This document shows, in pieces, positions 1-64,000 of a stretch of DNA of 64,000 nt. Positions within the stretch are counted from its first letter, which is position 1. Each line of letters starts with the position of its first letter. The notes beneath the pieces were generated by a model. It was not told the DNA's origin and did no database searches. It was given only the letters and a program-made list of their open reading frames with translations. The translations under genes were made by a program, and so were the position numbers. Location of the stretch: NCBI GenBank assembly GCA_000165345.1, contig CM000431.1, positions 992,001-1,056,000 of the forward strand, written 5' to 3'.

Positions 1-373
1 TTAAGTCTAATGAACACCAAATTAAACTTGAAAAAGAACAATTCTGTCAAATTGTGAGAAGTATTCAAGAAAATACTTTATTTAACAAGAATTCATATCT
101 TAGTATTCCTATTTTATCCAGTGATTTAGTATGAATCTCATTTTATACTAATATTAACATCTATATATGTTTTTAATTTTCCATGTAAATCTTTAATTAA
201 TTCCTGTTATTTGTCTCTAAGTTGATACTGGTCCCGTTATGTCTCCATTTTAATTAATTTTGGGGGAGGGAGAAATTACACACAAAAATGCAGATCTGAA
301 AATACCCAGGATAAATAATAACAAGAGGTTGACCAGCCTTTCATGCATTTTTTTGTTGTAAAAGAAACAACAA

Positions 374-736
374 ATGAAAGAAAAAGAAGATTCAAACATT
401 TCAGAAAAAGAGAAAATTAATAGTTGGCTTGAGAAACAAATTCTAATTTGGAATGGGATTCCAATAAATAAGTTATCAGGAAAAAATAAAGTTTCTCAAC
501 TCAGCTCAAATATTAAAGTTAAGAATGAGGACAATTTAATTACTGACAAATGTAAAGAAACAAAAAAGCTTGATTTGGATGAGAAAAAGAAAGAAAATAT
601 AAGGCAAGAAATTTCATGTAGCAATACAAATAAAATAGAAAAGAATGAGAAGAATCAAAATGGTGATATGAGACTAAGATTCAAGGACTGGTCAGATTTA
701 CATAATTACTTACTAGTATCAATGAAACAAGGATAG
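374..736 (+). CDS. hypothetical K/E-rich low-complexity protein (120 aa); may be spurious or part of a gene that starts upstream of the window
   Basis: ORF only; lysine/glutamate-rich; no recognisable domain. A TCATGCATT (AP2-like) motif lies about 30 bp upstream. Confidence 0.2.
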   Translation: MKEKEDSNISEKEKINSWLEKQILIWNGIPINKLSGKNKVSQLSSNIKVKNEDNLITDKCKETKKLDLDEKKKENIRQEISCSNTNKIEKNEKNQNGDMRLRFKDWSDLHNYLLVSMKQG

Positions 737-934
737 AAATTAAAGTAATATTATGATTAATATATAAATGTAAAATTGTAGTTTTAGTGGTTGTAATGAA
801 ATGATCAAGTTATCAATTCATAAAGATGTTCTCACTAAGTAACTAATGTGAGTGATTAGTAGTAATAATAACAAAATTTGAATTTGAATAACTTTGATAA
901 ATGTTTGAATTGATAAAATTAATTAGACTTGTAA

Positions 935-1672
935 TTAAGGCATTTTCAAATTCTTACTCTGTGCTTCAGTCCAAGCCTTAGCAATAGTTCTCTTCATCTC
1001 ATCATCTCCTTCTTCATACATTTTTTTCATAAGGTCTTGGATTCCGGCCATAGGATCTTTCATTCCAGCTCCACCCATATCACCAAAGTTACCCATGCCT
1101 GAACTTGGATCAGAGGTAGCAGAAGTTTTCTTGAGAGGGCTATCCTTATAAGATAGTCTTGGCCATTTACTTGAATTATTAGCTTTTTTAAGAGTGATAA
1201 CAATCATATCTTTTTTAACTTTGTGAGAACACTCTTCGGGAGAAATAGTATCATGCAATTTGACAGTAAAAGAGTAGAATTTGTTATCCAAATTTTTGAC
1301 ATACATTTCAACATTGTCTTTTCCAAATTTTATCTCGATGCAATCAGGTTTGTCCTGAACTCCAACTAAATCAATATATATTTTAACACTTTTATCAGAT
1401 TGATCCCAGCTATATTTTGTTATAGAAGTATAAGCTTCTAGTGGAAGGTTTTCATTTTGTTTCTTTGAAATGCTTTCAGGTACGTTATTAACATTCAATT
1501 GATTATATTCCAAATTCTTTCTTCCTGCATCAGAAATACACATATTTCTTTGCTTCTCCTCTAACAATCTGATCTGATTACTTAAAATCATTTTAACTCC
1601 ATCTCTTTTGCATTGTGTTTTCAATGCTTTCAATTCATTTAAGTCGCCTTGTATTATACTTAGATTGCTCAT
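935..1672 (-). CDS. calcyclin-binding protein / Siah-interacting protein (CacyBP/SIP) homologue with CS and SGS domains
   Basis: ITKYSWDQSDKSVKIYIDLVGV aligns with human CacyBP [22 protein letters not shown] (start of the CS domain). The C-terminal DPMAGIQDLMKKMYEEGDDEMKRTIAKAWTEAQ matches the SGS motif [35 protein letters not shown]. Confidence 0.8.
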   Translation of the reverse strand: MSNLSIIQGDLNELKALKTQCKRDGVKMILSNQIRLLEEKQRNMCISDAGRKNLEYNQLNVNNVPESISKKQNENLPLEAYTSITKYSWDQSDKSVKIYIDLVGVQDKPDCIEIKFGKDNVEMYVKNLDNKFYSFTVKLHDTISPEECSHKVKKDMIVITLKKANNSSKWPRLSYKDSPLKKTSATSDPSSGMGNFGDMGGAGMKDPMAGIQDLMKKMYEEGDDEMKRTIAKAWTEAQSKNLKMP

Positions 1673-1816
1673 CCCTTGAATTTACACTTTTTTAAGAAAT
1701 TTACTCTTTTGAGAATATCAACACGAGCTTTTTATTAGAAGTTGACTATTTTTTAATTACTTGTTTTTCTTTTGACTTGTAATAACATTTACATATTTTC
1801 GTGAGACGTAAACTGT

Positions 1817-1827
1817 TTTGGCGCCAA
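1817..1827. promoter_or_regulatory. E2F-like site TTTGGCGCCAA in the spacer between the CacyBP and eIF3k genes
   Basis: Palindromic GGCGCC core flanked by T and A. The same motif recurs in other intergenic spacers of this window. An E2F/DP-like GGCGCC/TTTCCCGC element is a reported over-represented upstream motif in Cryptosporidium. Confidence 0.35.
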
Positions 1828-2165
1828 TTCATATTTGAGTAAAAAATTTTTAAAAAATCATGCAAGGAGTGAATATATAATGTGAGAAAATATTATTTGA
1901 TCAAATATTGATTAAATGGTTTGTGATAAATGCGAAATAAACATAGTAAAACAAACAGAATGTGTAATTTGCTATCACTTAGAGACTTTAGGCAAGAATA
2001 TCGAAAATACTTATATAGTAAACTGCGAACAAAATCGTAAAAATAAGATTTAATAATTAAAGAAAGGATTTAAAGTTTCTGAATAATGAAACTAATTTTA
2101 AAGCCAAAAGTGATAATATAAAGCAAAATTGACTATAATAATTGCAAAATTCTCTAATGAATTAA

Positions 2166-2939
2166 TTAGTTATTGCTAAGTAAATTCAAATAATTTTTGA
2201 AAATTACTTCATTGCATCCCAATGATTTGTTTTTATTTGCATTAGAGTCAACATTTTCAATTGGGTTTTCTGGTAATGGGATTCTAATAATTTCACAAGC
2301 ACTATCCAAAATCCACTTATTCTTTTCAATGATATTTTTAAGCTCAGTAGAATCTTTGGGGAAATCAAGTAACTCGCTTAAAACAGCAGTGCTAATGCAA
2401 CTGTGAGAACAATTAACTGAATAGATAATAATGTCACGAATAGAATCGTAAAATCCTTGTATCTTCTCAACCTTGCTTCTGAGTTGATCATTTGTTTTTA
2501 ATAAGTTCCACATATTTGCATATCTACAACTAGTTAATAAATCATTAAGTTGTATAATTTGCTTTATATTTGGGTCATTTTGAACTGACAATGGAATTTG
2601 ATAAGTGCATGATAGAAAGTCAGATGATAATGGACCTCTTATTATTGAGAGCAATAAAATATCCTGTACAATTTCTAGATTGGTTCTTTTAGGGTAAATT
2701 GAATATTGTAGTAAAACAACTAAATTATTTAAAATACTATATTGACCTTTAATAATCTGGTCTCTCACGCAATTCTCGAATATATCCAAATTTGAGACAT
2801 CATATCTAGATGCTGAGTTAAGTAAACTCGTAATTTTCTGATCAACTTGTGCCATTTTGAGTAAAAATAGATTTAAGATCAGCTCCTCGTCTTGATCAAT
2901 AACTGACTTTTTATAAATTTGTATTATTCCCAGGTTCAA
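2166..2939 (-). CDS. eukaryotic translation initiation factor 3 subunit K (eIF3k)-like
   Basis: IIQLNDLLTSCRYANMWNLL...GFYDSIRDIIIYSV...VLSELLDFPKDSTELKNIIEKNKW aligns with human eIF3k ILYLGDLLETCHFQAFWQAL...GFEDSVRKFICHVV...LLAEMLGDLSDSQLKVWMSKYGW (HEAT/winged-helix PCI-like region). Confidence 0.55.
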   Translation of the reverse strand: MNLGIIQIYKKSVIDQDEELILNLFLLKMAQVDQKITSLLNSASRYDVSNLDIFENCVRDQIIKGQYSILNNLVVLLQYSIYPKRTNLEIVQDILLLSIIRGPLSSDFLSCTYQIPLSVQNDPNIKQIIQLNDLLTSCRYANMWNLLKTNDQLRSKVEKIQGFYDSIRDIIIYSVNCSHSCISTAVLSELLDFPKDSTELKNIIEKNKWILDSACEIIRIPLPENPIENVDSNANKNKSLGCNEVIFKNYLNLLSNN

Positions 2940-4026
2940 ACAAAAACCGAAATTTTATACCTGAGTATCTTCTCCAACTAGTCCTTTAAAAAATATAAAT
3001 TTGGACAGATTATAAAAATTTGACAAATTTCTATTTTTTAAAAAGTGAATTTTATCCTTGGAAGTAATTATCAATTTCTTTAAATAATTATTTATATTAC
3101 TTTTTAATACTATAACTATCAAACATTTCAGAAATTGTTAGCAAGTTGCAATAAGACCTATTTAATACGCCTAATTTGACTTTAAATAATTAATTGTAAT
3201 TATTAATCTCTTTTTATTAATTAATAATTTATTTGTCAATTTATATTGTGTTTATGTGGGCGCCAATAAATTATTAGAAATTTGAATTAATAGAACATGA
3301 AAATTATTAAAAAGACAAGATTTATCAACAAGTAATAATTAAACACTTGTTCTTATAATAGTTTGTATAAGGAATATTACAGTTTTTTGTTTATTAGTAT
3401 ACATTCTTATTTTTTTAACTTCTAAATTAATTTTGAATGTGCTGATTGCCAATTAGTAACGCACACTTAGTTGCTTTTTATTGCTACCCTATAAAAACAT
3501 TATTTTCTCTTTAACTAAAAATCTGAGAAGGTATTTAATCATGCTTTTTAGTTTAACAGAAATGTATGAACCATTCTGCTCCATAAAAAAATAAGGAAGG
3601 TTTTTTAAAAAAAAAAGAAACAACACCGATTATTAATTAGATATTATGATGGGTAGTATGCAAGTAACACTACTGGACTTCGTATAAAATATTTCAAGAT
3701 ATAGTTTTAGAGAACCTAGTTGAAAAAAGCTAGAAGGTTAATATAATGAATCTGAAATTTTTTCTAAATCATATTCATCTAATAAAATAATTAATATAGT
3801 ATAAGAAAATTGTTGCCTTTTTTCTAAAAGAAATAAAAAAAACTCTATCCATAATTAAATACTTGTATATTAAATAGATATTTTAAACTATAAGCTATAT
3901 TAGCTTGATAACAGTATTCTCCAACTTAATTAGACTAGCGCTAGCTAAGTTATTAATATTAATACAAAATAATATATATTGTGTGCGTGTGTTTTTTTTA
4001 AATAAACTTATCCTAAATGGCTAATA

Positions 4027-4073
4027 TTTCCCGCCTATATGAAATAATTAGAGGCTACATAAAGTTGGCGGGC
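4027..4073. promoter_or_regulatory. inverted pair of E2F-like sites (TTTCCCGCC ... TTGGCGGGC) in the divergent promoter between the eIF3k and TMBIM genes
   Basis: TTTCCCGCC at 4027-4035 and its near reverse complement GGCGGGC at 4067-4073, about 30 bp apart; about 250 bp upstream of the ATG at 4322. Confidence 0.4.
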
Positions 4074-4169
4074 AGGCGGTAGATATTATGAAAGTTAGTC
4101 AAATATACAAGATTAAATATTACAATTTACCCCAAATTACCAGATAAAAAAAAAATATAAATATATATA

Positions 4170-4205
<36 letters not shown>

Positions 4206-4321
4206 TATATTGTTCATAATTATAAATCATTTACGAAGTACATATTTTCCAAGTAATATATACTACTGAATTACTATTTACAGCTGGAAATTTGCTTACA
4301 GGTTAATTACAAAGATCCGCA

Positions 4322-5071
4322 ATGGCTTCAACTAATATACATAGCCGTCGCAATGAGGACATAGATTTGGAAAGCCAAGAGTTTGAGTCCTTTTCTAAAA
4401 GTGTAAGACATGGCTTCATTCGTCGTGTGTACATGCTTGTAGCTCTACAAGTTTTGTTTGATTTGGCTTTATCATTAATGGTCATAAATGTTCCATCGTT
4501 GAAATTATTCATGCTTAGAAACTTATCAGTTATTAAAATGACTGCTTTTGCATTTGCATTAATTTCATCTTTGTTGTTCTTCTTCTTGTATAACTATTCA
4601 AACTTATTGCAAAATCATTCAAGTAAGATGGCATTTTTCTGTATAATGACAATTTCAGAAGGAGTACTTCTCTCACTATTAGCACTACTTGTTAATACAA
4701 AATATTTGCTAATGGCGCTTGCTTTTACTTCAATCATTGTTATCTCATTAACGATTTTCTCGTTCCAAACAAAGTATGACTTTACATCATATCAAGCATT
4801 CATATTTTATGGAACTATTGCATTTGCAGTATTCTCCACCATTTATATGTTCTTCCCAACTGTCAGAATTATCGAGTTAATTATATCACCGATCGCAATA
4901 TTTTTCTTTTCATTTGCACTTGTGCAAACAACACAAAGCATTATTGGTAATGGAAAGCAAATGATTTACGAGGATGATTATGTTCTGGGAGCCTTATTGA
5001 TTCACTCTTATATTATTGACATTTTCATATATATTTTGAGGTTTATTCTAGCAGTCTTCGAAAGAAACTAA
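4322..5071 (+). CDS. TMBIM / Bax inhibitor-1 / Lifeguard family multi-pass membrane protein
   Basis: 249 aa, about 7 predicted TM helices. The N-terminal RHGFIRRVYMLVALQVL matches the family signature (x-FIRKVY-x-IL-x-QL) that precedes TM1. The size is typical for the family. Confidence 0.6.
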   Translation: MASTNIHSRRNEDIDLESQEFESFSKSVRHGFIRRVYMLVALQVLFDLALSLMVINVPSLKLFMLRNLSVIKMTAFAFALISSLLFFFLYNYSNLLQNHSSKMAFFCIMTISEGVLLSLLALLVNTKYLLMALAFTSIIVISLTIFSFQTKYDFTSYQAFIFYGTIAFAVFSTIYMFFPTVRIIELIISPIAIFFFSFALVQTTQSIIGNGKQMIYEDDYVLGALLIHSYIIDIFIYILRFILAVFERN

Positions 5072-5246
5072 ATTTCTAAAATTTTTAGATTATTATTGTG
5101 GGAATATATGTAACAAGCTACCTGTAATTTTATTGGGATTGAACTTATTTAACTACTAATTATTTTTTATTTTTATTTTTTTTTTGTTATATTTGTTTGC
5201 TTTCTTCGATACTTTAAACCTGAACTATGAATTCAAAACAAAATCG

Positions 5247-5288
5247 TTCGGGCGCGCCAAAATTTACGTTGTGTGTTCCCGCCAATTT
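5247..5288. promoter_or_regulatory. E2F-like motif cluster (GGCGCGCCAAAA and TTCCCGCCAATTT) upstream of the Pro-repeat membrane protein gene
   Basis: Palindromic GGCGCGCC at 5251-5258 followed by CCAAAATTT, and TTCCCGCCAATTT at 5276-5288; 220-260 bp upstream of the ATG at 5510. Confidence 0.4.
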
Positions 5289-5509
5289 GCTTATTTTTGT
5301 TTTTTTTATTGTCCTTATGGGATTATTATAATTACTTCAATATCATCATTAAGAAGTTATTAATAAAAAAACAGTTTTCTAGGAAATTATTGGTGACTTT
5401 CAGAGGACCCAAATCAAGCAAGAAAATTTTGTTTTGTATTTGAGTATTGCTACTTTTAATTTTAAGTAGCTAATTAATATTTTTGTTGTTTATAGAAATA
5501 AAATGATAA

Positions 5510-6449
5510 ATGGCTGATTCTGATATGAATAATGATCTTCCCACTCTCAGTGGTGCAGATACAGAAACAAACTTTGTTGAAACTGTAAGTTTTACCTCTT
5601 TTCATTAAAATGAGTTACATTATGGGGGGAATATTTGTTTCCATTGAGATCTTGTCTTAAAGATCATTAATGTAACTAATGTTTAATGCAAATTAACAAT
5701 TGCCTTTATTATTAAAAATTATTAACTTATTTTTAATGTAGAACAACGAAATACCGTTATGGGCAATCATTACTATATCCGTCTTATCATGTATGCTAGT
5801 TTGTATTGTAATTGCATTTCTAATTATATACTTCAGAGAAAGGGAAAGAACTAAAACCCGAGAAAGAATTGAAAGACAATTCAGAATGGCAGAGACGAAG
5901 AAGCTGACCAGGTATTTGCAAACTTTAAGAGAAAGGATGATGTTTAGGAACCAAAATGCTCAAATTAACCGTCAGCCAAATTCCAATTTTCAGAATGGAT
6001 TTCCAGTTAATGTTGGACCCCCAAGGGGACAAATGCAGTTTAACCATCCTCCGCCTGTCGGACCACCTCCGCCTGTTGGCCCACCTCCACCTGTTGGTCC
6101 ACCTCCACCTGTTGGTCCACCTCCACCTGTTGGACCACCTCCACCTCAAATGTTTAATCAAATGGGTCATCCTGTCAACTATCCACCTCAAATCCAACAG
6201 CCAGTTTTTACCAATGCTCCTCCATTTGCCCCCCCAGTAATCCCACCACAAAACTTCGCACCTAATTGCTCTGCTCAGCCAATTAATATACCACCGCCAA
6301 ATTGTCCTCCAAACAACTCAAATATTACCCAAGGAACAATTTCTTTAACTGTTCATGACCCATCATTAATACCAGAAGGACCGCCTCCGACTCCACCTCC
6401 TGGATATGTGACTGTTCCGATTGTCTTGCAAAACGAAAACCACCAATAG
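5510..6449 (+). CDS. spliced gene for a single-pass membrane protein with a proline-rich (PPVGPP)x6 tail. Exon 1 is 5510-5584, the intron is 5585-5741, exon 2 is 5742-6449
   Basis: The ATG at 5510 sits in an A-rich Kozak-like context (aaaATGG). There are exactly 25 codons to a GTAAGT donor at 5585. A TAG acceptor ends at 5741. The downstream ORF is open in frame from 5742 exactly. Joining gives MADSDMNNDLPTLSGADTETNFVET|NNEIPLWAIITISVLSCMLVCIVIAFLIIYF..., which restores a complete TM helix. Without splicing that helix would be truncated at the M of the 5793 ORF. Confidence 0.5.
5585..5741 (+). other. predicted spliceosomal intron (157 nt, GTAAGT...TAG, phase 0)
   Basis: Canonical GTAAGT donor. 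ATTAACT branch-like element about 25 nt upstream of the AG, followed by a T-rich tract. The frame is preserved across the junction. Confidence 0.5.
6047..6146 (+). repeat. 18-nt coding tandem repeat (CCACCTCCACCTGTTGGN)x~6, encoding (PPVGPP)n
   Basis: Directly visible near-perfect 18-mer repeats. The antisense ORFs over this tract are mirror artefacts. Confidence 0.9.
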
Positions 6450-6967
6450 AGAGAAACTGTTATTTAAAGTTAAGAAAGGTTTTTTAATTCAAATTTTAAT
6501 TTAAGTTATAAAATAAATCCAGTAAAAAAAAATATTTTAATTTATCCTAAATTTTATACTTTTTTTCATTTATCTTTCTTTTTACTAATTTCTTAATTAA
6601 TTTTGTCACTATTATTTTTTTGCATGTGGACAAATTACTAATCATAATTACCATACCGGTTTTGTAATATATTACTAATACCGTGCATAATTCATGCGGC
6701 AAAATTATGATATTAAAAATAATAATAAAAAATTTGCATGTCATAGATTAAAGAGCAAGTGGATGAATTTATTTGGAATTAATGGTGGAATTTTAAGGAG
6801 AATTGGTTTGAGATTTGGTGTGAGATATTGTTTTTTGTATAATTAAAGAAAGTGTTCAAATACTAGAATTTTGTAAAAAATATAAAACAAAATAAAAATA
6901 AATTCTGTAAAAATTAGTGGAAATACATTGGAAAAAGTGAAATAAGAAAAAATCTTTATTATTTACT

Positions 6968-7975
6968 ATGGTAAAAAGGAGTGCAAAAGAAGTAACCAGT
7001 AATTACAATGAATCATATGAGAATGGAATATATTATAAACAATTAAATAAACAAGATACTAGAAATTCGGACTTCGTAAATGAATTTGAAATAAAGAATG
7101 TAACTACACTTCAAGAGGAAAAGAATAATTATAATAAAAAGTTGATTGAGAATGGGCTGAACAACATTTGCAGAGTAATTGTACTGGATTGGCTTATAGG
7201 GGTACATAGAAAGTTTCAATTCAGGCCTGCAACTATCCATATTGGGATAACTTTATTTGATAGATTTATCAGACTAAACAATAAACACGGATTGATAAAC
7301 TGTGACAATCTTCAATTAGTTGGAGCAACCTGTCTTCACATTGCATCCAAGTACGAAGATATGAACCCAGCGGTTCTATTAGATTACTGTATAATGAGTA
7401 ATTCAGAATTCAATCCTAAAGACATGATAAATATGGAAGTTGAAATACTAAATACTTTGCATTTCAAAATAGCAGATAATACTACACTTATTGACTATTT
7501 GGATTCATTTTTTGAATATGGAATTTTGAAAGGAGTAAATAAAAAAAAGCTACCAAAATATTTCTATTCAAGTGCTTTGTATATATCAGAATTATCTTTA
7601 CTTCACCAAGCAATGATATTTTACCGTCCAAAAGTACTTTCAACATCAATTTTACTACTTCTATGTCTGCTATTTGAAAAAGATGAGTCAGAAAGAAACA
7701 ATTTGTCCATATTAAAAGATTTAAAGTATTCATTAAAAAGATTTTCAAAAATTAATAATATCACAAAGGAAATTCGAATATGTATTAAAAGCTTATTAGG
7801 TATAATTAAAGAACAATTCTTTCTAGAGGTAAAAATTAAAGAAGGATTTGAAAATTCTATTATTGGGGTTAATCCAGAAGAAGAAATACCATTTATATAC
7901 TTGAAAGATTTAACAAGTAAGTGGAGAAATGCATATACAAACTTATATAAGAAAATTTCAAGTTTAAGAACTTGA
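6968..7975 (+). CDS. cyclin (cyclin-box protein, A/B-like)
   Basis: The cyclin N-terminal box at about 7166-7463, ICRVIVLDWLIGVHRKFQFRPATIHIGITLFDRFI...LQLVGATCLHIASKYEDMNPAV...MEVEILNTLHF, matches the consensus MRAILIDWLVEVH...ETLYLTVNIIDRFL...LQLVGVTAMLIASKYEE...MEHLILKVL. Confidence 0.75.
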   Translation: MVKRSAKEVTSNYNESYENGIYYKQLNKQDTRNSDFVNEFEIKNVTTLQEEKNNYNKKLIENGLNNICRVIVLDWLIGVHRKFQFRPATIHIGITLFDRFIRLNNKHGLINCDNLQLVGATCLHIASKYEDMNPAVLLDYCIMSNSEFNPKDMINMEVEILNTLHFKIADNTTLIDYLDSFFEYGILKGVNKKKLPKYFYSSALYISELSLLHQAMIFYRPKVLSTSILLLLCLLFEKDESERNNLSILKDLKYSLKRFSKINNITKEIRICIKSLLGIIKEQFFLEVKIKEGFENSIIGVNPEEEIPFIYLKDLTSKWRNAYTNLYKKISSLRT

Positions 7976-8095
7976 ATATTGCTAAAAGTTAATGTAAAGA
8001 AATGTGTTAAATTGCTTTGATTATTATCCTCATTTATCTTAATTACTATATTCGCATAAACTGGTAACTATAAAAAGTGGCAAACATCTAAAATG

Positions 8096-8106
8096 TTGGC
8101 GGAAAC
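8096..8106. promoter_or_regulatory. E2F-like half site TTGGCGGAAAC upstream of the 8231 gene
   Basis: GGCGG followed by AAA; about 130 bp upstream of the ATG at 8231. Confidence 0.3.
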
Positions 8107-8230
8107 TATGTAATTTTAATTTATTCAAATTAATAAAAATAATTAAATTTAATTAATAAAAATAATAATAATGAAGTATCAAATCCACATTAACAAGAAT
8201 CTCTAAAGTTTTGATTTTGAGTGTATATAG

Positions 8231-11200
8231 ATGAAAGTAGAAAAAATTAAAGAAATTAAAGCACCAGGAGATGGAATACTTTCAGTATCTTTCCAACCCC
8301 ATCCAATCACTGAAAGATGGGATAAAGAAAGAGTTGCTATTTGTGGAGAAAAGGGGGTTCATATTTGGTCATTTGAATATAATGGTAACCACAAAAAACT
8401 AGCATTTATTGAAAGTTCAACATGCGCTTTAATTAAGATGTGCAGATGGAGTCAAGATGGTAAGTATCTTGCAATTGTGGATATGGAACAAATCGCAATA
8501 TATTATAAAGAAGCTGGAACCTGTTCAGGAACTCCGAAAAATTTGAATTCTGTTGGATTTGGAGTTGAGGAAAAAGATACAGATTCAAATGAAGTATTTG
8601 AGAATTGGACAGTATATACGACATTTTCAAGTAGTGATGTGAATGAATGTGCAGATATCTGTTGGCTTAAAGGGTCAAAGGTATTAGTAAATGGAACCAT
8701 TTCTGGACATTTAATTGTTTATAATATGGAAGAAAGATGCCAGTCATGCAATTTATTTATTAGAGATATTGTTGAAACAAGTACACGTAATAAAAATATT
8801 CCAAATAGTCATACAGAAATTGGGCATGTAAGTGGGCTTTGTTCAGATACCCGAGGATTCTTTTTGGCATCCCAAATGAGTAGCCGTCGATTACTCGTTT
8901 TTAATGTAGAATATAATAAAGAATATGGGAAAGATACTTTATCAAAACGTAATTGTATTTCGTTATCATTTTTACTAGAAGAAGAACGATTAATAATTAA
9001 TTCCCCTTGTATATTAACATTCATTAGAAGACCTGTTTTTGATCCATTAACATGTTTGGTTGGTTGTCCATATGGAGAAGTTGGAACATCATATTTTTCT
9101 TGTCTCTATCCGTTTAGAGATATTTCAGATATCAAGCCATTCGGTTGGGAAGAGCTTTGTAAACTTGTAAATTATCAAGCAGAGAAGCAAATGGACGATA
9201 TTAAATCTGATATTTGGAATTTACATAATGAAGGAAAAACAAGTATTAAAGGTAAGCTCGAGCTTCCAGATGCATATAGATTACGGGGTCACCAAAGAAG
9301 AGTAAGATTATTTCAATTTTCTCAAACTGTTATTAAAGAAAAGGATGAGATATTTTCCTTATGTGCTCAAAGTTCTCAGGATGGCTCTTTAAGCTTTTGG
9401 AAGGTTATATATGACTTAAATTCTAAGTCTAAAATTAAGTCCATTGAATGTTTTTTGGTTTTAACTAATTTTATGGATGAGCAGGCCAGTGTTACAGATA
9501 TTTCATTCAATAATTTAAATAATACAGTTTTGATTGGATCAGATGACAACAAATTAACTCTAGTATCTTTTGAATTAGAAGAATTTTCACTTGCAAAAAA
9601 TTCTTCAAAAAACTCTCATGAGTTTTACTATTCAAGTTGGAACTATTGGAACTTTGAATTTACACCTGAAAAGCCTATTTTACAAAAAATGGATATAGAA
9701 TCATCGACAGAAGAACCCAGCTTATTCTCAAAACATGTTTCTTTACCTGTAATCACAGCAAATGAAATAAGAGAGCATCAAGAACGAACACAAGAAGCAG
9801 TTATAAGTAGTAAAGGTACAAAGATTAGGAGAATACAACCTTTGAACCTTACAGAAATGTATAGTAATAAATCTGACAGTAAGAATGAAACTAGCATGAA
9901 TGGAGTAAACTCTAGCATTAGTTCTAATATGCAAGAAGAAAAAAATCTGAATAAAACTTCTAATCAAAGTCTTGAATATACAACTAAGAAATCTTCAAAA
10001 AGAAGTCAGGAAACTAAGGAAAATAATTCAAATGAAATTAAAGAAACTTTAAAAGATCAAACTAGAAGTGATGAAAACAAATCTATAAGGAAATTATCTC
10101 AAAATGAAGAATTTGAAAGGAATTGTGAACAAGAAAATGCTAAAAATTCTATTAAAGGAGGAAATCAAGTTCAAATTAATCAAAATATTTCTGATTATCA
10201 AAATAATCAATTCATTAAAGAATGGATGGATAGTATTATTATTCCACCTAGATTAGCAATTGAAGCAAATATTTTAATTCATCAAAAAAAGTATAAAATG
10301 GTCATTTTTGCTGATAACAGACAAATTATTGAAAATATTAATAGAAATAGGTCTTCTTCAACTGAAATCATTTGTATGAGACAGGAAACTTTACAAGAAA
10401 ATCAAATCTCAAATATTTCAAAGGAAATGTTATGGTATAAACCTATAAGTATTAATCATGTAGTAACTCATATGATTCGTATTAAAGATGTTTTATTGAT
10501 CATATATTCCGATATTTTAGAGAAGAAAAATTCCATTCCAAGCTCTAATTTGGATTTTTTAAATTTTAATACTGGATCTATTTTAATTGGAGGAATCTCT
10601 TTACCTTTTGTATTAAAAGTTGTATTGAGTGAATCCCTTGATATGATTCTACTGGTTACAATTAATGGTAATATCAAAATTTTCCAAATCCATGGCTCAT
10701 TAAATGATTATGAATCATTTATACCTAAAGCATCAACTAATCATTTATCTTCTGGTTTTAGTATTAATTGGGTCTTAGATGCAGACTGGTCATTTTTAAA
10801 TAATCATAAACTTGTTAGAGTTGATTTATATTCAAACCATAAGTCTTATCCATGCAAGGATAATGCTGATTTCCCCATTATAATTCTTTATTTTGATGAT
10901 GGAAAGGTTTTTTCTTATTCGTTCAATATCTCAAGCTTTGTTAGAATTGATGATTTAGACCATTGTAGATCAGATTTTTGGTCTTTGGTTTTTCCAAAAA
11001 CCTATATGCAAATTTTAAAGAAGAGCAATCATCACTTCACTAAAGCTAAATTACTTGAACAAGTTTCTGAGGCTATATCTGCTGAACATCAGGAATCTGA
11101 GATAGAACTTAGTAGTGTTTGTTTGGATCCAAGGGGATGGCTTGATACTGATTCTAACCTTCAGACTCAAAAATGTTTTTTTTTAAGAGAAATCCAACAG

Positions 11201-12184
11201 AATTCTCGTCAAATACTGCTTAATCATCAGTATTCGAGAAAATCGGATAATCTTATTCAACAGAAAATGCAATGTATATTTGAAAGCATTCTAAGTACTT
11301 CTTTGTTTGATGATTACAATGACGAAGAAGAGGAAAAAAAGGATAATGATATTGTCGATGAAAAAAAGAAACTGGAACCAGAGTTAGACTTAGAACAAGC
11401 AAGTTTAAATGAAGATAAGATGAATGATTCCAATGATTTACAGAAACTCCAATTTCAAAGTGAAACTAAATCCGATCAAAATCACTCTTCTAATAAAAAA
11501 ACAGCCAAGATTAAAACAATTAAACAAGATTTAAATGGAAATATTCATCACACAAAAATGCATATTGAACACCAAATAGTATCTAGTATTATACTTAAAT
11601 CCAAGTCAGAATTTAGGTATTGGTTCAAAATTTATATCAAATTCTCTCTTGATTCTTTGGATTTGGAATGTATTAAAGAAATCACAAATAAAGTCTTATC
11701 TCTAGTAAGAGAAAGCATTCTAACTAATAAGAATCATATTCAAACACAGAAACAAGAACAAAGTCAAGGTTACAGTTATTATGCGCATACTCATACTCAA
11801 AACCAGTCAAATAGACAAGTTATTGCTCCTGTATGGTATAGTCTATCAATGTTGGAATCCATTGATGTTGATCCAGTACAAATTCTTATTGATGATATTG
11901 TTCCTGGAATAAATGATTTCATAAACCTTATGCAAAACCCACAAGGCATTCTGAAAATCAGCTTCGCAAAAGGGGGAGGTAAAGTTCAACCAAACATTGA
12001 AGAATTTCTAAACCAACTAAAAAAAATTAAGGAAAGAATAGAAAGTCAAGTAAAATCTATACAGGAAGAGTTTGAGACATATAAGAACGCTATGCTAAAT
12101 AATTCTCAATGTTTACATTCCTCTCAGAATTCAGACACAAACCATTCATTACGTCTTGACTTTCTCGATTCCATATTTTCTTAA
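8231..12184 (+). CDS. large (1317 aa) WD40-repeat-like protein with a long low-complexity, Ser/Asn/Lys-rich middle region; function unknown
   Basis: The N-terminal 400 aa show WD-repeat-like blades (GVHIWSF..., WSQDGKYLAIVD, DGSLSFWKV, LIGSDDNKLTLVSF). The remainder has no recognisable domain. There is a single uninterrupted ORF. Confidence 0.5.
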   Translation: MKVEKIKEIKAPGDGILSVSFQPHPITERWDKERVAICGEKGVHIWSFEYNGNHKKLAFIESSTCALIKMCRWSQDGKYLAIVDMEQIAIYYKEAGTCSGTPKNLNSVGFGVEEKDTDSNEVFENWTVYTTFSSSDVNECADICWLKGSKVLVNGTISGHLIVYNMEERCQSCNLFIRDIVETSTRNKNIPNSHTEIGHVSGLCSDTRGFFLASQMSSRRLLVFNVEYNKEYGKDTLSKRNCISLSFLLEEERLIINSPCILTFIRRPVFDPLTCLVGCPYGEVGTSYFSCLYPFRDISDIKPFGWEELCKLVNYQAEKQMDDIKSDIWNLHNEGKTSIKGKLELPDAYRLRGHQRRVRLFQFSQTVIKEKDEIFSLCAQSSQDGSLSFWKVIYDLNSKSKIKSIECFLVLTNFMDEQASVTDISFNNLNNTVLIGSDDNKLTLVSFELEEFSLAKNSSKNSHEFYYSSWNYWNFEFTPEKPILQKMDIESSTEEPSLFSKHVSLPVITANEIREHQERTQEAVISSKGTKIRRIQPLNLTEMYSNKSDSKNETSMNGVNSSISSNMQEEKNLNKTSNQSLEYTTKKSSKRSQETKENNSNEIKETLKDQTRSDENKSIRKLSQNEEFERNCEQENAKNSIKGGNQVQINQNISDYQNNQFIKEWMDSIIIPPRLAIEANILIHQKKYKMVIFADNRQIIENINRNRSSSTEIICMRQETLQENQISNISKEMLWYKPISINHVVTHMIRIKDVLLIIYSDILEKKNSIPSSNLDFLNFNTGSILIGGISLPFVLKVVLSESLDMILLVTINGNIKIFQIHGSLNDYESFIPKASTNHLSSGFSINWVLDADWSFLNNHKLVRVDLYSNHKSYPCKDNADFPIIILYFDDGKVFSYSFNISSFVRIDDLDHCRSDFWSLVFPKTYMQILKKSNHHFTKAKLLEQVSEAISAEHQESEIELSSVCLDPRGWLDTDSNLQTQKCFFLREIQQNSRQILLNHQYSRKSDNLIQQKMQCIFESILSTSLFDDYNDEEEEKKDNDIVDEKKKLEPELDLEQASLNEDKMNDSNDLQKLQFQSETKSDQNHSSNKKTAKIKTIKQDLNGNIHHTKMHIEHQIVSSIILKSKSEFRYWFKIYIKFSLDSLDLECIKEITNKVLSLVRESILTNKNHIQTQKQEQSQGYSYYAHTHTQNQSNRQVIAPVWYSLSMLESIDVDPVQILIDDIVPGINDFINLMQNPQGILKISFAKGGGKVQPNIEEFLNQLKKIKERIESQVKSIQEEFETYKNAMLNNSQCLHSSQNSDTNHSLRLDFLDSIFS

Positions 12185-12518
12185 ATTTGAATTAAATTAT
12201 CACAGTGTCTATAAAATGAATAAATTAGTAAATAAAAATACGTTTATATACCCCATATAATTAATTTTTATAATCAATTTTACTTAAACTATTTTAATTT
12301 AGACAGCGGGAAATTCCAATTTTTCTATTTAATATAAAAAAAAGGTAGAAAAAGTACCAGATTCTTAATAGTATCTCGGCAGGTGATAATATTCGTTTTT
12401 CGAATATTTATTATCTTTTTATAAAGAACTTTAATATCTTAATTTCATTTGATTATTAAAATAATAATCAGAAATATACTCAAAGATATAATATATTGGT
12501 TCTATATATACAGCAGAA

Positions 12519-13958
12519 ATGGCAAACTATAGTTTAAATTGCTGTTTAATAGCTTTAAGCGTTTCTTTGTTATTTGGGATAAACTTGTCCATATTAAACT
12601 TCACAGGTCCCTATGTGCTTTTGGATTATGAATTATGTGGGAAAGAAGGAACTCTCTTGGAGAGATCAAACTGTGAAAATGGATCTTATGCAATGTATAA
12701 GATGACTTTGGCATTCTTTACAGCATCTTTATTGAGTTGTTTTGCTGTTAAATATGTTGTAGGAAGAAGTCGTACTTTTGGACTTAAAGTGGCTTTAATT
12801 CCTTTTGCTGTTGGTGGAATTTTATCCAGTTTTGCCCCTAATTTCAAAATCTTTTGTATTGGAAGATTTATAAGTGGAGCCTCTTTAGGACTTTCAGCTG
12901 CTTCAGTTACATATATTTCCGAGATTTCACCAAAACATAGAAGAGGTTTGTATACAACTCTTTTTGGTCTATTTATCCCTGCAGGGCAAACAATTTCATA
13001 TATTTTGGGAGTATTTCTACCAATTATAAAGTATTTGGATGAATCTGATCTAGAATTTTATATTCTCTACTGTAGATTCCTTTTCTTAATTCCCACAATA
13101 ATCTCATTAATAATGATTATTGCAGTCCGCTTCTATTGTAAAGATGAAACTCCTTGTTTCTTATTATCAAAGGGAAGATTTTCAGAGGCTGAAGAGCTTC
13201 TTTATAAGATTTATCAAGATACTTCAGTTGTTTCAAGTGAAATGGAATCCTTATTAACAAGTAATAGGAGAAGCATTGAAGAGGATAAGATAAGTCAAAA
13301 TGTATCTTATTCAATGCTATTCAGCAGAAAGTACATTCTTCCAACATTTGTAACTCTTGTTATAACTGTTGGAGTAAGTGGAAGTGGAATTGGTATTTTC
13401 GCTCAAAAGATGAATTCATTAATTGAATCAGCCTCTGGTCTTCCTCAAGAAAAAGTTATTTATATTGTAATATTTACTTCAGCATTTGAGACAGTTTCTT
13501 GTTTCTTTGGAGGACATTTAATTGAGAAATTTGGAAGAAGAAATGTTGCAATTATTGGTTCTGCAACTAACTCACTATCTCTACTTCTTCTTGGATTATT
13601 TACAATTTTTAAGAACTACATTTCCAGCGTTGTTATTCCAGTTGTTTCAATTATTGTATTTTCTACCTTCCTTGCTTCATTCCAGCTAGCTCTTTCACCA
13701 GTATTATGGGCATATGTTCCAGAAGCACTTCCAACAGAAATCCGATCTACAGGAATGGGTCTATCGTCAATCTTAAATTGGTTGGTCAGTTTGATTTACA
13801 TACCTCTATCTTACATTATTTCGGATTTGAGTGTGTATGCTTTATCATCCATTTGTTGTGGTATTCTTTCCATTATTTGCTTCTTCTTTATGAAAGAAAC
13901 TAAGGGATGCTCAGTATCACCATATGAAGAAGATTCAGTTAAGAATCCAGATCTCTGA
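12519..13958 (+). CDS. MFS sugar-porter-family transporter (hexose-transporter-like), 479 aa, about 12 TM
   Basis: Sugar transporter signatures are present: GRFISGASLG (TM4 R-x-x-x-G), ETPCFLLSKGRFSEAEE (PESPR-x-L-x-KGR-x-EA-like motif after TM6), EALPTEIRSTGMGL (PE-x-xP-x-x-R-x-G after TM10) and a C-terminal KETKG (PETKG signature). Confidence 0.75.
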   Translation: MANYSLNCCLIALSVSLLFGINLSILNFTGPYVLLDYELCGKEGTLLERSNCENGSYAMYKMTLAFFTASLLSCFAVKYVVGRSRTFGLKVALIPFAVGGILSSFAPNFKIFCIGRFISGASLGLSAASVTYISEISPKHRRGLYTTLFGLFIPAGQTISYILGVFLPIIKYLDESDLEFYILYCRFLFLIPTIISLIMIIAVRFYCKDETPCFLLSKGRFSEAEELLYKIYQDTSVVSSEMESLLTSNRRSIEEDKISQNVSYSMLFSRKYILPTFVTLVITVGVSGSGIGIFAQKMNSLIESASGLPQEKVIYIVIFTSAFETVSCFFGGHLIEKFGRRNVAIIGSATNSLSLLLLGLFTIFKNYISSVVIPVVSIIVFSTFLASFQLALSPVLWAYVPEALPTEIRSTGMGLSSILNWLVSLIYIPLSYIISDLSVYALSSICCGILSIICFFFMKETKGCSVSPYEEDSVKNPDL

Positions 13959-14513
13959 GATGATCTGTTAGAACTTAATTTTTTCCTAAGGCCAACTTTG
14001 TAGAATAAGGAAGGGACTTAAAAGGAAGAAGAAGGGAGAAGTATTTATTCAGAGTGAATTGATTAGATTCCAACTTTTAATAAAATCCGTTAACACTTTG
14101 ATGTTGTGCCAAAGAAGTTCAATTCAGGATGAGGGGTAATGAATTTTTAGCCTTGGTTTCTACAGAGCTCACTTTTTCTTTAATATCAAGAAAATTGGAA
14201 AGTTTTCAGATTGTGTGTTGTGTTTTTTTTTAAATTTGAATAGGAGGGATTTTTTCTAAGAATTAACGACGATCCAAATATGATTTGGACTTATAAATTT
14301 TGAGTTATTACTCTACACAGTTCGTTGTGTTTGTTCATTCTTTTTAATTAGGAATACTACTACTTTTACTATTGCTAGAACATTATTGCTACTATTAGTT
14401 ATATTACTTATTCTCAGTAGTTATAGAATCCATATATTTTTTTGTTGTGGTGGCTCTTTTTTTTTTTCTTCGTTTTGTAATATTTTCTATTTTTGAGAGT
14501 TTTCTCGATTTCA

Positions 14514-15521
14514 CTATTTTTTCTCAGAATTTTTCCTTCTCATCCTTTCCATATGAAGCATTGCTAATTCAGAATTAATTGTTGGAACCTGTACTTGAGT
14601 ATTTGACTGAGATTGAAGTGAATCTTGACTTGAAAGAGTATCTTGAGGGGCTTGCGTAGTGCTAATACTGGTATTAGTAATAAAAGAATCGGAAGTTTGG
14701 TTAGAAACATTTGGAAGAATAGAATTAGTAGCTTCATGACTTGTACTGTTTGAATTGGTTGACATTCTATTAAAAGCTCTAAGTGTATTCTCAGACTCGA
14801 GAAATTCAATAATTTCGGAAGAAGCTGAAATAGAGTCTGAAAAAGATTTAGCAACATCCCAAACTTTGAGTTGTCTGCCTGTTCTAGGATCGACAACAGA
14901 AACATGTGGGAGCTTGGATATGTTATATAAATTCAACCATTCATTTCCTTCAGGAGTATTTGAACTTCTCTGCCAGAAAATGAAATGCTCTTGAATAAAT
15001 TCAATGATCAAAGAATCATTCCATATATCCCTGTTTAAAATCATGGAGGAGAACTCATTTGGGCTCTGAATATTAACTAAAATTAACTTTTTCTGAGACT
15101 TGGCCTTTTCTTTGGCAATTTCAAAAGGTTCACAAAACATAATAATTTGAGGTGGAGAAAACATTTGAGTAGAGAAATCATCAACTGGAGGAAGAAGATC
15201 ATCAGTGTGAACAACTCTTCCATTTTGCATGAATTGAGAAGAATTTAAGGCATTGTGGTCGTCAGGAATAAGTTGGTCATTAAAGGATGGTATTGGGGTT
15301 CTAACATCTTCTTCATCATGAAATAAATTATTTCCAGGATTGCTGTTATTTATATTGCTTGTGGTTTCATTACCTAAGTTCGAAAAATACTCATTAATTG
15401 CACTATTCATGTCTCCTGGATACATTTCCAAATACATCTTTGCAATTTGAGAGTCAGTGCAACCCGAAATATTAATAAAATTTTCAATTTCTTCGTTTGA
15501 AACCATATTTATATTGTCCAA
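14514..15521 (-). CDS. UBA-like plus UAS (thioredoxin-like) domain protein, FAF/UBXD7-family-like; no UBX domain detected
   Basis: N-terminal ISGCTDSQIAKMYLEMYPGDMNSAINEYF is UBA-like. The central FCEPFEIAKEKAKSQKKLILVNIQSPNEFSSMILNRDIWNDSLIIEFIQEHFIFWQ matches the UAS domain of FAF1/UBXD7/Ubx5 (KLLLVYLHSPxHxDTxxFCRxTLcxxxVIxFIxxNFLFW). Confidence 0.5.
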   Translation of the reverse strand: MDNINMVSNEEIENFINISGCTDSQIAKMYLEMYPGDMNSAINEYFSNLGNETTSNINNSNPGNNLFHDEEDVRTPIPSFNDQLIPDDHNALNSSQFMQNGRVVHTDDLLPPVDDFSTQMFSPPQIIMFCEPFEIAKEKAKSQKKLILVNIQSPNEFSSMILNRDIWNDSLIIEFIQEHFIFWQRSSNTPEGNEWLNLYNISKLPHVSVVDPRTGRQLKVWDVAKSFSDSISASSEIIEFLESENTLRAFNRMSTNSNSTSHEATNSILPNVSNQTSDSFITNTSISTTQAPQDTLSSQDSLQSQSNTQVQVPTINSELAMLHMERMRRKNSEKK

Positions 15522-15866
15522 TAAGATTAAATAATGATGAAATTATTGATCCAAATTAAGAATTACGTTGGAAATCAATTGTGTGTACTTTCTTTTTGAT
15601 TTTAAAGATGTAATTTAAATTTCATAATTAATTAACGAATTTTTTTTTCTTTTCTTAATACACCCAATTTTAAGCTAAAAAAAAATTTCCAGGTTGAAAA
15701 CTCTCAGGGTCGGAAAAATTTATTGTTTTGCTTATAAAGCGAGAGGGGGGAAATTGTAATAAATTAATCTAAAAATAATTAAACCAAAAATATTAAAGAA
15801 TAATATAATACAGTTTTTTTAAAAAAATTATACATTAAAATATTTATATATTTAAACTAGAATTTA

Positions 15867-18800
15867 TTAGTTTATTGATTGAAATTCAAAAGGTTGAAAT
15901 GAACGCCAATTTAAATTTGTATTTCTTCTGATATTAATTTTTTGAATAATATTCTGCAATTTAGTCCAACGGTAAGGACACAAAATCATAGGTTTTCCTC
16001 TAATCAAATGCTTATCCTCTTCTCCATATTCGTCCACATAAAGAGTAGAAAATTCACATGCCCTTGCACCATACAAAAATTGTTTATCCAATTCAATCCA
16101 ATTAAATAAATTGTTATTGGTTTCATTCTTTGTTGAAGTAATATCAATTCTAAATGATAGTATAATTGATGAAGAAACATGTAAGAAAAAAGATAATCCT
16201 TTTCCACATTTTGCAATATGATCTCTAATTGGTATTGACCTTAAAGATATATTTAAACCTGAACCAAATGGAATGGAGTATGATAATATATTTTTATTCC
16301 CAGTTTTTTCTGTTTCTCTTGAATAACAGTAGAAATAAGAATCCAAAATTGAAGATGACAAATTTGTACTAGTTTCAGTCTCATTACAACAACTATATTC
16401 CGTACATAATATACTTCCACATGAAATACAAATTAGTAAGTTATTAATATTATTAGAATATCTTCTACTCCAATGCTTTATTGGATTTGATAAAAGCTTG
16501 TTATAAAGATTGTGAAACATTTTAGGGGGTATTATTGTTGATTGATTAAAACCATTATATATAATAATATTTTGGCCACTTTCATTGATATTCAAAAACT
16601 TCTTTCCCAAACCTAGAAATGAACTCTTAAATATTTCAAACTCTTCAATGCTCAGACTTTTATAAAATGAATTAATATTACTATTAAATAGTGGTCTCTT
16701 TGAATTAACCATAATGTCATTAACAACTGTTACTTCCAAACAAGTTAAAGGAATTATTGCCTTCTTCTTTGAAATCAACTTTATGAAAAGGTTCTTTTCT
16801 AGCATTATAGTTAATAAAGAGTTCATCATTCCACTACTTTGGTTTATAAAGTTTTTATGTTTATCAATATCAGTATCATTATCAGTATTAATATTAAACT
16901 CTGTTAAAATTATCCAAGCAATCTCTAGTATATTTGTATTCATACAAAATCTACTAGAAATACATTGTAATAGTATAGAGATTTGTTCATCTAAGCTATT
17001 ATCCTCTTCATTTCCATTTATTCTTGTATTATTATTAACTGAATTTTCTATTTTCTTGTTTTTTTCTTTCATATAAATATTTTGAAATCTAACTATCAAC
17101 TTTAGCCAAACTATTATTCCAAGATTTACAATATCTTTAAGTTTTTTAATATCTCCAAGTTTAAATTCATCCATATTACACTCATCTTCTTGATTTTGTT
17201 TATACTTTTTAAATTTGTTCTTAGTATTTAAATAACTTGAATTTGTATTTAATATAAAATTCGGATATTTACTCAAATAAAATTCTCTCTTACTTTCATT
17301 TGATAATTTATTTATAGAATTCTTAACTTTGAAAGAATATATAATATCGCATTTATTCTTTTTCTCAGAAACTGAGATATCGCTATTTACTGGATTAATT
17401 TGGATTGGTAAAGTTCCAAAAATATTAACATTAATTCTTGAATCTGATATATTATTTATCTTCTGAGCTTTATACTCAATCTCTTCAGAACTTAAATCTA
17501 ATTTCTTATATAAGTGAAATCCATTTCCATAAATCAATTCCTGGAAAAAAGACATTGCCTCATTTTCATTTGATTGGTCTTCTTTCTGGTTATCATTTTC
17601 CTCATCAATATGAGATTTTCTGCATTTATTCAAATTTAATATAGCTTGGATTATTGGATTTCTTATTTTAGATACTTGTTCATCTTCATCCCATTCGGGG
17701 TTCCAAAATGTCCAAACAATTGAAAACACTTCCAAAACAAACATCATCAATAAAATATACATAACTCTCAAATCCCCTTGTTCTAAAGTCTCATAACCTT
17801 GACTTTCTCTTACAGAACTATCTCTAATACTATTATTTGAGTTATTATATTTATTGTTTGTTTTACTATAAAAATTATCAAAATGAGTGTCATTTTCTTT
17901 GACTTTTTGCTCCTTTAATGTTCTTGTACTATCAATCAGAATTATTAAATTTATAAGAATCTGAAATCTAGCTGAAGGCGATTGAAGCGAAATATAGTTC
18001 CAAATATCAATCTTATTTTCATCTCTAAGTATCTGAATTAAGTTAAAAATCATTGAAGTAGCCATGCACGGAAAATTATTAATAATACTTTTCAAAGATT
18101 TAATAACAATTTCATACATTAAATTTCTCGAAGAAGAAAATAAATTGGTTGAAGCAAATACACTCATATCATTTTCATAACATGAAATTGTATCAACTAT
18201 AATATTGTCACTTATAATCTTAGTTAAGAAACCTATTGGATTAATACTAGGAATTCCATTTATAGACAAATTAATGCTTGGAATATTGAAAGGAAGTAAA
18301 TTCTCAAATAAAGTCAATATTGAAAGAATTTGTTCAAGTATTGGAATACTTTCAACATCAATTTCTAAATTACCATTACAACTTCCTTCATAATAATCAC
18401 CAATCATATCACTTATTTCGTATTTTGTTTGGAGATCCAATAATAAATCCAAAATATCTATCAATTGATCATCTTTACAAGATTCAAAGTTATTTTGTAC
18501 TTCGTGACAAATATCCATCATTAATTCCTCATTCTTGAAGTACTTGAATGGAAGTATAATGTTGGAGAATGTATTGCAGTATGGGCATGTTAAGTTAGTT
18601 AAATGATAAATTTCTTTATTAATGTCGTATTTTCTAACTCTACCAGTAAATTTTGATCCAGTATTATCGGGTATAGAAGATAATATATGAACTGAGTTAT
18701 TAGAATTAGGCAAATTAAGCTCTTTAAAAGTCTCACCATTTTCTCTAATATTCATTTGTCTTACACTAACTCCTACTTTGTTTTTGTGGTAAGTTAATGG

Positions 18801-21800
18801 AAACCCTACGTATTGAATTTCAGATTTTTTCTCAAAATTACATTCTTCTGTCTGGATTTGTCTGGTTTCCTGGTCTGATCTCAAATTGGTATAATTTGAA
18901 CTTGAAGAATTTTGATTATTAAATAATTTATAATATTGTCCAACACATTTATAATGTATTAAATGTCCACATATTGTTAAATAGAAAGAAGTATATCCAA
19001 AATTTGGTTGGAATCCATCTAAACTTGTATCACTTTGAATATTTCTTTTTGAATCCAAACTAGAATTTTGTAAGTCTAAATAACCAAAAGTTGCAATATA
19101 ATTTTCATCCTTTTCACGATCTTGCTCAATATGAATTGGCTCATGGCAAAATACACAGAAATCAGAATGTTCTTCACCACCTACAATTTGGTTACTAACA
19201 TAAGGCTTGTCTGACATAACATCAATCTTGTCTTCATCAGAATTGATTTCTTCATCATTTAAAATCATAGACTTTTTAAGAATGTTCATAAAGTTTTTTT
19301 GCCTGTTCATATATTCCTGGAGAATGTTTTTTTGTTTCTCTTGTATCTTATCTTTGAGATTGGTTGGATTCAATTTTGCAGCTTTTTCTTGCAATAAAAG
19401 CCTTCTCTCATTATATAACTCTTCCAAATAGTTATTAAAATAAGATTCAATATCTGGACTTGTTTGGTTGGCAATAGATAGTCCCCATTCCAGAAATAAT
19501 GAAGATTCCATGGGAATTATCTTTAAAACTTCTTTGCTAACAAATTTGAACTTACTTGAATTTTTTCCTAAATGAATATCATTATCATTGATTCTCAAAG
19601 AATATAGTAATTCTACCAATATATCCATCAAACAAAATGGCTGTTCATATGTTAAGTTATTATCAAATCTTAAAATCAACGGAACCATTAATAGTTCAAA
19701 TACAGTTTCTACGTTGCCTCTTCTAAGTAAATCACAAATATTAGTCATATATAAATCCTTTAACTCAATTGGAGATCTATTCTGAATTAATTTCTCTCCT
19801 TGTTTCTTTCTCAACTCTTTCTTAATTTGATTACATAGACTTGGTTTAACTGCAAAGTACTGGTAATCATCATTCTCGCAATCCTGGTTTAAACAGTAAA
19901 ATGAAATATTTAATGAACCATCAGAATCTGATTCATTATATGTTTTTGAATTTACATTTCTAATTTCTGTAGAAGGTATAGAAAAGAATTCAAAATTTAA
20001 ATCATTTTCCAATGTTTCAGTACTGAGAGAAACTCTATTAAATGAAATCTTAAACTGGGATTCACCTTTCATATTAGCTTTGAATGCATTATAAACATAT
20101 TCCATGATTTCTATATTAATTAAGTTAAAGAGAAGAATGAAAGAATGTTGCATTATTCTTACATCATCCATTAGAGTTTGGCCCATAGTAACTTCAAATA
20201 ATTGAGGTAGAACCAAATGGAGTATATTTGAGAGAAGAATAGACTTTATATACATATTTTGGCTTGAATTGAAGTGTATTATAGAAGAGAAATGCTCATT
20301 TAATGGTATATGGCATAACTTAGTGGGAAATTTAACAAACTTATCACTTATAAACTTTTTCTCTGAATTTTCTGGAATTTCTTCTGATATATTTTTATTC
20401 ATAATACCATTTTGTTGCTCTTTATTTGTCTCTAAATTGTTACTCTCGCCTATTCGTCTCTTCTTTGGAGTGTTGTCTTCAGTACTTACCTTATTTCCAT
20501 CTATTCCATTGCCTATAATTAGACTATTATCCCAGCAATTAAAGTGTGAACAAATGGATTCATAGTTGGTTTCATCTTCGCTCCCAAAGAATTTAATAGG
20601 TAATAGAGGATCATATAACATCCAACCAATGGGTTGCTTAATTTTATATAGAATTGGCTTATTATCAGAAGCTGGGATCTTCTCGCAAAATGAGTCCAAG
20701 ATCTCATCAATTATATTATTAAGATTTGAAGATTTTATAGATTGAATGAAATTTCCATAATATAAAGACGAAGATGATGATATTGGAAGCCCATCCTGAA
20801 TTTCTGATCTAGATCTGTTTTTCCTTATTAGGTATTGAACAAGTAGATATCTATATATAGACTTATTAAAAGAGAGAGAATTAGGAAGGTCAAGAGATGT
20901 AACTTTGGTAAATATATCCATAATTAATAGTACAGCACAATTAACCTTCTTATCTATTGCTTTTCTTGAATGAATGACATTAAAACAAGAGTTTCTAGTT
21001 TCTTGTATATCCTTTAAATCACCTTTATCCTCTGTATTTGAATTTGATTGAATGCTATCCATTATATCAGCTTTTTGTTTAGAATGATTATCATTATTTT
21101 CACAGTTAGCTTCATCTTTTAATAAGTTGAAGTGGGATAATATTGAAGATATCATAAACAACAAGCTTTCTTCTTTCTTAAGAAGATTTAAAATCAATCT
21201 AATTGAGAATATATCTGGAAGTATATACATTGTTGACCAATGTGATTTCTTGTAGAATTGAGCTTCATTTATTGGACTTAATCCATTCCTAAGCCAAGAA
21301 CCATCGTTCAAATTAAATGCTTGATGAACAAAACAATATGATCTTAATGGATGTTCTAATAATGTTATTTTTAACACGTCATTTAAAATCCCAAGATTCT
21401 CCAGTAAATCGAAAATATTATTCAAATCTAAGTAACCTTTTGTTCTTGAAATATAATCCAGATAAATGTAAATTAGTTGAAGAGAAGTTCTATTTAGTGG
21501 AATATGTATAGAAGCTTGGCTTTCTAAAATACTATGATTATGTAAAATATAGTATTCTCCGTATTTACTTGAATCATGTTCAAAAGTAATAAAGTATTTA
21601 CAAAAATCCTGTTCTATATTGAAAGAATTGTTGTCCACATAGTCATATATAATGTTCCAGGATTCATTTATACTGGTAATGCGAATCCATTGAATTAATG
21701 ACTGAACAGTATTTAGTACAAGACGAAAAATACAGAAAGTAGTTAAATCTTGATTCTTATTTTCCAAAGATATGGAAACCAAGTTTGAATCGTCAGAAGT

Positions 21801-24503
21801 TCTGGTCAGAACAAAGATAATTTGAAGTAATATATCCACAGTAGATTGAATATCACAACAAAGAAGAAGACTTGAATGCCATTTCAAGTCTTCATATGGT
21901 TCAATAGCCTTACTTTTATGAGGATTCATACACTGTACTAACTTAAGCAAAGCTAACCATCCATTATACCATAATTCCATGTACAACTTTTTAATCAAGC
22001 ACCTTGCTTCTTCAAATGTTATTTTTCTACATGATAGTTCTTCCTGTATCATTTCAGTGCATTTATTGAGAAAAATAAAGTAAATCAAATCAATACATTG
22101 AAGTAAATACTTAGAATCGTGCATTGAATATGTATATTTTCTATTGATAACGGCACTGCTTTGAGAACTTAGGGTTGGGATTGAAATCTTAGATATTAAG
22201 TTGTCATTAACACTATTTTCATGATCAGTTTTCTGATATATAACAGAACTTTCAAGGATTTGAAAAGTTGTAAAAAATATATTTTGAATTAAATTGTTAT
22301 CAAGAGCCATAGAAACCAACATTCTATCAATTGTGAAAAGCTGTACAGCAATTCTAGTTAGAACTTTATCTTGTCTTTTCACTAATTCATTATAGTTTCT
22401 CATAAAAATATCAGGGAAAATCTCTTCTTTAAATACAGAATCAAACATCATAACAAGTAGAAGGTCAGTTAGATCATTTTGTTTATAAATCTTTGAAATT
22501 AAAGCCTGGTGAATCAAGGAATCATTTGTTTCATTAAGCTGTCTAGACCATTTCATCCAGAAAATATCCAAATATGTAAGGTCTTCAATTTTAAAATCTG
22601 TTTGCTCTGAAATGGATTCACTATTTTTTTCAAGATCTAACATGTAATTCTTGGAATTATTGCTGATATTCATTTTATTTTGAGATTCCATGGTGGTATC
22701 CTTTACCGAGGTAAATTGAAATTCAGAATGAATTGTTCTAAGAAGGTCCTTAACTTTATGAACTGTTAAAGAGTGGATTTTTTTGTTAATATAGTCATCA
22801 ATTAAAGGCTTAAGTAATTTACATGCAAATTTGTTTCTATATTTAATATCACTGCTCATATTCGACTTATTAGAAATTCCAAACATCAATAGCTTATGTA
22901 TTGGCGATCCAAAAATCTCACCCATTAAGGGTAAGAAGATTGATTGGTAGTTTTCACATAAACTAATAAACCATTGAAAGAAGTATGAGTCCATTTGGAA
23001 ATTCTTTTCCTGTTTAAATAAAAGCAATATAGGAATAGTACCATCACTTAAGTTTTGTCCCCTAATAGTTTGAAATTGAAGAATTGGCACTTCTTCAAAA
23101 GTATGGTTTCCTTGTGGAGGAGCAATTAATCTGTTGAATATACTAGGATTTTCTGAATTTGATTGTTGATCACTAATTTCAGTTTCATTTTCAATAGAAC
23201 TATCTTCCACATTGTTATCTACTGAATTCTCCATTCTAATGTCTTCAGAATTTAAATAGTCAGAGAACATATTAATTTCAGAATCATCTGAAAGATCTTC
23301 TTCTTGCATATAGAAGTCCAAAACATTAAAACTATCTTCTGATCTTTCTTCATTTCTTTTTTGTTCAACAATCTTTGATAATAACTTTGAATGAAATGGT
23401 AGGTATATCTCTTTTGTATTAGGAGCAGTACAATATAGCCTAGATAAGCAAACAACATGGCAAAGCACTCCATGAAAGAGTCCTTTCAAGTTAGATTTAA
23501 GTGTATTCCAATTAGAATTTACACTTGTATAAGTACTGTTCGTATCCGAAATAGTATGTTTTCTGCAAAATCCATCCCTGTTCCAGGCCTGCTCATCCCC
23601 ACAATCACAACAACCACCGTAGTCTGACTTATATATATAGTATTCATGATTTTCATGATTTCCGTTTTGGAAACAATCTACACAAATACACGACGAGGTT
23701 GAGGTTCCGCAAGTGATACATCTATAAGCAATATGCTGGCCACTCCAAATCTGAGAGCATCTACTTAATGTCCCCATTTCTTTTGGAAGCCTTAATCTTG
23801 AGAAGAATGTGGAATCAAGCTCACAATTCTTAAAGACACTGGTAAAATCATCAAATTCAGGACTCATCAAGAGTTCTAGAATAGAAATAATAACAAAATC
23901 TAGGGTTTCATTAGTAGGGTTCAAGGAGCTACAACTTGCAGATGAATATATTTCTGAATCAAGTTTTAATGCTTTTGCTTGATTTACCCATTTTTGTTTA
24001 CTTGATTTTGGCAGCTTAAATTCAATATTCTTGTTAGTTTCACATATAGCAGCATACCAATATACTTTTTCATCATCCAGAGAGTATGCAGTAGAGAATA
24101 ATTCAATAGCTAAAAGTGTGACCCAATCACTAGTGGGATTGTATTTATCATTAACTAACTCACAAATTAAAAAAATGATTTCTCCAAGCAATTCGCTTTG
24201 AAATTCATTTTCTTTATCATCAATAAATAATAAAATGTATTCATTATAAGATAAGTTCAAGTTAAAAGTAGAACCATTGTAAATGTTTTTCGGTAACACT
24301 GGACCACATTTAATTAAGTGAGCCCTTAAACATAAAAGCCTAAATTTCAAAGCTTGAAGAGATGAATAGCATGCCTTATTGATTGAAAACCATTGTTTCA
24401 TAATCGAATCTTTAAGCGCTATTTTAGGAACTTTAGTGAAATCAATAAAGTCATCATTTATCATTTGGGTACCATCTGTGTGCATTTCTGGAATTTTCAT
24501 CAT
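15867..24503 (-). CDS. UBR-box E3 ubiquitin ligase (N-recognin, UBR1/2/3 family), 2878 aa
   Basis: UBR-type zinc finger at about 23556-23759: CSQIWSGQHIAYRCITCGTSTSSCICVDCFQNGNHENHEYYIYKSDYGGCCDCGDEQAWNRDGFCRKH. The C-terminal RING-H2-like/UBR autoinhibitory region has CVFCHEP...CGHLIHYKCV...CPYCN. It is one continuous ORF. Confidence 0.8.
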   Translation of the reverse strand: MMKIPEMHTDGTQMINDDFIDFTKVPKIALKDSIMKQWFSINKACYSSLQALKFRLLCLRAHLIKCGPVLPKNIYNGSTFNLNLSYNEYILLFIDDKENEFQSELLGEIIFLICELVNDKYNPTSDWVTLLAIELFSTAYSLDDEKVYWYAAICETNKNIEFKLPKSSKQKWVNQAKALKLDSEIYSSASCSSLNPTNETLDFVIISILELLMSPEFDDFTSVFKNCELDSTFFSRLRLPKEMGTLSRCSQIWSGQHIAYRCITCGTSTSSCICVDCFQNGNHENHEYYIYKSDYGGCCDCGDEQAWNRDGFCRKHTISDTNSTYTSVNSNWNTLKSNLKGLFHGVLCHVVCLSRLYCTAPNTKEIYLPFHSKLLSKIVEQKRNEERSEDSFNVLDFYMQEEDLSDDSEINMFSDYLNSEDIRMENSVDNNVEDSSIENETEISDQQSNSENPSIFNRLIAPPQGNHTFEEVPILQFQTIRGQNLSDGTIPILLLFKQEKNFQMDSYFFQWFISLCENYQSIFLPLMGEIFGSPIHKLLMFGISNKSNMSSDIKYRNKFACKLLKPLIDDYINKKIHSLTVHKVKDLLRTIHSEFQFTSVKDTTMESQNKMNISNNSKNYMLDLEKNSESISEQTDFKIEDLTYLDIFWMKWSRQLNETNDSLIHQALISKIYKQNDLTDLLLVMMFDSVFKEEIFPDIFMRNYNELVKRQDKVLTRIAVQLFTIDRMLVSMALDNNLIQNIFFTTFQILESSVIYQKTDHENSVNDNLISKISIPTLSSQSSAVINRKYTYSMHDSKYLLQCIDLIYFIFLNKCTEMIQEELSCRKITFEEARCLIKKLYMELWYNGWLALLKLVQCMNPHKSKAIEPYEDLKWHSSLLLCCDIQSTVDILLQIIFVLTRTSDDSNLVSISLENKNQDLTTFCIFRLVLNTVQSLIQWIRITSINESWNIIYDYVDNNSFNIEQDFCKYFITFEHDSSKYGEYYILHNHSILESQASIHIPLNRTSLQLIYIYLDYISRTKGYLDLNNIFDLLENLGILNDVLKITLLEHPLRSYCFVHQAFNLNDGSWLRNGLSPINEAQFYKKSHWSTMYILPDIFSIRLILNLLKKEESLLFMISSILSHFNLLKDEANCENNDNHSKQKADIMDSIQSNSNTEDKGDLKDIQETRNSCFNVIHSRKAIDKKVNCAVLLIMDIFTKVTSLDLPNSLSFNKSIYRYLLVQYLIRKNRSRSEIQDGLPISSSSSLYYGNFIQSIKSSNLNNIIDEILDSFCEKIPASDNKPILYKIKQPIGWMLYDPLLPIKFFGSEDETNYESICSHFNCWDNSLIIGNGIDGNKVSTEDNTPKKRRIGESNNLETNKEQQNGIMNKNISEEIPENSEKKFISDKFVKFPTKLCHIPLNEHFSSIIHFNSSQNMYIKSILLSNILHLVLPQLFEVTMGQTLMDDVRIMQHSFILLFNLINIEIMEYVYNAFKANMKGESQFKISFNRVSLSTETLENDLNFEFFSIPSTEIRNVNSKTYNESDSDGSLNISFYCLNQDCENDDYQYFAVKPSLCNQIKKELRKKQGEKLIQNRSPIELKDLYMTNICDLLRRGNVETVFELLMVPLILRFDNNLTYEQPFCLMDILVELLYSLRINDNDIHLGKNSSKFKFVSKEVLKIIPMESSLFLEWGLSIANQTSPDIESYFNNYLEELYNERRLLLQEKAAKLNPTNLKDKIQEKQKNILQEYMNRQKNFMNILKKSMILNDEEINSDEDKIDVMSDKPYVSNQIVGGEEHSDFCVFCHEPIHIEQDREKDENYIATFGYLDLQNSSLDSKRNIQSDTSLDGFQPNFGYTSFYLTICGHLIHYKCVGQYYKLFNNQNSSSSNYTNLRSDQETRQIQTEECNFEKKSEIQYVGFPLTYHKNKVGVSVRQMNIRENGETFKELNLPNSNNSVHILSSIPDNTGSKFTGRVRKYDINKEIYHLTNLTCPYCNTFSNIILPFKYFKNEELMMDICHEVQNNFESCKDDQLIDILDLLLDLQTKYEISDMIGDYYEGSCNGNLEIDVESIPILEQILSILTLFENLLPFNIPSINLSINGIPSINPIGFLTKIISDNIIVDTISCYENDMSVFASTNLFSSSRNLMYEIVIKSLKSIINNFPCMATSMIFNLIQILRDENKIDIWNYISLQSPSARFQILINLIILIDSTRTLKEQKVKENDTHFDNFYSKTNNKYNNSNNSIRDSSVRESQGYETLEQGDLRVMYILLMMFVLEVFSIVWTFWNPEWDEDEQVSKIRNPIIQAILNLNKCRKSHIDEENDNQKEDQSNENEAMSFFQELIYGNGFHLYKKLDLSSEEIEYKAQKINNISDSRINVNIFGTLPIQINPVNSDISVSEKKNKCDIIYSFKVKNSINKLSNESKREFYLSKYPNFILNTNSSYLNTKNKFKKYKQNQEDECNMDEFKLGDIKKLKDIVNLGIIVWLKLIVRFQNIYMKEKNKKIENSVNNNTRINGNEEDNSLDEQISILLQCISSRFCMNTNILEIAWIILTEFNINTDNDTDIDKHKNFINQSSGMMNSLLTIMLEKNLFIKLISKKKAIIPLTCLEVTVVNDIMVNSKRPLFNSNINSFYKSLSIEEFEIFKSSFLGLGKKFLNINESGQNIIIYNGFNQSTIIPPKMFHNLYNKLLSNPIKHWSRRYSNNINNLLICISCGSILCTEYSCCNETETSTNLSSSILDSYFYCYSRETEKTGNKNILSYSIPFGSGLNISLRSIPIRDHIAKCGKGLSFFLHVSSSIILSFRIDITSTKNETNNNLFNWIELDKQFLYGARACEFSTLYVDEYGEEDKHLIRGKPMILCPYRWTKLQNIIQKINIRRNTNLNWRSFQPFEFQSIN

Positions 24504-24713
24504 TAATTCATAAGCTCCTTCTTATCAAAATATTTCATTCTTAAATAAAGCAAAAAAAAAGAAAGCTTCCTATTATTATTACACACAATTTACACTAGCT
24601 TTAATCAACCCCACTTATTCCCGAATAACTTTTTATTTATTATATTTTTTTGATCGTGATGCTCGGCTTTTAAAGACATTTTGCGGTATTTAATTAGGTA
24701 CCGAATAAATTTG

Positions 24714-24738
24714 AGGCGCCAAAAACTTTGGCGGTCAG
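24714..24738. promoter_or_regulatory. paired E2F-like sites GGCGCCAAAAACTTTGGCGG in the divergent promoter between the UBR ligase and NSA2 genes
   Basis: GGCGCCAAAA at 24716-24725 and TTTGGCGG at 24727-24734; 230 bp upstream of the NSA2 ATG and 210 bp upstream of the UBR gene ATG, which is on the opposite strand. Confidence 0.4.
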
Positions 24739-24970
24739 TGCACTTAGAGAGAAAATAAGTGGTGAAAATATATATATTTAATGGTTAATTAAATATTAGC
24801 GGAATAATAAAATCAAGATTGGACAGCAAAATTGATTGTTTGTAAAGAAAATAAGCAAAATTCTTTCTCATAGAATACAGAGAAAGTTTTGTATTAGAGG
24901 AAGGTGGAAAGACTTTTTCTTTTTTTTTTTTTTGTAATAAAAGATAGCATTGATACTTATTTGACCAAAT

Positions 24971-25753
24971 ATGCCTCAGAATGAATATATTGAATTACAC
25001 AGAAAACGCCACGGATATAGGTTTGATCACTTTGAAAAGAAAAGAAAGTTTGAATCACGAAAAGTCCACAAAGATTCTCAACATGCTCAAAAACTCAGAG
25101 GTATAAAGGCTAAGCTTTACAATAAGAAGAGATATGCTGAAAAGGCCACTTTGAGAAAGTTAGTCAAAGCTAACGAGGAGAAAGATGCAGTTGAAAAGGA
25201 CCCAGAAAATGTACAGAAAGGTGCAGTTCCATCATACTTGTTGGACCGTGAGGGAGTTAATCGAACAAAGATTCTAAGTAATATGATAAAGCAGAAAAGA
25301 AAGGAAAAATCTGCAAAGTGGCAAGTACCTATTCCAAAAATTAAGGCTTTGAATGAAGATGAAATGTTCAAAATCTTAAGAACTGGTAAGAGACAGAAGA
25401 AATCATGGAAGAGAGTTGTCAATAAAGTTTGTTTTGTCGGAAATGACTTTACTAGAAAACCACCAAAGCTCGAGAGATACATTAGGCCAACTGGGCTAAG
25501 ATTTAAAAAGGCTCATGTTACACATCCAGAACTTAAGACCACTTTTTACCTTGATATTGTTTCCATCAAGAAAAATCCACAAAGTCAACTATATACTACA
25601 TTAGGTGTAATTACTAAAGGTACTATAATTGAAGTAAATGTTAGTGAACTAGGTCTTGTTACACAAACCGGTAAAGTTGTATGGGCAAAGTATGCTCAGG
25701 TAACTAATAATCCAGAAATTGATGGTTGCATTAATGCTGTTTTATTAGTTTAA
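24971..25753 (+). CDS. NSA2: ribosome biogenesis protein NSA2 (TINP1) homologue
   Basis: Near-collinear match over the full 260 aa to eukaryotic NSA2: [26 protein letters not shown]..., [117 protein letters not shown]. Confidence 0.92.
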
Positions 25754-26039
25754 TTCAATACTATGTAACAAGGTTTATTATTAGATGGCAATACTAAGGT
25801 AAATTCACAAAATATATGATTTAGTCATTTTAATTTATATTAATTCTCGGATTAATTTTTTTTTTAATTTTCATTTTTGACCGGTACCTTATAATTAATA
25901 AATTAAAAATACCGGCGAATTTAGCCCCACTAATAATCAGAAAATACTCCAAAAAAAAGACATTTTCTTTCTTTCAATCTAAATAGCTTTTACAATGAAA
26001 TAAAATTCAAAAATAAATCTTCTTCGTCAGTCAAAGAAC

Positions 26040-28139
26040 ATGAAACCTAGCTTAGAATGTAAGCTTCTTTTAAAAACGAACACATACTTACCAGAGATAC
26101 CTACTTACTGGCTGGACTCTACAAATTTTCCAACATTTGATAGTGATACGTACGAAATTAAATCCAAAGAGATTAATGCCATAGATGCAGTTATTGATTC
26201 TACACAGATAGGTAACGGGCCCTTCACTTCTGCATGCTATAGTGAAGATGGAGAAATTTTGGCAGTGTCCAATTTAGAAGGGATTTATATATTAGGGTCT
26301 TATACTAGAACCTGTTTTGCAGCAATTCCATTTGGTTTATTGAAAAAAGAGCTTAAAATTGAAGACTCTGTGCTTCTTATTTGCAATGACATTTATATCT
26401 TTGGAAGAAACTGCTTACTTGGAGCCTTATTTAGTGAACATATTGTTTTCTGGGATTTATTCTCAAAGAAATTCAATAACTACGAATGCTATCTCCCAAA
26501 TTTTATTGGATCATTTAGTAATAAAGATCTTTTTCTGCATATCAATCAAAAGCAACAACTCTATAATTACCTACCACCTCAATACTTTAATATGATTGAT
26601 CCTGGAGACTTTGAAAGAAATAAATTTGTTTCAATTCAAGGAATTAAAACAAATCATGAAAAGGATGCCACTAAAACTGAGAGCCAAAATACGATCATTA
26701 TTGAATTTGTGCTTGAACTCTTCAACTCTTTGCCACTACTTGTACAAACAAAAACCAAATATATTACTCAAAATGAATTAAAAAATGAACTTTTAGATAA
26801 ATCATCAATTCAACAAGAATTTGCAATCCATTCTGTATCTTCAATATTTCCAGATTATATGTTGAATAATACTTCAACAAAATATGTAGACTTTAAAAAC
26901 AACAATAAATTGGTTTCTTTGGCTGTTTTTGAGAAGGAAGGACGTAGGGTTTATTCAAGTTTCGTTATAATTGGTGAAACAAATATATTACTTGTTTTTG
27001 ATGAATTTAAAACCATTCTTTCGCTAAAAACAATTCCGAGCTATGGAAAAAGGCATAACAAGTATCTTTATAGCTGTAATTTACAGTTTAACAAAGATGG
27101 AGATATTTTAGTATTACAGTACTCTGATAGGTTTACTGTTTATTCATTGAAACAAATAGATGACTCGAAATCTAGAGATAATTTTAGAGCAGATTCTGAC
27201 TTAAAACAGGTAAATGATTTGACTGAAAGTGAAAACTATAACGATACTGATGATGAAAGTGATCAAGAATATTTAACAGTATTGGGAATTAAATCTGAAA
27301 AATATGTTCCAACTATTAAGATTAAGCTACTCTACTCATATTCTCAAGTCATTCAAAAGGAATGGATTACTTCTATTTCTATATATAATGAAAAAATGTA
27401 TGACTCTCATCAAATTTGCACTGACAAGCTTTATGGTCCAATTAGTCAACTATACCCATGCGGTGTTTTGGCTATAACTACAATATCTTCAAATGGCCAA
27501 TCTTTTTATTACTTAATGAAAACTTGCTCTAACTCGGATGATAGAAGTTACGTTTCAAATTCTTTAAATATCAAGTGCGATCATTATTGTAATGATAATA
27601 CAGGATCAAATATGATAATTTGGAAGTTGGAGCTGACAAAGCTTAACGGAGTTAGAAAAATAATCTGGCAACCAGGAGATTCTATTTGTTTAGCAATTCA
27701 ATTTTCTGAAAGGCTTAAGAATACTAAACTCATGTATGATGACTACTATGAAATGAACAGTAAAAATGCGAGTTTATTAACTCATATAGATAAAAATAAT
27801 ATCTTTGGAAAAATATTCTTTATAGATTCTAGGTGTTCAAATGATGATATGTTACTTTGGTCGAGGTTGATGGAGGACTTTATTGCAATTCATAAAAACA
27901 AAGAATATATAGAGAAAGAGGATGAATTTGACAAAGTGGATGAGAAACAAGACGATTCAGAACTTGATGAAATTAAAAAGACTTTTCTTGATGAGTATTA
28001 TAAAGTAGTTTCAAAGCAAGACACACACCAACAAGGTTATAATGAAATACAAATACAAAAATTCTCGGAAGACTTACATGAGTTTAATAAGAATTTGGAT
28101 AAGAAAGTCTATTGGTTTGATATAAACAGAAAGGTTTAA
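26040..28139 (+). CDS. hypothetical protein, 699 aa, no recognisable domain
   Basis: Long uninterrupted ORF in a gene-dense region. The composition is typical of the neighbouring genes. There is an acidic stretch near the C-terminus. Confidence 0.4.
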   Translation: MKPSLECKLLLKTNTYLPEIPTYWLDSTNFPTFDSDTYEIKSKEINAIDAVIDSTQIGNGPFTSACYSEDGEILAVSNLEGIYILGSYTRTCFAAIPFGLLKKELKIEDSVLLICNDIYIFGRNCLLGALFSEHIVFWDLFSKKFNNYECYLPNFIGSFSNKDLFLHINQKQQLYNYLPPQYFNMIDPGDFERNKFVSIQGIKTNHEKDATKTESQNTIIIEFVLELFNSLPLLVQTKTKYITQNELKNELLDKSSIQQEFAIHSVSSIFPDYMLNNTSTKYVDFKNNNKLVSLAVFEKEGRRVYSSFVIIGETNILLVFDEFKTILSLKTIPSYGKRHNKYLYSCNLQFNKDGDILVLQYSDRFTVYSLKQIDDSKSRDNFRADSDLKQVNDLTESENYNDTDDESDQEYLTVLGIKSEKYVPTIKIKLLYSYSQVIQKEWITSISIYNEKMYDSHQICTDKLYGPISQLYPCGVLAITTISSNGQSFYYLMKTCSNSDDRSYVSNSLNIKCDHYCNDNTGSNMIIWKLELTKLNGVRKIIWQPGDSICLAIQFSERLKNTKLMYDDYYEMNSKNASLLTHIDKNNIFGKIFFIDSRCSNDDMLLWSRLMEDFIAIHKNKEYIEKEDEFDKVDEKQDDSELDEIKKTFLDEYYKVVSKQDTHQQGYNEIQIQKFSEDLHEFNKNLDKKVYWFDINRKV

Positions 28140-28234
28140 AGCAATATAGTACCTAATTAGCTGTATATATATACATTTATACAGTCCTTAATAAATTATT
28201 ATTAATTATACAATTTACTATTTAATGTTGAAAT

Positions 28235-28570
28235 TTACTCTTTTAACAACTCCTTATATCTTTGATTTGGTATTAAGAATAAATTAAAATCATTATTGAC
28301 TGCACAACTTGGATTCTCCATTTTAATCATATTTCTCAAGTTTTCATCCCTAATAACAAATCTACCATCTTCTGTTGTCTCTATACTTTTCTTTAAACAT
28401 TCTTCGATAAATTTTTGTCCTAAAATTGAAACAATTGAAAACAAATTAGGGTCTGATGACTTTGCACCTTGCCTATTCATAATATACTCAACACACTCCT
28501 TTGGGAAGATTATGCTTTCTATCTTTGCCTCGTCTGATTCTGTATTTGCAGATTTTCCTGGTAGTGTCAT
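28235..28570 (-). CDS. TAF13-like histone-fold protein (TFIID subunit 13 / SPT3 N-terminal-like), 111 aa
   Basis: IIFPKECVEYIMNRQGAKSSDPNLFSIVSILGQKFIEECLKKSIETTEDGRFVIRDENLRNMIKMENP aligns with human TAF13 LFSKELRCMMYGFGDDQNPYTESVDILEDLVIEFITEMTHKAMSIGRQGRVQVEDIVFLIRKDP. Confidence 0.45.
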   Translation of the reverse strand: MTLPGKSANTESDEAKIESIIFPKECVEYIMNRQGAKSSDPNLFSIVSILGQKFIEECLKKSIETTEDGRFVIRDENLRNMIKMENPSCAVNNDFNLFLIPNQRYKELLKE

Positions 28571-28716
28571 TCTTCCTTTCTATTAAATTTATTATTGGCT
28601 AAAAACAAAATAATGAATAAATTCAGTAAAGCAAGTCTGACTATATGCAACAGTACCCACTAATATTTACCCTAAACCGTCATAAGTTAATCCTGTGTTC
28701 CATTCCTTAATATAAA

Positions 28717-28857
28717 TTTCCCGCAATTAAAATAATTAGTTCTTAGAAAATATAAATTAATTTGTTCAACATTTCCCGCATTACTCATTTTTTTTAAATT
28801 ATTAGAATTGCAAAAAATGTCACAGAAAATTGAGAATGGTGGCGCCAATGGCGGCAA
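28717..28857. promoter_or_regulatory. cluster of E2F-like sites (TTTCCCGCAA, TTTCCCGCA, GGTGGCGCCAATGGCGGCAA) in the divergent promoter between the TAF13-like and APC4-like genes
   Basis: TTTCCCGC at 28717-28724 and 28772-28779; GGCGCCAATGGCGG at 28841-28854; all within the 486-bp spacer 200-340 bp upstream of the ATG at 29057. Confidence 0.45.
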
Positions 28858-29056
28858 CTTACTAATATGAGGGGTGTATACTAGCAAACAACTAGTATAG
28901 GCTGCAAATGGGAATTGAAGTATGGTGTGTGGAATAAGTATTAAAAAGATAATAGCTTGTGAATAATTTCATTAAAAATTAAATGACATTGACTAAATTA
29001 TCAAGAAAAGTCACTATTTAAGCCCAATTAGGACTTGAAGTAATGAAAATTATAAG

Positions 29057-31648
29057 ATGCCATGTATACATTATAGGAAAGAAAATGTAAGGTCAGGATT
29101 AATACATCCAAATGGCAAAATTGTCGCATTGTTGGTTTCTTCTAATATATATACAATCGAGTTGTACAGAATTGATGATCTTGATAAACCAATTAAACTG
29201 CTTTGGTCTTTCCAGATTAAAGATAAGCCAAGTTGTATGGATTGGTGTAATAATGCAAAAAGTATCTGTATCGGCGATACAAATGGTTCTGTTACTATCA
29301 TTGATATCAATGGTCAAGTAAATAGCTATAATAACCTTCATTCACAAAATAATGAGATCAAGGAAATGAGAAACTTTATGTTATCAGGAGAACTCTTAAA
29401 TTTAAGAAAGGAAGGAATATTTCCAAGAAAATTGCAAGAACTAATAGTAATTGAACCTTATTCTTTAAGTATTAGAAACTCAAATGGTTCAGAAAACATT
29501 GGATTAGATGAGCTATTGAATGAATTCGTTTTAGATCAAGAAGCGGATGATCATTTTGATGATTCTCAAATTGATGGCACTACAAATCAACTTGAAATAT
29601 CAAAAAGTAAAGTAGAAATACTTCCTGAAGATTCTCAAAATGCAAATAGAGGTAACTATAAGGAAGCACCAAAGTTACTCCCAGAATATTTGAACCTGGA
29701 GGAAGATGTATGCTTAATTTTGACTATTGACTCAAAAAATAATATGATTTGTTCTATTGGTGGCCACACGCCTGTTTGGGTTTATAATCTACATGATCTT
29801 GGTCAAGGTAAAGATAGAATATTGAAAGATATTAGCATTTGTAAAAATCATATATTTCTAACTTATTTCCCTGAAAGTGAAAAAAAGGAAGACTTATTTA
29901 TAGAAATGATTGATATGAAACAATTTATCGACTCTTTTACAATAATATTCAATACATTTGGATTCTTGCAATATATGAGGCAGTTACTTAATTATCTTAA
30001 AAATGTTTTTCAACAGATATTGTCTGTTTGGCTTACTGGGATTAAGCCATTTAGACAGTTTCTAAGTAATGATAAAACGGTTAAAAAAAGCAATTTTTCA
30101 ATATTTTTACTTTCAATCATTTCAGGAGCTCCAATAAATATGTTTCAACCCGGTAACTCTTCTACAACTGAACTATCTATTACAATTGATCAGTTAGTTA
30201 TGTTTGGTCAGAATATTAATGACTCTATGGTTTATATTGAAAATACTATTTCACAAACTGTGGAGCCTGTGATGCAACAGATTTTTATTATTTGGAGTAT
30301 TATTCAAAAAACAGAGATTATTGAAGATCAGGAAACTAACAAAGTTTCAGCGCAGATTCATCTTTTGAAAGAGTTTAGCAAAACCTTAAATTACGAGACT
30401 GAGCAAGTTAAACCAATTGTTCATACTTTTTTGCATCTATTAAGCATAGCTAAGACCTATAAAGATGATGTAAAGAAAACTTCAACCGATCATTTTTTAC
30501 CACCAAAAATTATTTCTTCTGTAAATTCCAATATTATCGCCTCTACTTTCAAAATTAGTTCAGATTCATACTTTGTATTAAAGGATTTTATCAAGAGAAA
30601 ACATCTTTTCACTGATGAAAATGTGAAGGAAATGGATGATGAATCTCAAATAAGCCACTTTTTGAATGAAATAGAATTCAGAAAAATTGATAAGCTTCTA
30701 AATGAAGATGCAGAAGGTTGTTCTTTATCTTGTATTTTTAATTTGAGCTCTGCCATTGAAGAACTTTATAGACTAGCTGTCAAGAAAGTCTCAAAGAATT
30801 TCATTTGTAGCTTTTCTTCCTTAAAGGTGAATTTAGATCCAGGATATTTTTCCAAACAAAAAATCTTCAACTGTACAAATGTATCAATGGATGATTTCCA
30901 AAATATAGTCGTTAAGTTAATTCATCCAATACAAACTGAAAACAATAAATATGTTATTTCTAAGATTTGTATTAAGAATGATGAATTTTCAAGCCCTATT
31001 TCTACATTTGGAAACAATCATACGCTCGAGTATCCAACAGATTTTTCAAACGGAAATATTCAAATTGAATATTGTTCCAAGGCATTTTCACCAAGTATTA
31101 ACAAAATATCAATTGAATATACAATTGTGTGCCTTCCAATTCATTTACAGAACTTTAAGATTTCTAGTGTAGTATGGACCCACACTAATGAGCTTTTAAT
31201 GCTTGTTGATGATGGCTTAAAATCATCTCTTCTTTTTGGATTTAATTTAGATCTGATCAAATTACATGCTTTAACTCCAAGAACAAATAATTTATTGGAC
31301 GATTCTTTACAAAATAATAATCTTGCTCAAAATTCACTCAGACTAATGTTCAGTATAATTAATTCCAAAGCTGGACAGGACATCACCAAGTCTTGTGCTA
31401 AATCTTGTCTAAATCTCACCAACTTGTCAAATATATTTCATTACTCTCAAGACATCTCTCGAATTCATAGGCCTCAGAAGTTTAGAAACTTGTCAATGAA
31501 CATTTCTGGAACCAATGAAAGTAACTCCTCTATTGAATTCAATGAATCTCAAAAGGAATTTTGTACAAGTACAATGATTCTCGACTTTCACTCAAAATTT
31601 AACCAAGTAAGTTTAATCATCATTAACAAAATAACTTTTACTTTTTAA
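29057..31648 (+). CDS. anaphase-promoting complex subunit 4 (APC4)-like protein, 863 aa
   Basis: The N-terminal WD40 propeller pattern IHPNGKIVALLVSSNIYTIELYRI...LLWSF...PSCMDWCNNAKSICIGDTNGSVTIIDINGQ parallels human ANAPC4 VWSPKRDLIALANTAGEVLLHRL...RVWSF...VTCLAWRPDGKLLAFALADTKKIVLCDVE. The middle region FLQYMRQLLNYLKNVFQQILSVW...IKPFRQF parallels LLQYINLSLTCMCEAWEEILMQM...LTKFVQE. Length and architecture fit. Confidence 0.5.
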   Translation: MPCIHYRKENVRSGLIHPNGKIVALLVSSNIYTIELYRIDDLDKPIKLLWSFQIKDKPSCMDWCNNAKSICIGDTNGSVTIIDINGQVNSYNNLHSQNNEIKEMRNFMLSGELLNLRKEGIFPRKLQELIVIEPYSLSIRNSNGSENIGLDELLNEFVLDQEADDHFDDSQIDGTTNQLEISKSKVEILPEDSQNANRGNYKEAPKLLPEYLNLEEDVCLILTIDSKNNMICSIGGHTPVWVYNLHDLGQGKDRILKDISICKNHIFLTYFPESEKKEDLFIEMIDMKQFIDSFTIIFNTFGFLQYMRQLLNYLKNVFQQILSVWLTGIKPFRQFLSNDKTVKKSNFSIFLLSIISGAPINMFQPGNSSTTELSITIDQLVMFGQNINDSMVYIENTISQTVEPVMQQIFIIWSIIQKTEIIEDQETNKVSAQIHLLKEFSKTLNYETEQVKPIVHTFLHLLSIAKTYKDDVKKTSTDHFLPPKIISSVNSNIIASTFKISSDSYFVLKDFIKRKHLFTDENVKEMDDESQISHFLNEIEFRKIDKLLNEDAEGCSLSCIFNLSSAIEELYRLAVKKVSKNFICSFSSLKVNLDPGYFSKQKIFNCTNVSMDDFQNIVVKLIHPIQTENNKYVISKICIKNDEFSSPISTFGNNHTLEYPTDFSNGNIQIEYCSKAFSPSINKISIEYTIVCLPIHLQNFKISSVVWTHTNELLMLVDDGLKSSLLFGFNLDLIKLHALTPRTNNLLDDSLQNNNLAQNSLRLMFSIINSKAGQDITKSCAKSCLNLTNLSNIFHYSQDISRIHRPQKFRNLSMNISGTNESNSSIEFNESQKEFCTSTMILDFHSKFNQVSLIIINKITFTF

Positions 31649-32050
31649 TTTAATTAAAATTTCTTTTTAGAAATGTTTTGTTATTTCTGATCATAACGCT
31701 GGAAGGATTGCTGTAGGATATTTGGAATAGCTTCTATTTTGTTCAAATATCTCTCAAAACATTCTAGATTTAAATCTAATATCTATTAAAGCTGCCTAAA
31801 TCATCTATTAGTAACATTCTAATCAATAAAAAAAAAGATTTGAAATATTCAATGGTTAATTCAATATAACTTTTAGCCAAATTTTTCCCAAAACTAAATA
31901 GAAATTTCGACAAAAAAATTCAAAAATACCTTTATAATAACCTCGAAGCCATTTAAAATAATCTATAATTATTCCGTTGTTATCTTTTAAAACATTCTAA
32001 TTAGTTCATCTCCCTCAAAGCTTCCTTGAGTATTATGATTTATAAGTGCT

Positions 32051-32056
32051 GAAAAA
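32051..32056 (-). terminator. RNA polymerase III terminator (T6 run) immediately 3' of tRNA-Met
   Basis: On the minus strand the tRNA discriminator base is followed directly by TTTTTT. Confidence 0.6.
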
Positions 32057-32130
32057 AGGAGCTGACGGGACTCGAACCCGTGACCTCGAGGGTATGAATC
32101 TCGCGCACTAGCCAACTATGCGACAGCTCC
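32057..32130 (-). tRNA. tRNA-Met (anticodon CAU), elongator type
   Basis: Minus-strand sequence GGAGCTG-TC-GCAT-AGTTGGCTA-GTGC-G-CGAGA-TTCATAC-CCTCG-AGGTC-ACGGG-TTCGAGT-CCCGT-CAGCTCC-T. It has a 7-bp acceptor stem, U8, A14, G18G19, a D stem GCAT/GTGC, a T-arm ACGGG/CCCGT with T54-T55-C56 loop GTTCGAGT, and an anticodon loop TTCATAC (U33, CAT, A37). G1:C72 and T54 argue against initiator identity. There is one A31-C39 mismatch at the loop-proximal pair. Confidence 0.7.
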
Positions 32131-32494
32131 TCATACTTGTCCTGGTGATAGTTCGAGGTTAAATTACTTAAAATTAAATTGAAAAAAAACTTAATGCAAA
32201 TCTTGGATCGTCTCTCCAATATAATTTGCCATTCACAAAACCAGTACAAAGATCAAACCAATAAATACGCGCAAATACTTATACAAATATTATAAAACCT
32301 AGATAATAGTAGGGCTCTAAAGTAGAATAAGCAATATTCATCAAAATAAATGTTCAAAATGCGAACGAGTAGGTCCATTTGGATAGTTAAAAAAATTTGT
32401 TAAAAATGTGAAAATTGCTTTAATAGGAAGTTCAAAAGTGAAAATAGGCATTTAATAATTAAGGATGCCTCAGTTCATATATAAAGGAAATTAA

Positions 32495-35400
32495 TTAAAA
32501 TTGTCTTTCAACGGATGTTTTTCGATCCTCCTTATGTTTTGTGATTAAAGAAAAGAGCGAAACCGTCAAAAACATGGTAGTTAGGCAAATGATCACAAAC
32601 TCGATTCTCCAACTAAAAGGAATAATATTGGAGCCGTTGGGTCCTGAAAAAGGTCTTGATGAAGGGTTAATCACAGTGACCCCAAATAACTTAAAAACTG
32701 AATTTTTAATATTTTCAGAGTCACAGTTGACTCTAAACATGCATGTGAAACTATTAGGTCCAGTAAAAATTAGTGTGCCATAAACTAATGCGTTAATTGT
32801 TACAGGAACTAATATAAACGGGTTCTTGAAGAAAGGATTTCTAAACTGGGATCCCATAGTATAGCATAATGCAGTGGCAATAATCTGGACTGCAGTGTAG
32901 ATCCAAGAGCATGTTGACTCAATATTATCCATACGCATAAACCAATTTTGAGCGGGTAATTGAACATTGAAGTTTTTAGAGGACTGAAACCAAGGCTTGG
33001 AGCTAAGTCTATTAAACATTATAAAATAACCAATAATGTAAGTAGTGATTGGGGTCAAAAAGGCTAAAGCAAAGCGGAAGCTTGCAATACTACCAAAAGG
33101 TCTGGCTGCTGCTAATCTTCTACATGGAGAGTTGAACAAAAGTCCAATTAGGAGAAGAGTCTGTGCAAAGAAAGCAACAAATGAGCTGGAAATATCTGGA
33201 ACTGCTGCATATGCAAAGTGTGTTAATAATGTTTCACTTAGAGATGTCATAATACCATACGCAACGAGATACAGTAAGATTGACATGGCTGAAGCTAGGC
33301 TACTCCTTCCTTCACGAATGATTTCTAATACAGAGTTCAAATTTGAGGTAGAGGAATTGAAGGGAGCTACCAAAGATGCGTCTCCCCTTGAAAATGAAAG
33401 CCCTACGTGGGAAATTCTGAGAGCTCCACAGTCGTTTCCACCATCCCCTACCATTCCAGTTATGATACCTCTCTTCATAAAAAGACTTATTACCTCAGAC
33501 TTGTTATTTGGAGACATTCTAGCATAGACACTAACGCGGTTTAATATGTGATCAATCTTGGTTTTTCCCCGAAGTAGGCCACATGAGGCCTCAATATCCA
33601 GTTTATCAAGATTCTTGGATCCTCTTATAGGCTCAAAGAAAACTATTGAAGAGTTATGCTCCTTTAATAATATGTTAAAGCAATCACCAGTCAAAATTAA
33701 GTTTCCAAATTTACTATCTTTAGTGTATATCTCGCTATCTGCAATTAATTCTCTTGATTCTCTGCATCTCCATTGTACATATTCAGACCCCATTTGATTT
33801 GTTGAAAGCTCAGAGACTGCAATTTTTCCATAAGTCTCGTCAACTATTCCAAGTTTCAAAGCAGCATTTAACCCTGTTAATGCAGAGTCCCCAGTAATCA
33901 TAATAGGTAGTACATCAGAGTCCACTAGTTGTTTTAGAACATGAGAGGCTTCTTTCCTCACAGTATTTTCAAACAGTAAAAGTCCAATTGGCGATAAATC
34001 AGTTTCTATATCATTTCTATTCAACGTCAGATACAAGTTTAGCAAACTCTTTTCTATTCTTTTGTAACCGGACATAATTAAATAATAACCTTTAGAAGAA
34101 AGCTCGTCAAGCTTCTGCTTAAATTCAGTTCCAATGGATCCGGTATAAATTTTTTGGATTGATTCAGGTGCTCCCTTGGTGAATAAATAGTATTCGTCAT
34201 TATACTTACAATGTACAATGATACTCATTAGTCTTCTATTGTAGTCAAACGGAAAAATTCGGAGTACCTCTAATGAGCTAATCGAAATATCTGTTTTTTC
34301 CAAACCGTCATATCCTGAACCAATGGACCGAATATAAACGCTGTCATTTGTTGGATCCTTTTCAAAAAAGCTGTTCGTAACTGAAAAAAGTGCTTTATCG
34401 GTATCGTTTCCATTCATACTCTCATAGTATTTTCTTGGATTAGTAATTACGTCACGAGAGATTCCAAAGTTTGTTGGAGAGTGGCTTAGCGATGTACAAC
34501 TTTTTATTGATAAGAATGCCAGCTTAAACTTATCTTGAATCTCATCTATATTGTAAACACTATCAGACAAAACATAATCAATGCTTTGGCTTCTTGTGTC
34601 ATGTTCAGATAAAACAATAGAATAATCCGTACTCATTTCTGTTGGTGTAACATCAGCATTGAGTAAGTAGCTTTGTTCATCACTACCAATGGTATTTATT
34701 GGAGACATACCAATAAAATCAAGATGATCATTAGTCAATGTTCCTGTTTTATCAAAACACATAATCCTAAGTTTCCCAGCGAGGATGATTCTAGTTGGAA
34801 TAAGAGCCTTGACATTGAAGTTCTTAAAAAGTCTTCTTGATGAAATATTTTGAGACAAAGTATTCAGTACCCCAAGATAAAGAGGGAAAGTGGAATTCAT
34901 AGATCCTAATGCAAAGAAGAATGTAAATAACCCCCAGCTGAACGAATTACCTTGTTTGAAAATGATCAATGCCACGATAATACTTAAAAAAAGCCAAACA
35001 ATGGGAAGTTGATCATATAGTCCAAAACTATATTTACTGGGATATAAAATTGATCTAATGATCTTTCCTCTAAGAGTAGAAATACCAGTTCGAATAACTA
35101 ATGCTGTAGTAGTAGATGGTTCATCTGATACAAGCTTTTGATTTCCAGGTAGTTCAGATAGGTCTGTACTTAAGTTAATAATTGAATCAGTGGATCTTGT
35201 TGATGATGTTTGGATATTCATAGATCCAATCGAACTGCTAAGAGCCATTCCTCTACCAACATTATTATAAACAGCAGTAACTTGTGTACCTGCATATAAA
35301 AAATACCTCTTTCCTGAATATGGCCCATCTTCTGGAGATATTTTTTCAGATTCACATTCAGAAATGGGCATTTTCAAAACCTCAGCAGATTCACCTGTCA

Positions 35401-36790
35401 ACATTGACTCATTAACAACGGCTGAACCTGATAAGAGTAGAAGATCACATGGTACTATAGAATTCTCATATACATGTATAATATCACCAGGTACTAATTC
35501 TAAGTTATGTAAAGTAACTAGCTTCCCATCCCTTATAACCTTGACATTATCACATCCCGTCATTTCTGCCAATTCTCTGATATTTCTAATTTTAATAAAG
35601 TGAATCCTTATATTTGCAATGATACTGATAATCATCATTGGGACCCATTTTACGGCAAAAAGTACGTATCCTTGGAATGTATATGAAGCTACAACAAGAA
35701 GTTGGAACACTGTTAGAGGATTAAGAATCTCATTCAAGAGACCCTCAATGAGAGAAGGCAATTCAATATTAATTTCATTTTTTCCATAAGATTGGTATTG
35801 TTCATGTACAAGTTCACTATTTAAACCTAAAATAGGGCTGAGAATCATTGTTCCGTCTTTATATTCCTTTTTTACACCTTCAGAATCTTCTTGTTTCTTT
35901 AAAGCTTTCAAATTCTCAAAGTTTGGTTTTAATTGTTCTAGCTCTGATATGTTTGGAACACTATAAATATCATTTTCCAAATAGGCTGTAAGATTAGCGA
36001 GTTCACCATTAGAACCCATTTGATCCTCTACACATGTGAACTTTTTTAAATTTTCTGAATACCAATATCTGACACAGAAAAGTTCAAAGTATGCTTTGCA
36101 AGTGTTGTCATCAGTACGTTCTCTTTGAACAGATATAGTGGAAAGTATATAGCCAGAAATCTCGTCATTCAGAACTCTTGAAAGTTTATTGAAAGGATCT
36201 AGAAAAAGGGAAAGAATTTTGTTAAGTTTTGTCTGCTTTTTACATGTGACATCAGAATCTACATTTATCTTTTGCCATATTGATACAAAATCAGCATCTT
36301 TTAAATCACAAGGATAATAAAAGAATTGTTCAAATGAAGATTTTGTTGATCTATAAAAGAAGCATAAAAAGAAGCACTCTAACCAAAGTGATATAAATAC
36401 AAGAGCTCTATTACTCCAGTAAGGCGCAAGCTCTCTTCTATTACAACCAGCCGTATCATATGTATGAATAATGATAAATAAAAATGGTAATATTGTGGAT
36501 AATGTAGTAATTGAGCGGAGAAGAGAGCCAATAACAGAATACTTATACCCAATTTGAAGACCATCGCGTCGTTCTTGCTTTTTTGCATTCCTATTTCTGT
36601 ATAAGCTCCAGCAGTATGCTAGAATAGCCGATACCAAAAGGCTAATGAATGTAGTCCATCCCAATTTAGCACTAATAATAGGATTAGCAGGAGAGTGAAG
36701 AGTTAATCTAGAAAGATCTCTATAAATTCTAACAAATAATCCCTTGCGTTCACCTGAAGGCACTAAATCAACTCCTTCATTATGGGCCAT
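32495..36790 (-). CDS. P5-type P-type cation-transporting ATPase (ATP13A/Spf1-like), 1431 aa
   Basis: P-type core motifs: TGES in PCDLLLLSGSAVVNESMLTGESAEV (P5-type CDxLLL...VNE-MLTGES); phosphorylation site MCFDKTGTLT at about 34733-34753; ITGDSALTG (TGD); MVGDGGNDCGALRISHVGLSF (GDGxND). There are N- and C-terminal multi-TM blocks. Confidence 0.85.
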   Translation of the reverse strand: MAHNEGVDLVPSGERKGLFVRIYRDLSRLTLHSPANPIISAKLGWTTFISLLVSAILAYCWSLYRNRNAKKQERRDGLQIGYKYSVIGSLLRSITTLSTILPFLFIIIHTYDTAGCNRRELAPYWSNRALVFISLWLECFFLCFFYRSTKSSFEQFFYYPCDLKDADFVSIWQKINVDSDVTCKKQTKLNKILSLFLDPFNKLSRVLNDEISGYILSTISVQRERTDDNTCKAYFELFCVRYWYSENLKKFTCVEDQMGSNGELANLTAYLENDIYSVPNISELEQLKPNFENLKALKKQEDSEGVKKEYKDGTMILSPILGLNSELVHEQYQSYGKNEINIELPSLIEGLLNEILNPLTVFQLLVVASYTFQGYVLFAVKWVPMMIISIIANIRIHFIKIRNIRELAEMTGCDNVKVIRDGKLVTLHNLELVPGDIIHVYENSIVPCDLLLLSGSAVVNESMLTGESAEVLKMPISECESEKISPEDGPYSGKRYFLYAGTQVTAVYNNVGRGMALSSSIGSMNIQTSSTRSTDSIINLSTDLSELPGNQKLVSDEPSTTTALVIRTGISTLRGKIIRSILYPSKYSFGLYDQLPIVWLFLSIIVALIIFKQGNSFSWGLFTFFFALGSMNSTFPLYLGVLNTLSQNISSRRLFKNFNVKALIPTRIILAGKLRIMCFDKTGTLTNDHLDFIGMSPINTIGSDEQSYLLNADVTPTEMSTDYSIVLSEHDTRSQSIDYVLSDSVYNIDEIQDKFKLAFLSIKSCTSLSHSPTNFGISRDVITNPRKYYESMNGNDTDKALFSVTNSFFEKDPTNDSVYIRSIGSGYDGLEKTDISISSLEVLRIFPFDYNRRLMSIIVHCKYNDEYYLFTKGAPESIQKIYTGSIGTEFKQKLDELSSKGYYLIMSGYKRIEKSLLNLYLTLNRNDIETDLSPIGLLLFENTVRKEASHVLKQLVDSDVLPIMITGDSALTGLNAALKLGIVDETYGKIAVSELSTNQMGSEYVQWRCRESRELIADSEIYTKDSKFGNLILTGDCFNILLKEHNSSIVFFEPIRGSKNLDKLDIEASCGLLRGKTKIDHILNRVSVYARMSPNNKSEVISLFMKRGIITGMVGDGGNDCGALRISHVGLSFSRGDASLVAPFNSSTSNLNSVLEIIREGRSSLASAMSILLYLVAYGIMTSLSETLLTHFAYAAVPDISSSFVAFFAQTLLLIGLLFNSPCRRLAAARPFGSIASFRFALAFLTPITTYIIGYFIMFNRLSSKPWFQSSKNFNVQLPAQNWFMRMDNIESTCSWIYTAVQIIATALCYTMGSQFRNPFFKNPFILVPVTINALVYGTLIFTGPNSFTCMFRVNCDSENIKNSVFKLFGVTVINPSSRPFSGPNGSNIIPFSWRIEFVIICLTTMFLTVSLFSLITKHKEDRKTSVERQF

Positions 36791-37021
36791 TATTAACTGC
36801 TAAAAACTAGAACAAGAAAAGGCACTTTAGCAAGAAACAACTCTCCTGTTCAATCAAAAAATAACTAAATCCCAATCTTAAATCTTTAATCAATCTTCAA
36901 GGGAGAATTTATTCTTTAATTTAATCCAATTATTTTTTTCAGCAAATACTTGGAGACATCTTTAATATAAATAGTTAATTTTTAACTATATTAAAAACCT
37001 TTTATTACCTTGTGGTCATCA

Positions 37022-37030
37022 GGCGCCAAT
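37022..37030. promoter_or_regulatory. E2F-like site GGCGCCAAT about 230 bp upstream of the P5-ATPase start
   Basis: GGCGCCAA core in the 635-bp spacer between the ATPase 5' end and the nucleolin-like gene 3' end. Confidence 0.3.
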
Positions 37031-37425
37031 GCACGATACTTTAACCTTGGGGTGACGCCAACGTCTTAATTTAATTTAATGGTTTGTTTTGGTAATAAAG
37101 CGATGAATAGTTAAAATGCATCGCAATTGTGTTGATCCCACACTAAATTTCGTTAAAGAATTGGTTAAAACCATTCATAAAATCATCCCAAGATGAAAGA
37201 TTAGCATGATCCTTTAACTAACGAATGAATGCAATAATAAATTTGTGCAATTTTAAGAATTAGATTCTTTAAATATACAAAAATTTCAAGTTGAACTAAT
37301 AATTAAAATAAAATCCTAAAACTAGTGTATCCTTTGTTTTAATATAGAATCCTTTGATATAGCTAATTACCTAATTATTAGACATTTCATTGATTAAAAA
37401 CCTAATGATACAATATAAAATTCAT

Positions 37426-39561
37426 TTAGTCACTATCATCAAATGTGGTACTTGTGCCCTGGAAGGTTGTAGATGAGTTATTCTTTGCAGGCCTGTTATT
37501 AGCACCGCCACGTCCTCCACCTGACCCTGCACCTCTTCCACCACCACCATTCTTTCCTAAGGCAATTTCAATAGTTACCTCTCTTCCATTCATTGAAGTA
37601 CCTGATAACTTGAGAGCATTTTGAATTTGTTCATCATTTTCAAATTCAACCATAGCGAAGCCTCTCATTTTTCCAGTATCAGAATATCTAGGAATAGAGA
37701 CTCTTTTGACTACACCACAACCATTGAAAAATGATTTAACTGATTCATCATCGCTTGAAAAAGGAATGTTTCTAACGATGACTGAAGGACCATATCCTCC
37801 GCTTGATAGACTTCCTGGTTGAGGCTTGTCTGCTGACATGTTAATCCTTAACATTCTACCTTTATATTCTGTTTGATTCCATTGGATTGCTGACTTGGCT
37901 CCTTCTTCTTGTTCGAAAGTAATAAAAGCGCATCCCTTATCAGAAAGAACTGATACTCTTTCAATAGATCCGCATTCTTCAAACAGACCTCTAATCTCCT
38001 CCTCAGTGCAAGAATATGGAAGGTTGCCACAATATACTTCTCTAGAGTCTTTGTTATTTGTATTCTGTCTCTTTCTTGGTTGACTGTTATCATCATTTCC
38101 TTGATAAGAACGCTTTGGAGTATCATTCTTTGTAATTTTGTTTTCCTTGTTATTGTTTAGCTCGCTTTCTGCTTTTCTCTTACTCTTATTCATTTCAACT
38201 TCTGATTCTGATGAAGAATTTGATGATTTCACAGATTTCGATACTTTTTTGGCTTTTTCATTATCGCTTTCAGAGTCTGATGAGCTGGATGAATCAGAAG
38301 AAGAGCTATCAGACATTGCTTTCTTTGCCGTAGTTGATGCTGCTGCTTTGGTATTCTTCTTTGGTTTCTCGTCTTCTGAAGATGAAGAATCAGAAGAGCT
38401 TGAAGAATCTGAAGAACTATTTGATATGTTCTTCTTCATTGGTGTTGCTGCTTTAGCATTCTTCTTTGGTTGTTCATCTTCAGAAGAAGAGTCTGAATCA
38501 GAAGATGAAGATGAAGAGGAGCTATTTGAAATATTCTTCTTCATTGGTGTTGCTGCTTTAGAATTCTTCTTTGGTTGTTCGTCCTCAGAAGATGAGGAAG
38601 AGTCTGAAGATGAGGAAGAGGAAGAGCTATCAGACATTGCTTTCTTTGCTGGAGTCGATGCTGCTGCTTTAGAATTCTTCTTTGGTTGTTCATCCTCAGA
38701 AGATGAAGAAGAGTCTGATGATGAAGAACTATCAGACATTGCTTTCTTTGCTGGAATCGATGCTGCTGCTTTGGTATTCTTCTTTGGTTGTTCGTCCTCA
38801 GAAGATGAAGAAGAGTCTGATGATGAGGAAGAGCTATCAGACACTGCCTTTTTTGCAGAAGCTTGTGTTGTTACCTTAATATTCTTCTTTGGTTGTTCGT
38901 CCTCAGAAGATGAGGAAGAGTCTGATGATGAAGAACTATCAGACATTGCTTTCTTTGCTGGAGTTGGAATTACTGCCTTAGTATTCTTCTTTGATTTCTC
39001 ATCCTCTGAAGATGAAGAATCAGAAGAGCTTGAAGAATCTGAGGAACTATTTGATATGTTCTTCTTCATTGGTGTTGCTGCTTTAGCATTCTTCTTTGGT
39101 TGTTCATCTTCAGAAGAAGAGTCTGAATCAGAAGATGAAGATGATGAAGAGCTGTTTGAGATACTCTTCTTCATCGGTGCTGCTGCTTTGGCATTCTTCT
39201 TTGGTTGTTCATCTTCAGAAGAAGAATCTGAGTCAGAAGATGAAGATGAGCTATTTGAGATGTTCTTCTTCACTGGTGCTGCTGCTTTGGTATTCTTCTT
39301 TGGTTGTTCATCCTCAGAAGATGAGGAAGAGTCTGATGATGAAGAACTATCAGACATTGCTTTCTTTGCTGGAGTTGGAATTACTGCCTTAGTATTCTTC
39401 TTTGATTTCTCATCCTCTGAAGATGAAGAAGAACCTGAAGAAGAATCAGTAGAAGATTCTGGAATCTTAGTATTATTCATTTCAGACTTCTTAGAACCCT
39501 TTTTATTATCGTTACTCTTATTCTTAATACTTGTTAGCTTCTTTTCAGCCTTCTTTACCAT
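37426..39561 (-). CDS. nucleolin-like nucleolar RNA-binding protein (NSR1/GAR2-like): Ser/acidic repeat N-terminus, two RRMs, C-terminal GAR (RGG) domain
   Basis: About 11 degenerate repeats of poly-Ser followed by SSEDEQPKKN[AT]KAA[AT]P[MV]KKNISN. RRM1 is VYCGNLPYSCTEEEIRGLFEECGSIERVSVLSDKGCAFITFEQEEGA (RNP2 and RNP1). RRM2 is VIVRNIPFSSDDESVKSFFNGCGVVKRVSIPRYSDTGKMRGFAMVEFEN. The C-terminal GGGGRGAGSGGGRGGANN is a GAR domain. Confidence 0.8.
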   Translation of the reverse strand: MVKKAEKKLTSIKNKSNDNKKGSKKSEMNNTKIPESSTDSSSGSSSSSEDEKSKKNTKAVIPTPAKKAMSDSSSSSDSSSSSEDEQPKKNTKAAAPVKKNISNSSSSSSDSDSSSEDEQPKKNAKAAAPMKKSISNSSSSSSSSDSDSSSEDEQPKKNAKAATPMKKNISNSSSDSSSSSDSSSSEDEKSKKNTKAVIPTPAKKAMSDSSSSSDSSSSSEDEQPKKNIKVTTQASAKKAVSDSSSSSSDSSSSSEDEQPKKNTKAAASIPAKKAMSDSSSSSDSSSSSEDEQPKKNSKAAASTPAKKAMSDSSSSSSSSDSSSSSEDEQPKKNSKAATPMKKNISNSSSSSSSSDSDSSSEDEQPKKNAKAATPMKKNISNSSSDSSSSSDSSSSEDEKPKKNTKAAASTTAKKAMSDSSSSDSSSSSDSESDNEKAKKVSKSVKSSNSSSESEVEMNKSKRKAESELNNNKENKITKNDTPKRSYQGNDDNSQPRKRQNTNNKDSREVYCGNLPYSCTEEEIRGLFEECGSIERVSVLSDKGCAFITFEQEEGAKSAIQWNQTEYKGRMLRINMSADKPQPGSLSSGGYGPSVIVRNIPFSSDDESVKSFFNGCGVVKRVSIPRYSDTGKMRGFAMVEFENDEQIQNALKLSGTSMNGREVTIEIALGKNGGGGRGAGSGGGRGGANNRPAKNNSSTTFQGTSTTFDDSD
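37950..39470 (-). repeat. in-frame coding tandem repeats (about 110-130 nt units) encoding serine-rich/acidic nucleolin N-terminal repeats
   Basis: The SSEDEQPKKN...KAA.P.KKNISNSSSS block is reiterated about 11 times with variation. The complementary strand gives a long spurious ORF (38138-39667) with matching periodicity. Confidence 0.8.
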
Positions 39562-40121
39562 TACAAAGCTAGAAGTATCAGAATCATCACTTGAAGTATC
39601 TGTTGAGTTTTCAACAATTTTTGTTTCAATTGGTTTTTTGGCGATTTTAACTGATTTTGATTTCTAAAAATAATTAATTAGATAAATGAAACTGTATTAT
39701 ATAAAGATGATTGACTTACCGACATGGTGATAGTACACTAAAGTTTAAATATTAATATTATTTTTTTGTTTTAATCAATATTGTCAAGCCTGACACTATT
39801 TTTAGTCTTTTTTGACTTTATTTTTTTTTTTTTATCGGCCATTAAATATATTATCTCACCCTAAAGACAGTACGAGACGGATACATTGCCGGTATATTTT
39901 TTTTTTAAATTATTAAAATATTTTTGAAACCTTAAATATAAAATTTTAGATTTATGTAAATTTTGACATTTGGCGAACTTAATTTTAAATTAATGAACTT
40001 TTTATTATCAAAAAAAATTTTAAATTAAAGGACTATATATTCTAGTTTCTTACATATACTGTAATTAGCTTTAATATACTAGAAAGAAAATCATATAAGA
40101 ATACAATATTGGAATTGAAAA

Positions 40122-41114
40122 ATGAGTAAAATAAAGACAAATATTAAGGAGAAATCTGAAAAAAAGAAGGAAAAACGATCTAAGGAGGTTGAAAAAAACT
40201 CTAAAAAGAAAGTATCAGAAATTTTAAATGAGCCAGTAAATATTGAAAAGACTCTTGAAAAAAAGAAAAAATCCAAGTCAAAACAATTAGATGAAAATCA
40301 TGAAGAAAAAAATATTTGTAGTGACAAACAGGCTAAAGAAGAGGATCTGAAGGTGAAAAAAAAATCTAAAGGATCAAAAAAGGCGAAGAAAATTAAAAGC
40401 GGATGTTGGACAACTGATATGATAAATGAAAGCATTCAAAATTTGGAAAGTATGTTAAATGATGAATCTGGAAAATTATCAAAATCCAAAAAGCGAAGAA
40501 TAATAATGAGACTCTCAAAACTAAAAAAGGGTCTTAGAGGAGAAGTTGAAATTGGAGGACAAATCCAAAAAAGTATTAAAACAATTAAGAGGGAAATGAA
40601 ACAAAAAAGTATGAATTCAAGTATATCACTTAGGAAAAATTCAAATGTAGTTTGTTTATGTTGTAGAAAGAAAGGTCATCAGATGTCTGATTGTAGGTAT
40701 TATAAACAAACAAATGAAGAAGCTGAAAATGGAGATAATGAAATAAATAGTATTAGTGAAAGAAATGCATCAGGAAAAGAAGTATTTAAATGCTTTTTAT
40801 GCGGAGAATTAGGACATACTCTTAAAGACTGTAAAAAACCAAGAAACGATAACTCTGTATTACCATTTGCTAGCTGTTTTAGATGTGGGAAAACTGGACA
40901 TATAGTCGCTTTTTGTCCAAATAACGAAACAGGATCTATATATCCAAGAGGAGGAAGCTGTAATATATGTGGGTCAGTTAAACATCTAGCTAGAAACTGT
41001 GATCAACAAATATCAAAAACTAACAAAAACAAGAAATCTATTGAAGGTAAAAATAAAGAAAAGATGAATATTGGAATGGATGATCCAGATTTAATGTGGA
41101 ATGAAGCAATGTAA
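40122..41114 (+). CDS. CCHC zinc-knuckle protein (four CX2CX4HX4C knuckles) with a lysine-rich N-terminus; Air1/2- or CNBP-like
   Basis: CLCCRKKGHQMSDC, CFLCGELGHTLKDC, CFRCGKTGHIVAFC and CNICGSVKHLARNC at about 40650-41010. The N-terminal 100 aa are extremely K/E-rich, with nuclear or nucleolar targeting character. Confidence 0.7.
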   Translation: MSKIKTNIKEKSEKKKEKRSKEVEKNSKKKVSEILNEPVNIEKTLEKKKKSKSKQLDENHEEKNICSDKQAKEEDLKVKKKSKGSKKAKKIKSGCWTTDMINESIQNLESMLNDESGKLSKSKKRRIIMRLSKLKKGLRGEVEIGGQIQKSIKTIKREMKQKSMNSSISLRKNSNVVCLCCRKKGHQMSDCRYYKQTNEEAENGDNEINSISERNASGKEVFKCFLCGELGHTLKDCKKPRNDNSVLPFASCFRCGKTGHIVAFCPNNETGSIYPRGGSCNICGSVKHLARNCDQQISKTNKNKKSIEGKNKEKMNIGMDDPDLMWNEAM

Positions 41115-41267
41115 TGAATAAGTGAATTATTGCTTTAAGATATTAGAAGAAAGAATTGATTAAAATTAAATAACTTAGATACAATTTAATTAGATTCTAG
41201 AATGATTAATTAACTTAGTTAAATTCTATATATATAAAAATTCTTGCTGATTTTAATTTGATTTTGA

Positions 41268-44200
41268 TTAAAACTCTTGGGATAAAATATTTCGTGAGAT
41301 AGCAATTGGTAATTTGTATATACTTAGGTTATCTTGATTAAGCAAATCATCTGTGCTGTTAAGCATTGTAAAGCCTCTAGGGACGTACTTATCAATTCTG
41401 TAGGCTCTATTAGATGCTTTGGACTGTATTGCAATCATAATTTGAGGTGCTTTGTTTAAAAACTTAATAGATTTAATAAATCTATCATATGAAAAATTCT
41501 CCAAAGTATGGATAACTTTTTCAATCCATTGGAATGGAAAATCAGTACCTTCAATAAATGTAAAGAATAAATTTGAAAAAAGCTCAATTTTATTAGGAAG
41601 ATTTTTGAATTTATTAATACAGTCCCTCTTAACTTTGTAGAAGAAGCTCTTATCAATAATGAATGGTGTCTCGAAAATCTCTTTTATAAATACAATAAGA
41701 AACTCAGAAAGACTTACTATATCTTTCGAGTAAGATTCGACTTGGACGACTGAAAAAGTAAGAGTAGAGTAATAAGATGTAGAAAAGACTACAACTGAAT
41801 AGTTTTTGTTTGAAATCTTCTTTAAAAATTTACTAGCCAGATCTGACAGTATAATACTTAAGAGAGTTACTAATGAAATAGTGAAAGGTGTCTTTGTTCC
41901 TATAAATAAGGCCAATGATGAAATTGACTTTTCTTCATCAATACTCGAGTATTCAAATCTATAACTTTTCCAAAGTCTAATAGGAAGGGTAGTCAAATCC
42001 AAAACCTCATAACTGTTAAAGTAATTTTCTCCTGCATGATAAATAGGAACAAGCATATTCTTAATAGAGTATTCTTTAGATTCTTTCCTAAAAGCATTTT
42101 TAAGAAGCTCATGATCCACTATTTCTGCATTATACTCATTAACTGACAAAGAAATAATACCTGAAATTATGATATTTCTTCCAAGACAATCCAGAAATTC
42201 ATTAACAACTAATCCAGCTTCAAAAGGATCAATATTGTTCATAAATAAACCCTCAACTTGTCCTTGCTTTGCAAAAAATTCACTTAGCTCTATAATATCC
42301 CGATAACTTATGTATTTGAGCTCATTTAATCTATCAAAAGGAGATAATGACTGATTTTCTGTGACAGATCGTAAAATTGTCAAAGATTTTATGATTGACG
42401 GAGTAAAGTAAACATATTGATATAAATATCTATTTACATGTTTGAATGCATCCTCAAATTGTTCAAGTGTGAAATATTTGTTTGGATGACTAAGATGTTT
42501 TGCAAATATTCTCAAAAACTTAGGAAGAACATCATGGAATCCTTTTAGGTGGATTTCAAACCCATTTGGGAGACCATTATAAGTGTAATCGTTGAAACTT
42601 GAAATCTTAAATTCATTCCTCGCAATTCTAAAGTCATATATTTCATCCTCAAGAGAATTATTTAATAAAACACAAAGGATTTCAATTGCCACTACTAGTC
42701 TTGGTAGTACTTTTAGTACTTTTGGATGTCTTCCTATTTTTGAATTGATATTTGGGGTTAGAATCCTGATTAAAATTGAAACCTCGGGGTAGGATTGTTT
42801 AACTGAATTCTTATAATAGAAGTAGACTATGTTCGAGTAAAAGTCAAAACGCTTAATATTCGCTTCATTTGATTCTTGTTCTATATTCTCACCAACAATA
42901 TTCTTAAGCATATCATTGCTATGCGTAGTCTCAATATCGGTCAAATTTTGGTAAATGCTTTTTGCAAGCTCTGAATTATTGTAGAGCTTATTTATTAATG
43001 CTCCTTTCTGATTTAAATCTGAATAATGACTTGCATCACTTTCATACCAAAAATTATATTTATTAATAATATCATTTTCCATAGAATTGAAACTTCTTAT
43101 GTTTTTATTCATGAATCTTTTAATACTCAGTATTAAAGGTTGAGGAACTATTTTTGTATCTTCATCACTTGGTCTTAAAGATAAGTCAAAAGGAGTGTAT
43201 GGGTTAAGAGTAGAAATATCCAAATTATAAGTACTTTTAATTGCAGAAAGTGATAAATTGTAGATATCTTCAAAGAATTCGCTGGGAAATCGATTAACAC
43301 AATAATCTGTGAGTAGATTCTTTGATTTGTAAACCATGTTACATTCAACAAAAGAATTTTCCTTGTTAATTTCATCAGACTCTTGATCAGAGTTTCCTTT
43401 GCCTATATCTTTTTTAATACTAGTATCTTCAGTCTGGAGTTCCTTCTGGAAAATAAATGTTAAAATTTTTATCAAGTATTGCTTAATTGTATTGTAAACC
43501 CATAGAATAATTTGAGTTACATCTCTTTTATTATTTTTAGGAGATTCAATACCAGCTGGGGTAACATTAGAGTTTAGTACATTAAATCCTCTAGAATAAA
43601 AGCTTGATCTAAATACTTTATGGCTACCTGTAATTTTTTTAATTAATAATACAGGTGTAAAAAAGAATATAGAAACTTGATCAATTTTTATTGAGCTAAT
43701 AAAAGCTTTAATAAATGAAATATCAACAATTTCCATAACTTCATCTGCATATATAATTTCCTGAGGTTTAATTCTGTATTTGCTAGCTTTGTAAACTATA
43801 TTATATGCAAGGTCTCTAGTAAATTCGGTCTCTCTATAATTGAAAATAATATCTGCTACATTTTTCGCCTCTTCTACAATTCTTTCTGATACTGGCAATT
43901 CAATGATATACTTTACTGCTGATATGACTGCTTTAACTAAATTCCACGAATGTCTTAATTGACTATTGTAGAGATCTATTGATATATCCAATGTTGAAAA
44001 CCCTTCATAATTTACTACTCCTACCTTAATTGGGTTAGAAATTCCAATAGACTTTAAGTATTTGCGTAATATTCCCTTATAATTTCCATCTAAAAGATAT
44101 TTAATATACATAGTAGGGATCCTTTTCCAATTAACAACTTGTATTTCAATTGGAAATCGGAGGTTGATTGTGTTAATCCCAGTTTTTTTAAATCTCCGTA

Positions 44201-45137
44201 TAGTCACAATGTTCTTTGAGATTCTAATGAAAGGGTTTACAATATATTTATAGCTATCATCAATTCTCACTATATTAAAACCGTTACTTTTAATATGAGC
44301 AAAGTTTTGAATTACATATTTTTCCAATTTGTCAAGAGGTTCTCTTCCAACTATAGCAAGTTTCATGTTATTAGGTGAATAGAATTTTGAGAAATAGTGA
44401 CGAACTTTTTCATAGATCTCTCCTTCTGATAGATGTGGGTTATTTAATAGAGTATTTTTATTTCCATAATAGAATGTGTCAAATTTAGCATTTAAGCCAA
44501 TTATTTCTCTTTCTATTTCTCTTTTTGCCCAGAACTCATTTCTTTTCATTCTATTTAACTGGCTAAATATTGTTAGCATTGCTTTGTTAATAGTATCATT
44601 ATTCAACAAAGGACTATGGAAATAGCTACTAAATCTGAATATGCTTTCACTAAGGTATTCAGTGCCTATTGTAAATGAATATACTGTAGATTTTTCATGA
44701 AGGTCCAAATACATTCTTCCATTCAACAGCTTTATAAAGTTATGGAACTCATTTATATTTGGATATTGATAAGAAGCCAGCAAAAGGCTATATTGTACTA
44801 AATTTGACAATCCAATAATTTTTGGAGGGTCGTAAAGAAACCCGACATCAACTAAAATTGCAACTTCAGACTTTTCTGCATCTTCTTTGCTTACTAAAAA
44901 AGCCTTCAAACCATTTTTCAATTTAATATAGCGATATTTTGCTTTATCAACTCTGGATTTTATAAATTTATCGTCATCAATAACTGATTTAATGTGTGGG
45001 CTCTTAGAATCGTAATTATGAGCCTGGCTTGAAAATGAAAAGCTTTTCACACAGTTTTCAGAATTATAGTAATTAAAGTTTAATGACAATAAATAAACCA
45101 ATCCAAAAAGAAATAGAAACTTCAAACTAATGAACAT
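41268..45137 (-). CDS. insulinase-like (peptidase M16A, insulysin/IDE-like) secreted protein, paralogue 1 of a tandem array; catalytic HxxEH motif lost (NLVQY)
   Basis: Signal peptide MFISLKFLFLFGLVYLLSL. YRYIKLKNGLKAFLVSKEDAEKSEVAILVDVGFLYDPPKIIGLSNLVQYSLLLAS aligns with IDE [55 protein letters not shown]. The C-terminal VPRGF motif is shared with the other paralogues. Confidence 0.8.
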   Translation of the reverse strand: MFISLKFLFLFGLVYLLSLNFNYYNSENCVKSFSFSSQAHNYDSKSPHIKSVIDDDKFIKSRVDKAKYRYIKLKNGLKAFLVSKEDAEKSEVAILVDVGFLYDPPKIIGLSNLVQYSLLLASYQYPNINEFHNFIKLLNGRMYLDLHEKSTVYSFTIGTEYLSESIFRFSSYFHSPLLNNDTINKAMLTIFSQLNRMKRNEFWAKREIEREIIGLNAKFDTFYYGNKNTLLNNPHLSEGEIYEKVRHYFSKFYSPNNMKLAIVGREPLDKLEKYVIQNFAHIKSNGFNIVRIDDSYKYIVNPFIRISKNIVTIRRFKKTGINTINLRFPIEIQVVNWKRIPTMYIKYLLDGNYKGILRKYLKSIGISNPIKVGVVNYEGFSTLDISIDLYNSQLRHSWNLVKAVISAVKYIIELPVSERIVEEAKNVADIIFNYRETEFTRDLAYNIVYKASKYRIKPQEIIYADEVMEIVDISFIKAFISSIKIDQVSIFFFTPVLLIKKITGSHKVFRSSFYSRGFNVLNSNVTPAGIESPKNNKRDVTQIILWVYNTIKQYLIKILTFIFQKELQTEDTSIKKDIGKGNSDQESDEINKENSFVECNMVYKSKNLLTDYCVNRFPSEFFEDIYNLSLSAIKSTYNLDISTLNPYTPFDLSLRPSDEDTKIVPQPLILSIKRFMNKNIRSFNSMENDIINKYNFWYESDASHYSDLNQKGALINKLYNNSELAKSIYQNLTDIETTHSNDMLKNIVGENIEQESNEANIKRFDFYSNIVYFYYKNSVKQSYPEVSILIRILTPNINSKIGRHPKVLKVLPRLVVAIEILCVLLNNSLEDEIYDFRIARNEFKISSFNDYTYNGLPNGFEIHLKGFHDVLPKFLRIFAKHLSHPNKYFTLEQFEDAFKHVNRYLYQYVYFTPSIIKSLTILRSVTENQSLSPFDRLNELKYISYRDIIELSEFFAKQGQVEGLFMNNIDPFEAGLVVNEFLDCLGRNIIISGIISLSVNEYNAEIVDHELLKNAFRKESKEYSIKNMLVPIYHAGENYFNSYEVLDLTTLPIRLWKSYRFEYSSIDEEKSISSLALFIGTKTPFTISLVTLLSIILSDLASKFLKKISNKNYSVVVFSTSYYSTLTFSVVQVESYSKDIVSLSEFLIVFIKEIFETPFIIDKSFFYKVKRDCINKFKNLPNKIELFSNLFFTFIEGTDFPFQWIEKVIHTLENFSYDRFIKSIKFLNKAPQIMIAIQSKASNRAYRIDKYVPRGFTMLNSTDDLLNQDNLSIYKLPIAISRNILSQEF

Positions 45138-45488
45138 TTTATTTCTTTATTTTTCATTGATTTATATGGGTTCATGCACCCTTTTTTCCCACAGTTTTTT
45201 TTTCCTTCACACGTGATAATTTTTTTAAAAATTATACGGTACCGGTAAATATATAAATGCCGGTATCGTGATTATAAGAAAAAATGTCAAATTTAATAAT
45301 TTCATATATGAGAAAAAGTTATTGAGAGAAATTCAACAGGCATAAACAAATTTTTTCAAAAGTAATTATAAATAAATATTTTGAGCTTTACTCTAGCGAA
45401 AACCTAAATTCGCAAATTTAAGTACTTGATATCTCTACCAGTCGTGCTAGATATATTAAAGTAGTGATAAGCGTCGTTCATTAGTATT

Positions 45489-48400
45489 TTATGCATCAAT
45501 CAATCTAATAGGGATCCTAATAAACTTGCAAACACCAGAACTAGTTACCTGGTCTAAGTCTTTAATACTAACAAATCCTGAGGGAATATAATTTTGTAGC
45601 TCTTCCCATTTCAAATTTTCTAAATCTTGTTGAGTTGCAATCAAGAACTTTTGCGAACTTAGAATTAAATTAAATGTATCAATAAATGTTTGAAAATCCA
45701 ATTTTTTCAAAGATGGCTTTATCTCTCGTAAAACATTAAATATGCTTATCCTGGAAGTTATTTTAAATAATAGTCTTGATTCGTAAGACCCAAGCTCAGA
45801 CCCTAAATCTTCATTCAAAAGTATTTTATTCTTTGCTTGGTCAAATATCTCTTTTCGAATATTTGTAATAAAAGTGATAAGATTATAAAAAATATCTAAA
45901 ACCTTTTCAGAGAGGACTGAAACATTGTCTAGCCCTGATAATTTAATAGCCAGTCCAATATGTAAAGCTTCATTAACATTTGGGAAAAATTCAATTTCTG
46001 CTCCAGATAAAGAAAGCTTTTCATTGAAAATGGTAAAAATATATTCAAATACGATTTGGAATGCAACTGATTGTGAATTAAAGTATGAAAATGGAACATA
46101 TAATAGTGAATTTGAGTTCAAAGAATTATTTAAGCTTATTTTATTTAAATAATAATAGTTTGTGGTAATTCGACAACAAAGAGGATCAATAACTTTCCAA
46201 GTTTGAATGGAGCTTTTAATGGGGCTAAGTTTCGAAGAAACTTGATTGTTCTTGCCACTTTTATTACGTATTCCTGACGTGAATTGATTCAATATTGTAT
46301 AAGCCTGAACTGGATTTGCGTTTCCAAGCAATGCGCCTTCCAATGATCCATTATTACATAATAGTAAGGACAGTTCCAAAATTTGTTCAAGAGTAATTGA
46401 ACTGTAATCGCTTTCCAAAGATAAAATCGATGTTTTCTGCTCTTCAAAAATTGATTTCAAGAATAACCGAGATACTTCGCTCAAACTTCGATGAATATTC
46501 TCAGATTTGACTTTGTTTTGAATAGCTTGTTTAATCTCTTCAAACTTTTCCTGAGAAATGATTCTGTTCAAATGAAGGATTTTTTTAGATAATGATCTAA
46601 TAGCTAAAAAAATTGAACCTAAGAATCCTTTGATTTTGATTTCAACTCCAAAAGGAACTCCACCAAGTTCTGATTTCAGGATACTTGAAATCAAAAAGAC
46701 TCCTTCAATGCTTTGCATTTGATTAATTATATCTCCAGCTGAATAATTAATACAAGCAACTAAAACTTCAAGTGATAAAATTAGATCTTTGATGGATTTA
46801 GTATGTACCAAATCAATAATAGGTCTGTTTAAAACACTTTTATTGTTTTCAAGCTTTTTTGGTTCTGGAAGCATTATTCTAAGGAAGAATGTTGCAGAAG
46901 GAGCCTGGTAATTTATGTTATTGAAAAAAATAAAGCTGCTATATACTGGATAATTAATATTGTCTTTAATCTTTTTATGAAGACTTTTAAACTTTGGTGA
47001 ACTTTCTGTTGATAAGTAATCTAAAACTGCATTTTTTAGAATTGTAGGTGTGTATATTCGATAGCTTGCACTGCTTGAAAAATTTAGTAAGGGAGTGTTA
47101 CCCAGAAGTTTGTTTCTTTTCCTGATTCTGAACTCAATAGACTTTGCACGAATCTGGCTAACTGCAGAATTTACTTGGGTGAAAAATTCGGCAGAGATCT
47201 TTTCTACAATGTACTTATTATTGAATATTGGGCAAGTTCTAAACTCAATATCCTTGTCTTTAGAACTGATCAATTTTGAACTTGGATTGGTCTCAATCCT
47301 CTTCTCTTGTTCCTGTGCCTGTTCTTGTTTCTGTACCTGTACCTGTTCTTGTTCTTGCTCCTGTCCCTGTTCCCGTTCCTGTTCTTGTTCCTGTTCCTGC
47401 TCTTGATCCTGCATAAAATTAAGTTCATGTTCTTGTTTTAAATATGAATCTTTCTCAATTTGAGAATCATCGTTATCCTGGCCTTTGCTTGCCAATAAGG
47501 GATTATTATTCCTATTCGGAATTATAGGGTTATTATTTATAGGAGTATTTACATTCAATTCTGGAATAATACCCTGGTCTTTATTCAATATACCAAAATT
47601 ACCTTTATGAAAATCCGTGAGTTTTACAAAAACGAGCAAATTTTCTATAGAAATTTTATTCAAAAATGCAGAAATCTCTTCAAAGCTTGAATCCCTTATA
47701 AGATTTCCAGCAATAAGAACCTCCTCGGGAGAGCATCCCTTAATATCAAAAGAATCAATAATCTGTTTAGATATCTGCCTTGGAGAAACATCAAAATAGT
47801 AATCGAACTTGTATTTGAGTATCTGCTTGATCTCAGCAAGAATCTCTTGATTTACGGGAGAAGATTTAATATGTTCTAAAGCAATAAAAGTTGTCTGAAT
47901 AATTGATTTAATCTTATCAATTCCTTTAGACGTAAGTAAAAACCTGATTTCAAAACTTGAAAATGAGTACCTGTGAGAATTGGTTACTGCATCCATCTTT
48001 GAGATCCATCCTTTTTTTATAAGAAAATTGCTCAAACTCTTCTCAGAATTATCTTTGAGTAAATATTCTAAATAGGAACTTGGAGAAGAATCCCAAAGAA
48101 CTTCCTGATAATCTATGGGAAACTCGAGAATTAGCTCATTAATAGAATGAGCTTTAACATAAATAGCGTTTCCAACTACTCCAAGGTGAGGATGGCGAAC
48201 TATTTTTGCTAAGTCAAATGGAAGTGGATTGGAAATATTCAAATTCTTAACCAAAGAAAAGTTTAAAACTACTTCATTTGACAATTTAGCTATAGTATGC
48301 TTACTGGCTACGACTAGAGTCATAATACTAGAGCTGTACTGTTGATAATAGAAATTCTTTACTTGTTCAAGTAAGTTAATCTCTGAAATCTCTCTAGCTT

Positions 48401-49094
48401 CTTTAATTGATTTATCAGTAAGAACATTTAATCTCTTAAATATATGGTCATCCAAAGAAATGTCTCTTATAACACATTGAAACAAAAACTCACTATTATT
48501 CAGTAAGCTCTCAAATGTACCAGAATATTCTTTAGTCTTGGCAAAAAATAATTTCTCAGGAAATGAAGGATTCCTAATCATGTCGCTCAATCTGTCCAAA
48601 ACTGTTGAAATATATTGACTTCCAACCTTTATAGTAAATACTGAATTTCTCTCATAAACTTCCATGTCTATTTCTCCATTAATTGAAATAATAAAGTTAC
48701 AAAAATTGGAATGATCGAAAAACCGATAGGTTCCTAAACAAAGTGATTCTTGTACCAAACTTACAAGACCTGGAAGATCCTCAGGGTCCATAACAGATCC
48801 AACTCCAACAGAGAGAGTAATTATTGAATATTCAAAGTTATTATTTGATACAAGAAACACTGACATCTGATTCTGAAGTTTCATGAATTTATATGTAGAA
48901 CCATCTATCTTTGATTTTATAAATGATGAGCTCTCTACCTCGCTTACTGTCCTCCCTAGTTTTGTTATTATAGGCTTCGCCAAACATGAGCTAAACCTTG
49001 AGATAACATCAAGTTTTTTTCCATTCTTAAATTTCTTCGCCGAAAATGCTAACACAATTTGAGTAAACAACCAAAAAATATGCAATAGCCTCAT
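45489..49094 (-). CDS. insulinase-like (M16A) secreted protein, paralogue 2; HxxEH replaced by SLVQE; contains an internal (QE)n low-complexity insert
   Basis: Signal peptide MRLLHIFWLFTQIVLAFSA. YKFMKLQNQMSVFLVSNNNFEYSIITLSVGVGSVMDPEDLPGLVSLVQESLCLGT corresponds to the M16 active-site region without the His residues. The C-terminus has IPSGF. Confidence 0.8.
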   Translation of the reverse strand: MRLLHIFWLFTQIVLAFSAKKFKNGKKLDVISRFSSCLAKPIITKLGRTVSEVESSSFIKSKIDGSTYKFMKLQNQMSVFLVSNNNFEYSIITLSVGVGSVMDPEDLPGLVSLVQESLCLGTYRFFDHSNFCNFIISINGEIDMEVYERNSVFTIKVGSQYISTVLDRLSDMIRNPSFPEKLFFAKTKEYSGTFESLLNNSEFLFQCVIRDISLDDHIFKRLNVLTDKSIKEAREISEINLLEQVKNFYYQQYSSSIMTLVVASKHTIAKLSNEVVLNFSLVKNLNISNPLPFDLAKIVRHPHLGVVGNAIYVKAHSINELILEFPIDYQEVLWDSSPSSYLEYLLKDNSEKSLSNFLIKKGWISKMDAVTNSHRYSFSSFEIRFLLTSKGIDKIKSIIQTTFIALEHIKSSPVNQEILAEIKQILKYKFDYYFDVSPRQISKQIIDSFDIKGCSPEEVLIAGNLIRDSSFEEISAFLNKISIENLLVFVKLTDFHKGNFGILNKDQGIIPELNVNTPINNNPIIPNRNNNPLLASKGQDNDDSQIEKDSYLKQEHELNFMQDQEQEQEQEQEREQGQEQEQEQVQVQKQEQAQEQEKRIETNPSSKLISSKDKDIEFRTCPIFNNKYIVEKISAEFFTQVNSAVSQIRAKSIEFRIRKRNKLLGNTPLLNFSSSASYRIYTPTILKNAVLDYLSTESSPKFKSLHKKIKDNINYPVYSSFIFFNNINYQAPSATFFLRIMLPEPKKLENNKSVLNRPIIDLVHTKSIKDLILSLEVLVACINYSAGDIINQMQSIEGVFLISSILKSELGGVPFGVEIKIKGFLGSIFLAIRSLSKKILHLNRIISQEKFEEIKQAIQNKVKSENIHRSLSEVSRLFLKSIFEEQKTSILSLESDYSSITLEQILELSLLLCNNGSLEGALLGNANPVQAYTILNQFTSGIRNKSGKNNQVSSKLSPIKSSIQTWKVIDPLCCRITTNYYYLNKISLNNSLNSNSLLYVPFSYFNSQSVAFQIVFEYIFTIFNEKLSLSGAEIEFFPNVNEALHIGLAIKLSGLDNVSVLSEKVLDIFYNLITFITNIRKEIFDQAKNKILLNEDLGSELGSYESRLLFKITSRISIFNVLREIKPSLKKLDFQTFIDTFNLILSSQKFLIATQQDLENLKWEELQNYIPSGFVSIKDLDQVTSSGVCKFIRIPIRLIDA
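47286..47412 (-). repeat. imperfect hexanucleotide (CTGTTC/CTGTWC)n coding repeat giving QEQEQEQEQEREQGQEQEQEQVQVQKQEQAQEQEK
   Basis: Directly visible tandem 6-mer repeats on the plus strand. They lie in frame inside paralogue 2. Confidence 0.85.
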
Positions 49095-49808
49095 TCTTAT
49101 TAGTAATAAACTGTTGTAAAGCTGGCTGTTCTTATACTATTTTAATCTACCTGTAAATTTATTCCAACTTTCATTACCCTTCTGCAAAAAATTTTTTACA
49201 GAATTACCAACCCTAATTGTAAATTTAAATTACTGGTATCGAAAATCTGGCGGGCTTTGCCTGACTAATTTTAGTTTGAAAATATGCAAAGAAATTTGCA
49301 AAGATTAACTTCAAATGTATTCAGTGAACAAAACTATATTTTGTCTCCATTGATTTTAGCTTCTTAAGCTTTATTTTTATTTACCTGTCGTTGGAACTAT
49401 TTATTAATTTTCTCCGTATGAGTAAATGATTCTACTTGTTCTAAATGCATTCATGCAAAATTCTAAATTAGATCAAAATCCAACTAATAAATATATAACT
49501 ACTATTTTCATATTGCTATGTATTTTTAACTATATTCAAATCTATTTTCTCAATGCTTGTAAGAATATACTCCATCTATATTAATCATTTAAACCCTTTA
49601 AATAAATAAAACTAATGTATAGAAATACATTTCAAAATTAGCAATTTTAAAGTAACTTAATAAATGGAAAAAAGACATTAAATTCATAGAGCTAATCTAC
49701 CTATGTTTATTGTTACAAAATAGTGTAATAAAACATTGCATCATTATACTATTTTGTAGCTATGTGATAGTTTTTGAATAACAAATAAATAAATATTCCA
49801 AATCACAT

Positions 49809-52800
49809 TCAATTGAAAACTGTATTTGGATGTTCAAGAAGGCATTTATAATCGTTTTTAATATCTTTATAACCACTTGGAATGAAGTCCAGAGAAGTCT
49901 TGGAAGCCTTCAAATTATTTACTTTTTGAGTGGCAATCATAATACGCGGAACAGTTTCTATATCAGATAACAAATTAGAGATGTCGGATGGCTTCATTTT
50001 ATTTAAATATTCTCTAGTACCACCAACAAGATTTAAAATACTAATTTTCGATAAAAGAAACTTTGTTTCAAAGACATTATCTGCAAAATTCATATTTTCG
50101 AAGATTTTATTAACATAACTCTTGGATTTATGGCTTTTAAGAACCTTGGAAATGGATTGATTTAATTCTTTGTCTAGAATTCTATTTAATGTTCCTGCCA
50201 AAAATTCAATGCTCCTGATGCTCAGCGACACTACAACAAAATTATTCGCAACAACTGATAAAGAGGAAGCGAAATCAATTTTTTTGTCTGACGAAACTCT
50301 AGATGAAATTTCATTAGACAAAGCTTCTTTGATAGCAGATGCCTTAATAATGCTTGGAACTGTTAATTGACCAATAAGTAATACAACTGTTGAGTAAGAA
50401 GCATCAGCAGTAAAGTCTAACTTATGAGTATACATACTTTTATATTCATTTGGAATAGTGGAAATATCCAAAATAGATGTATTAATTTCTATCGGAACGT
50501 AATTATTGGAATCATTCTTATCATTATTGTAAACTTCCTTGTTAAAGAAATTTAAACTGTTTTCTTCGTTAATTTCCATTGAGAAGAACTCATGGCCAAG
50601 ACCTTGAATAAACACATTCAAAATGTGATTGGCATGGAAAGGAGTGAGGTTACCTTGAATAAGGCCATAAATAGATGGAGATGCGAATAAAGAAGAATAT
50701 ACTATTCTGACAAGCTCGATATCGAAATCATTCTCAAGAAAAGCACCAAGTCTTAAAAATGAACAATGCTGGGAAGAAACTATTTGAGTAACAATTTTTA
50801 GATCCTTTTCAAATTGTGTATAACCTTTATAGAGCCTCAATAAAGTACTTTTAGCAGCTCTCTTCGCGCTAATAATTATTTCCTCTGTTAAGTAGCTATC
50901 AAAGGATAAAATAGTATTTAAAACGTCATTCATGATTAAAGTAAAATAGTCGATTGGTGCATTTACAACTAGAAATATTTCAAATGGATCTGAAATTATA
51001 TCGCTAAATGATTGAGCTGGAATAAAGCCAATATTTGATTTCAATCTATTTGTATAGTACAAAGTTTCACTTAGCTTAATGTTTAGAATTGCAGTCAAAA
51101 TGTGAATTGTAGCAAGAATTAAAAAAGAAGAAACTTCACCGTTAAACTTTTCTAATAAAGGACTCCACTTGCGTAAACCAAATTTCAGCTCAAGATTAAC
51201 GCTCTTGCTAAATGATCCATTATTGGAGAACCATATTCCAGATGTGGTAATCGATTTATATGCCATTGTACGAGATATTATGGTCTCACTGCCCGATTCC
51301 TTAAGATATTTGTAATGGATATCTAACGACTTGTGTAAATTAAGTAACTTTTCAAAAATAGGCATTGAGTGGAAAAATGGTAAAGAGATATTGCTGATTA
51401 AATCATTGTTCGGTAATTGTAAGCCAAATGTATCAACTGCATATGTTGGACTTAAGGAAGAAAGTTTATTGGATAAAATATCAGCCGTTTTAATTATAAA
51501 AACTCTAATATTCGTGTGAGGCTCAACTGTTTCAACTGGGAATATTTCAAACTTTTCATTTTTTTTAGTAATAACTGACAAAGGATTCAATTGATCAAGA
51601 ATATGAAGAGTAACTGTAATCGAATCCAAGTTCATTTTTGAAATGAAATGCTCAACATTTGCGCGTATAAACTGAGTGTTAATATTTGAATTGAGAATAT
51701 CGGATGAAGGTCTGGACATAATGAAATGCGAACTTAAATAGTTCTCTATAGCCTCCGACAAAATTACTGTTGACTTGGTAAGGTGATAATTGAATAAATT
51801 CTGTGCTTCAGCGAAAAGTCTGTCGCTAGCAACAGTCCTCTTTATTAAATTGAGGTAAGAAGCTATGGATTCAATTATAATTGGAATATTTTGTAATCCT
51901 TTTTTAGTCAGATTCACTTCCAAATACAAAATAGTGGTGGTATATTCAGAATAGTAGTAACTATTTACATTATTAGCAAATCTATTCATAAAAATAAAGT
52001 TCAAAATACCACTTCTATGTCTGGAATTGAGTATGCTTAATATAAAAGCCTGTCCATTGGATGCAAGTGATTCCAAATCATAAGTTTCAAATGGTATATA
52101 AAGCCTCAAAATATTTGTATGGAAGCCATTTCTTAAAACAATATTACTTGTCAAGTTTTTGATAGCCATGTTGGCTATATTGATTTTATTATAATCTAAA
52201 TCTTCTTTCTTTCTGAGCTTACCTTTTGTCAATGAAGAAAGCCCTTTAATGAGACTTGAATTATTTAATTTACCAATGAATATTGCGGACATGGCATGAG
52301 GCTTGAAGATACTATTAACAATTTGTCTTGAGTATTTTGGTAATTCAACATCCAATTTAATAGAACTCTTGAAACAGGATTGCGAGAAAATGCTCGAAAT
52401 TTGTAATTGTTCGCAACCAAGTGATGGTAAACTACCGTAAATCATTCTAATCATAAGCTTGTCAACCTCAATTGAACTTGGATCATCAAGAATTCTTTCA
52501 AATTCTTCCGATGCTTGTAGAATTTCGATTAAATAAGAACTATTTTCTAAATACGATTGGTTTTTAATAGTATTGAGAAAACAGTCAAAGAACTTATTTG
52601 TTTTTTCGGTTAAAAATGTGAATATCAAAGTAGATCTGGTTGCATCTATCTTAATTTTAAAATGAGCATGAGTCTCCTCCTTAAAAACCTTACTCATACA
52701 AACATTCACTTGTTTGCTGAATATAAATAGAGCAAAATATCTAATACCAGGTAACTGTATTGGATCGGAGGAACTTCCACTATTAAAAGTTATTCTAAAA

Positions 52801-53084
52801 TTAGAATAAGAACTTTCAAATGGCTGCTGAATGTTAAACAAAGTGAAGCCATTATTGAATGACTTTCTTGAGATTAAAACATCTTCATTAAGATAAACAT
52901 CTCTGTATTTAAAAGTTTCAAGGCCATTCTCGTCACTAACTTTTTCTAACTCTAATAAAGAATGGGAATAATGTAGCCTACTCTTTGAACCAATATTACT
53001 GCTAATTGGATTTTCATTAAATAAAAACAAGCATGCGACTGAAATCAAAATAATTAGTCGAAACATGCTTATATTCAATATCAA
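49809..53084 (-). CDS. insulinase-like (M16A) secreted protein, paralogue 3 (1091 aa); active-site motif degenerate (GIRYFALFIF)
   Basis: Signal peptide MILNISMFRLIILISVACLFLF. FKYRDVYLNEDVLISRKS...SGSSSDPIQLPGIRYFALFIFSKQ is the positional equivalent of the YRxLxLxNGLxVLLxSD...[11 protein letters not shown] block. The C-terminus has IPSGY. The size and architecture match the neighbouring copies. Confidence 0.7.
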   Translation of the reverse strand: MILNISMFRLIILISVACLFLFNENPISSNIGSKSRLHYSHSLLELEKVSDENGLETFKYRDVYLNEDVLISRKSFNNGFTLFNIQQPFESSYSNFRITFNSGSSSDPIQLPGIRYFALFIFSKQVNVCMSKVFKEETHAHFKIKIDATRSTLIFTFLTEKTNKFFDCFLNTIKNQSYLENSSYLIEILQASEEFERILDDPSSIEVDKLMIRMIYGSLPSLGCEQLQISSIFSQSCFKSSIKLDVELPKYSRQIVNSIFKPHAMSAIFIGKLNNSSLIKGLSSLTKGKLRKKEDLDYNKINIANMAIKNLTSNIVLRNGFHTNILRLYIPFETYDLESLASNGQAFILSILNSRHRSGILNFIFMNRFANNVNSYYYSEYTTTILYLEVNLTKKGLQNIPIIIESIASYLNLIKRTVASDRLFAEAQNLFNYHLTKSTVILSEAIENYLSSHFIMSRPSSDILNSNINTQFIRANVEHFISKMNLDSITVTLHILDQLNPLSVITKKNEKFEIFPVETVEPHTNIRVFIIKTADILSNKLSSLSPTYAVDTFGLQLPNNDLISNISLPFFHSMPIFEKLLNLHKSLDIHYKYLKESGSETIISRTMAYKSITTSGIWFSNNGSFSKSVNLELKFGLRKWSPLLEKFNGEVSSFLILATIHILTAILNIKLSETLYYTNRLKSNIGFIPAQSFSDIISDPFEIFLVVNAPIDYFTLIMNDVLNTILSFDSYLTEEIIISAKRAAKSTLLRLYKGYTQFEKDLKIVTQIVSSQHCSFLRLGAFLENDFDIELVRIVYSSLFASPSIYGLIQGNLTPFHANHILNVFIQGLGHEFFSMEINEENSLNFFNKEVYNNDKNDSNNYVPIEINTSILDISTIPNEYKSMYTHKLDFTADASYSTVVLLIGQLTVPSIIKASAIKEALSNEISSRVSSDKKIDFASSLSVVANNFVVVSLSIRSIEFLAGTLNRILDKELNQSISKVLKSHKSKSYVNKIFENMNFADNVFETKFLLSKISILNLVGGTREYLNKMKPSDISNLLSDIETVPRIMIATQKVNNLKASKTSLDFIPSGYKDIKNDYKCLLEHPNTVFN

Positions 53085-53934
53085 CTATCTTCCACTTAAT
53101 GCTGGGTATAAGATTTCTCGGAAAAACAAAACTGACTTCTTATATTGAAAATAACCTGCGGAATAGATCGTAACTATGATTTGAATTAAGATATCAATAA
53201 CTCTTACTCCAAAAATTAATTCCGCCTTTAACTCTATATATTGGTACCCTTCTATTAAGCTTAAATTAATGGAAAATGAAGTGCTGTCTACTAGGCGCCA
53301 ATCCTCTAAAGAATAGAAAAACATTCAAATTTTAACAATATGAAATGATAATGCAATTAATTGCACGTAAATTCAATCACTATAATATTGAATCTTTTTT
53401 TCATTCTGATTTTTATATATTGAATCTAAGCTGCTATTAAATGTTTATCTCGTAACTACCATCGAAATTGAGCTACTTTGTCACTTTTGTATCTGAAGAA
53501 TGTACGAATTTGATCAAGTGGGCGGATTTAATTGTTCAATTATTTTTTTAAATATTTATTTGTTCTAGAGAGTGCGATTTTATTTGCATTAAATAAGTGA
53601 ATTCAGCTTCATTGTTCTGAAATACTCATTTTTTGTAGTACTACTAGATATCAATTACAAATGGTTGTGTTAGAAGCAGTAAATTTGAAATAATACATTA
53701 AGTTGAGAAACAGCACTTAGTTTTTTCAATTCTAGAGGTTTTATAGAAATTTACGATTTACTACGGTTCCCATTAAGCTAGAATTGGTTTTTTAAGAGAA
53801 AAAAACATTGTGAAAATTTTTCAATGAATGAGTGAATTCATTGGTATCATTTCATTTTTAACACTCATTAATACATGAAATATGTAGCTGTTATTATTTA
53901 AAGAAAATTTACTTGAATACACTTTTTACATCTA

Positions 53935-56900
53935 TTAAGTAATAAAATTGTTTTCAATTGCGATCTTTTTTACAATACTTGTTGAGTTTATTCTGTTAAA
54001 CCCTTCTAGTTTGAATGAATTTGCTTCTGCCAATTCAATGGCTGAAACATGAGTCTTTACAATAGAAATAAGAACTTTAGCAGGTTTAACAAAAACTCCC
54101 CATTTGTTAAGGAATTCATTATAGTTAAGATTAAGTAAATATGCAACTTGAATATACTTCCAGTTTGGATCTGATTTTCTATCAAGTAGAGAGCCGGAAT
54201 ACTGATCAAGAAGTTCAACCATATTTATATGAGGAATTTCAATACTAGCAACAGCACGATTAACCCCTTTCTTGAATTCATCTCTGGAAATGAGAGGAGT
54301 GACAAGAGTAAAGTACTTATTATAGAATTGTACTGCCAAACTAGTTAACTTGATGATGCTATATTCTGGTGAGGAAATCATGATTTTGAGCAACAAATAG
54401 CTTGTTCCTATACTATAGGGAGAAATTGCAAACTCAGTTTTTGGATACTCTGAAGATGTAAACTCTTTGAATGCGTTTTTAATATCCAAGTTCACCACAA
54501 GCTGTAAAAATGCGAGCATTTCTTCTGAATATTTACCAACCTGGACTTCCATATATACAACAGAAAGATCTTCATTTGAATTAGAGCATTGCTTAAGATA
54601 AAATATATCCTTATATTCAACAGGCAAAGAGTCCATATTTATCCTATTAATCCATTTTCCTTTATAACTTCCTTCTGGTAAGAATGCTTTTTCTGAGTAG
54701 TCAGTAGTTGAGATTTTTCTTGTAGAGTTTGTTTCAGAGTAACTTTCATCATTACTTGTAACATAAACAATTGTATTATTGTTAAACTCTAATAACTGAT
54801 TTGAATTAGTTGAATTTAACTTATTTGTTAAATTGAAATCATTATATTCAATTATACTATCTTCTATATCAGCAAAGTTAGTGGAAACATTCAAAAATCT
54901 AAGGTTGCTTACATCGCTCACTGCTACAAAGTCTCTATTAAGCATTCTCCCAATCTTTAATAAGTAAGAGTTAACCTGCATTGGAGTACAGTTTCCAATA
55001 ACTAATGATTCAATGGAGCCCATTTTTATTATGTAAGATGCAAAATCGACAACATCTTTAAATTTAATACTTTTTAGAGCTTGAGAGAACATTGAAGGAG
55101 TCATCATATAAAAATTAAGAATTTCAAAAGAAGTATATTCTGCCAGAGTTTTGCTTTGTAGAGAGGAAATTTTATTTAGTATTAGCTGGAAATCTGACTT
55201 TGCATCATTAAAATGGTTCTTATTGACAAAAGTTCCATACTTTCTTAAGCCATTAAATACCGTTAAGAAGAAGTTATCAAAAGATGAAGTGTAATTCGTC
55301 CACTTAAATTCTATTCCCAAGAAAGAATTCTGAAGCTCTGAAATTGATTTATAATTACTTTCAACAATACATTCCCTGTATTCTGATGGAATTGCATATT
55401 TGAAGGACTTCATGAAAAGATAAGATAGGGTTACAAGCCTAGCATTTGTTTTTGGAAGAGATTGAAACCCATATACCACCAAAGATTTTGGCTGAATGAA
55501 AATTCTTGAGCTTAAGGAAATCTTTGGAACCCCAACATTAATAGGGAAGTAGAATGTGGAATAAGCAATTGGTGAAACAAACTCATTAAATCCTGATAAG
55601 ACATTATTCATTAGCGTCTCATCAATATCTTCCGTCGTATTTGATGTATATTTGATATAAGATGCCAAAGATTCAACCAAAAGTTTTGGATGCACTTGTG
55701 GAGGTATATCATAAGTATAGATTTTATATTGTTTTGGATAATTTATTACAATCTCAGTAATATTGAAACCCAAATGCTCAAATGCTAAATTCTTATTACT
55801 ACCTTCAAATACCTCTAAAGTCTTTGTTGGGATATCAGTAATTAAATAGTTTGCATTCAAGTATCTTTCTATTTTGAAATTTGGATATTCTCCAGGTTTT
55901 GCTCTCATAAATGACCTACGAATTATTCTCATGAATGACATAAACTTTCTAGAGAACCAACCCCATCCTGATTCACCATAAACTTCACTAGATAATAAAA
56001 AGTCTTTAGAGTTTCTATTAAATGAGCTAGATGAAAATGTAACTACCATATTAAATGGATTTAAATATTCTAATAGCATCCTTACATAGCCATGATTTAT
56101 AGCTTCAAGCTCATAAGGTACTAAAAGTACATTTTCTGGAGAACATTCACTTTCAAAAAGTGACTTTACGATATTCTTGGAGTATCTGTAATATCCTGTA
56201 CTTTTATACTGTTTGAGTATTCCTTGTTCTACACGTCTTATTTGCTCATTTAAATATTTATTATATCTTGCAGTCTTTACAGCATCTAAAGTTCCAAAAA
56301 TAGCTTGTATTACTCTAACTAACTTATCCCTATCAGAATCCACCAAAATTGCTTTTATAACCAAGTTAGAGAAACCTGTATCATGATTTACTATATCAAC
56401 CTCGATTTCTCTAACCCAGCCCAGATTTGTCATCTTATCCAAGAATCCATCATGGAATCGTTGAGTTAAGAAGTATTTGACATATGATCCTAACTTATAT
56501 TTCCAAAGCTTACTCTGATTTGGTATTGGAAATTCCATTGTAATGTATGCTTCTGGAGTTCGAGATTTAACTTCTATAAATTTCCCAATTAATGTATCAT
56601 AAGGGTGAGTCACATTTCCAGAAAACTCTTCTGGCTTTCCTGGAGTGACACCAGTACTGAATAAGTCAGAAAACTCATTTCTTACTAGCTCTTCTACAGT
56701 TTCTAGACTTAAACTAGTTGCAATACTTAACACCATTAAGTGGGGACTATAGTATTTTTTTTTAAACCTTATGGCTTCCTCATGAACTGAGAGATTATTC
56801 TTCGAAGGAATCTCTCTCAATGTTTCATTTGTGCCATATGGAAATCTATGGAAGGCATGAGAAGAATTTGAAAGTTCTCGCTTTAATTGTAGTTCTTGCA

Positions 56901-57807
56901 AAGAATCAACACGTTTAAATATTTCAGTCAGCTCTGTAACCTGAGAAATTGATTCGTCCAATGAACTCCAAGTAATTTTTGTCTTATCAAGTCTTTTTCT
57001 AAAAGCACTGACAGAAGACATGAAATACTTTGATTTAATATTATATGAGTAAATTGTAGAAAATTTGTTTGATTCAACATTAAAGTAGCCGTTGTTATCA
57101 TCCAAAAGTTTCCTAAAATCTGTGTCGCTTGTAACATTCTGTTCTTTTTTAAACAGTTCTTGTGTTATTAAATAAGATACGCCATCAATTCCTTTTGGGT
57201 CATGAGCACTCCCTACTTCTATTCCCAATGACAAAGAGGATGTGTAAAGTAAACTGTTTGATACCAAAAAAACTTTGAGTCCGTTATCTAGTTTGATATA
57301 TCTATACTTATTTTCATCACCAAAATATTTATTAAATTGATCATTATCAATTAATGTTTGGTATCTTAAAGGGCTCTGATTTTCTTGAAACTCTTCTTCA
57401 TTTATCAATTCATCCATTGAATCTAGGCCATATAAACAGTTCAATCCATAAAAGCATTTTTTTCCACTTTCTTTTAATTTCAAATACTCTTCTTCTGAAT
57501 GAAGCCTCTCTTTAAGGTTCTGTAAATCATTAATATCCGTTTGATTGAAGATGATATTTTCTGCAATATCATCTATATCTGTAACGTTAATAAATAACTT
57601 ATCCAAATCGAATTGATCTATTGGGTTTCCTTTTTCATCTGTAATCACCTCTATAAGACTAATTTCAATAGGATGCCTTGATCCGGCCTTTTGGCTCAAG
57701 CAAATTAGAACAAATAAAGCCCCTGCTAAAACAAAGAGCCTCTTCAAAAAACACATAGTTTGATAAAAAAGTTTAAATAATGAATGTTTATTCATTTGAA
57801 ATACCAA
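53935..57807 (-). CDS. insulinase-like (M16A) secreted protein, paralogue 4 (1290 aa); HxxEH replaced by SYLITQE
   Basis: Signal/anchor MNKHSLFKLFYQTMCFLKRLFVLAGALFVLICLS. YRYIKLDNGLKVFLVSNSLLYTSSLSLGIEVGSAHDPKGIDGVSYLITQELFKK. KYYSPHLMVLSIATSLSLETVEELVRNEF aligns with IDE [29 protein letters not shown]. Confidence 0.8.
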   Translation of the reverse strand: MVFQMNKHSLFKLFYQTMCFLKRLFVLAGALFVLICLSQKAGSRHPIEISLIEVITDEKGNPIDQFDLDKLFINVTDIDDIAENIIFNQTDINDLQNLKERLHSEEEYLKLKESGKKCFYGLNCLYGLDSMDELINEEEFQENQSPLRYQTLIDNDQFNKYFGDENKYRYIKLDNGLKVFLVSNSLLYTSSLSLGIEVGSAHDPKGIDGVSYLITQELFKKEQNVTSDTDFRKLLDDNNGYFNVESNKFSTIYSYNIKSKYFMSSVSAFRKRLDKTKITWSSLDESISQVTELTEIFKRVDSLQELQLKRELSNSSHAFHRFPYGTNETLREIPSKNNLSVHEEAIRFKKKYYSPHLMVLSIATSLSLETVEELVRNEFSDLFSTGVTPGKPEEFSGNVTHPYDTLIGKFIEVKSRTPEAYITMEFPIPNQSKLWKYKLGSYVKYFLTQRFHDGFLDKMTNLGWVREIEVDIVNHDTGFSNLVIKAILVDSDRDKLVRVIQAIFGTLDAVKTARYNKYLNEQIRRVEQGILKQYKSTGYYRYSKNIVKSLFESECSPENVLLVPYELEAINHGYVRMLLEYLNPFNMVVTFSSSSFNRNSKDFLLSSEVYGESGWGWFSRKFMSFMRIIRRSFMRAKPGEYPNFKIERYLNANYLITDIPTKTLEVFEGSNKNLAFEHLGFNITEIVINYPKQYKIYTYDIPPQVHPKLLVESLASYIKYTSNTTEDIDETLMNNVLSGFNEFVSPIAYSTFYFPINVGVPKISLSSRIFIQPKSLVVYGFQSLPKTNARLVTLSYLFMKSFKYAIPSEYRECIVESNYKSISELQNSFLGIEFKWTNYTSSFDNFFLTVFNGLRKYGTFVNKNHFNDAKSDFQLILNKISSLQSKTLAEYTSFEILNFYMMTPSMFSQALKSIKFKDVVDFASYIIKMGSIESLVIGNCTPMQVNSYLLKIGRMLNRDFVAVSDVSNLRFLNVSTNFADIEDSIIEYNDFNLTNKLNSTNSNQLLEFNNNTIVYVTSNDESYSETNSTRKISTTDYSEKAFLPEGSYKGKWINRINMDSLPVEYKDIFYLKQCSNSNEDLSVVYMEVQVGKYSEEMLAFLQLVVNLDIKNAFKEFTSSEYPKTEFAISPYSIGTSYLLLKIMISSPEYSIIKLTSLAVQFYNKYFTLVTPLISRDEFKKGVNRAVASIEIPHINMVELLDQYSGSLLDRKSDPNWKYIQVAYLLNLNYNEFLNKWGVFVKPAKVLISIVKTHVSAIELAEANSFKLEGFNRINSTSIVKKIAIENNFIT

Positions 57808-58326
57808 GGAAAATGCTTTGTCGTTTATTCTAATAATTAAACGCCCAACAATTTAAATGAACTTCTTCATTTCAATTAAAATTCAAGTTTAGCATTCACT
57901 GCCTATTATTGGCCTGATTAAAATTCCATTTATTTATTAACCTGTTGTTTTTCCTGATTTTACTATTCATATCCCACACCCCCACAAATATTTACAACTT
58001 GATCAAATCTCAAGTTAATTCTCACAGGGATTTCTAATACAAATTCTGATACCTAAATGATTTTTCTATTTTATCATTTTCTTGTAAAAATTGAATTTTA
58101 TTTAAATCATAAAATCTGTATCTTTCTATTCCATTTAAACCCTAATTTAGGATTGCTCGAATGCTCATGTATCCCGCCAACAAACAATTTCAAGATATCT
58201 AAGGAATCAAAAGGTGAAAAAATAAAAATTATTCGGAGAGGGAATTTCTAAATCATTAAGATTTGTATGTTTATCGCCTACTAAATTTAAGTTTTCTTAT
58301 AAGTGTTTGAACCCTTGAAAAAGAAC

Positions 58327-61300
58327 TTATGTGTTAAATATATCTTGCTGCTCGTTAATGTCATAAAGACTTTCTGCAAATAAAAGTTTGGTAAACCCTT
58401 GAGGCAAATATGACTCAAGGGACTCAAAAAGTTCATAGTTTGTGTTTTGTGATTGATATGAAATAAATAGTTTTGATGAGCTACCGAAATACTGCCAATA
58501 TTTATAAAACTGGTCAAATGTTAAAGCATCAATAAATTCTAAATAATCTTTTTTCCATGAGCAAGAAAAGTGGGTATGTTTGGAAGCTCCCATATGTAAA
58601 GATGCTAGTGTGAATAAATCTTCTGACTCCGACCCTTCGTAGTATATTTTATTGGTTTTTGATGTGATTTGGCTGCCAAGGTTGTTTTCTATTAATCTTG
58701 CGTTTCTGGAAAGTAATAATAAAAATTCTTTGGCTTTATTAAACCCTGACCTAGAAATCATCTTTGAAGGCCTGGAATAATATGTTAGGAAGAAATTGTT
58801 AAGGAGCTCGCCAAGTTCTCTAATGTTTTTAGTTGGGGACTGTAGCTTGAACTCAAGAACTAAATATTTACCAAGTATTATTCTAGGGAGCACTTTTAAA
58901 GAACAATCTGGACAAACTTTATCTGAGAACTCTATAAAATACTTATATGAATTGAGCTCTGAAACTATTTGAAGGAATGCCAAGTTCTGCTCGCTATAAA
59001 ACCCATAATGAATTTGGAGGAGAACCATATTATCCTTGCTATTTTTGCTTGAATTAATGTAAAAGAAGTAAGAATTGCTGTAGTTGTATGGCAATCTACT
59101 CATATCACTGAATGAATTTCTTGTGTATCCAAGATTCTCAATATTCATAGCATTGTATGTGTTTGTATGAGTAGCTCCATTTGGCTTTCCAATTTGATTA
59201 TTATTGTCGCTTTTAAGATCTTTAGATGTTGATTTTTTGCTTCCAGATCTAAGCATTCTTCCTTTCTCTTCAAAGCTAAATTCTTCAAATCCAAGAGTAT
59301 TAAAATCTTCATTTATGTCTGAATTGACTTGTTTTGTTGAATTGAACATATTTTCCGTTGTGTTCAAAGAAAGCTCTAAAGATGAACTGTCCATTCCTCG
59401 AATGGTATTTACAAAACTGGATAGGTAATATTTTATTTGTATCGGAGTTGCATTTCCAAGTACTGATCCTGAAATTGAGAAGTTTTTAATAAAAAAGTTA
59501 GCAAAATCAATGAGGCTTTGAATGGTTATTTTGGACATTTCATCTTCTAGCCTGCTAATTTTCATAAATCCTGGGTCAAGCAACTGGTAGGAAAGCGAAA
59601 GAAGTCTGAGATTATCATTTTCTGACTTGAACGAATTAATAATATCTTGGAAACGTTGTTTGGCATTCTGAAAGCTGGACTGCTTAATAGAAGTTTGGAA
59701 TGTGGATAGAATATTTGCAATCTCATTCAAACTGTCGGGAAAAATAGAGGAATAACCCCTCCAACTAAATTCTATGCCATAGAAGAACTCTTGTAGCTCC
59801 CAATGGTGATAACTTCTTTCAAAAGAAAAGTTCTCATTTAGGTGGCTAGGCAAAACATCGTAAAGGGTATTTTGGAATAAGAACATTAGTATTGCTAGCT
59901 TTTCTGGGCAGCTGAATTCTTTTGGAGGATTGCTCGGGACCTGAAGTCTTACAGAAATCATTACATCAGGATTGAATGATGTCGGAAGGTAACAAAAACT
60001 TCTTGAAATTGAATCCATTTTGTTTGTACTTAAAGCAACTACCAAATCTCTTGGATTTATTGGAGTTGATAAATTTAAATAAGAAAAGTCCGTAGAATTA
60101 TTGGAAGCTTCTGATAAGCTTATTTCAGTAAGATTTTTAGCCTGTTTAAACTCTTTAACTGCATAGTAGAGAGGAATAGGAAACTCTTTCTTGGGAACAT
60201 CTTCCGTATAAATAACGAAATTTCTCGGGAATTTGGGGTCTATTTCAGGCATTTGTAACTTTAAAATATCATTAGCCAACGTGGAATTAACAGACTGCAG
60301 TACCTCAATGACTTTACTTGGAATGTCCTCTAATAAATATTCTCCACCTAGGTATTCCTCTTTCAAAAACTTCGGAAATGTGCCTACTTTTGTCCTATGA
60401 AAAGCTGTGTTTACACTTCTGAAGAAGGAAGATATTGACTTTCTTGCACTCTTCCACTTACTATCCAAGAAAAATTGACTGGAAAGGAGGATATTGGAAG
60501 CACTCTTTTTGAATTCTTTCTTTTCAAGAATCAATATTAAATTATCATACTTCATATGGTCTATTATCTCCTTTACATGATTAAATTCTATCTTATTCAT
60601 TGATACTCCTGCATGTAAAACTTCTGGAGGTGAACAGTTCGTTCTCAAAAATGTGTTAACAATTTTTCTGGATAGATCTGAGTAAAGAGAATCAATAGAA
60701 GCCTCTAAGATTGATTGTCTCTTCTTTCTGATCTGATTAATTATTGTTTCTGAAATGGAAACTTCTTTAATCAGTTTTAGGAAAGATAAAGTGATCTCTA
60801 AAATCTTTACAATGGCTTTTTCACCTTTAGAGTTTAACTTAAATCTAATAATAAAGTTTGAAAAACCATTGTCATTTACCTCAATCATAGTCTCTAAGCC
60901 TAATATTATTCCAATTCCCTTTAAATAACTGTAAAGACTTTTATTTGAATAATCTGTAAAGAAGAATGAAATATACTCAGCAGGTTTGTACTTCCAAAGT
61001 GGGCTCTGGTGTGGAATAGGGAATATCACCGTAAAATAAGTGTTTTCTTCCGCAGATTTTACCTGTATTACTTTATTATTTAAATCAATATAAGGATGAA
61101 TGATTTCATTTGAAAGGTCAAATGGAGTAATTAGTTGTTTGCTCTGGTTTGGAATTTCATCAAAAAATGTTCTTGCAAGACCTTCAAGCTCATCTATGCT
61201 TTTATCTGAAACAATTGAAATAGTCATCAAATTTGAACTGTAGTAAGAGCCGTAAAACTTAATTAGTTCAAAAAGAAGAGCTTCTGTATCGAAATCTATA

Positions 61301-62100
61301 TTTGCCATCAACCTTTTCATATTGCCCATATGAAAACCATGGTTAACATGGCCTTCAACAGAAAGTTCCTTAAGAATTTGTTTAAGTTTTATAGAACTCA
61401 TACCCATTAAGGCTTCAAAGTCTGATTGCAATGCTTCCATTGCTGGGTCTAAATGAATTCTTTTGGGGCTAAAACTTTTCAAGTAAGAACAGAATTTTAT
61501 TAGTGCTTCAGAAAAATACTCATGCTTGATAGATAGATGGTATTCCGTTAAAAATGGAGCAACTTTAGTCTTGAAAATCCCAGAGTTACTGGAAATAAAA
61601 AGATCATATGGTGTCTCCCTGCCAACATCAGGCCTCTTCCAATCGTAAAACAACAATTCACTTAATAAAGTTGCCAAGCCTGGGAATTTCTTAGGTTCCA
61701 TGGAGCTACCCACTCTAACCCCTAAAGTAATTGAAGAAAATAAACTGGATCTCTGTGATACAAGAAAAACCTGAATATCATTTTTTAATCTAATAAAACT
61801 GTATTTGTTTGAATCCTTGACTGATTTTATAAAGTCTTCATCGTAGAAACGGCTATAAGCATCATTAATGTTCTTTTTAGCTCGATATTCTGATATTCTA
61901 TTCATTCCCCCTATATAATATTGACCATCCAGAGCTAAAGAGTCGTTCTTTATCATTCTGGTACTTGATTCTACCAAAATATCACTAAAAGATGAATTGT
62001 TTGCTGTTAATGCAATATTAGAAGCTAGACATCTCTCTAAACTAAGAGAAAGCTGAACTAAAAGTCCGAATAAAAATATTTTTGAGGTCATTTTTACCAA
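58327..62100 (-). CDS. insulinase-like (M16A) secreted protein, paralogue 5 (1257 aa); HxxEH replaced by TLLSE
   Basis: Signal peptide [111 protein letters not shown] aligns with IDE [48 protein letters not shown] aligns with FPIPDLQKYYKSNP. The C-terminus has LPQGF. Confidence 0.85.
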   Translation of the reverse strand: [1257 protein letters not shown]

Positions 62101-62578
62101 CTTCTGATCAATTTCTTAGAAATCCCTAATTTATAATCAGATCTTTAAGTTATTTAAAAGTTATATACAGAATGGTGAATTCTAAATAGCTAATTTGCAT
62201 CCAAATCTTTCTTAATAGTTTGCATGGATGAGCCCAAAGTGGTTGCAGAAGACTGCTGAATTTTATTCAACCAGATTCACTAATATTTAATTACTTTTTT
62301 AAAATAATATTTTCTTTAAGGACAATTTTTCTTGGTGCCTCTCTAATCCTAAATTACCGCTGGAAAATATTAAAGCTTCAATAATTAGAAAAAAAATGCT
62401 AAGAAAATTAGTAATAGATGTAGAGTAAATATTATCTAATTAACCTAATTATAAAATAAGGTCTTTCTCACGAAAACATAGAGAAAATACTATCATTCCC
62501 AGCAAGTTATTGGGAGGAGCACGTTTGAACCAATTATGCTATTTACAAAAAATCGGTGAATGCCCACACATTAGCAAA

Positions 62579-62596
62579 GTTCCGCCAATTGGGGGA
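62579..62596. promoter_or_regulatory. E2F-like site TTCCGCCAATTGGGGGAG about 480 bp upstream of paralogue 5
   Basis: A CCGCCAA core like the other intergenic GGCGCCAA/TTCCCGCCAA sites in the window. Confidence 0.25.
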
Positions 62597-62753
62597 GTGA
62601 AAAAAAAATTGTATAAAAAGCTCAGTTCCAATAACTTAACAGAATAATTGACAATATTAGACTATAATTTGCATCATATGTATTGAAACATATGAGTAGA
62701 ACTTTTCCGCATTAACGGCAGAAAATGTAAGCATTATATTAATTTATATTTCT

Positions 62754-64000
62754 TCAATGTACGTTGAAAGAATCTTTGAATTGATAAATAGACTTGAGTC
62801 TAGTATATCCCTCAGGAACAAATTCTGATAGCTGATTAGACTGATCATCTTGGTTCCTGTTCGATTGAATTACGACTAAAATTGTAGGTGCGGTTCTGAA
62901 TGAGCTCCAAAGTTCAAGAAAACCTAAGTAGCAGAAACTTTGAAGTAAAACTGTCTCTTTTATCTGCCAATCGCTACCTAAATTTCCTCGAATGATCCTT
63001 TCGTAATGCATTTGAACGAGTTTACTAGGCTTTAGTGAGACCTTCTGAAGATTACTAAGCAGCATACTTTTCAAAGATAAGAAATCTCTTTTAGAAAAAA
63101 CTTTTTCTGGATTTAGGAAATAAATATCGAAAAACTCGAGAATAACATTTACCATGGGAATGATCTTATTAGAAAGGAATGTTACCTTAATTTGGAAGCT
63201 TGCAACATCGCGAGTAATAAACAAAGATCCAATTTGAATCGAAGAGTAACGAAGAGATTTTTTGTTTGCAATGAAGGAGTTCAAGACTTTGTGAAAATCC
63301 ACCAGCTCTAAAAGATCCAAAAGGACCATATTTCTCTCCGCATTCCCAAGGTAAATGTATAGTAGAACTGTATTGAATGGATCAGAGCTTGAAGCTCTTT
63401 GCTTAAAAAAGTAGTTTTTATGATACATAGAAGGAAGTAATTCCATATTAATAAATTTGCTATTAAATAAATTTCCTTTGTTTTCAGTATTCATTAGCAT
63501 AGGACCCATATAGCTCCGCTTAATCATTTCATCTGTTAAATCTTTATCAGATATCCAACCATAACTTTTAGTATCAAAAGCCATACTAAATTGTCCAGAA
63601 TTTATCTGCTTAAATGAATTTAACAAGCTAGCTGATGGTCTAATCATCTTTATGAATTTATTAATTCGAGCATAAATTTGGGACGGGGTAGTGTTTCCAA
63701 TGGCAACGCCATGAACTTCGCCATACTTAAGAAGAATTTTGCCAAAAAGTTTAACATCTTCAAGAGTTAAATGTTTGGCATCATTTTCTAATGACCACGA
63801 TTTAACACTTTCTAGATGCGTTATTTGCATTAATAGCATTAGAGAATAATCCTCGTTACTAGCATAGCTCAGTCTTTCTAGCAATTTCTTAAGTGCAGTA
63901 ATCGATTTTTGAAAATAACAATTAGTTATTATTGTTCTGTAATTGATTAAATTATGCGCAAAAACCATAAAGAAGTCATCAAAATATTTGGTAATACCAT
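62754..64000 (-). CDS. insulinase-like (M16A) paralogue 6, C-terminal about 415 aa only; the 5' end lies beyond the window
   Basis: The ORF stays open to the window edge. The C-terminal VPEGYTRLKS motif matches the [VI]P.G[FY] C-termini of paralogues 1-5. Same strand and same spacing as the array. Confidence 0.65.
   Translation of the reverse strand, partial: GITKYFDDFFMVFAHNLINYRTIITNCYFQKSITALKKLLERLSYASNEDYSLMLLMQITHLESVKSWSLENDAKHLTLEDVKLFGKILLKYGEVHGVAIGNTTPSQIYARINKFIKMIRPSASLLNSFKQINSGQFSMAFDTKSYGWISDKDLTDEMIKRSYMGPMLMNTENKGNLFNSKFINMELLPSMYHKNYFFKQRASSSDPFNTVLLYIYLGNAERNMVLLDLLELVDFHKVLNSFIANKKSLRYSSIQIGSLFITRDVASFQIKVTFLSNKIIPMVNVILEFFDIYFLNPEKVFSKRDFLSLKSMLLSNLQKVSLKPSKLVQMHYERIIRGNLGSDWQIKETVLLQSFCYLGFLELWSSFRTAPTILVVIQSNRNQDDQSNQLSEFVPEGYTRLKSIYQFKDSFNVH

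What the first reader, a model, noticed from the sequence alone, without database searches (positions are those of the whole stretch)
41268..62100. Paralogues are extremely divergent apart from motif islands, pointing to ancient duplication or rapid evolution rather than recent tandem copying
The array is strictly tandem, yet the five full-length copies share only short conserved islands. These are the N-terminal YxxIxLxN..xVFLVS block, YYSxxLM, FPIP and the C-terminal [VI]P.G[FY]. Everything else differs at the amino-acid level, and the intergenic spacers are not alignable by eye. This is the signature of birth-and-death evolution under diversifying pressure. It is typical of parasite surface and secreted families, and it makes this locus a candidate for inter-species or inter-isolate variability.
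Basis: seen in the sequence. Interest (0 to 1): 0.55.

Follow-up and report, generated by a model that had tools for sequence, protein, structure and literature searches.

The report
Known Cryptosporidium inactive insulinase-like gene array
This is the already-described tandem block of secreted insulinase-like (M16) genes near the end of Cryptosporidium parvum chromosome 3; the copies differ so much because they duplicated long ago and each has been conserved since, not because they are diversifying fast.

Summary
The window is C. parvum chromosome 3. The five minus-strand ORFs match the annotated "secreted insulinase-like peptidases" exactly. By gene order they are INS7–INS11 (cgd3_4170–4210), with part of INS12. 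This is the inner half of the published 11-gene INS block. The observation largely holds: identity is 23–28% at amino-acid level, there is no detectable nucleotide similarity, spacers are unalignable and there are no gene-conversion tracts. Two points need correcting. The "motif islands" are the generic M16A motifs also found in human insulin-degrading enzyme. Copy C carries only degenerate versions of them.

"Ancient duplication" is supported. "Birth-and-death under diversifying pressure" is not. The array is colinear with one-to-one orthologues in C. hominis, C. meleagridis, C. ubiquitum and C. bovis. Every orthologue group has 100% bootstrap support. Gene-wide dN/dS is 0.10–0.35, and no bootstrap replicate exceeds 0.60. 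INS8 and INS9 evolve about 1.5–3 times faster than the others, but still under net purifying selection.

All five copies lack the HxxEH zinc site. Each has its own replacement, conserved across species, and INS10 still models as a full four-domain IDE-like clamshell. They are most likely old, secreted, catalytically dead M16 proteins. All the main points are already published, so novelty and interest are low.

The parts
41268..45137 (-). Copy A = INS7 (cgd3_4170 by gene order), 1289 aa, secreted insulinase-like M16A homologue. It is the first gene of the array, next to the zf-CCHC gene.
   Evidence: Exact match to EAK88952.1/QOY42769.1. Pfam Peptidase_M16 48 bits and M16_C 65 bits. Aligns to human IDE residues 16-447 with E 8.6e-39. 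dN/dS 0.13-0.16.
44790..44804 (-). Degenerate zinc site of A: NLVQY in place of HxxEH. The IDE E189 equivalent is Gln.
   Evidence: The site is NLVQH in C. ubiquitum, chipmunk genotype, C. canis, C. felis, C. bovis and C. ryanae.
45489..49094 (-). Copy B = INS8 (cgd3_4180 by order), 1201 aa.
   Evidence: Exact match to QOY42770.1. Pfam M16 41.6 bits and M16_C 48.9 bits. dN/dS 0.21-0.29.
48747..48761 (-). Degenerate zinc site of B: SLVQE.
   Evidence: Conserved in four species; NFVQK in C. bovis.
47298..47411 (-). (QE)n low-complexity tract in the inter-half linker of B, encoded by a hexanucleotide repeat. Its length differs between species.
   Evidence: TRF period 6, 17.3 copies, at 47308-47411. 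The tract is 38 aa in C. parvum, 64 in C. hominis, 87 in C. meleagridis, and absent in C. ubiquitum and C. bovis.
49809..53066 (-). Copy C = INS9 (cgd3_4190 by order), 1085 aa. It is the most divergent member and has no Pfam hit.
   Evidence: Exact match to EAK88948.1. No Pfam family. hhalign against A/B/D/E: probability 98%, E 2.8e-13, 928 colinear columns. dN/dS 0.29-0.35. Orthologues were found only in intestinal Cryptosporidium.
52728..52739 (-). Remnant of the zinc site in C: YF(A/T)L, with a 3-residue deletion where xEH should be.
   Evidence: Conserved from C. parvum to C. ubiquitum; FL in C. bovis.
53935..57795 (-). Copy D = INS10 (cgd3_4200 by order), 1286 aa. An alternative downstream ATG gives the 1273/1274-aa annotations.
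   Evidence: Exact match to EAK88949.1. Pfam M16 and M16_C. dN/dS 0.11-0.16. The AlphaFold2 model (pLDDT 77) superposes on full-length IDE: TM 0.71, E 3e-51.
57160..57174 (-). Degenerate zinc site of D: YLITQ.
   Evidence: The pattern is [YF]L[IL][TS][QE] across eight species.
54655..54930 (-). Asn/Ser/Thr-rich insert in the C-terminal half of D, predicted disordered.
   Evidence: Model residues 816-907 have pLDDT below 50. Coordinates checked.
58327..62091 (-). Copy E = INS11 (cgd3_4210 by order), 1254 aa.
   Evidence: Exact match to EAK88951.1. Pfam M16_C 56 bits; the M16 domain scores 20 bits, just under the 22.3 cut-off. 27% identity to D over 1192 aa. dN/dS 0.10-0.13.
61657..61671 (-). 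Degenerate zinc site of E: TLLSE.
   Evidence: SLLSE in C. bovis.
62754..63968 (-). Copy F = C-terminal 404 codons of INS12 (cgd3_4220 by order). The gene runs off the window end.
   Evidence: Best reciprocal hit to the C. bovis 1187-aa array member, 43% identity. The C. hominis counterpart is 1275 aa.
45138..45488 (.). A-B spacer. It cannot be aligned to the other spacers in the array but is conserved at the orthologous position in other species.
   Evidence: 93% identity to C. hominis, 81% to C. meleagridis.
49095..49808 (.). B-C spacer.
   Evidence: 94% and 86%.
53067..53934 (.). C-D spacer. The longest internal ORF is 79 aa; C. ubiquitum has a 71-aa gene call at this position.
   Evidence: 94% and 85%.
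57796..58326 (.). D-E spacer.
   Evidence: 98% and 92%.
62092..62753 (.). E-F spacer.
   Evidence: 95% and 90%.

Best explanation
The region is the centromere-proximal half of the known 11-gene insulinase-like (INS, peptidase family M16A) block near the 3' end of Cryptosporidium parvum chromosome 3. By gene order it holds INS7-INS11 and part of INS12 (cgd3_4170-4220).

Shown: the genes arose by tandem duplications that predate the split between the C. parvum and C. bovis lineages. Since then the array has been static. Gene order, orientation and spacers are conserved, and each paralogue has evolved as a separate single-copy gene under purifying selection. That is why the copies now share only the structural core motifs of the M16 fold. 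All five copies have lost the HxxEH zinc-binding/catalytic motif. Each has a different replacement that is itself conserved across species.

Shown for INS10 only: the full four-domain IDE-like clamshell is retained.

Inferred: the proteins enter the secretory pathway through an N-terminal signal peptide and act as catalytically dead M16 'pseudoproteases'. They would use the retained peptide-binding chamber for non-hydrolytic roles, such as binding or sequestering peptide or protein ligands, or partnering the active INS members. Published stage-specific expression differences point to subfunctionalisation. INS8, and especially INS9, are under weaker constraint.
For: Identity and annotation: exact matches to C. 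parvum Iowa II/ATCC proteins. Gene numbering comes from Liu 2016 Table S2 and matches the gene order in L003.

Family: Pfam M16 and M16_C; IDE alignments with E 8.6e-39 for a single sequence and 1.5e-83 for the profile; C joined to the family by hhalign.

Age and stasis: colinear arrays in C. hominis, C. meleagridis, C. ubiquitum and C. bovis. Reciprocal best hits to C. bovis: A 47%, B 38%, C 29%, D 51%, E 43%, F 43%. Orthologue groups at 100% bootstrap. Saturated pS between paralogues. No conversion tracts. Orthologous spacers conserved.

Selection: dN/dS 0.10-0.35 with 95% CIs all below 0.44.

Dead active site: no HxxEH in any copy. The column-by-column table against active outgroup insulysins shows group-specific, conserved replacements. 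The E189 equivalent is Gln in A.

Fold: the D model has pLDDT 77, TM 0.71 to IDE over about 1160 columns.

Secretion: hydrophobic N-termini and 'signal peptide-containing secreted' source annotations.

Literature: tandem cluster formed by duplication, degenerate catalytic domains, all members expressed, five expression patterns (PMC3305300). [quoted passage not shown] Only 10 of 22 INS retain HXXEH (PMC8092296; PMC12688253).
Against: The non-catalytic binding role is inferred, not shown. I found no localisation, knockout or biochemical data for INS7-INS11 specifically.

The gene-ID assignment rests on gene order, not on a locus-tag look-up.

Signal peptides were judged from hydrophobicity and source annotation, not with a dedicated predictor.

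The fold was modelled for D only. The model of C failed (pLDDT 34.8). The alignment used for D included genuine insulysins, which could bias the model towards that fold.

The array is not static at the deepest level of the genus. Liu 2016 scores INS7-INS10 as absent in gastric C. andersoni, which I could not test. At the far end of the same block, cgd3_4260/4270 is a recent duplicate that is missing in some species.

Pairwise NG86 dN/dS cannot detect positive selection confined to a few sites.
Confidence: 0.85

Rival explanations
1. One reading: a birth-and-death family under diversifying (positive) selection, as in parasite variant surface or secreted families. The divergence would reflect continuing rapid evolution, and the locus would be a hotspot of between-species and between-isolate variation.
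For: B and C have significantly higher dN/dS than A, D and E (bootstrap P <= 0.009) and more differences between isolates. A few 60-codon windows reach omega of about 1-1.2 in the C. parvum-C. hominis comparison, for example C codons 451-540. B has a length-variable repeat. INS7-10 are reported absent in C. andersoni. cgd3_4270 has been gained or lost at the other end of the block, and dN/dS above 1 was reported for cgd3_4250/4260/4280 against C. bovis (PMC7371110).
Against: There is no copy-number change and no rearrangement of these five genes in five species spanning the intestinal clade. Gene-wide omega is 0.10-0.35, and none of 1000 bootstrap replicates exceeds 0.60. A, D and E cannot be distinguished from the neighbouring housekeeping-type gene. 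There are no gene-conversion tracts. The omega >= 1 windows rest on 4-17 substitutions and disappear in the C. meleagridis comparison. The published omega above 1 values concern other cluster members and were obtained at a divergence where synonymous sites are saturated.
Confidence: 0.08
2. The copies are decaying relics: functionless or nearly functionless duplicates of an active protease that drift neutrally after losing the catalytic site.
For: All five lack HxxEH. C is no longer recognised by Pfam. C and B show relaxed constraint.
Against: Intact ORFs of 1085-1289 codons are kept in at least five species. Omega is well below 1 even for C, with an upper 95% CI of 0.44. The degenerate active-site motifs are themselves conserved within each orthologue group. 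All cluster genes are reported as transcribed (PMC3305300).
Confidence: 0.03
3. The proteins are still active metallopeptidases that use a non-canonical set of ligands, so the divergence reflects specialisation on different substrates.
For: The complete IDE-like chamber is retained in D. A keeps the second His in most species, as NLVQH. The sources annotate the proteins as 'peptidase'.
Against: Both the first His and the catalytic Glu are replaced in every copy and every species. In IDE and its yeast homologue a single substitution of that Glu abolishes activity (cited in PMC8092296). C has a deletion across the motif. The literature regards the non-HXXEH members as likely inactive.
Confidence: 0.04

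Closest known systems
Cryptosporidium parvum chromosome 3 INS cluster (INS7-INS17, cgd3_4170-cgd3_4280), described by Mauzy et al. 2012, Guo et al. 2015 and Liu et al. 2016
   Same: It is this locus. The proteins match exactly. The tandem arrangement, origin by duplication, degenerate catalytic domains and very different nucleotide sequences are all already reported.
   Different: Nothing differs in kind. Added here for INS7-INS11: explicit dN/dS with confidence intervals, synteny and orthology out to C. bovis, a per-paralogue table of conserved degenerate zinc sites, and proof that INS9 is a colinear family member even though Pfam does not detect it.
Human insulin-degrading enzyme (IDE) and E. 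coli pitrilysin (protease III), M16A
   Same: Single-chain architecture of about 1000-1300 aa with four domains. The N-terminal half aligns with E 1e-38 to 1e-83. The YxxLxLxNGxxVxLxS, YYSxNLM and FPIP motifs are shared. The D model superposes on whole IDE at TM 0.71.
   Different: HxxEH and the distal Glu ligand are lost. Sequence identity is about 16%. The parasite proteins have signal peptides and lineage-specific inserts, such as the (QE)n tract in B and a 92-residue disordered insert in D.
INS15/INS16 (cgd3_4260/4270), in the same block but outside the window
   Same: Same tandem array and family, also secreted. INS15 is a classic four-domain M16A protein.
   Different: [quoted passage not shown] The five genes here are the opposite case: old, inactive and stably retained.
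Non-catalytic M16 proteins, such as the mitochondrial processing peptidase alpha subunit and cytochrome bc1 core proteins ('non-peptidase homologues' in MEROPS terms) - from general knowledge
   Same: The M16 fold is retained without a working HxxEH site, and the proteins are kept under purifying selection for a binding or scaffolding role.
   Different: Those are M16B half-size subunits that pair with a catalytic partner inside mitochondria. The proteins here are full-length M16A-type secreted proteins, and no partner or ligand is known. The analogy is an inference and was not tested.
Toxoplasma toxolysins TLN1/TLN4 and Plasmodium falcilysin
   Same: Apicomplexan M16 proteins, several of them in secretory organelles and involved in invasion or egress.
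   Different: Those are reported or presumed to be active metalloproteases and do not sit in large tandem arrays. Orthology to INS7-11 was not tested.

Membership tests
Peptidase family M16 (evolutionary membership) | Significant sequence homology to the Peptidase_M16 (PF00675) and Peptidase_M16_C (PF05193) domains | tested here: met
   A, B and D pass both curated cut-offs. E passes M16_C (56 bits) and scores 20 bits on M16, just under the 22.3 cut-off. C has no Pfam hit but is joined to the others by hhalign at 98% probability, E 2.8e-13, over 928 columns.
Peptidase family M16 (active enzyme) | Inverted zinc-binding motif HxxEH plus a downstream Glu ligand | tested here: not met
   No copy has HxxEH. 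The aligned columns read NLVQY, SLVQE, YF---, YLITQ and TLLSE, against HxxEH in six outgroup insulysins. The IDE E189 equivalent is Gln in A.
M16A subfamily (IDE/pitrilysin type) | Single polypeptide with four homologous alpha/beta domains forming a closed chamber | tested here: met
   Met for D only: AlphaFold2 pLDDT 77, Foldseek match to full-length IDE at TM 0.71, E 3e-51. For A, B and E it is implied by length and colinearity. For C it is inconclusive, because the model had pLDDT 34.8.
M16A subfamily (IDE/pitrilysin type) | Zinc-dependent peptide hydrolysis | not testable with these tools
   This needs recombinant protein assays.
Cryptosporidium INS family, chromosome 3 block | Sequence identity to the annotated cgd3_4170-4220 products, and a position next to the zf-CCHC gene about 50-70 kb from the chromosome end | tested here: met
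   Exact protein matches. The C. hominis locus lies at 1,030,586-1,053,843 of a 1,102,581-bp chromosome. Numbering comes from Liu 2016 Table S2. The locus tags are assigned by gene order, not looked up directly.
Birth-and-death / diversifying parasite multigene family (e.g. MEDLE, subtelomeric INS19/20) | Copy-number differences between closely related species or isolates | tested here: not met
   The same five genes plus F, in the same order, are present in C. hominis, C. meleagridis, C. ubiquitum and C. bovis.
Birth-and-death / diversifying parasite multigene family | dN/dS at or above 1 between orthologues | tested here: not met
   Omega is 0.10-0.35, and the highest bootstrap replicate is 0.60. 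Site-level selection was not tested.
Birth-and-death / diversifying parasite multigene family | Gene conversion or recombination tracts between paralogues | tested here: not met
   No blastn hits between CDSs. The longest shared exact run is 12-14 nt, equal to the shuffled expectation.
Secreted proteins | Cleavable N-terminal signal peptide | tested here: inconclusive
   Hydrophobic N-terminal segments give a maximum Kyte-Doolittle mean of 2.2-3.3 over 12 residues, and the source annotations say 'signal peptide-containing secreted'. No dedicated predictor or experimental data was used.

The most novel reading that the evidence does not exclude
INS9 (copy C) may be more than a relaxed duplicate. 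It could be a clade-restricted, fast-evolving pseudo-M16 that has been re-purposed as a host-interaction factor in intestinal Cryptosporidium. In that case episodic positive selection would be concentrated in its N-terminal half, and its sequence differences would contribute to host range. Supporting observations: identity to C. parvum falls to 91% in C. hominis, 79% in C. meleagridis, 55% in C. ubiquitum and 29% in C. bovis. N-half omega is 0.49 against C. hominis, with local windows at about 1. An exhaustive profile search finds it only in intestinal species. More broadly, a conserved set of five distinct dead M16 clamshells might act as a panel of ligand-binding receptors or decoys.
Probability: 0.12. 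Interest if true: 0.45.

Novelty: already known. Interest (0 to 1): 0.15.

Why it matters
The locus belongs to one of the few expanded gene families in a very compact parasite genome. Other INS members (INS1, INS6, INS15, INS20) have measurable effects on development or virulence. For this segment the useful result is mostly a corrective. INS7-INS11 are not a rapidly diversifying antigen-like family. They are old, individually conserved and catalytically dead. Their retention therefore points to non-proteolytic functions, and they make poor markers for isolate typing, with the partial exception of INS8 and INS9. All of this fits what is already published, so the finding does not open a new question.

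Tried and rejected
1. AlphaFold2 on copy C with a 6-sequence orthologue alignment gave mean pLDDT 34.8. The model is unusable, so I ran no fold search on it.

2. A profile of C against PDB sequences gave only a marginal hit to protease III, E 0.039. I relied on hhalign instead.

3. The profile query A2 in the search for homologous proteins returned mainly orthologues of copy A rather than the whole family. [quoted passage not shown] The exhaustive profile search with C found nothing outside intestinal species apart from one weak unnamed hit. Absence in gastric species therefore rests on Liu 2016 only.

4. dN/dS between paralogues cannot be interpreted. pS is 0.68-0.77, and the Jukes-Cantor dS is undefined or above 1.7.

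5. Sliding-window omega found a handful of windows at or slightly above 1 in the C. parvum-C. hominis comparison. They rest on few substitutions and are absent in the C. meleagridis comparison, so I did not treat them as evidence of positive selection.

6. Literature searches for INS7-INS11 or cgd3_4170-4220 found no gene-specific functional data. No supplementary files were held for PMC7371110.

7. Only one local control gene (zf-CCHC) was available for the dN/dS baseline. I could not compute a genome-wide baseline.


Full report
**What is there**

The interval 41268-62100 holds five complete ORFs of 1085-1289 codons. All are on the minus strand and arranged head to tail. Spacers are 351-868 bp (measured to the ATG starts). 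A sixth ORF of the same kind (62754-63968) runs off the window. With the first ATG taken as the start, all five translations match database proteins of Cryptosporidium parvum Iowa II/ATCC exactly. Those proteins are annotated "secreted insulinase-like peptidase".

Liu et al. 2016 (PMC5146892, Table S2) list an 11-gene block INS7-INS17, cgd3_4170 to cgd3_4280. Copy A abuts the non-INS zf-CCHC gene. The C. ubiquitum numbering (cubi01223-01229, with 01226 left for a small extra gene) matches the gene order in locus L003. From this I assign A-E to INS7-INS11 (cgd3_4170-4210) and F to INS12. This assignment is inferred from gene order, not from a locus-tag look-up. In C. hominis the locus lies about 49-72 kb from the end of a 1.10-Mb chromosome.

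**Checking the observation**

The divergence is real.
- Amino-acid identity is 23-28%.
- blastn with word size 7 finds nothing between any two coding sequences. Spacer comparisons give only short AT-rich chance matches.
- Codon-aligned nucleotide identity is 41-44%, and synonymous sites are saturated, with pS 0.68-0.77.
- The longest shared exact nucleotide run is 12-14 nt, the same as in codon-shuffled controls. There are therefore no gene-conversion tracts.
- Homology is nevertheless far above chance. blastp E-values are 1e-30 to 1e-114 among A, B, D and E.

Three details in the finding need correcting.
- Copy C lacks the N-terminal block, YYSxxLM and FPIP. At the aligned positions it has only degenerate versions.
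- Copy D has LEGF in place of the C-terminal PxG[FY].
- Similarity is not limited to islands. It runs over about 440 residues in A, B, D and E, and over 1192 residues between D and E.

**What the genes are**

Pfam assigns Peptidase_M16 plus Peptidase_M16_C to A, B, D and E, and nothing to C or F. A aligns to human insulin-degrading enzyme (IDE) with E 8.6e-39, and a profile of A, B, D and E does so with E 1.5e-83. The islands are therefore the universal structural motifs of the M16A fold and not a feature of this locus.

C is a genuine, colinear family member. A profile-profile comparison of its orthologues against the other four groups gives 98% probability, E 2.8e-13, over 928 columns.

An AlphaFold2 model of D was built from a 30-sequence alignment, after trimming the N-terminal extension. 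It has mean pLDDT 77. It superposes on full-length IDE with TM 0.71 (normalised to IDE), E 3e-51 and 16% identity. The complete four-domain clamshell is thus retained, with one 92-residue disordered insert. The model of C failed (pLDDT 34.8).

**The catalytic site**

No copy has HxxEH. I aligned the copies against six active outgroup insulysins, all of which read G-x-A-H-x-x-E-H-M-L-F. The corresponding columns are:

| Copy | Residues at the HxxEH position |
|---|---|
| A | NLVQ[YH] |
| B | SLVQE |
| C | YF plus a 3-residue deletion |
| D | [YF]L[IL][TS][QE] |
| E | [TS]LLSE |

Each replacement is conserved across species within its orthologue group. In A, the equivalent of the third zinc ligand (IDE E189) is Gln. 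Loss of catalysis is therefore old and fixed. The literature already states that only 10 of the 22 INS proteins retain HXXEH and that the rest are likely inactive (PMC8092296; PMC12688253).

**Age of the duplications and mode of evolution**

I fetched ±10 kb around the orthologues of C. This shows the same five genes, in the same order and orientation and next to the same zf-CCHC gene, in C. hominis, C. meleagridis and C. ubiquitum. Two overlapping loci show the same array, F-like copy included, in C. bovis.

[quoted passage not shown] Identities are A 47%, B 38%, C 29%, D 51%, E 43% and F 43%, against 64% for zf-CCHC.

In a neighbour-joining tree (40 sequences, 992 columns, 200 bootstraps), each of the groups A-E is monophyletic at 100%, and its internal branching follows the species tree. 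D+E+F are supported at 97%.

Orthologous spacers are conserved: 93-98% to C. hominis, 81-92% to C. meleagridis and 52-66% to C. ubiquitum. Paralogous spacers are unalignable.

All the duplications therefore predate the C. parvum-C. bovis split, and the segment has been static since.

**dN/dS**

Nei-Gojobori dN/dS of C. parvum against three species:

| Gene | vs C. hominis | vs C. meleagridis | vs C. ubiquitum |
|---|---|---|---|
| A | 0.13 | 0.16 | 0.15 |
| B | 0.29 | 0.22 | 0.21 |
| C | 0.32 | 0.35 | 0.29 |
| D | 0.11 | 0.16 | 0.12 |
| E | 0.12 | 0.13 | 0.10 |
| zf-CCHC neighbour | 0.15 | 0.24 | 0.11 |

All bootstrap 95% CIs lie below 0.44, and no replicate exceeds 0.60. B and C are significantly faster than the pooled A, D and E (P <= 0.009). 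Sliding windows show only a few marginal omega of about 1 windows against C. hominis and none against C. meleagridis.

Between C. parvum isolates held in the database, amino-acid differences number 0 in A, 2-9 in B, 4 in C, 1 in D and 1 in E. B also carries a (QE)n tract encoded by a hexanucleotide repeat. It is 38 aa long in C. parvum, 64 in C. hominis, 87 in C. meleagridis, and absent in C. ubiquitum and C. bovis.

**Interpretation**

The [quoted passage not shown] half is not supported for this segment.

The best explanation is old tandem duplication, followed by long independent evolution of each copy under purifying selection. All five copies are secreted, catalytically dead M16A clamshells. 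Their non-hydrolytic role, whether ligand binding or sequestration or partnering active INS proteins, is inferred and not shown. Published RT-PCR data fit subfunctionalisation: all cluster genes are expressed, at very different levels, and they fall into five expression patterns (PMC3305300).

Some birth-and-death does occur elsewhere in the family. cgd3_4260 and cgd3_4270, at the far end of the same block, share 90% nucleotide identity, and cgd3_4270 is missing in some species. Liu 2016 also scores INS7-INS10 as absent in the gastric C. andersoni. I could not verify that. My exhaustive profile search with C found it only in intestinal species: C. felis, C. xiaoi/C. bovis and unnamed assemblies.

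**Novelty**

[quoted passage not shown] The per-gene dN/dS values, the table of conserved dead sites and the placement of INS9 are refinements. The finding is ordinary and already explained, and interest is low.

Noticed in passing
window 37426-39561 (-): A 711-aa ORF with about ten tandem acidic/serine repeats (SSSSDSSSSSEDEQPKKN...AKKAMSD), followed by what look like two RRM-type domains and a Gly/Arg-rich tail, so it resembles nucleolin. The 509-aa '+' strand ORF at 38138-39667 is the antisense reading of the same repeat and is almost certainly not a gene. C. bovis has a 718-aa gene at the syntenic position.
   Followed up: no
window 40122-41114 (+): A Lys-rich protein with several CCHC zinc knuckles, convergent with copy A and marking the inner boundary of the INS array. 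Synteny is conserved in all five species. I used it as the local dN/dS control (omega 0.11-0.24).
   Followed up: partly
window 47298-47411 (-), inside copy B: The (QE)n tract encoded by a TGTTCC-type hexanucleotide repeat differs in length between species: 38, 64 and 87 aa in C. parvum, C. hominis and C. meleagridis, and absent in C. ubiquitum and C. bovis. The three C. parvum B proteins annotated from the same start codon are all 1201 aa (the older Iowa II model is 1215 aa because of a different start), so I saw no within-species length variation.
   Followed up: partly
window 57757-57795 (-), start of copy D: Annotations disagree on the start codon of INS10. Some give 1286 aa from MNKHSLF..., others 1273/1274 aa from the downstream MCFLKRLF.... 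The downstream start places the hydrophobic segment right at the N-terminus, as expected for a signal peptide.
   Followed up: no
L003:9228-9698 (C. ubiquitum); equivalent to the window C-D spacer 53067-53934: C. ubiquitum has a 71-aa gene call between the D and C orthologues, probably cubi01226. The C. parvum spacer holds an ATG-ORF of at most 79 aa. I did not check whether anything real is encoded there.
   Followed up: no
window 54655-54930 (-), inside copy D: A 92-residue Asn/Ser/Thr-rich insert carrying many N-x-S/T sequons is predicted disordered (pLDDT below 50). It interrupts the C-terminal half of the IDE-like fold and may be a glycosylated surface loop.
   Followed up: no
window 32495-36790 (-) and 15867-24503 (-): Large ORFs upstream of the array. 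The 1431-aa ORF corresponds to a P-type (E1-E2) cation ATPase that is syntenic in C. bovis. I did not examine the 2878-aa ORF.
   Followed up: no
Liu 2016 Table S2 compared with L001:5297-9160: The table marks INS10 (cgd3_4200) as 'absent*' in C. hominis. However, a complete 1287-aa orthologue is present in the chromosome-level C. hominis assembly. The 'absence' may therefore reflect an incomplete earlier assembly.
   Followed up: partly
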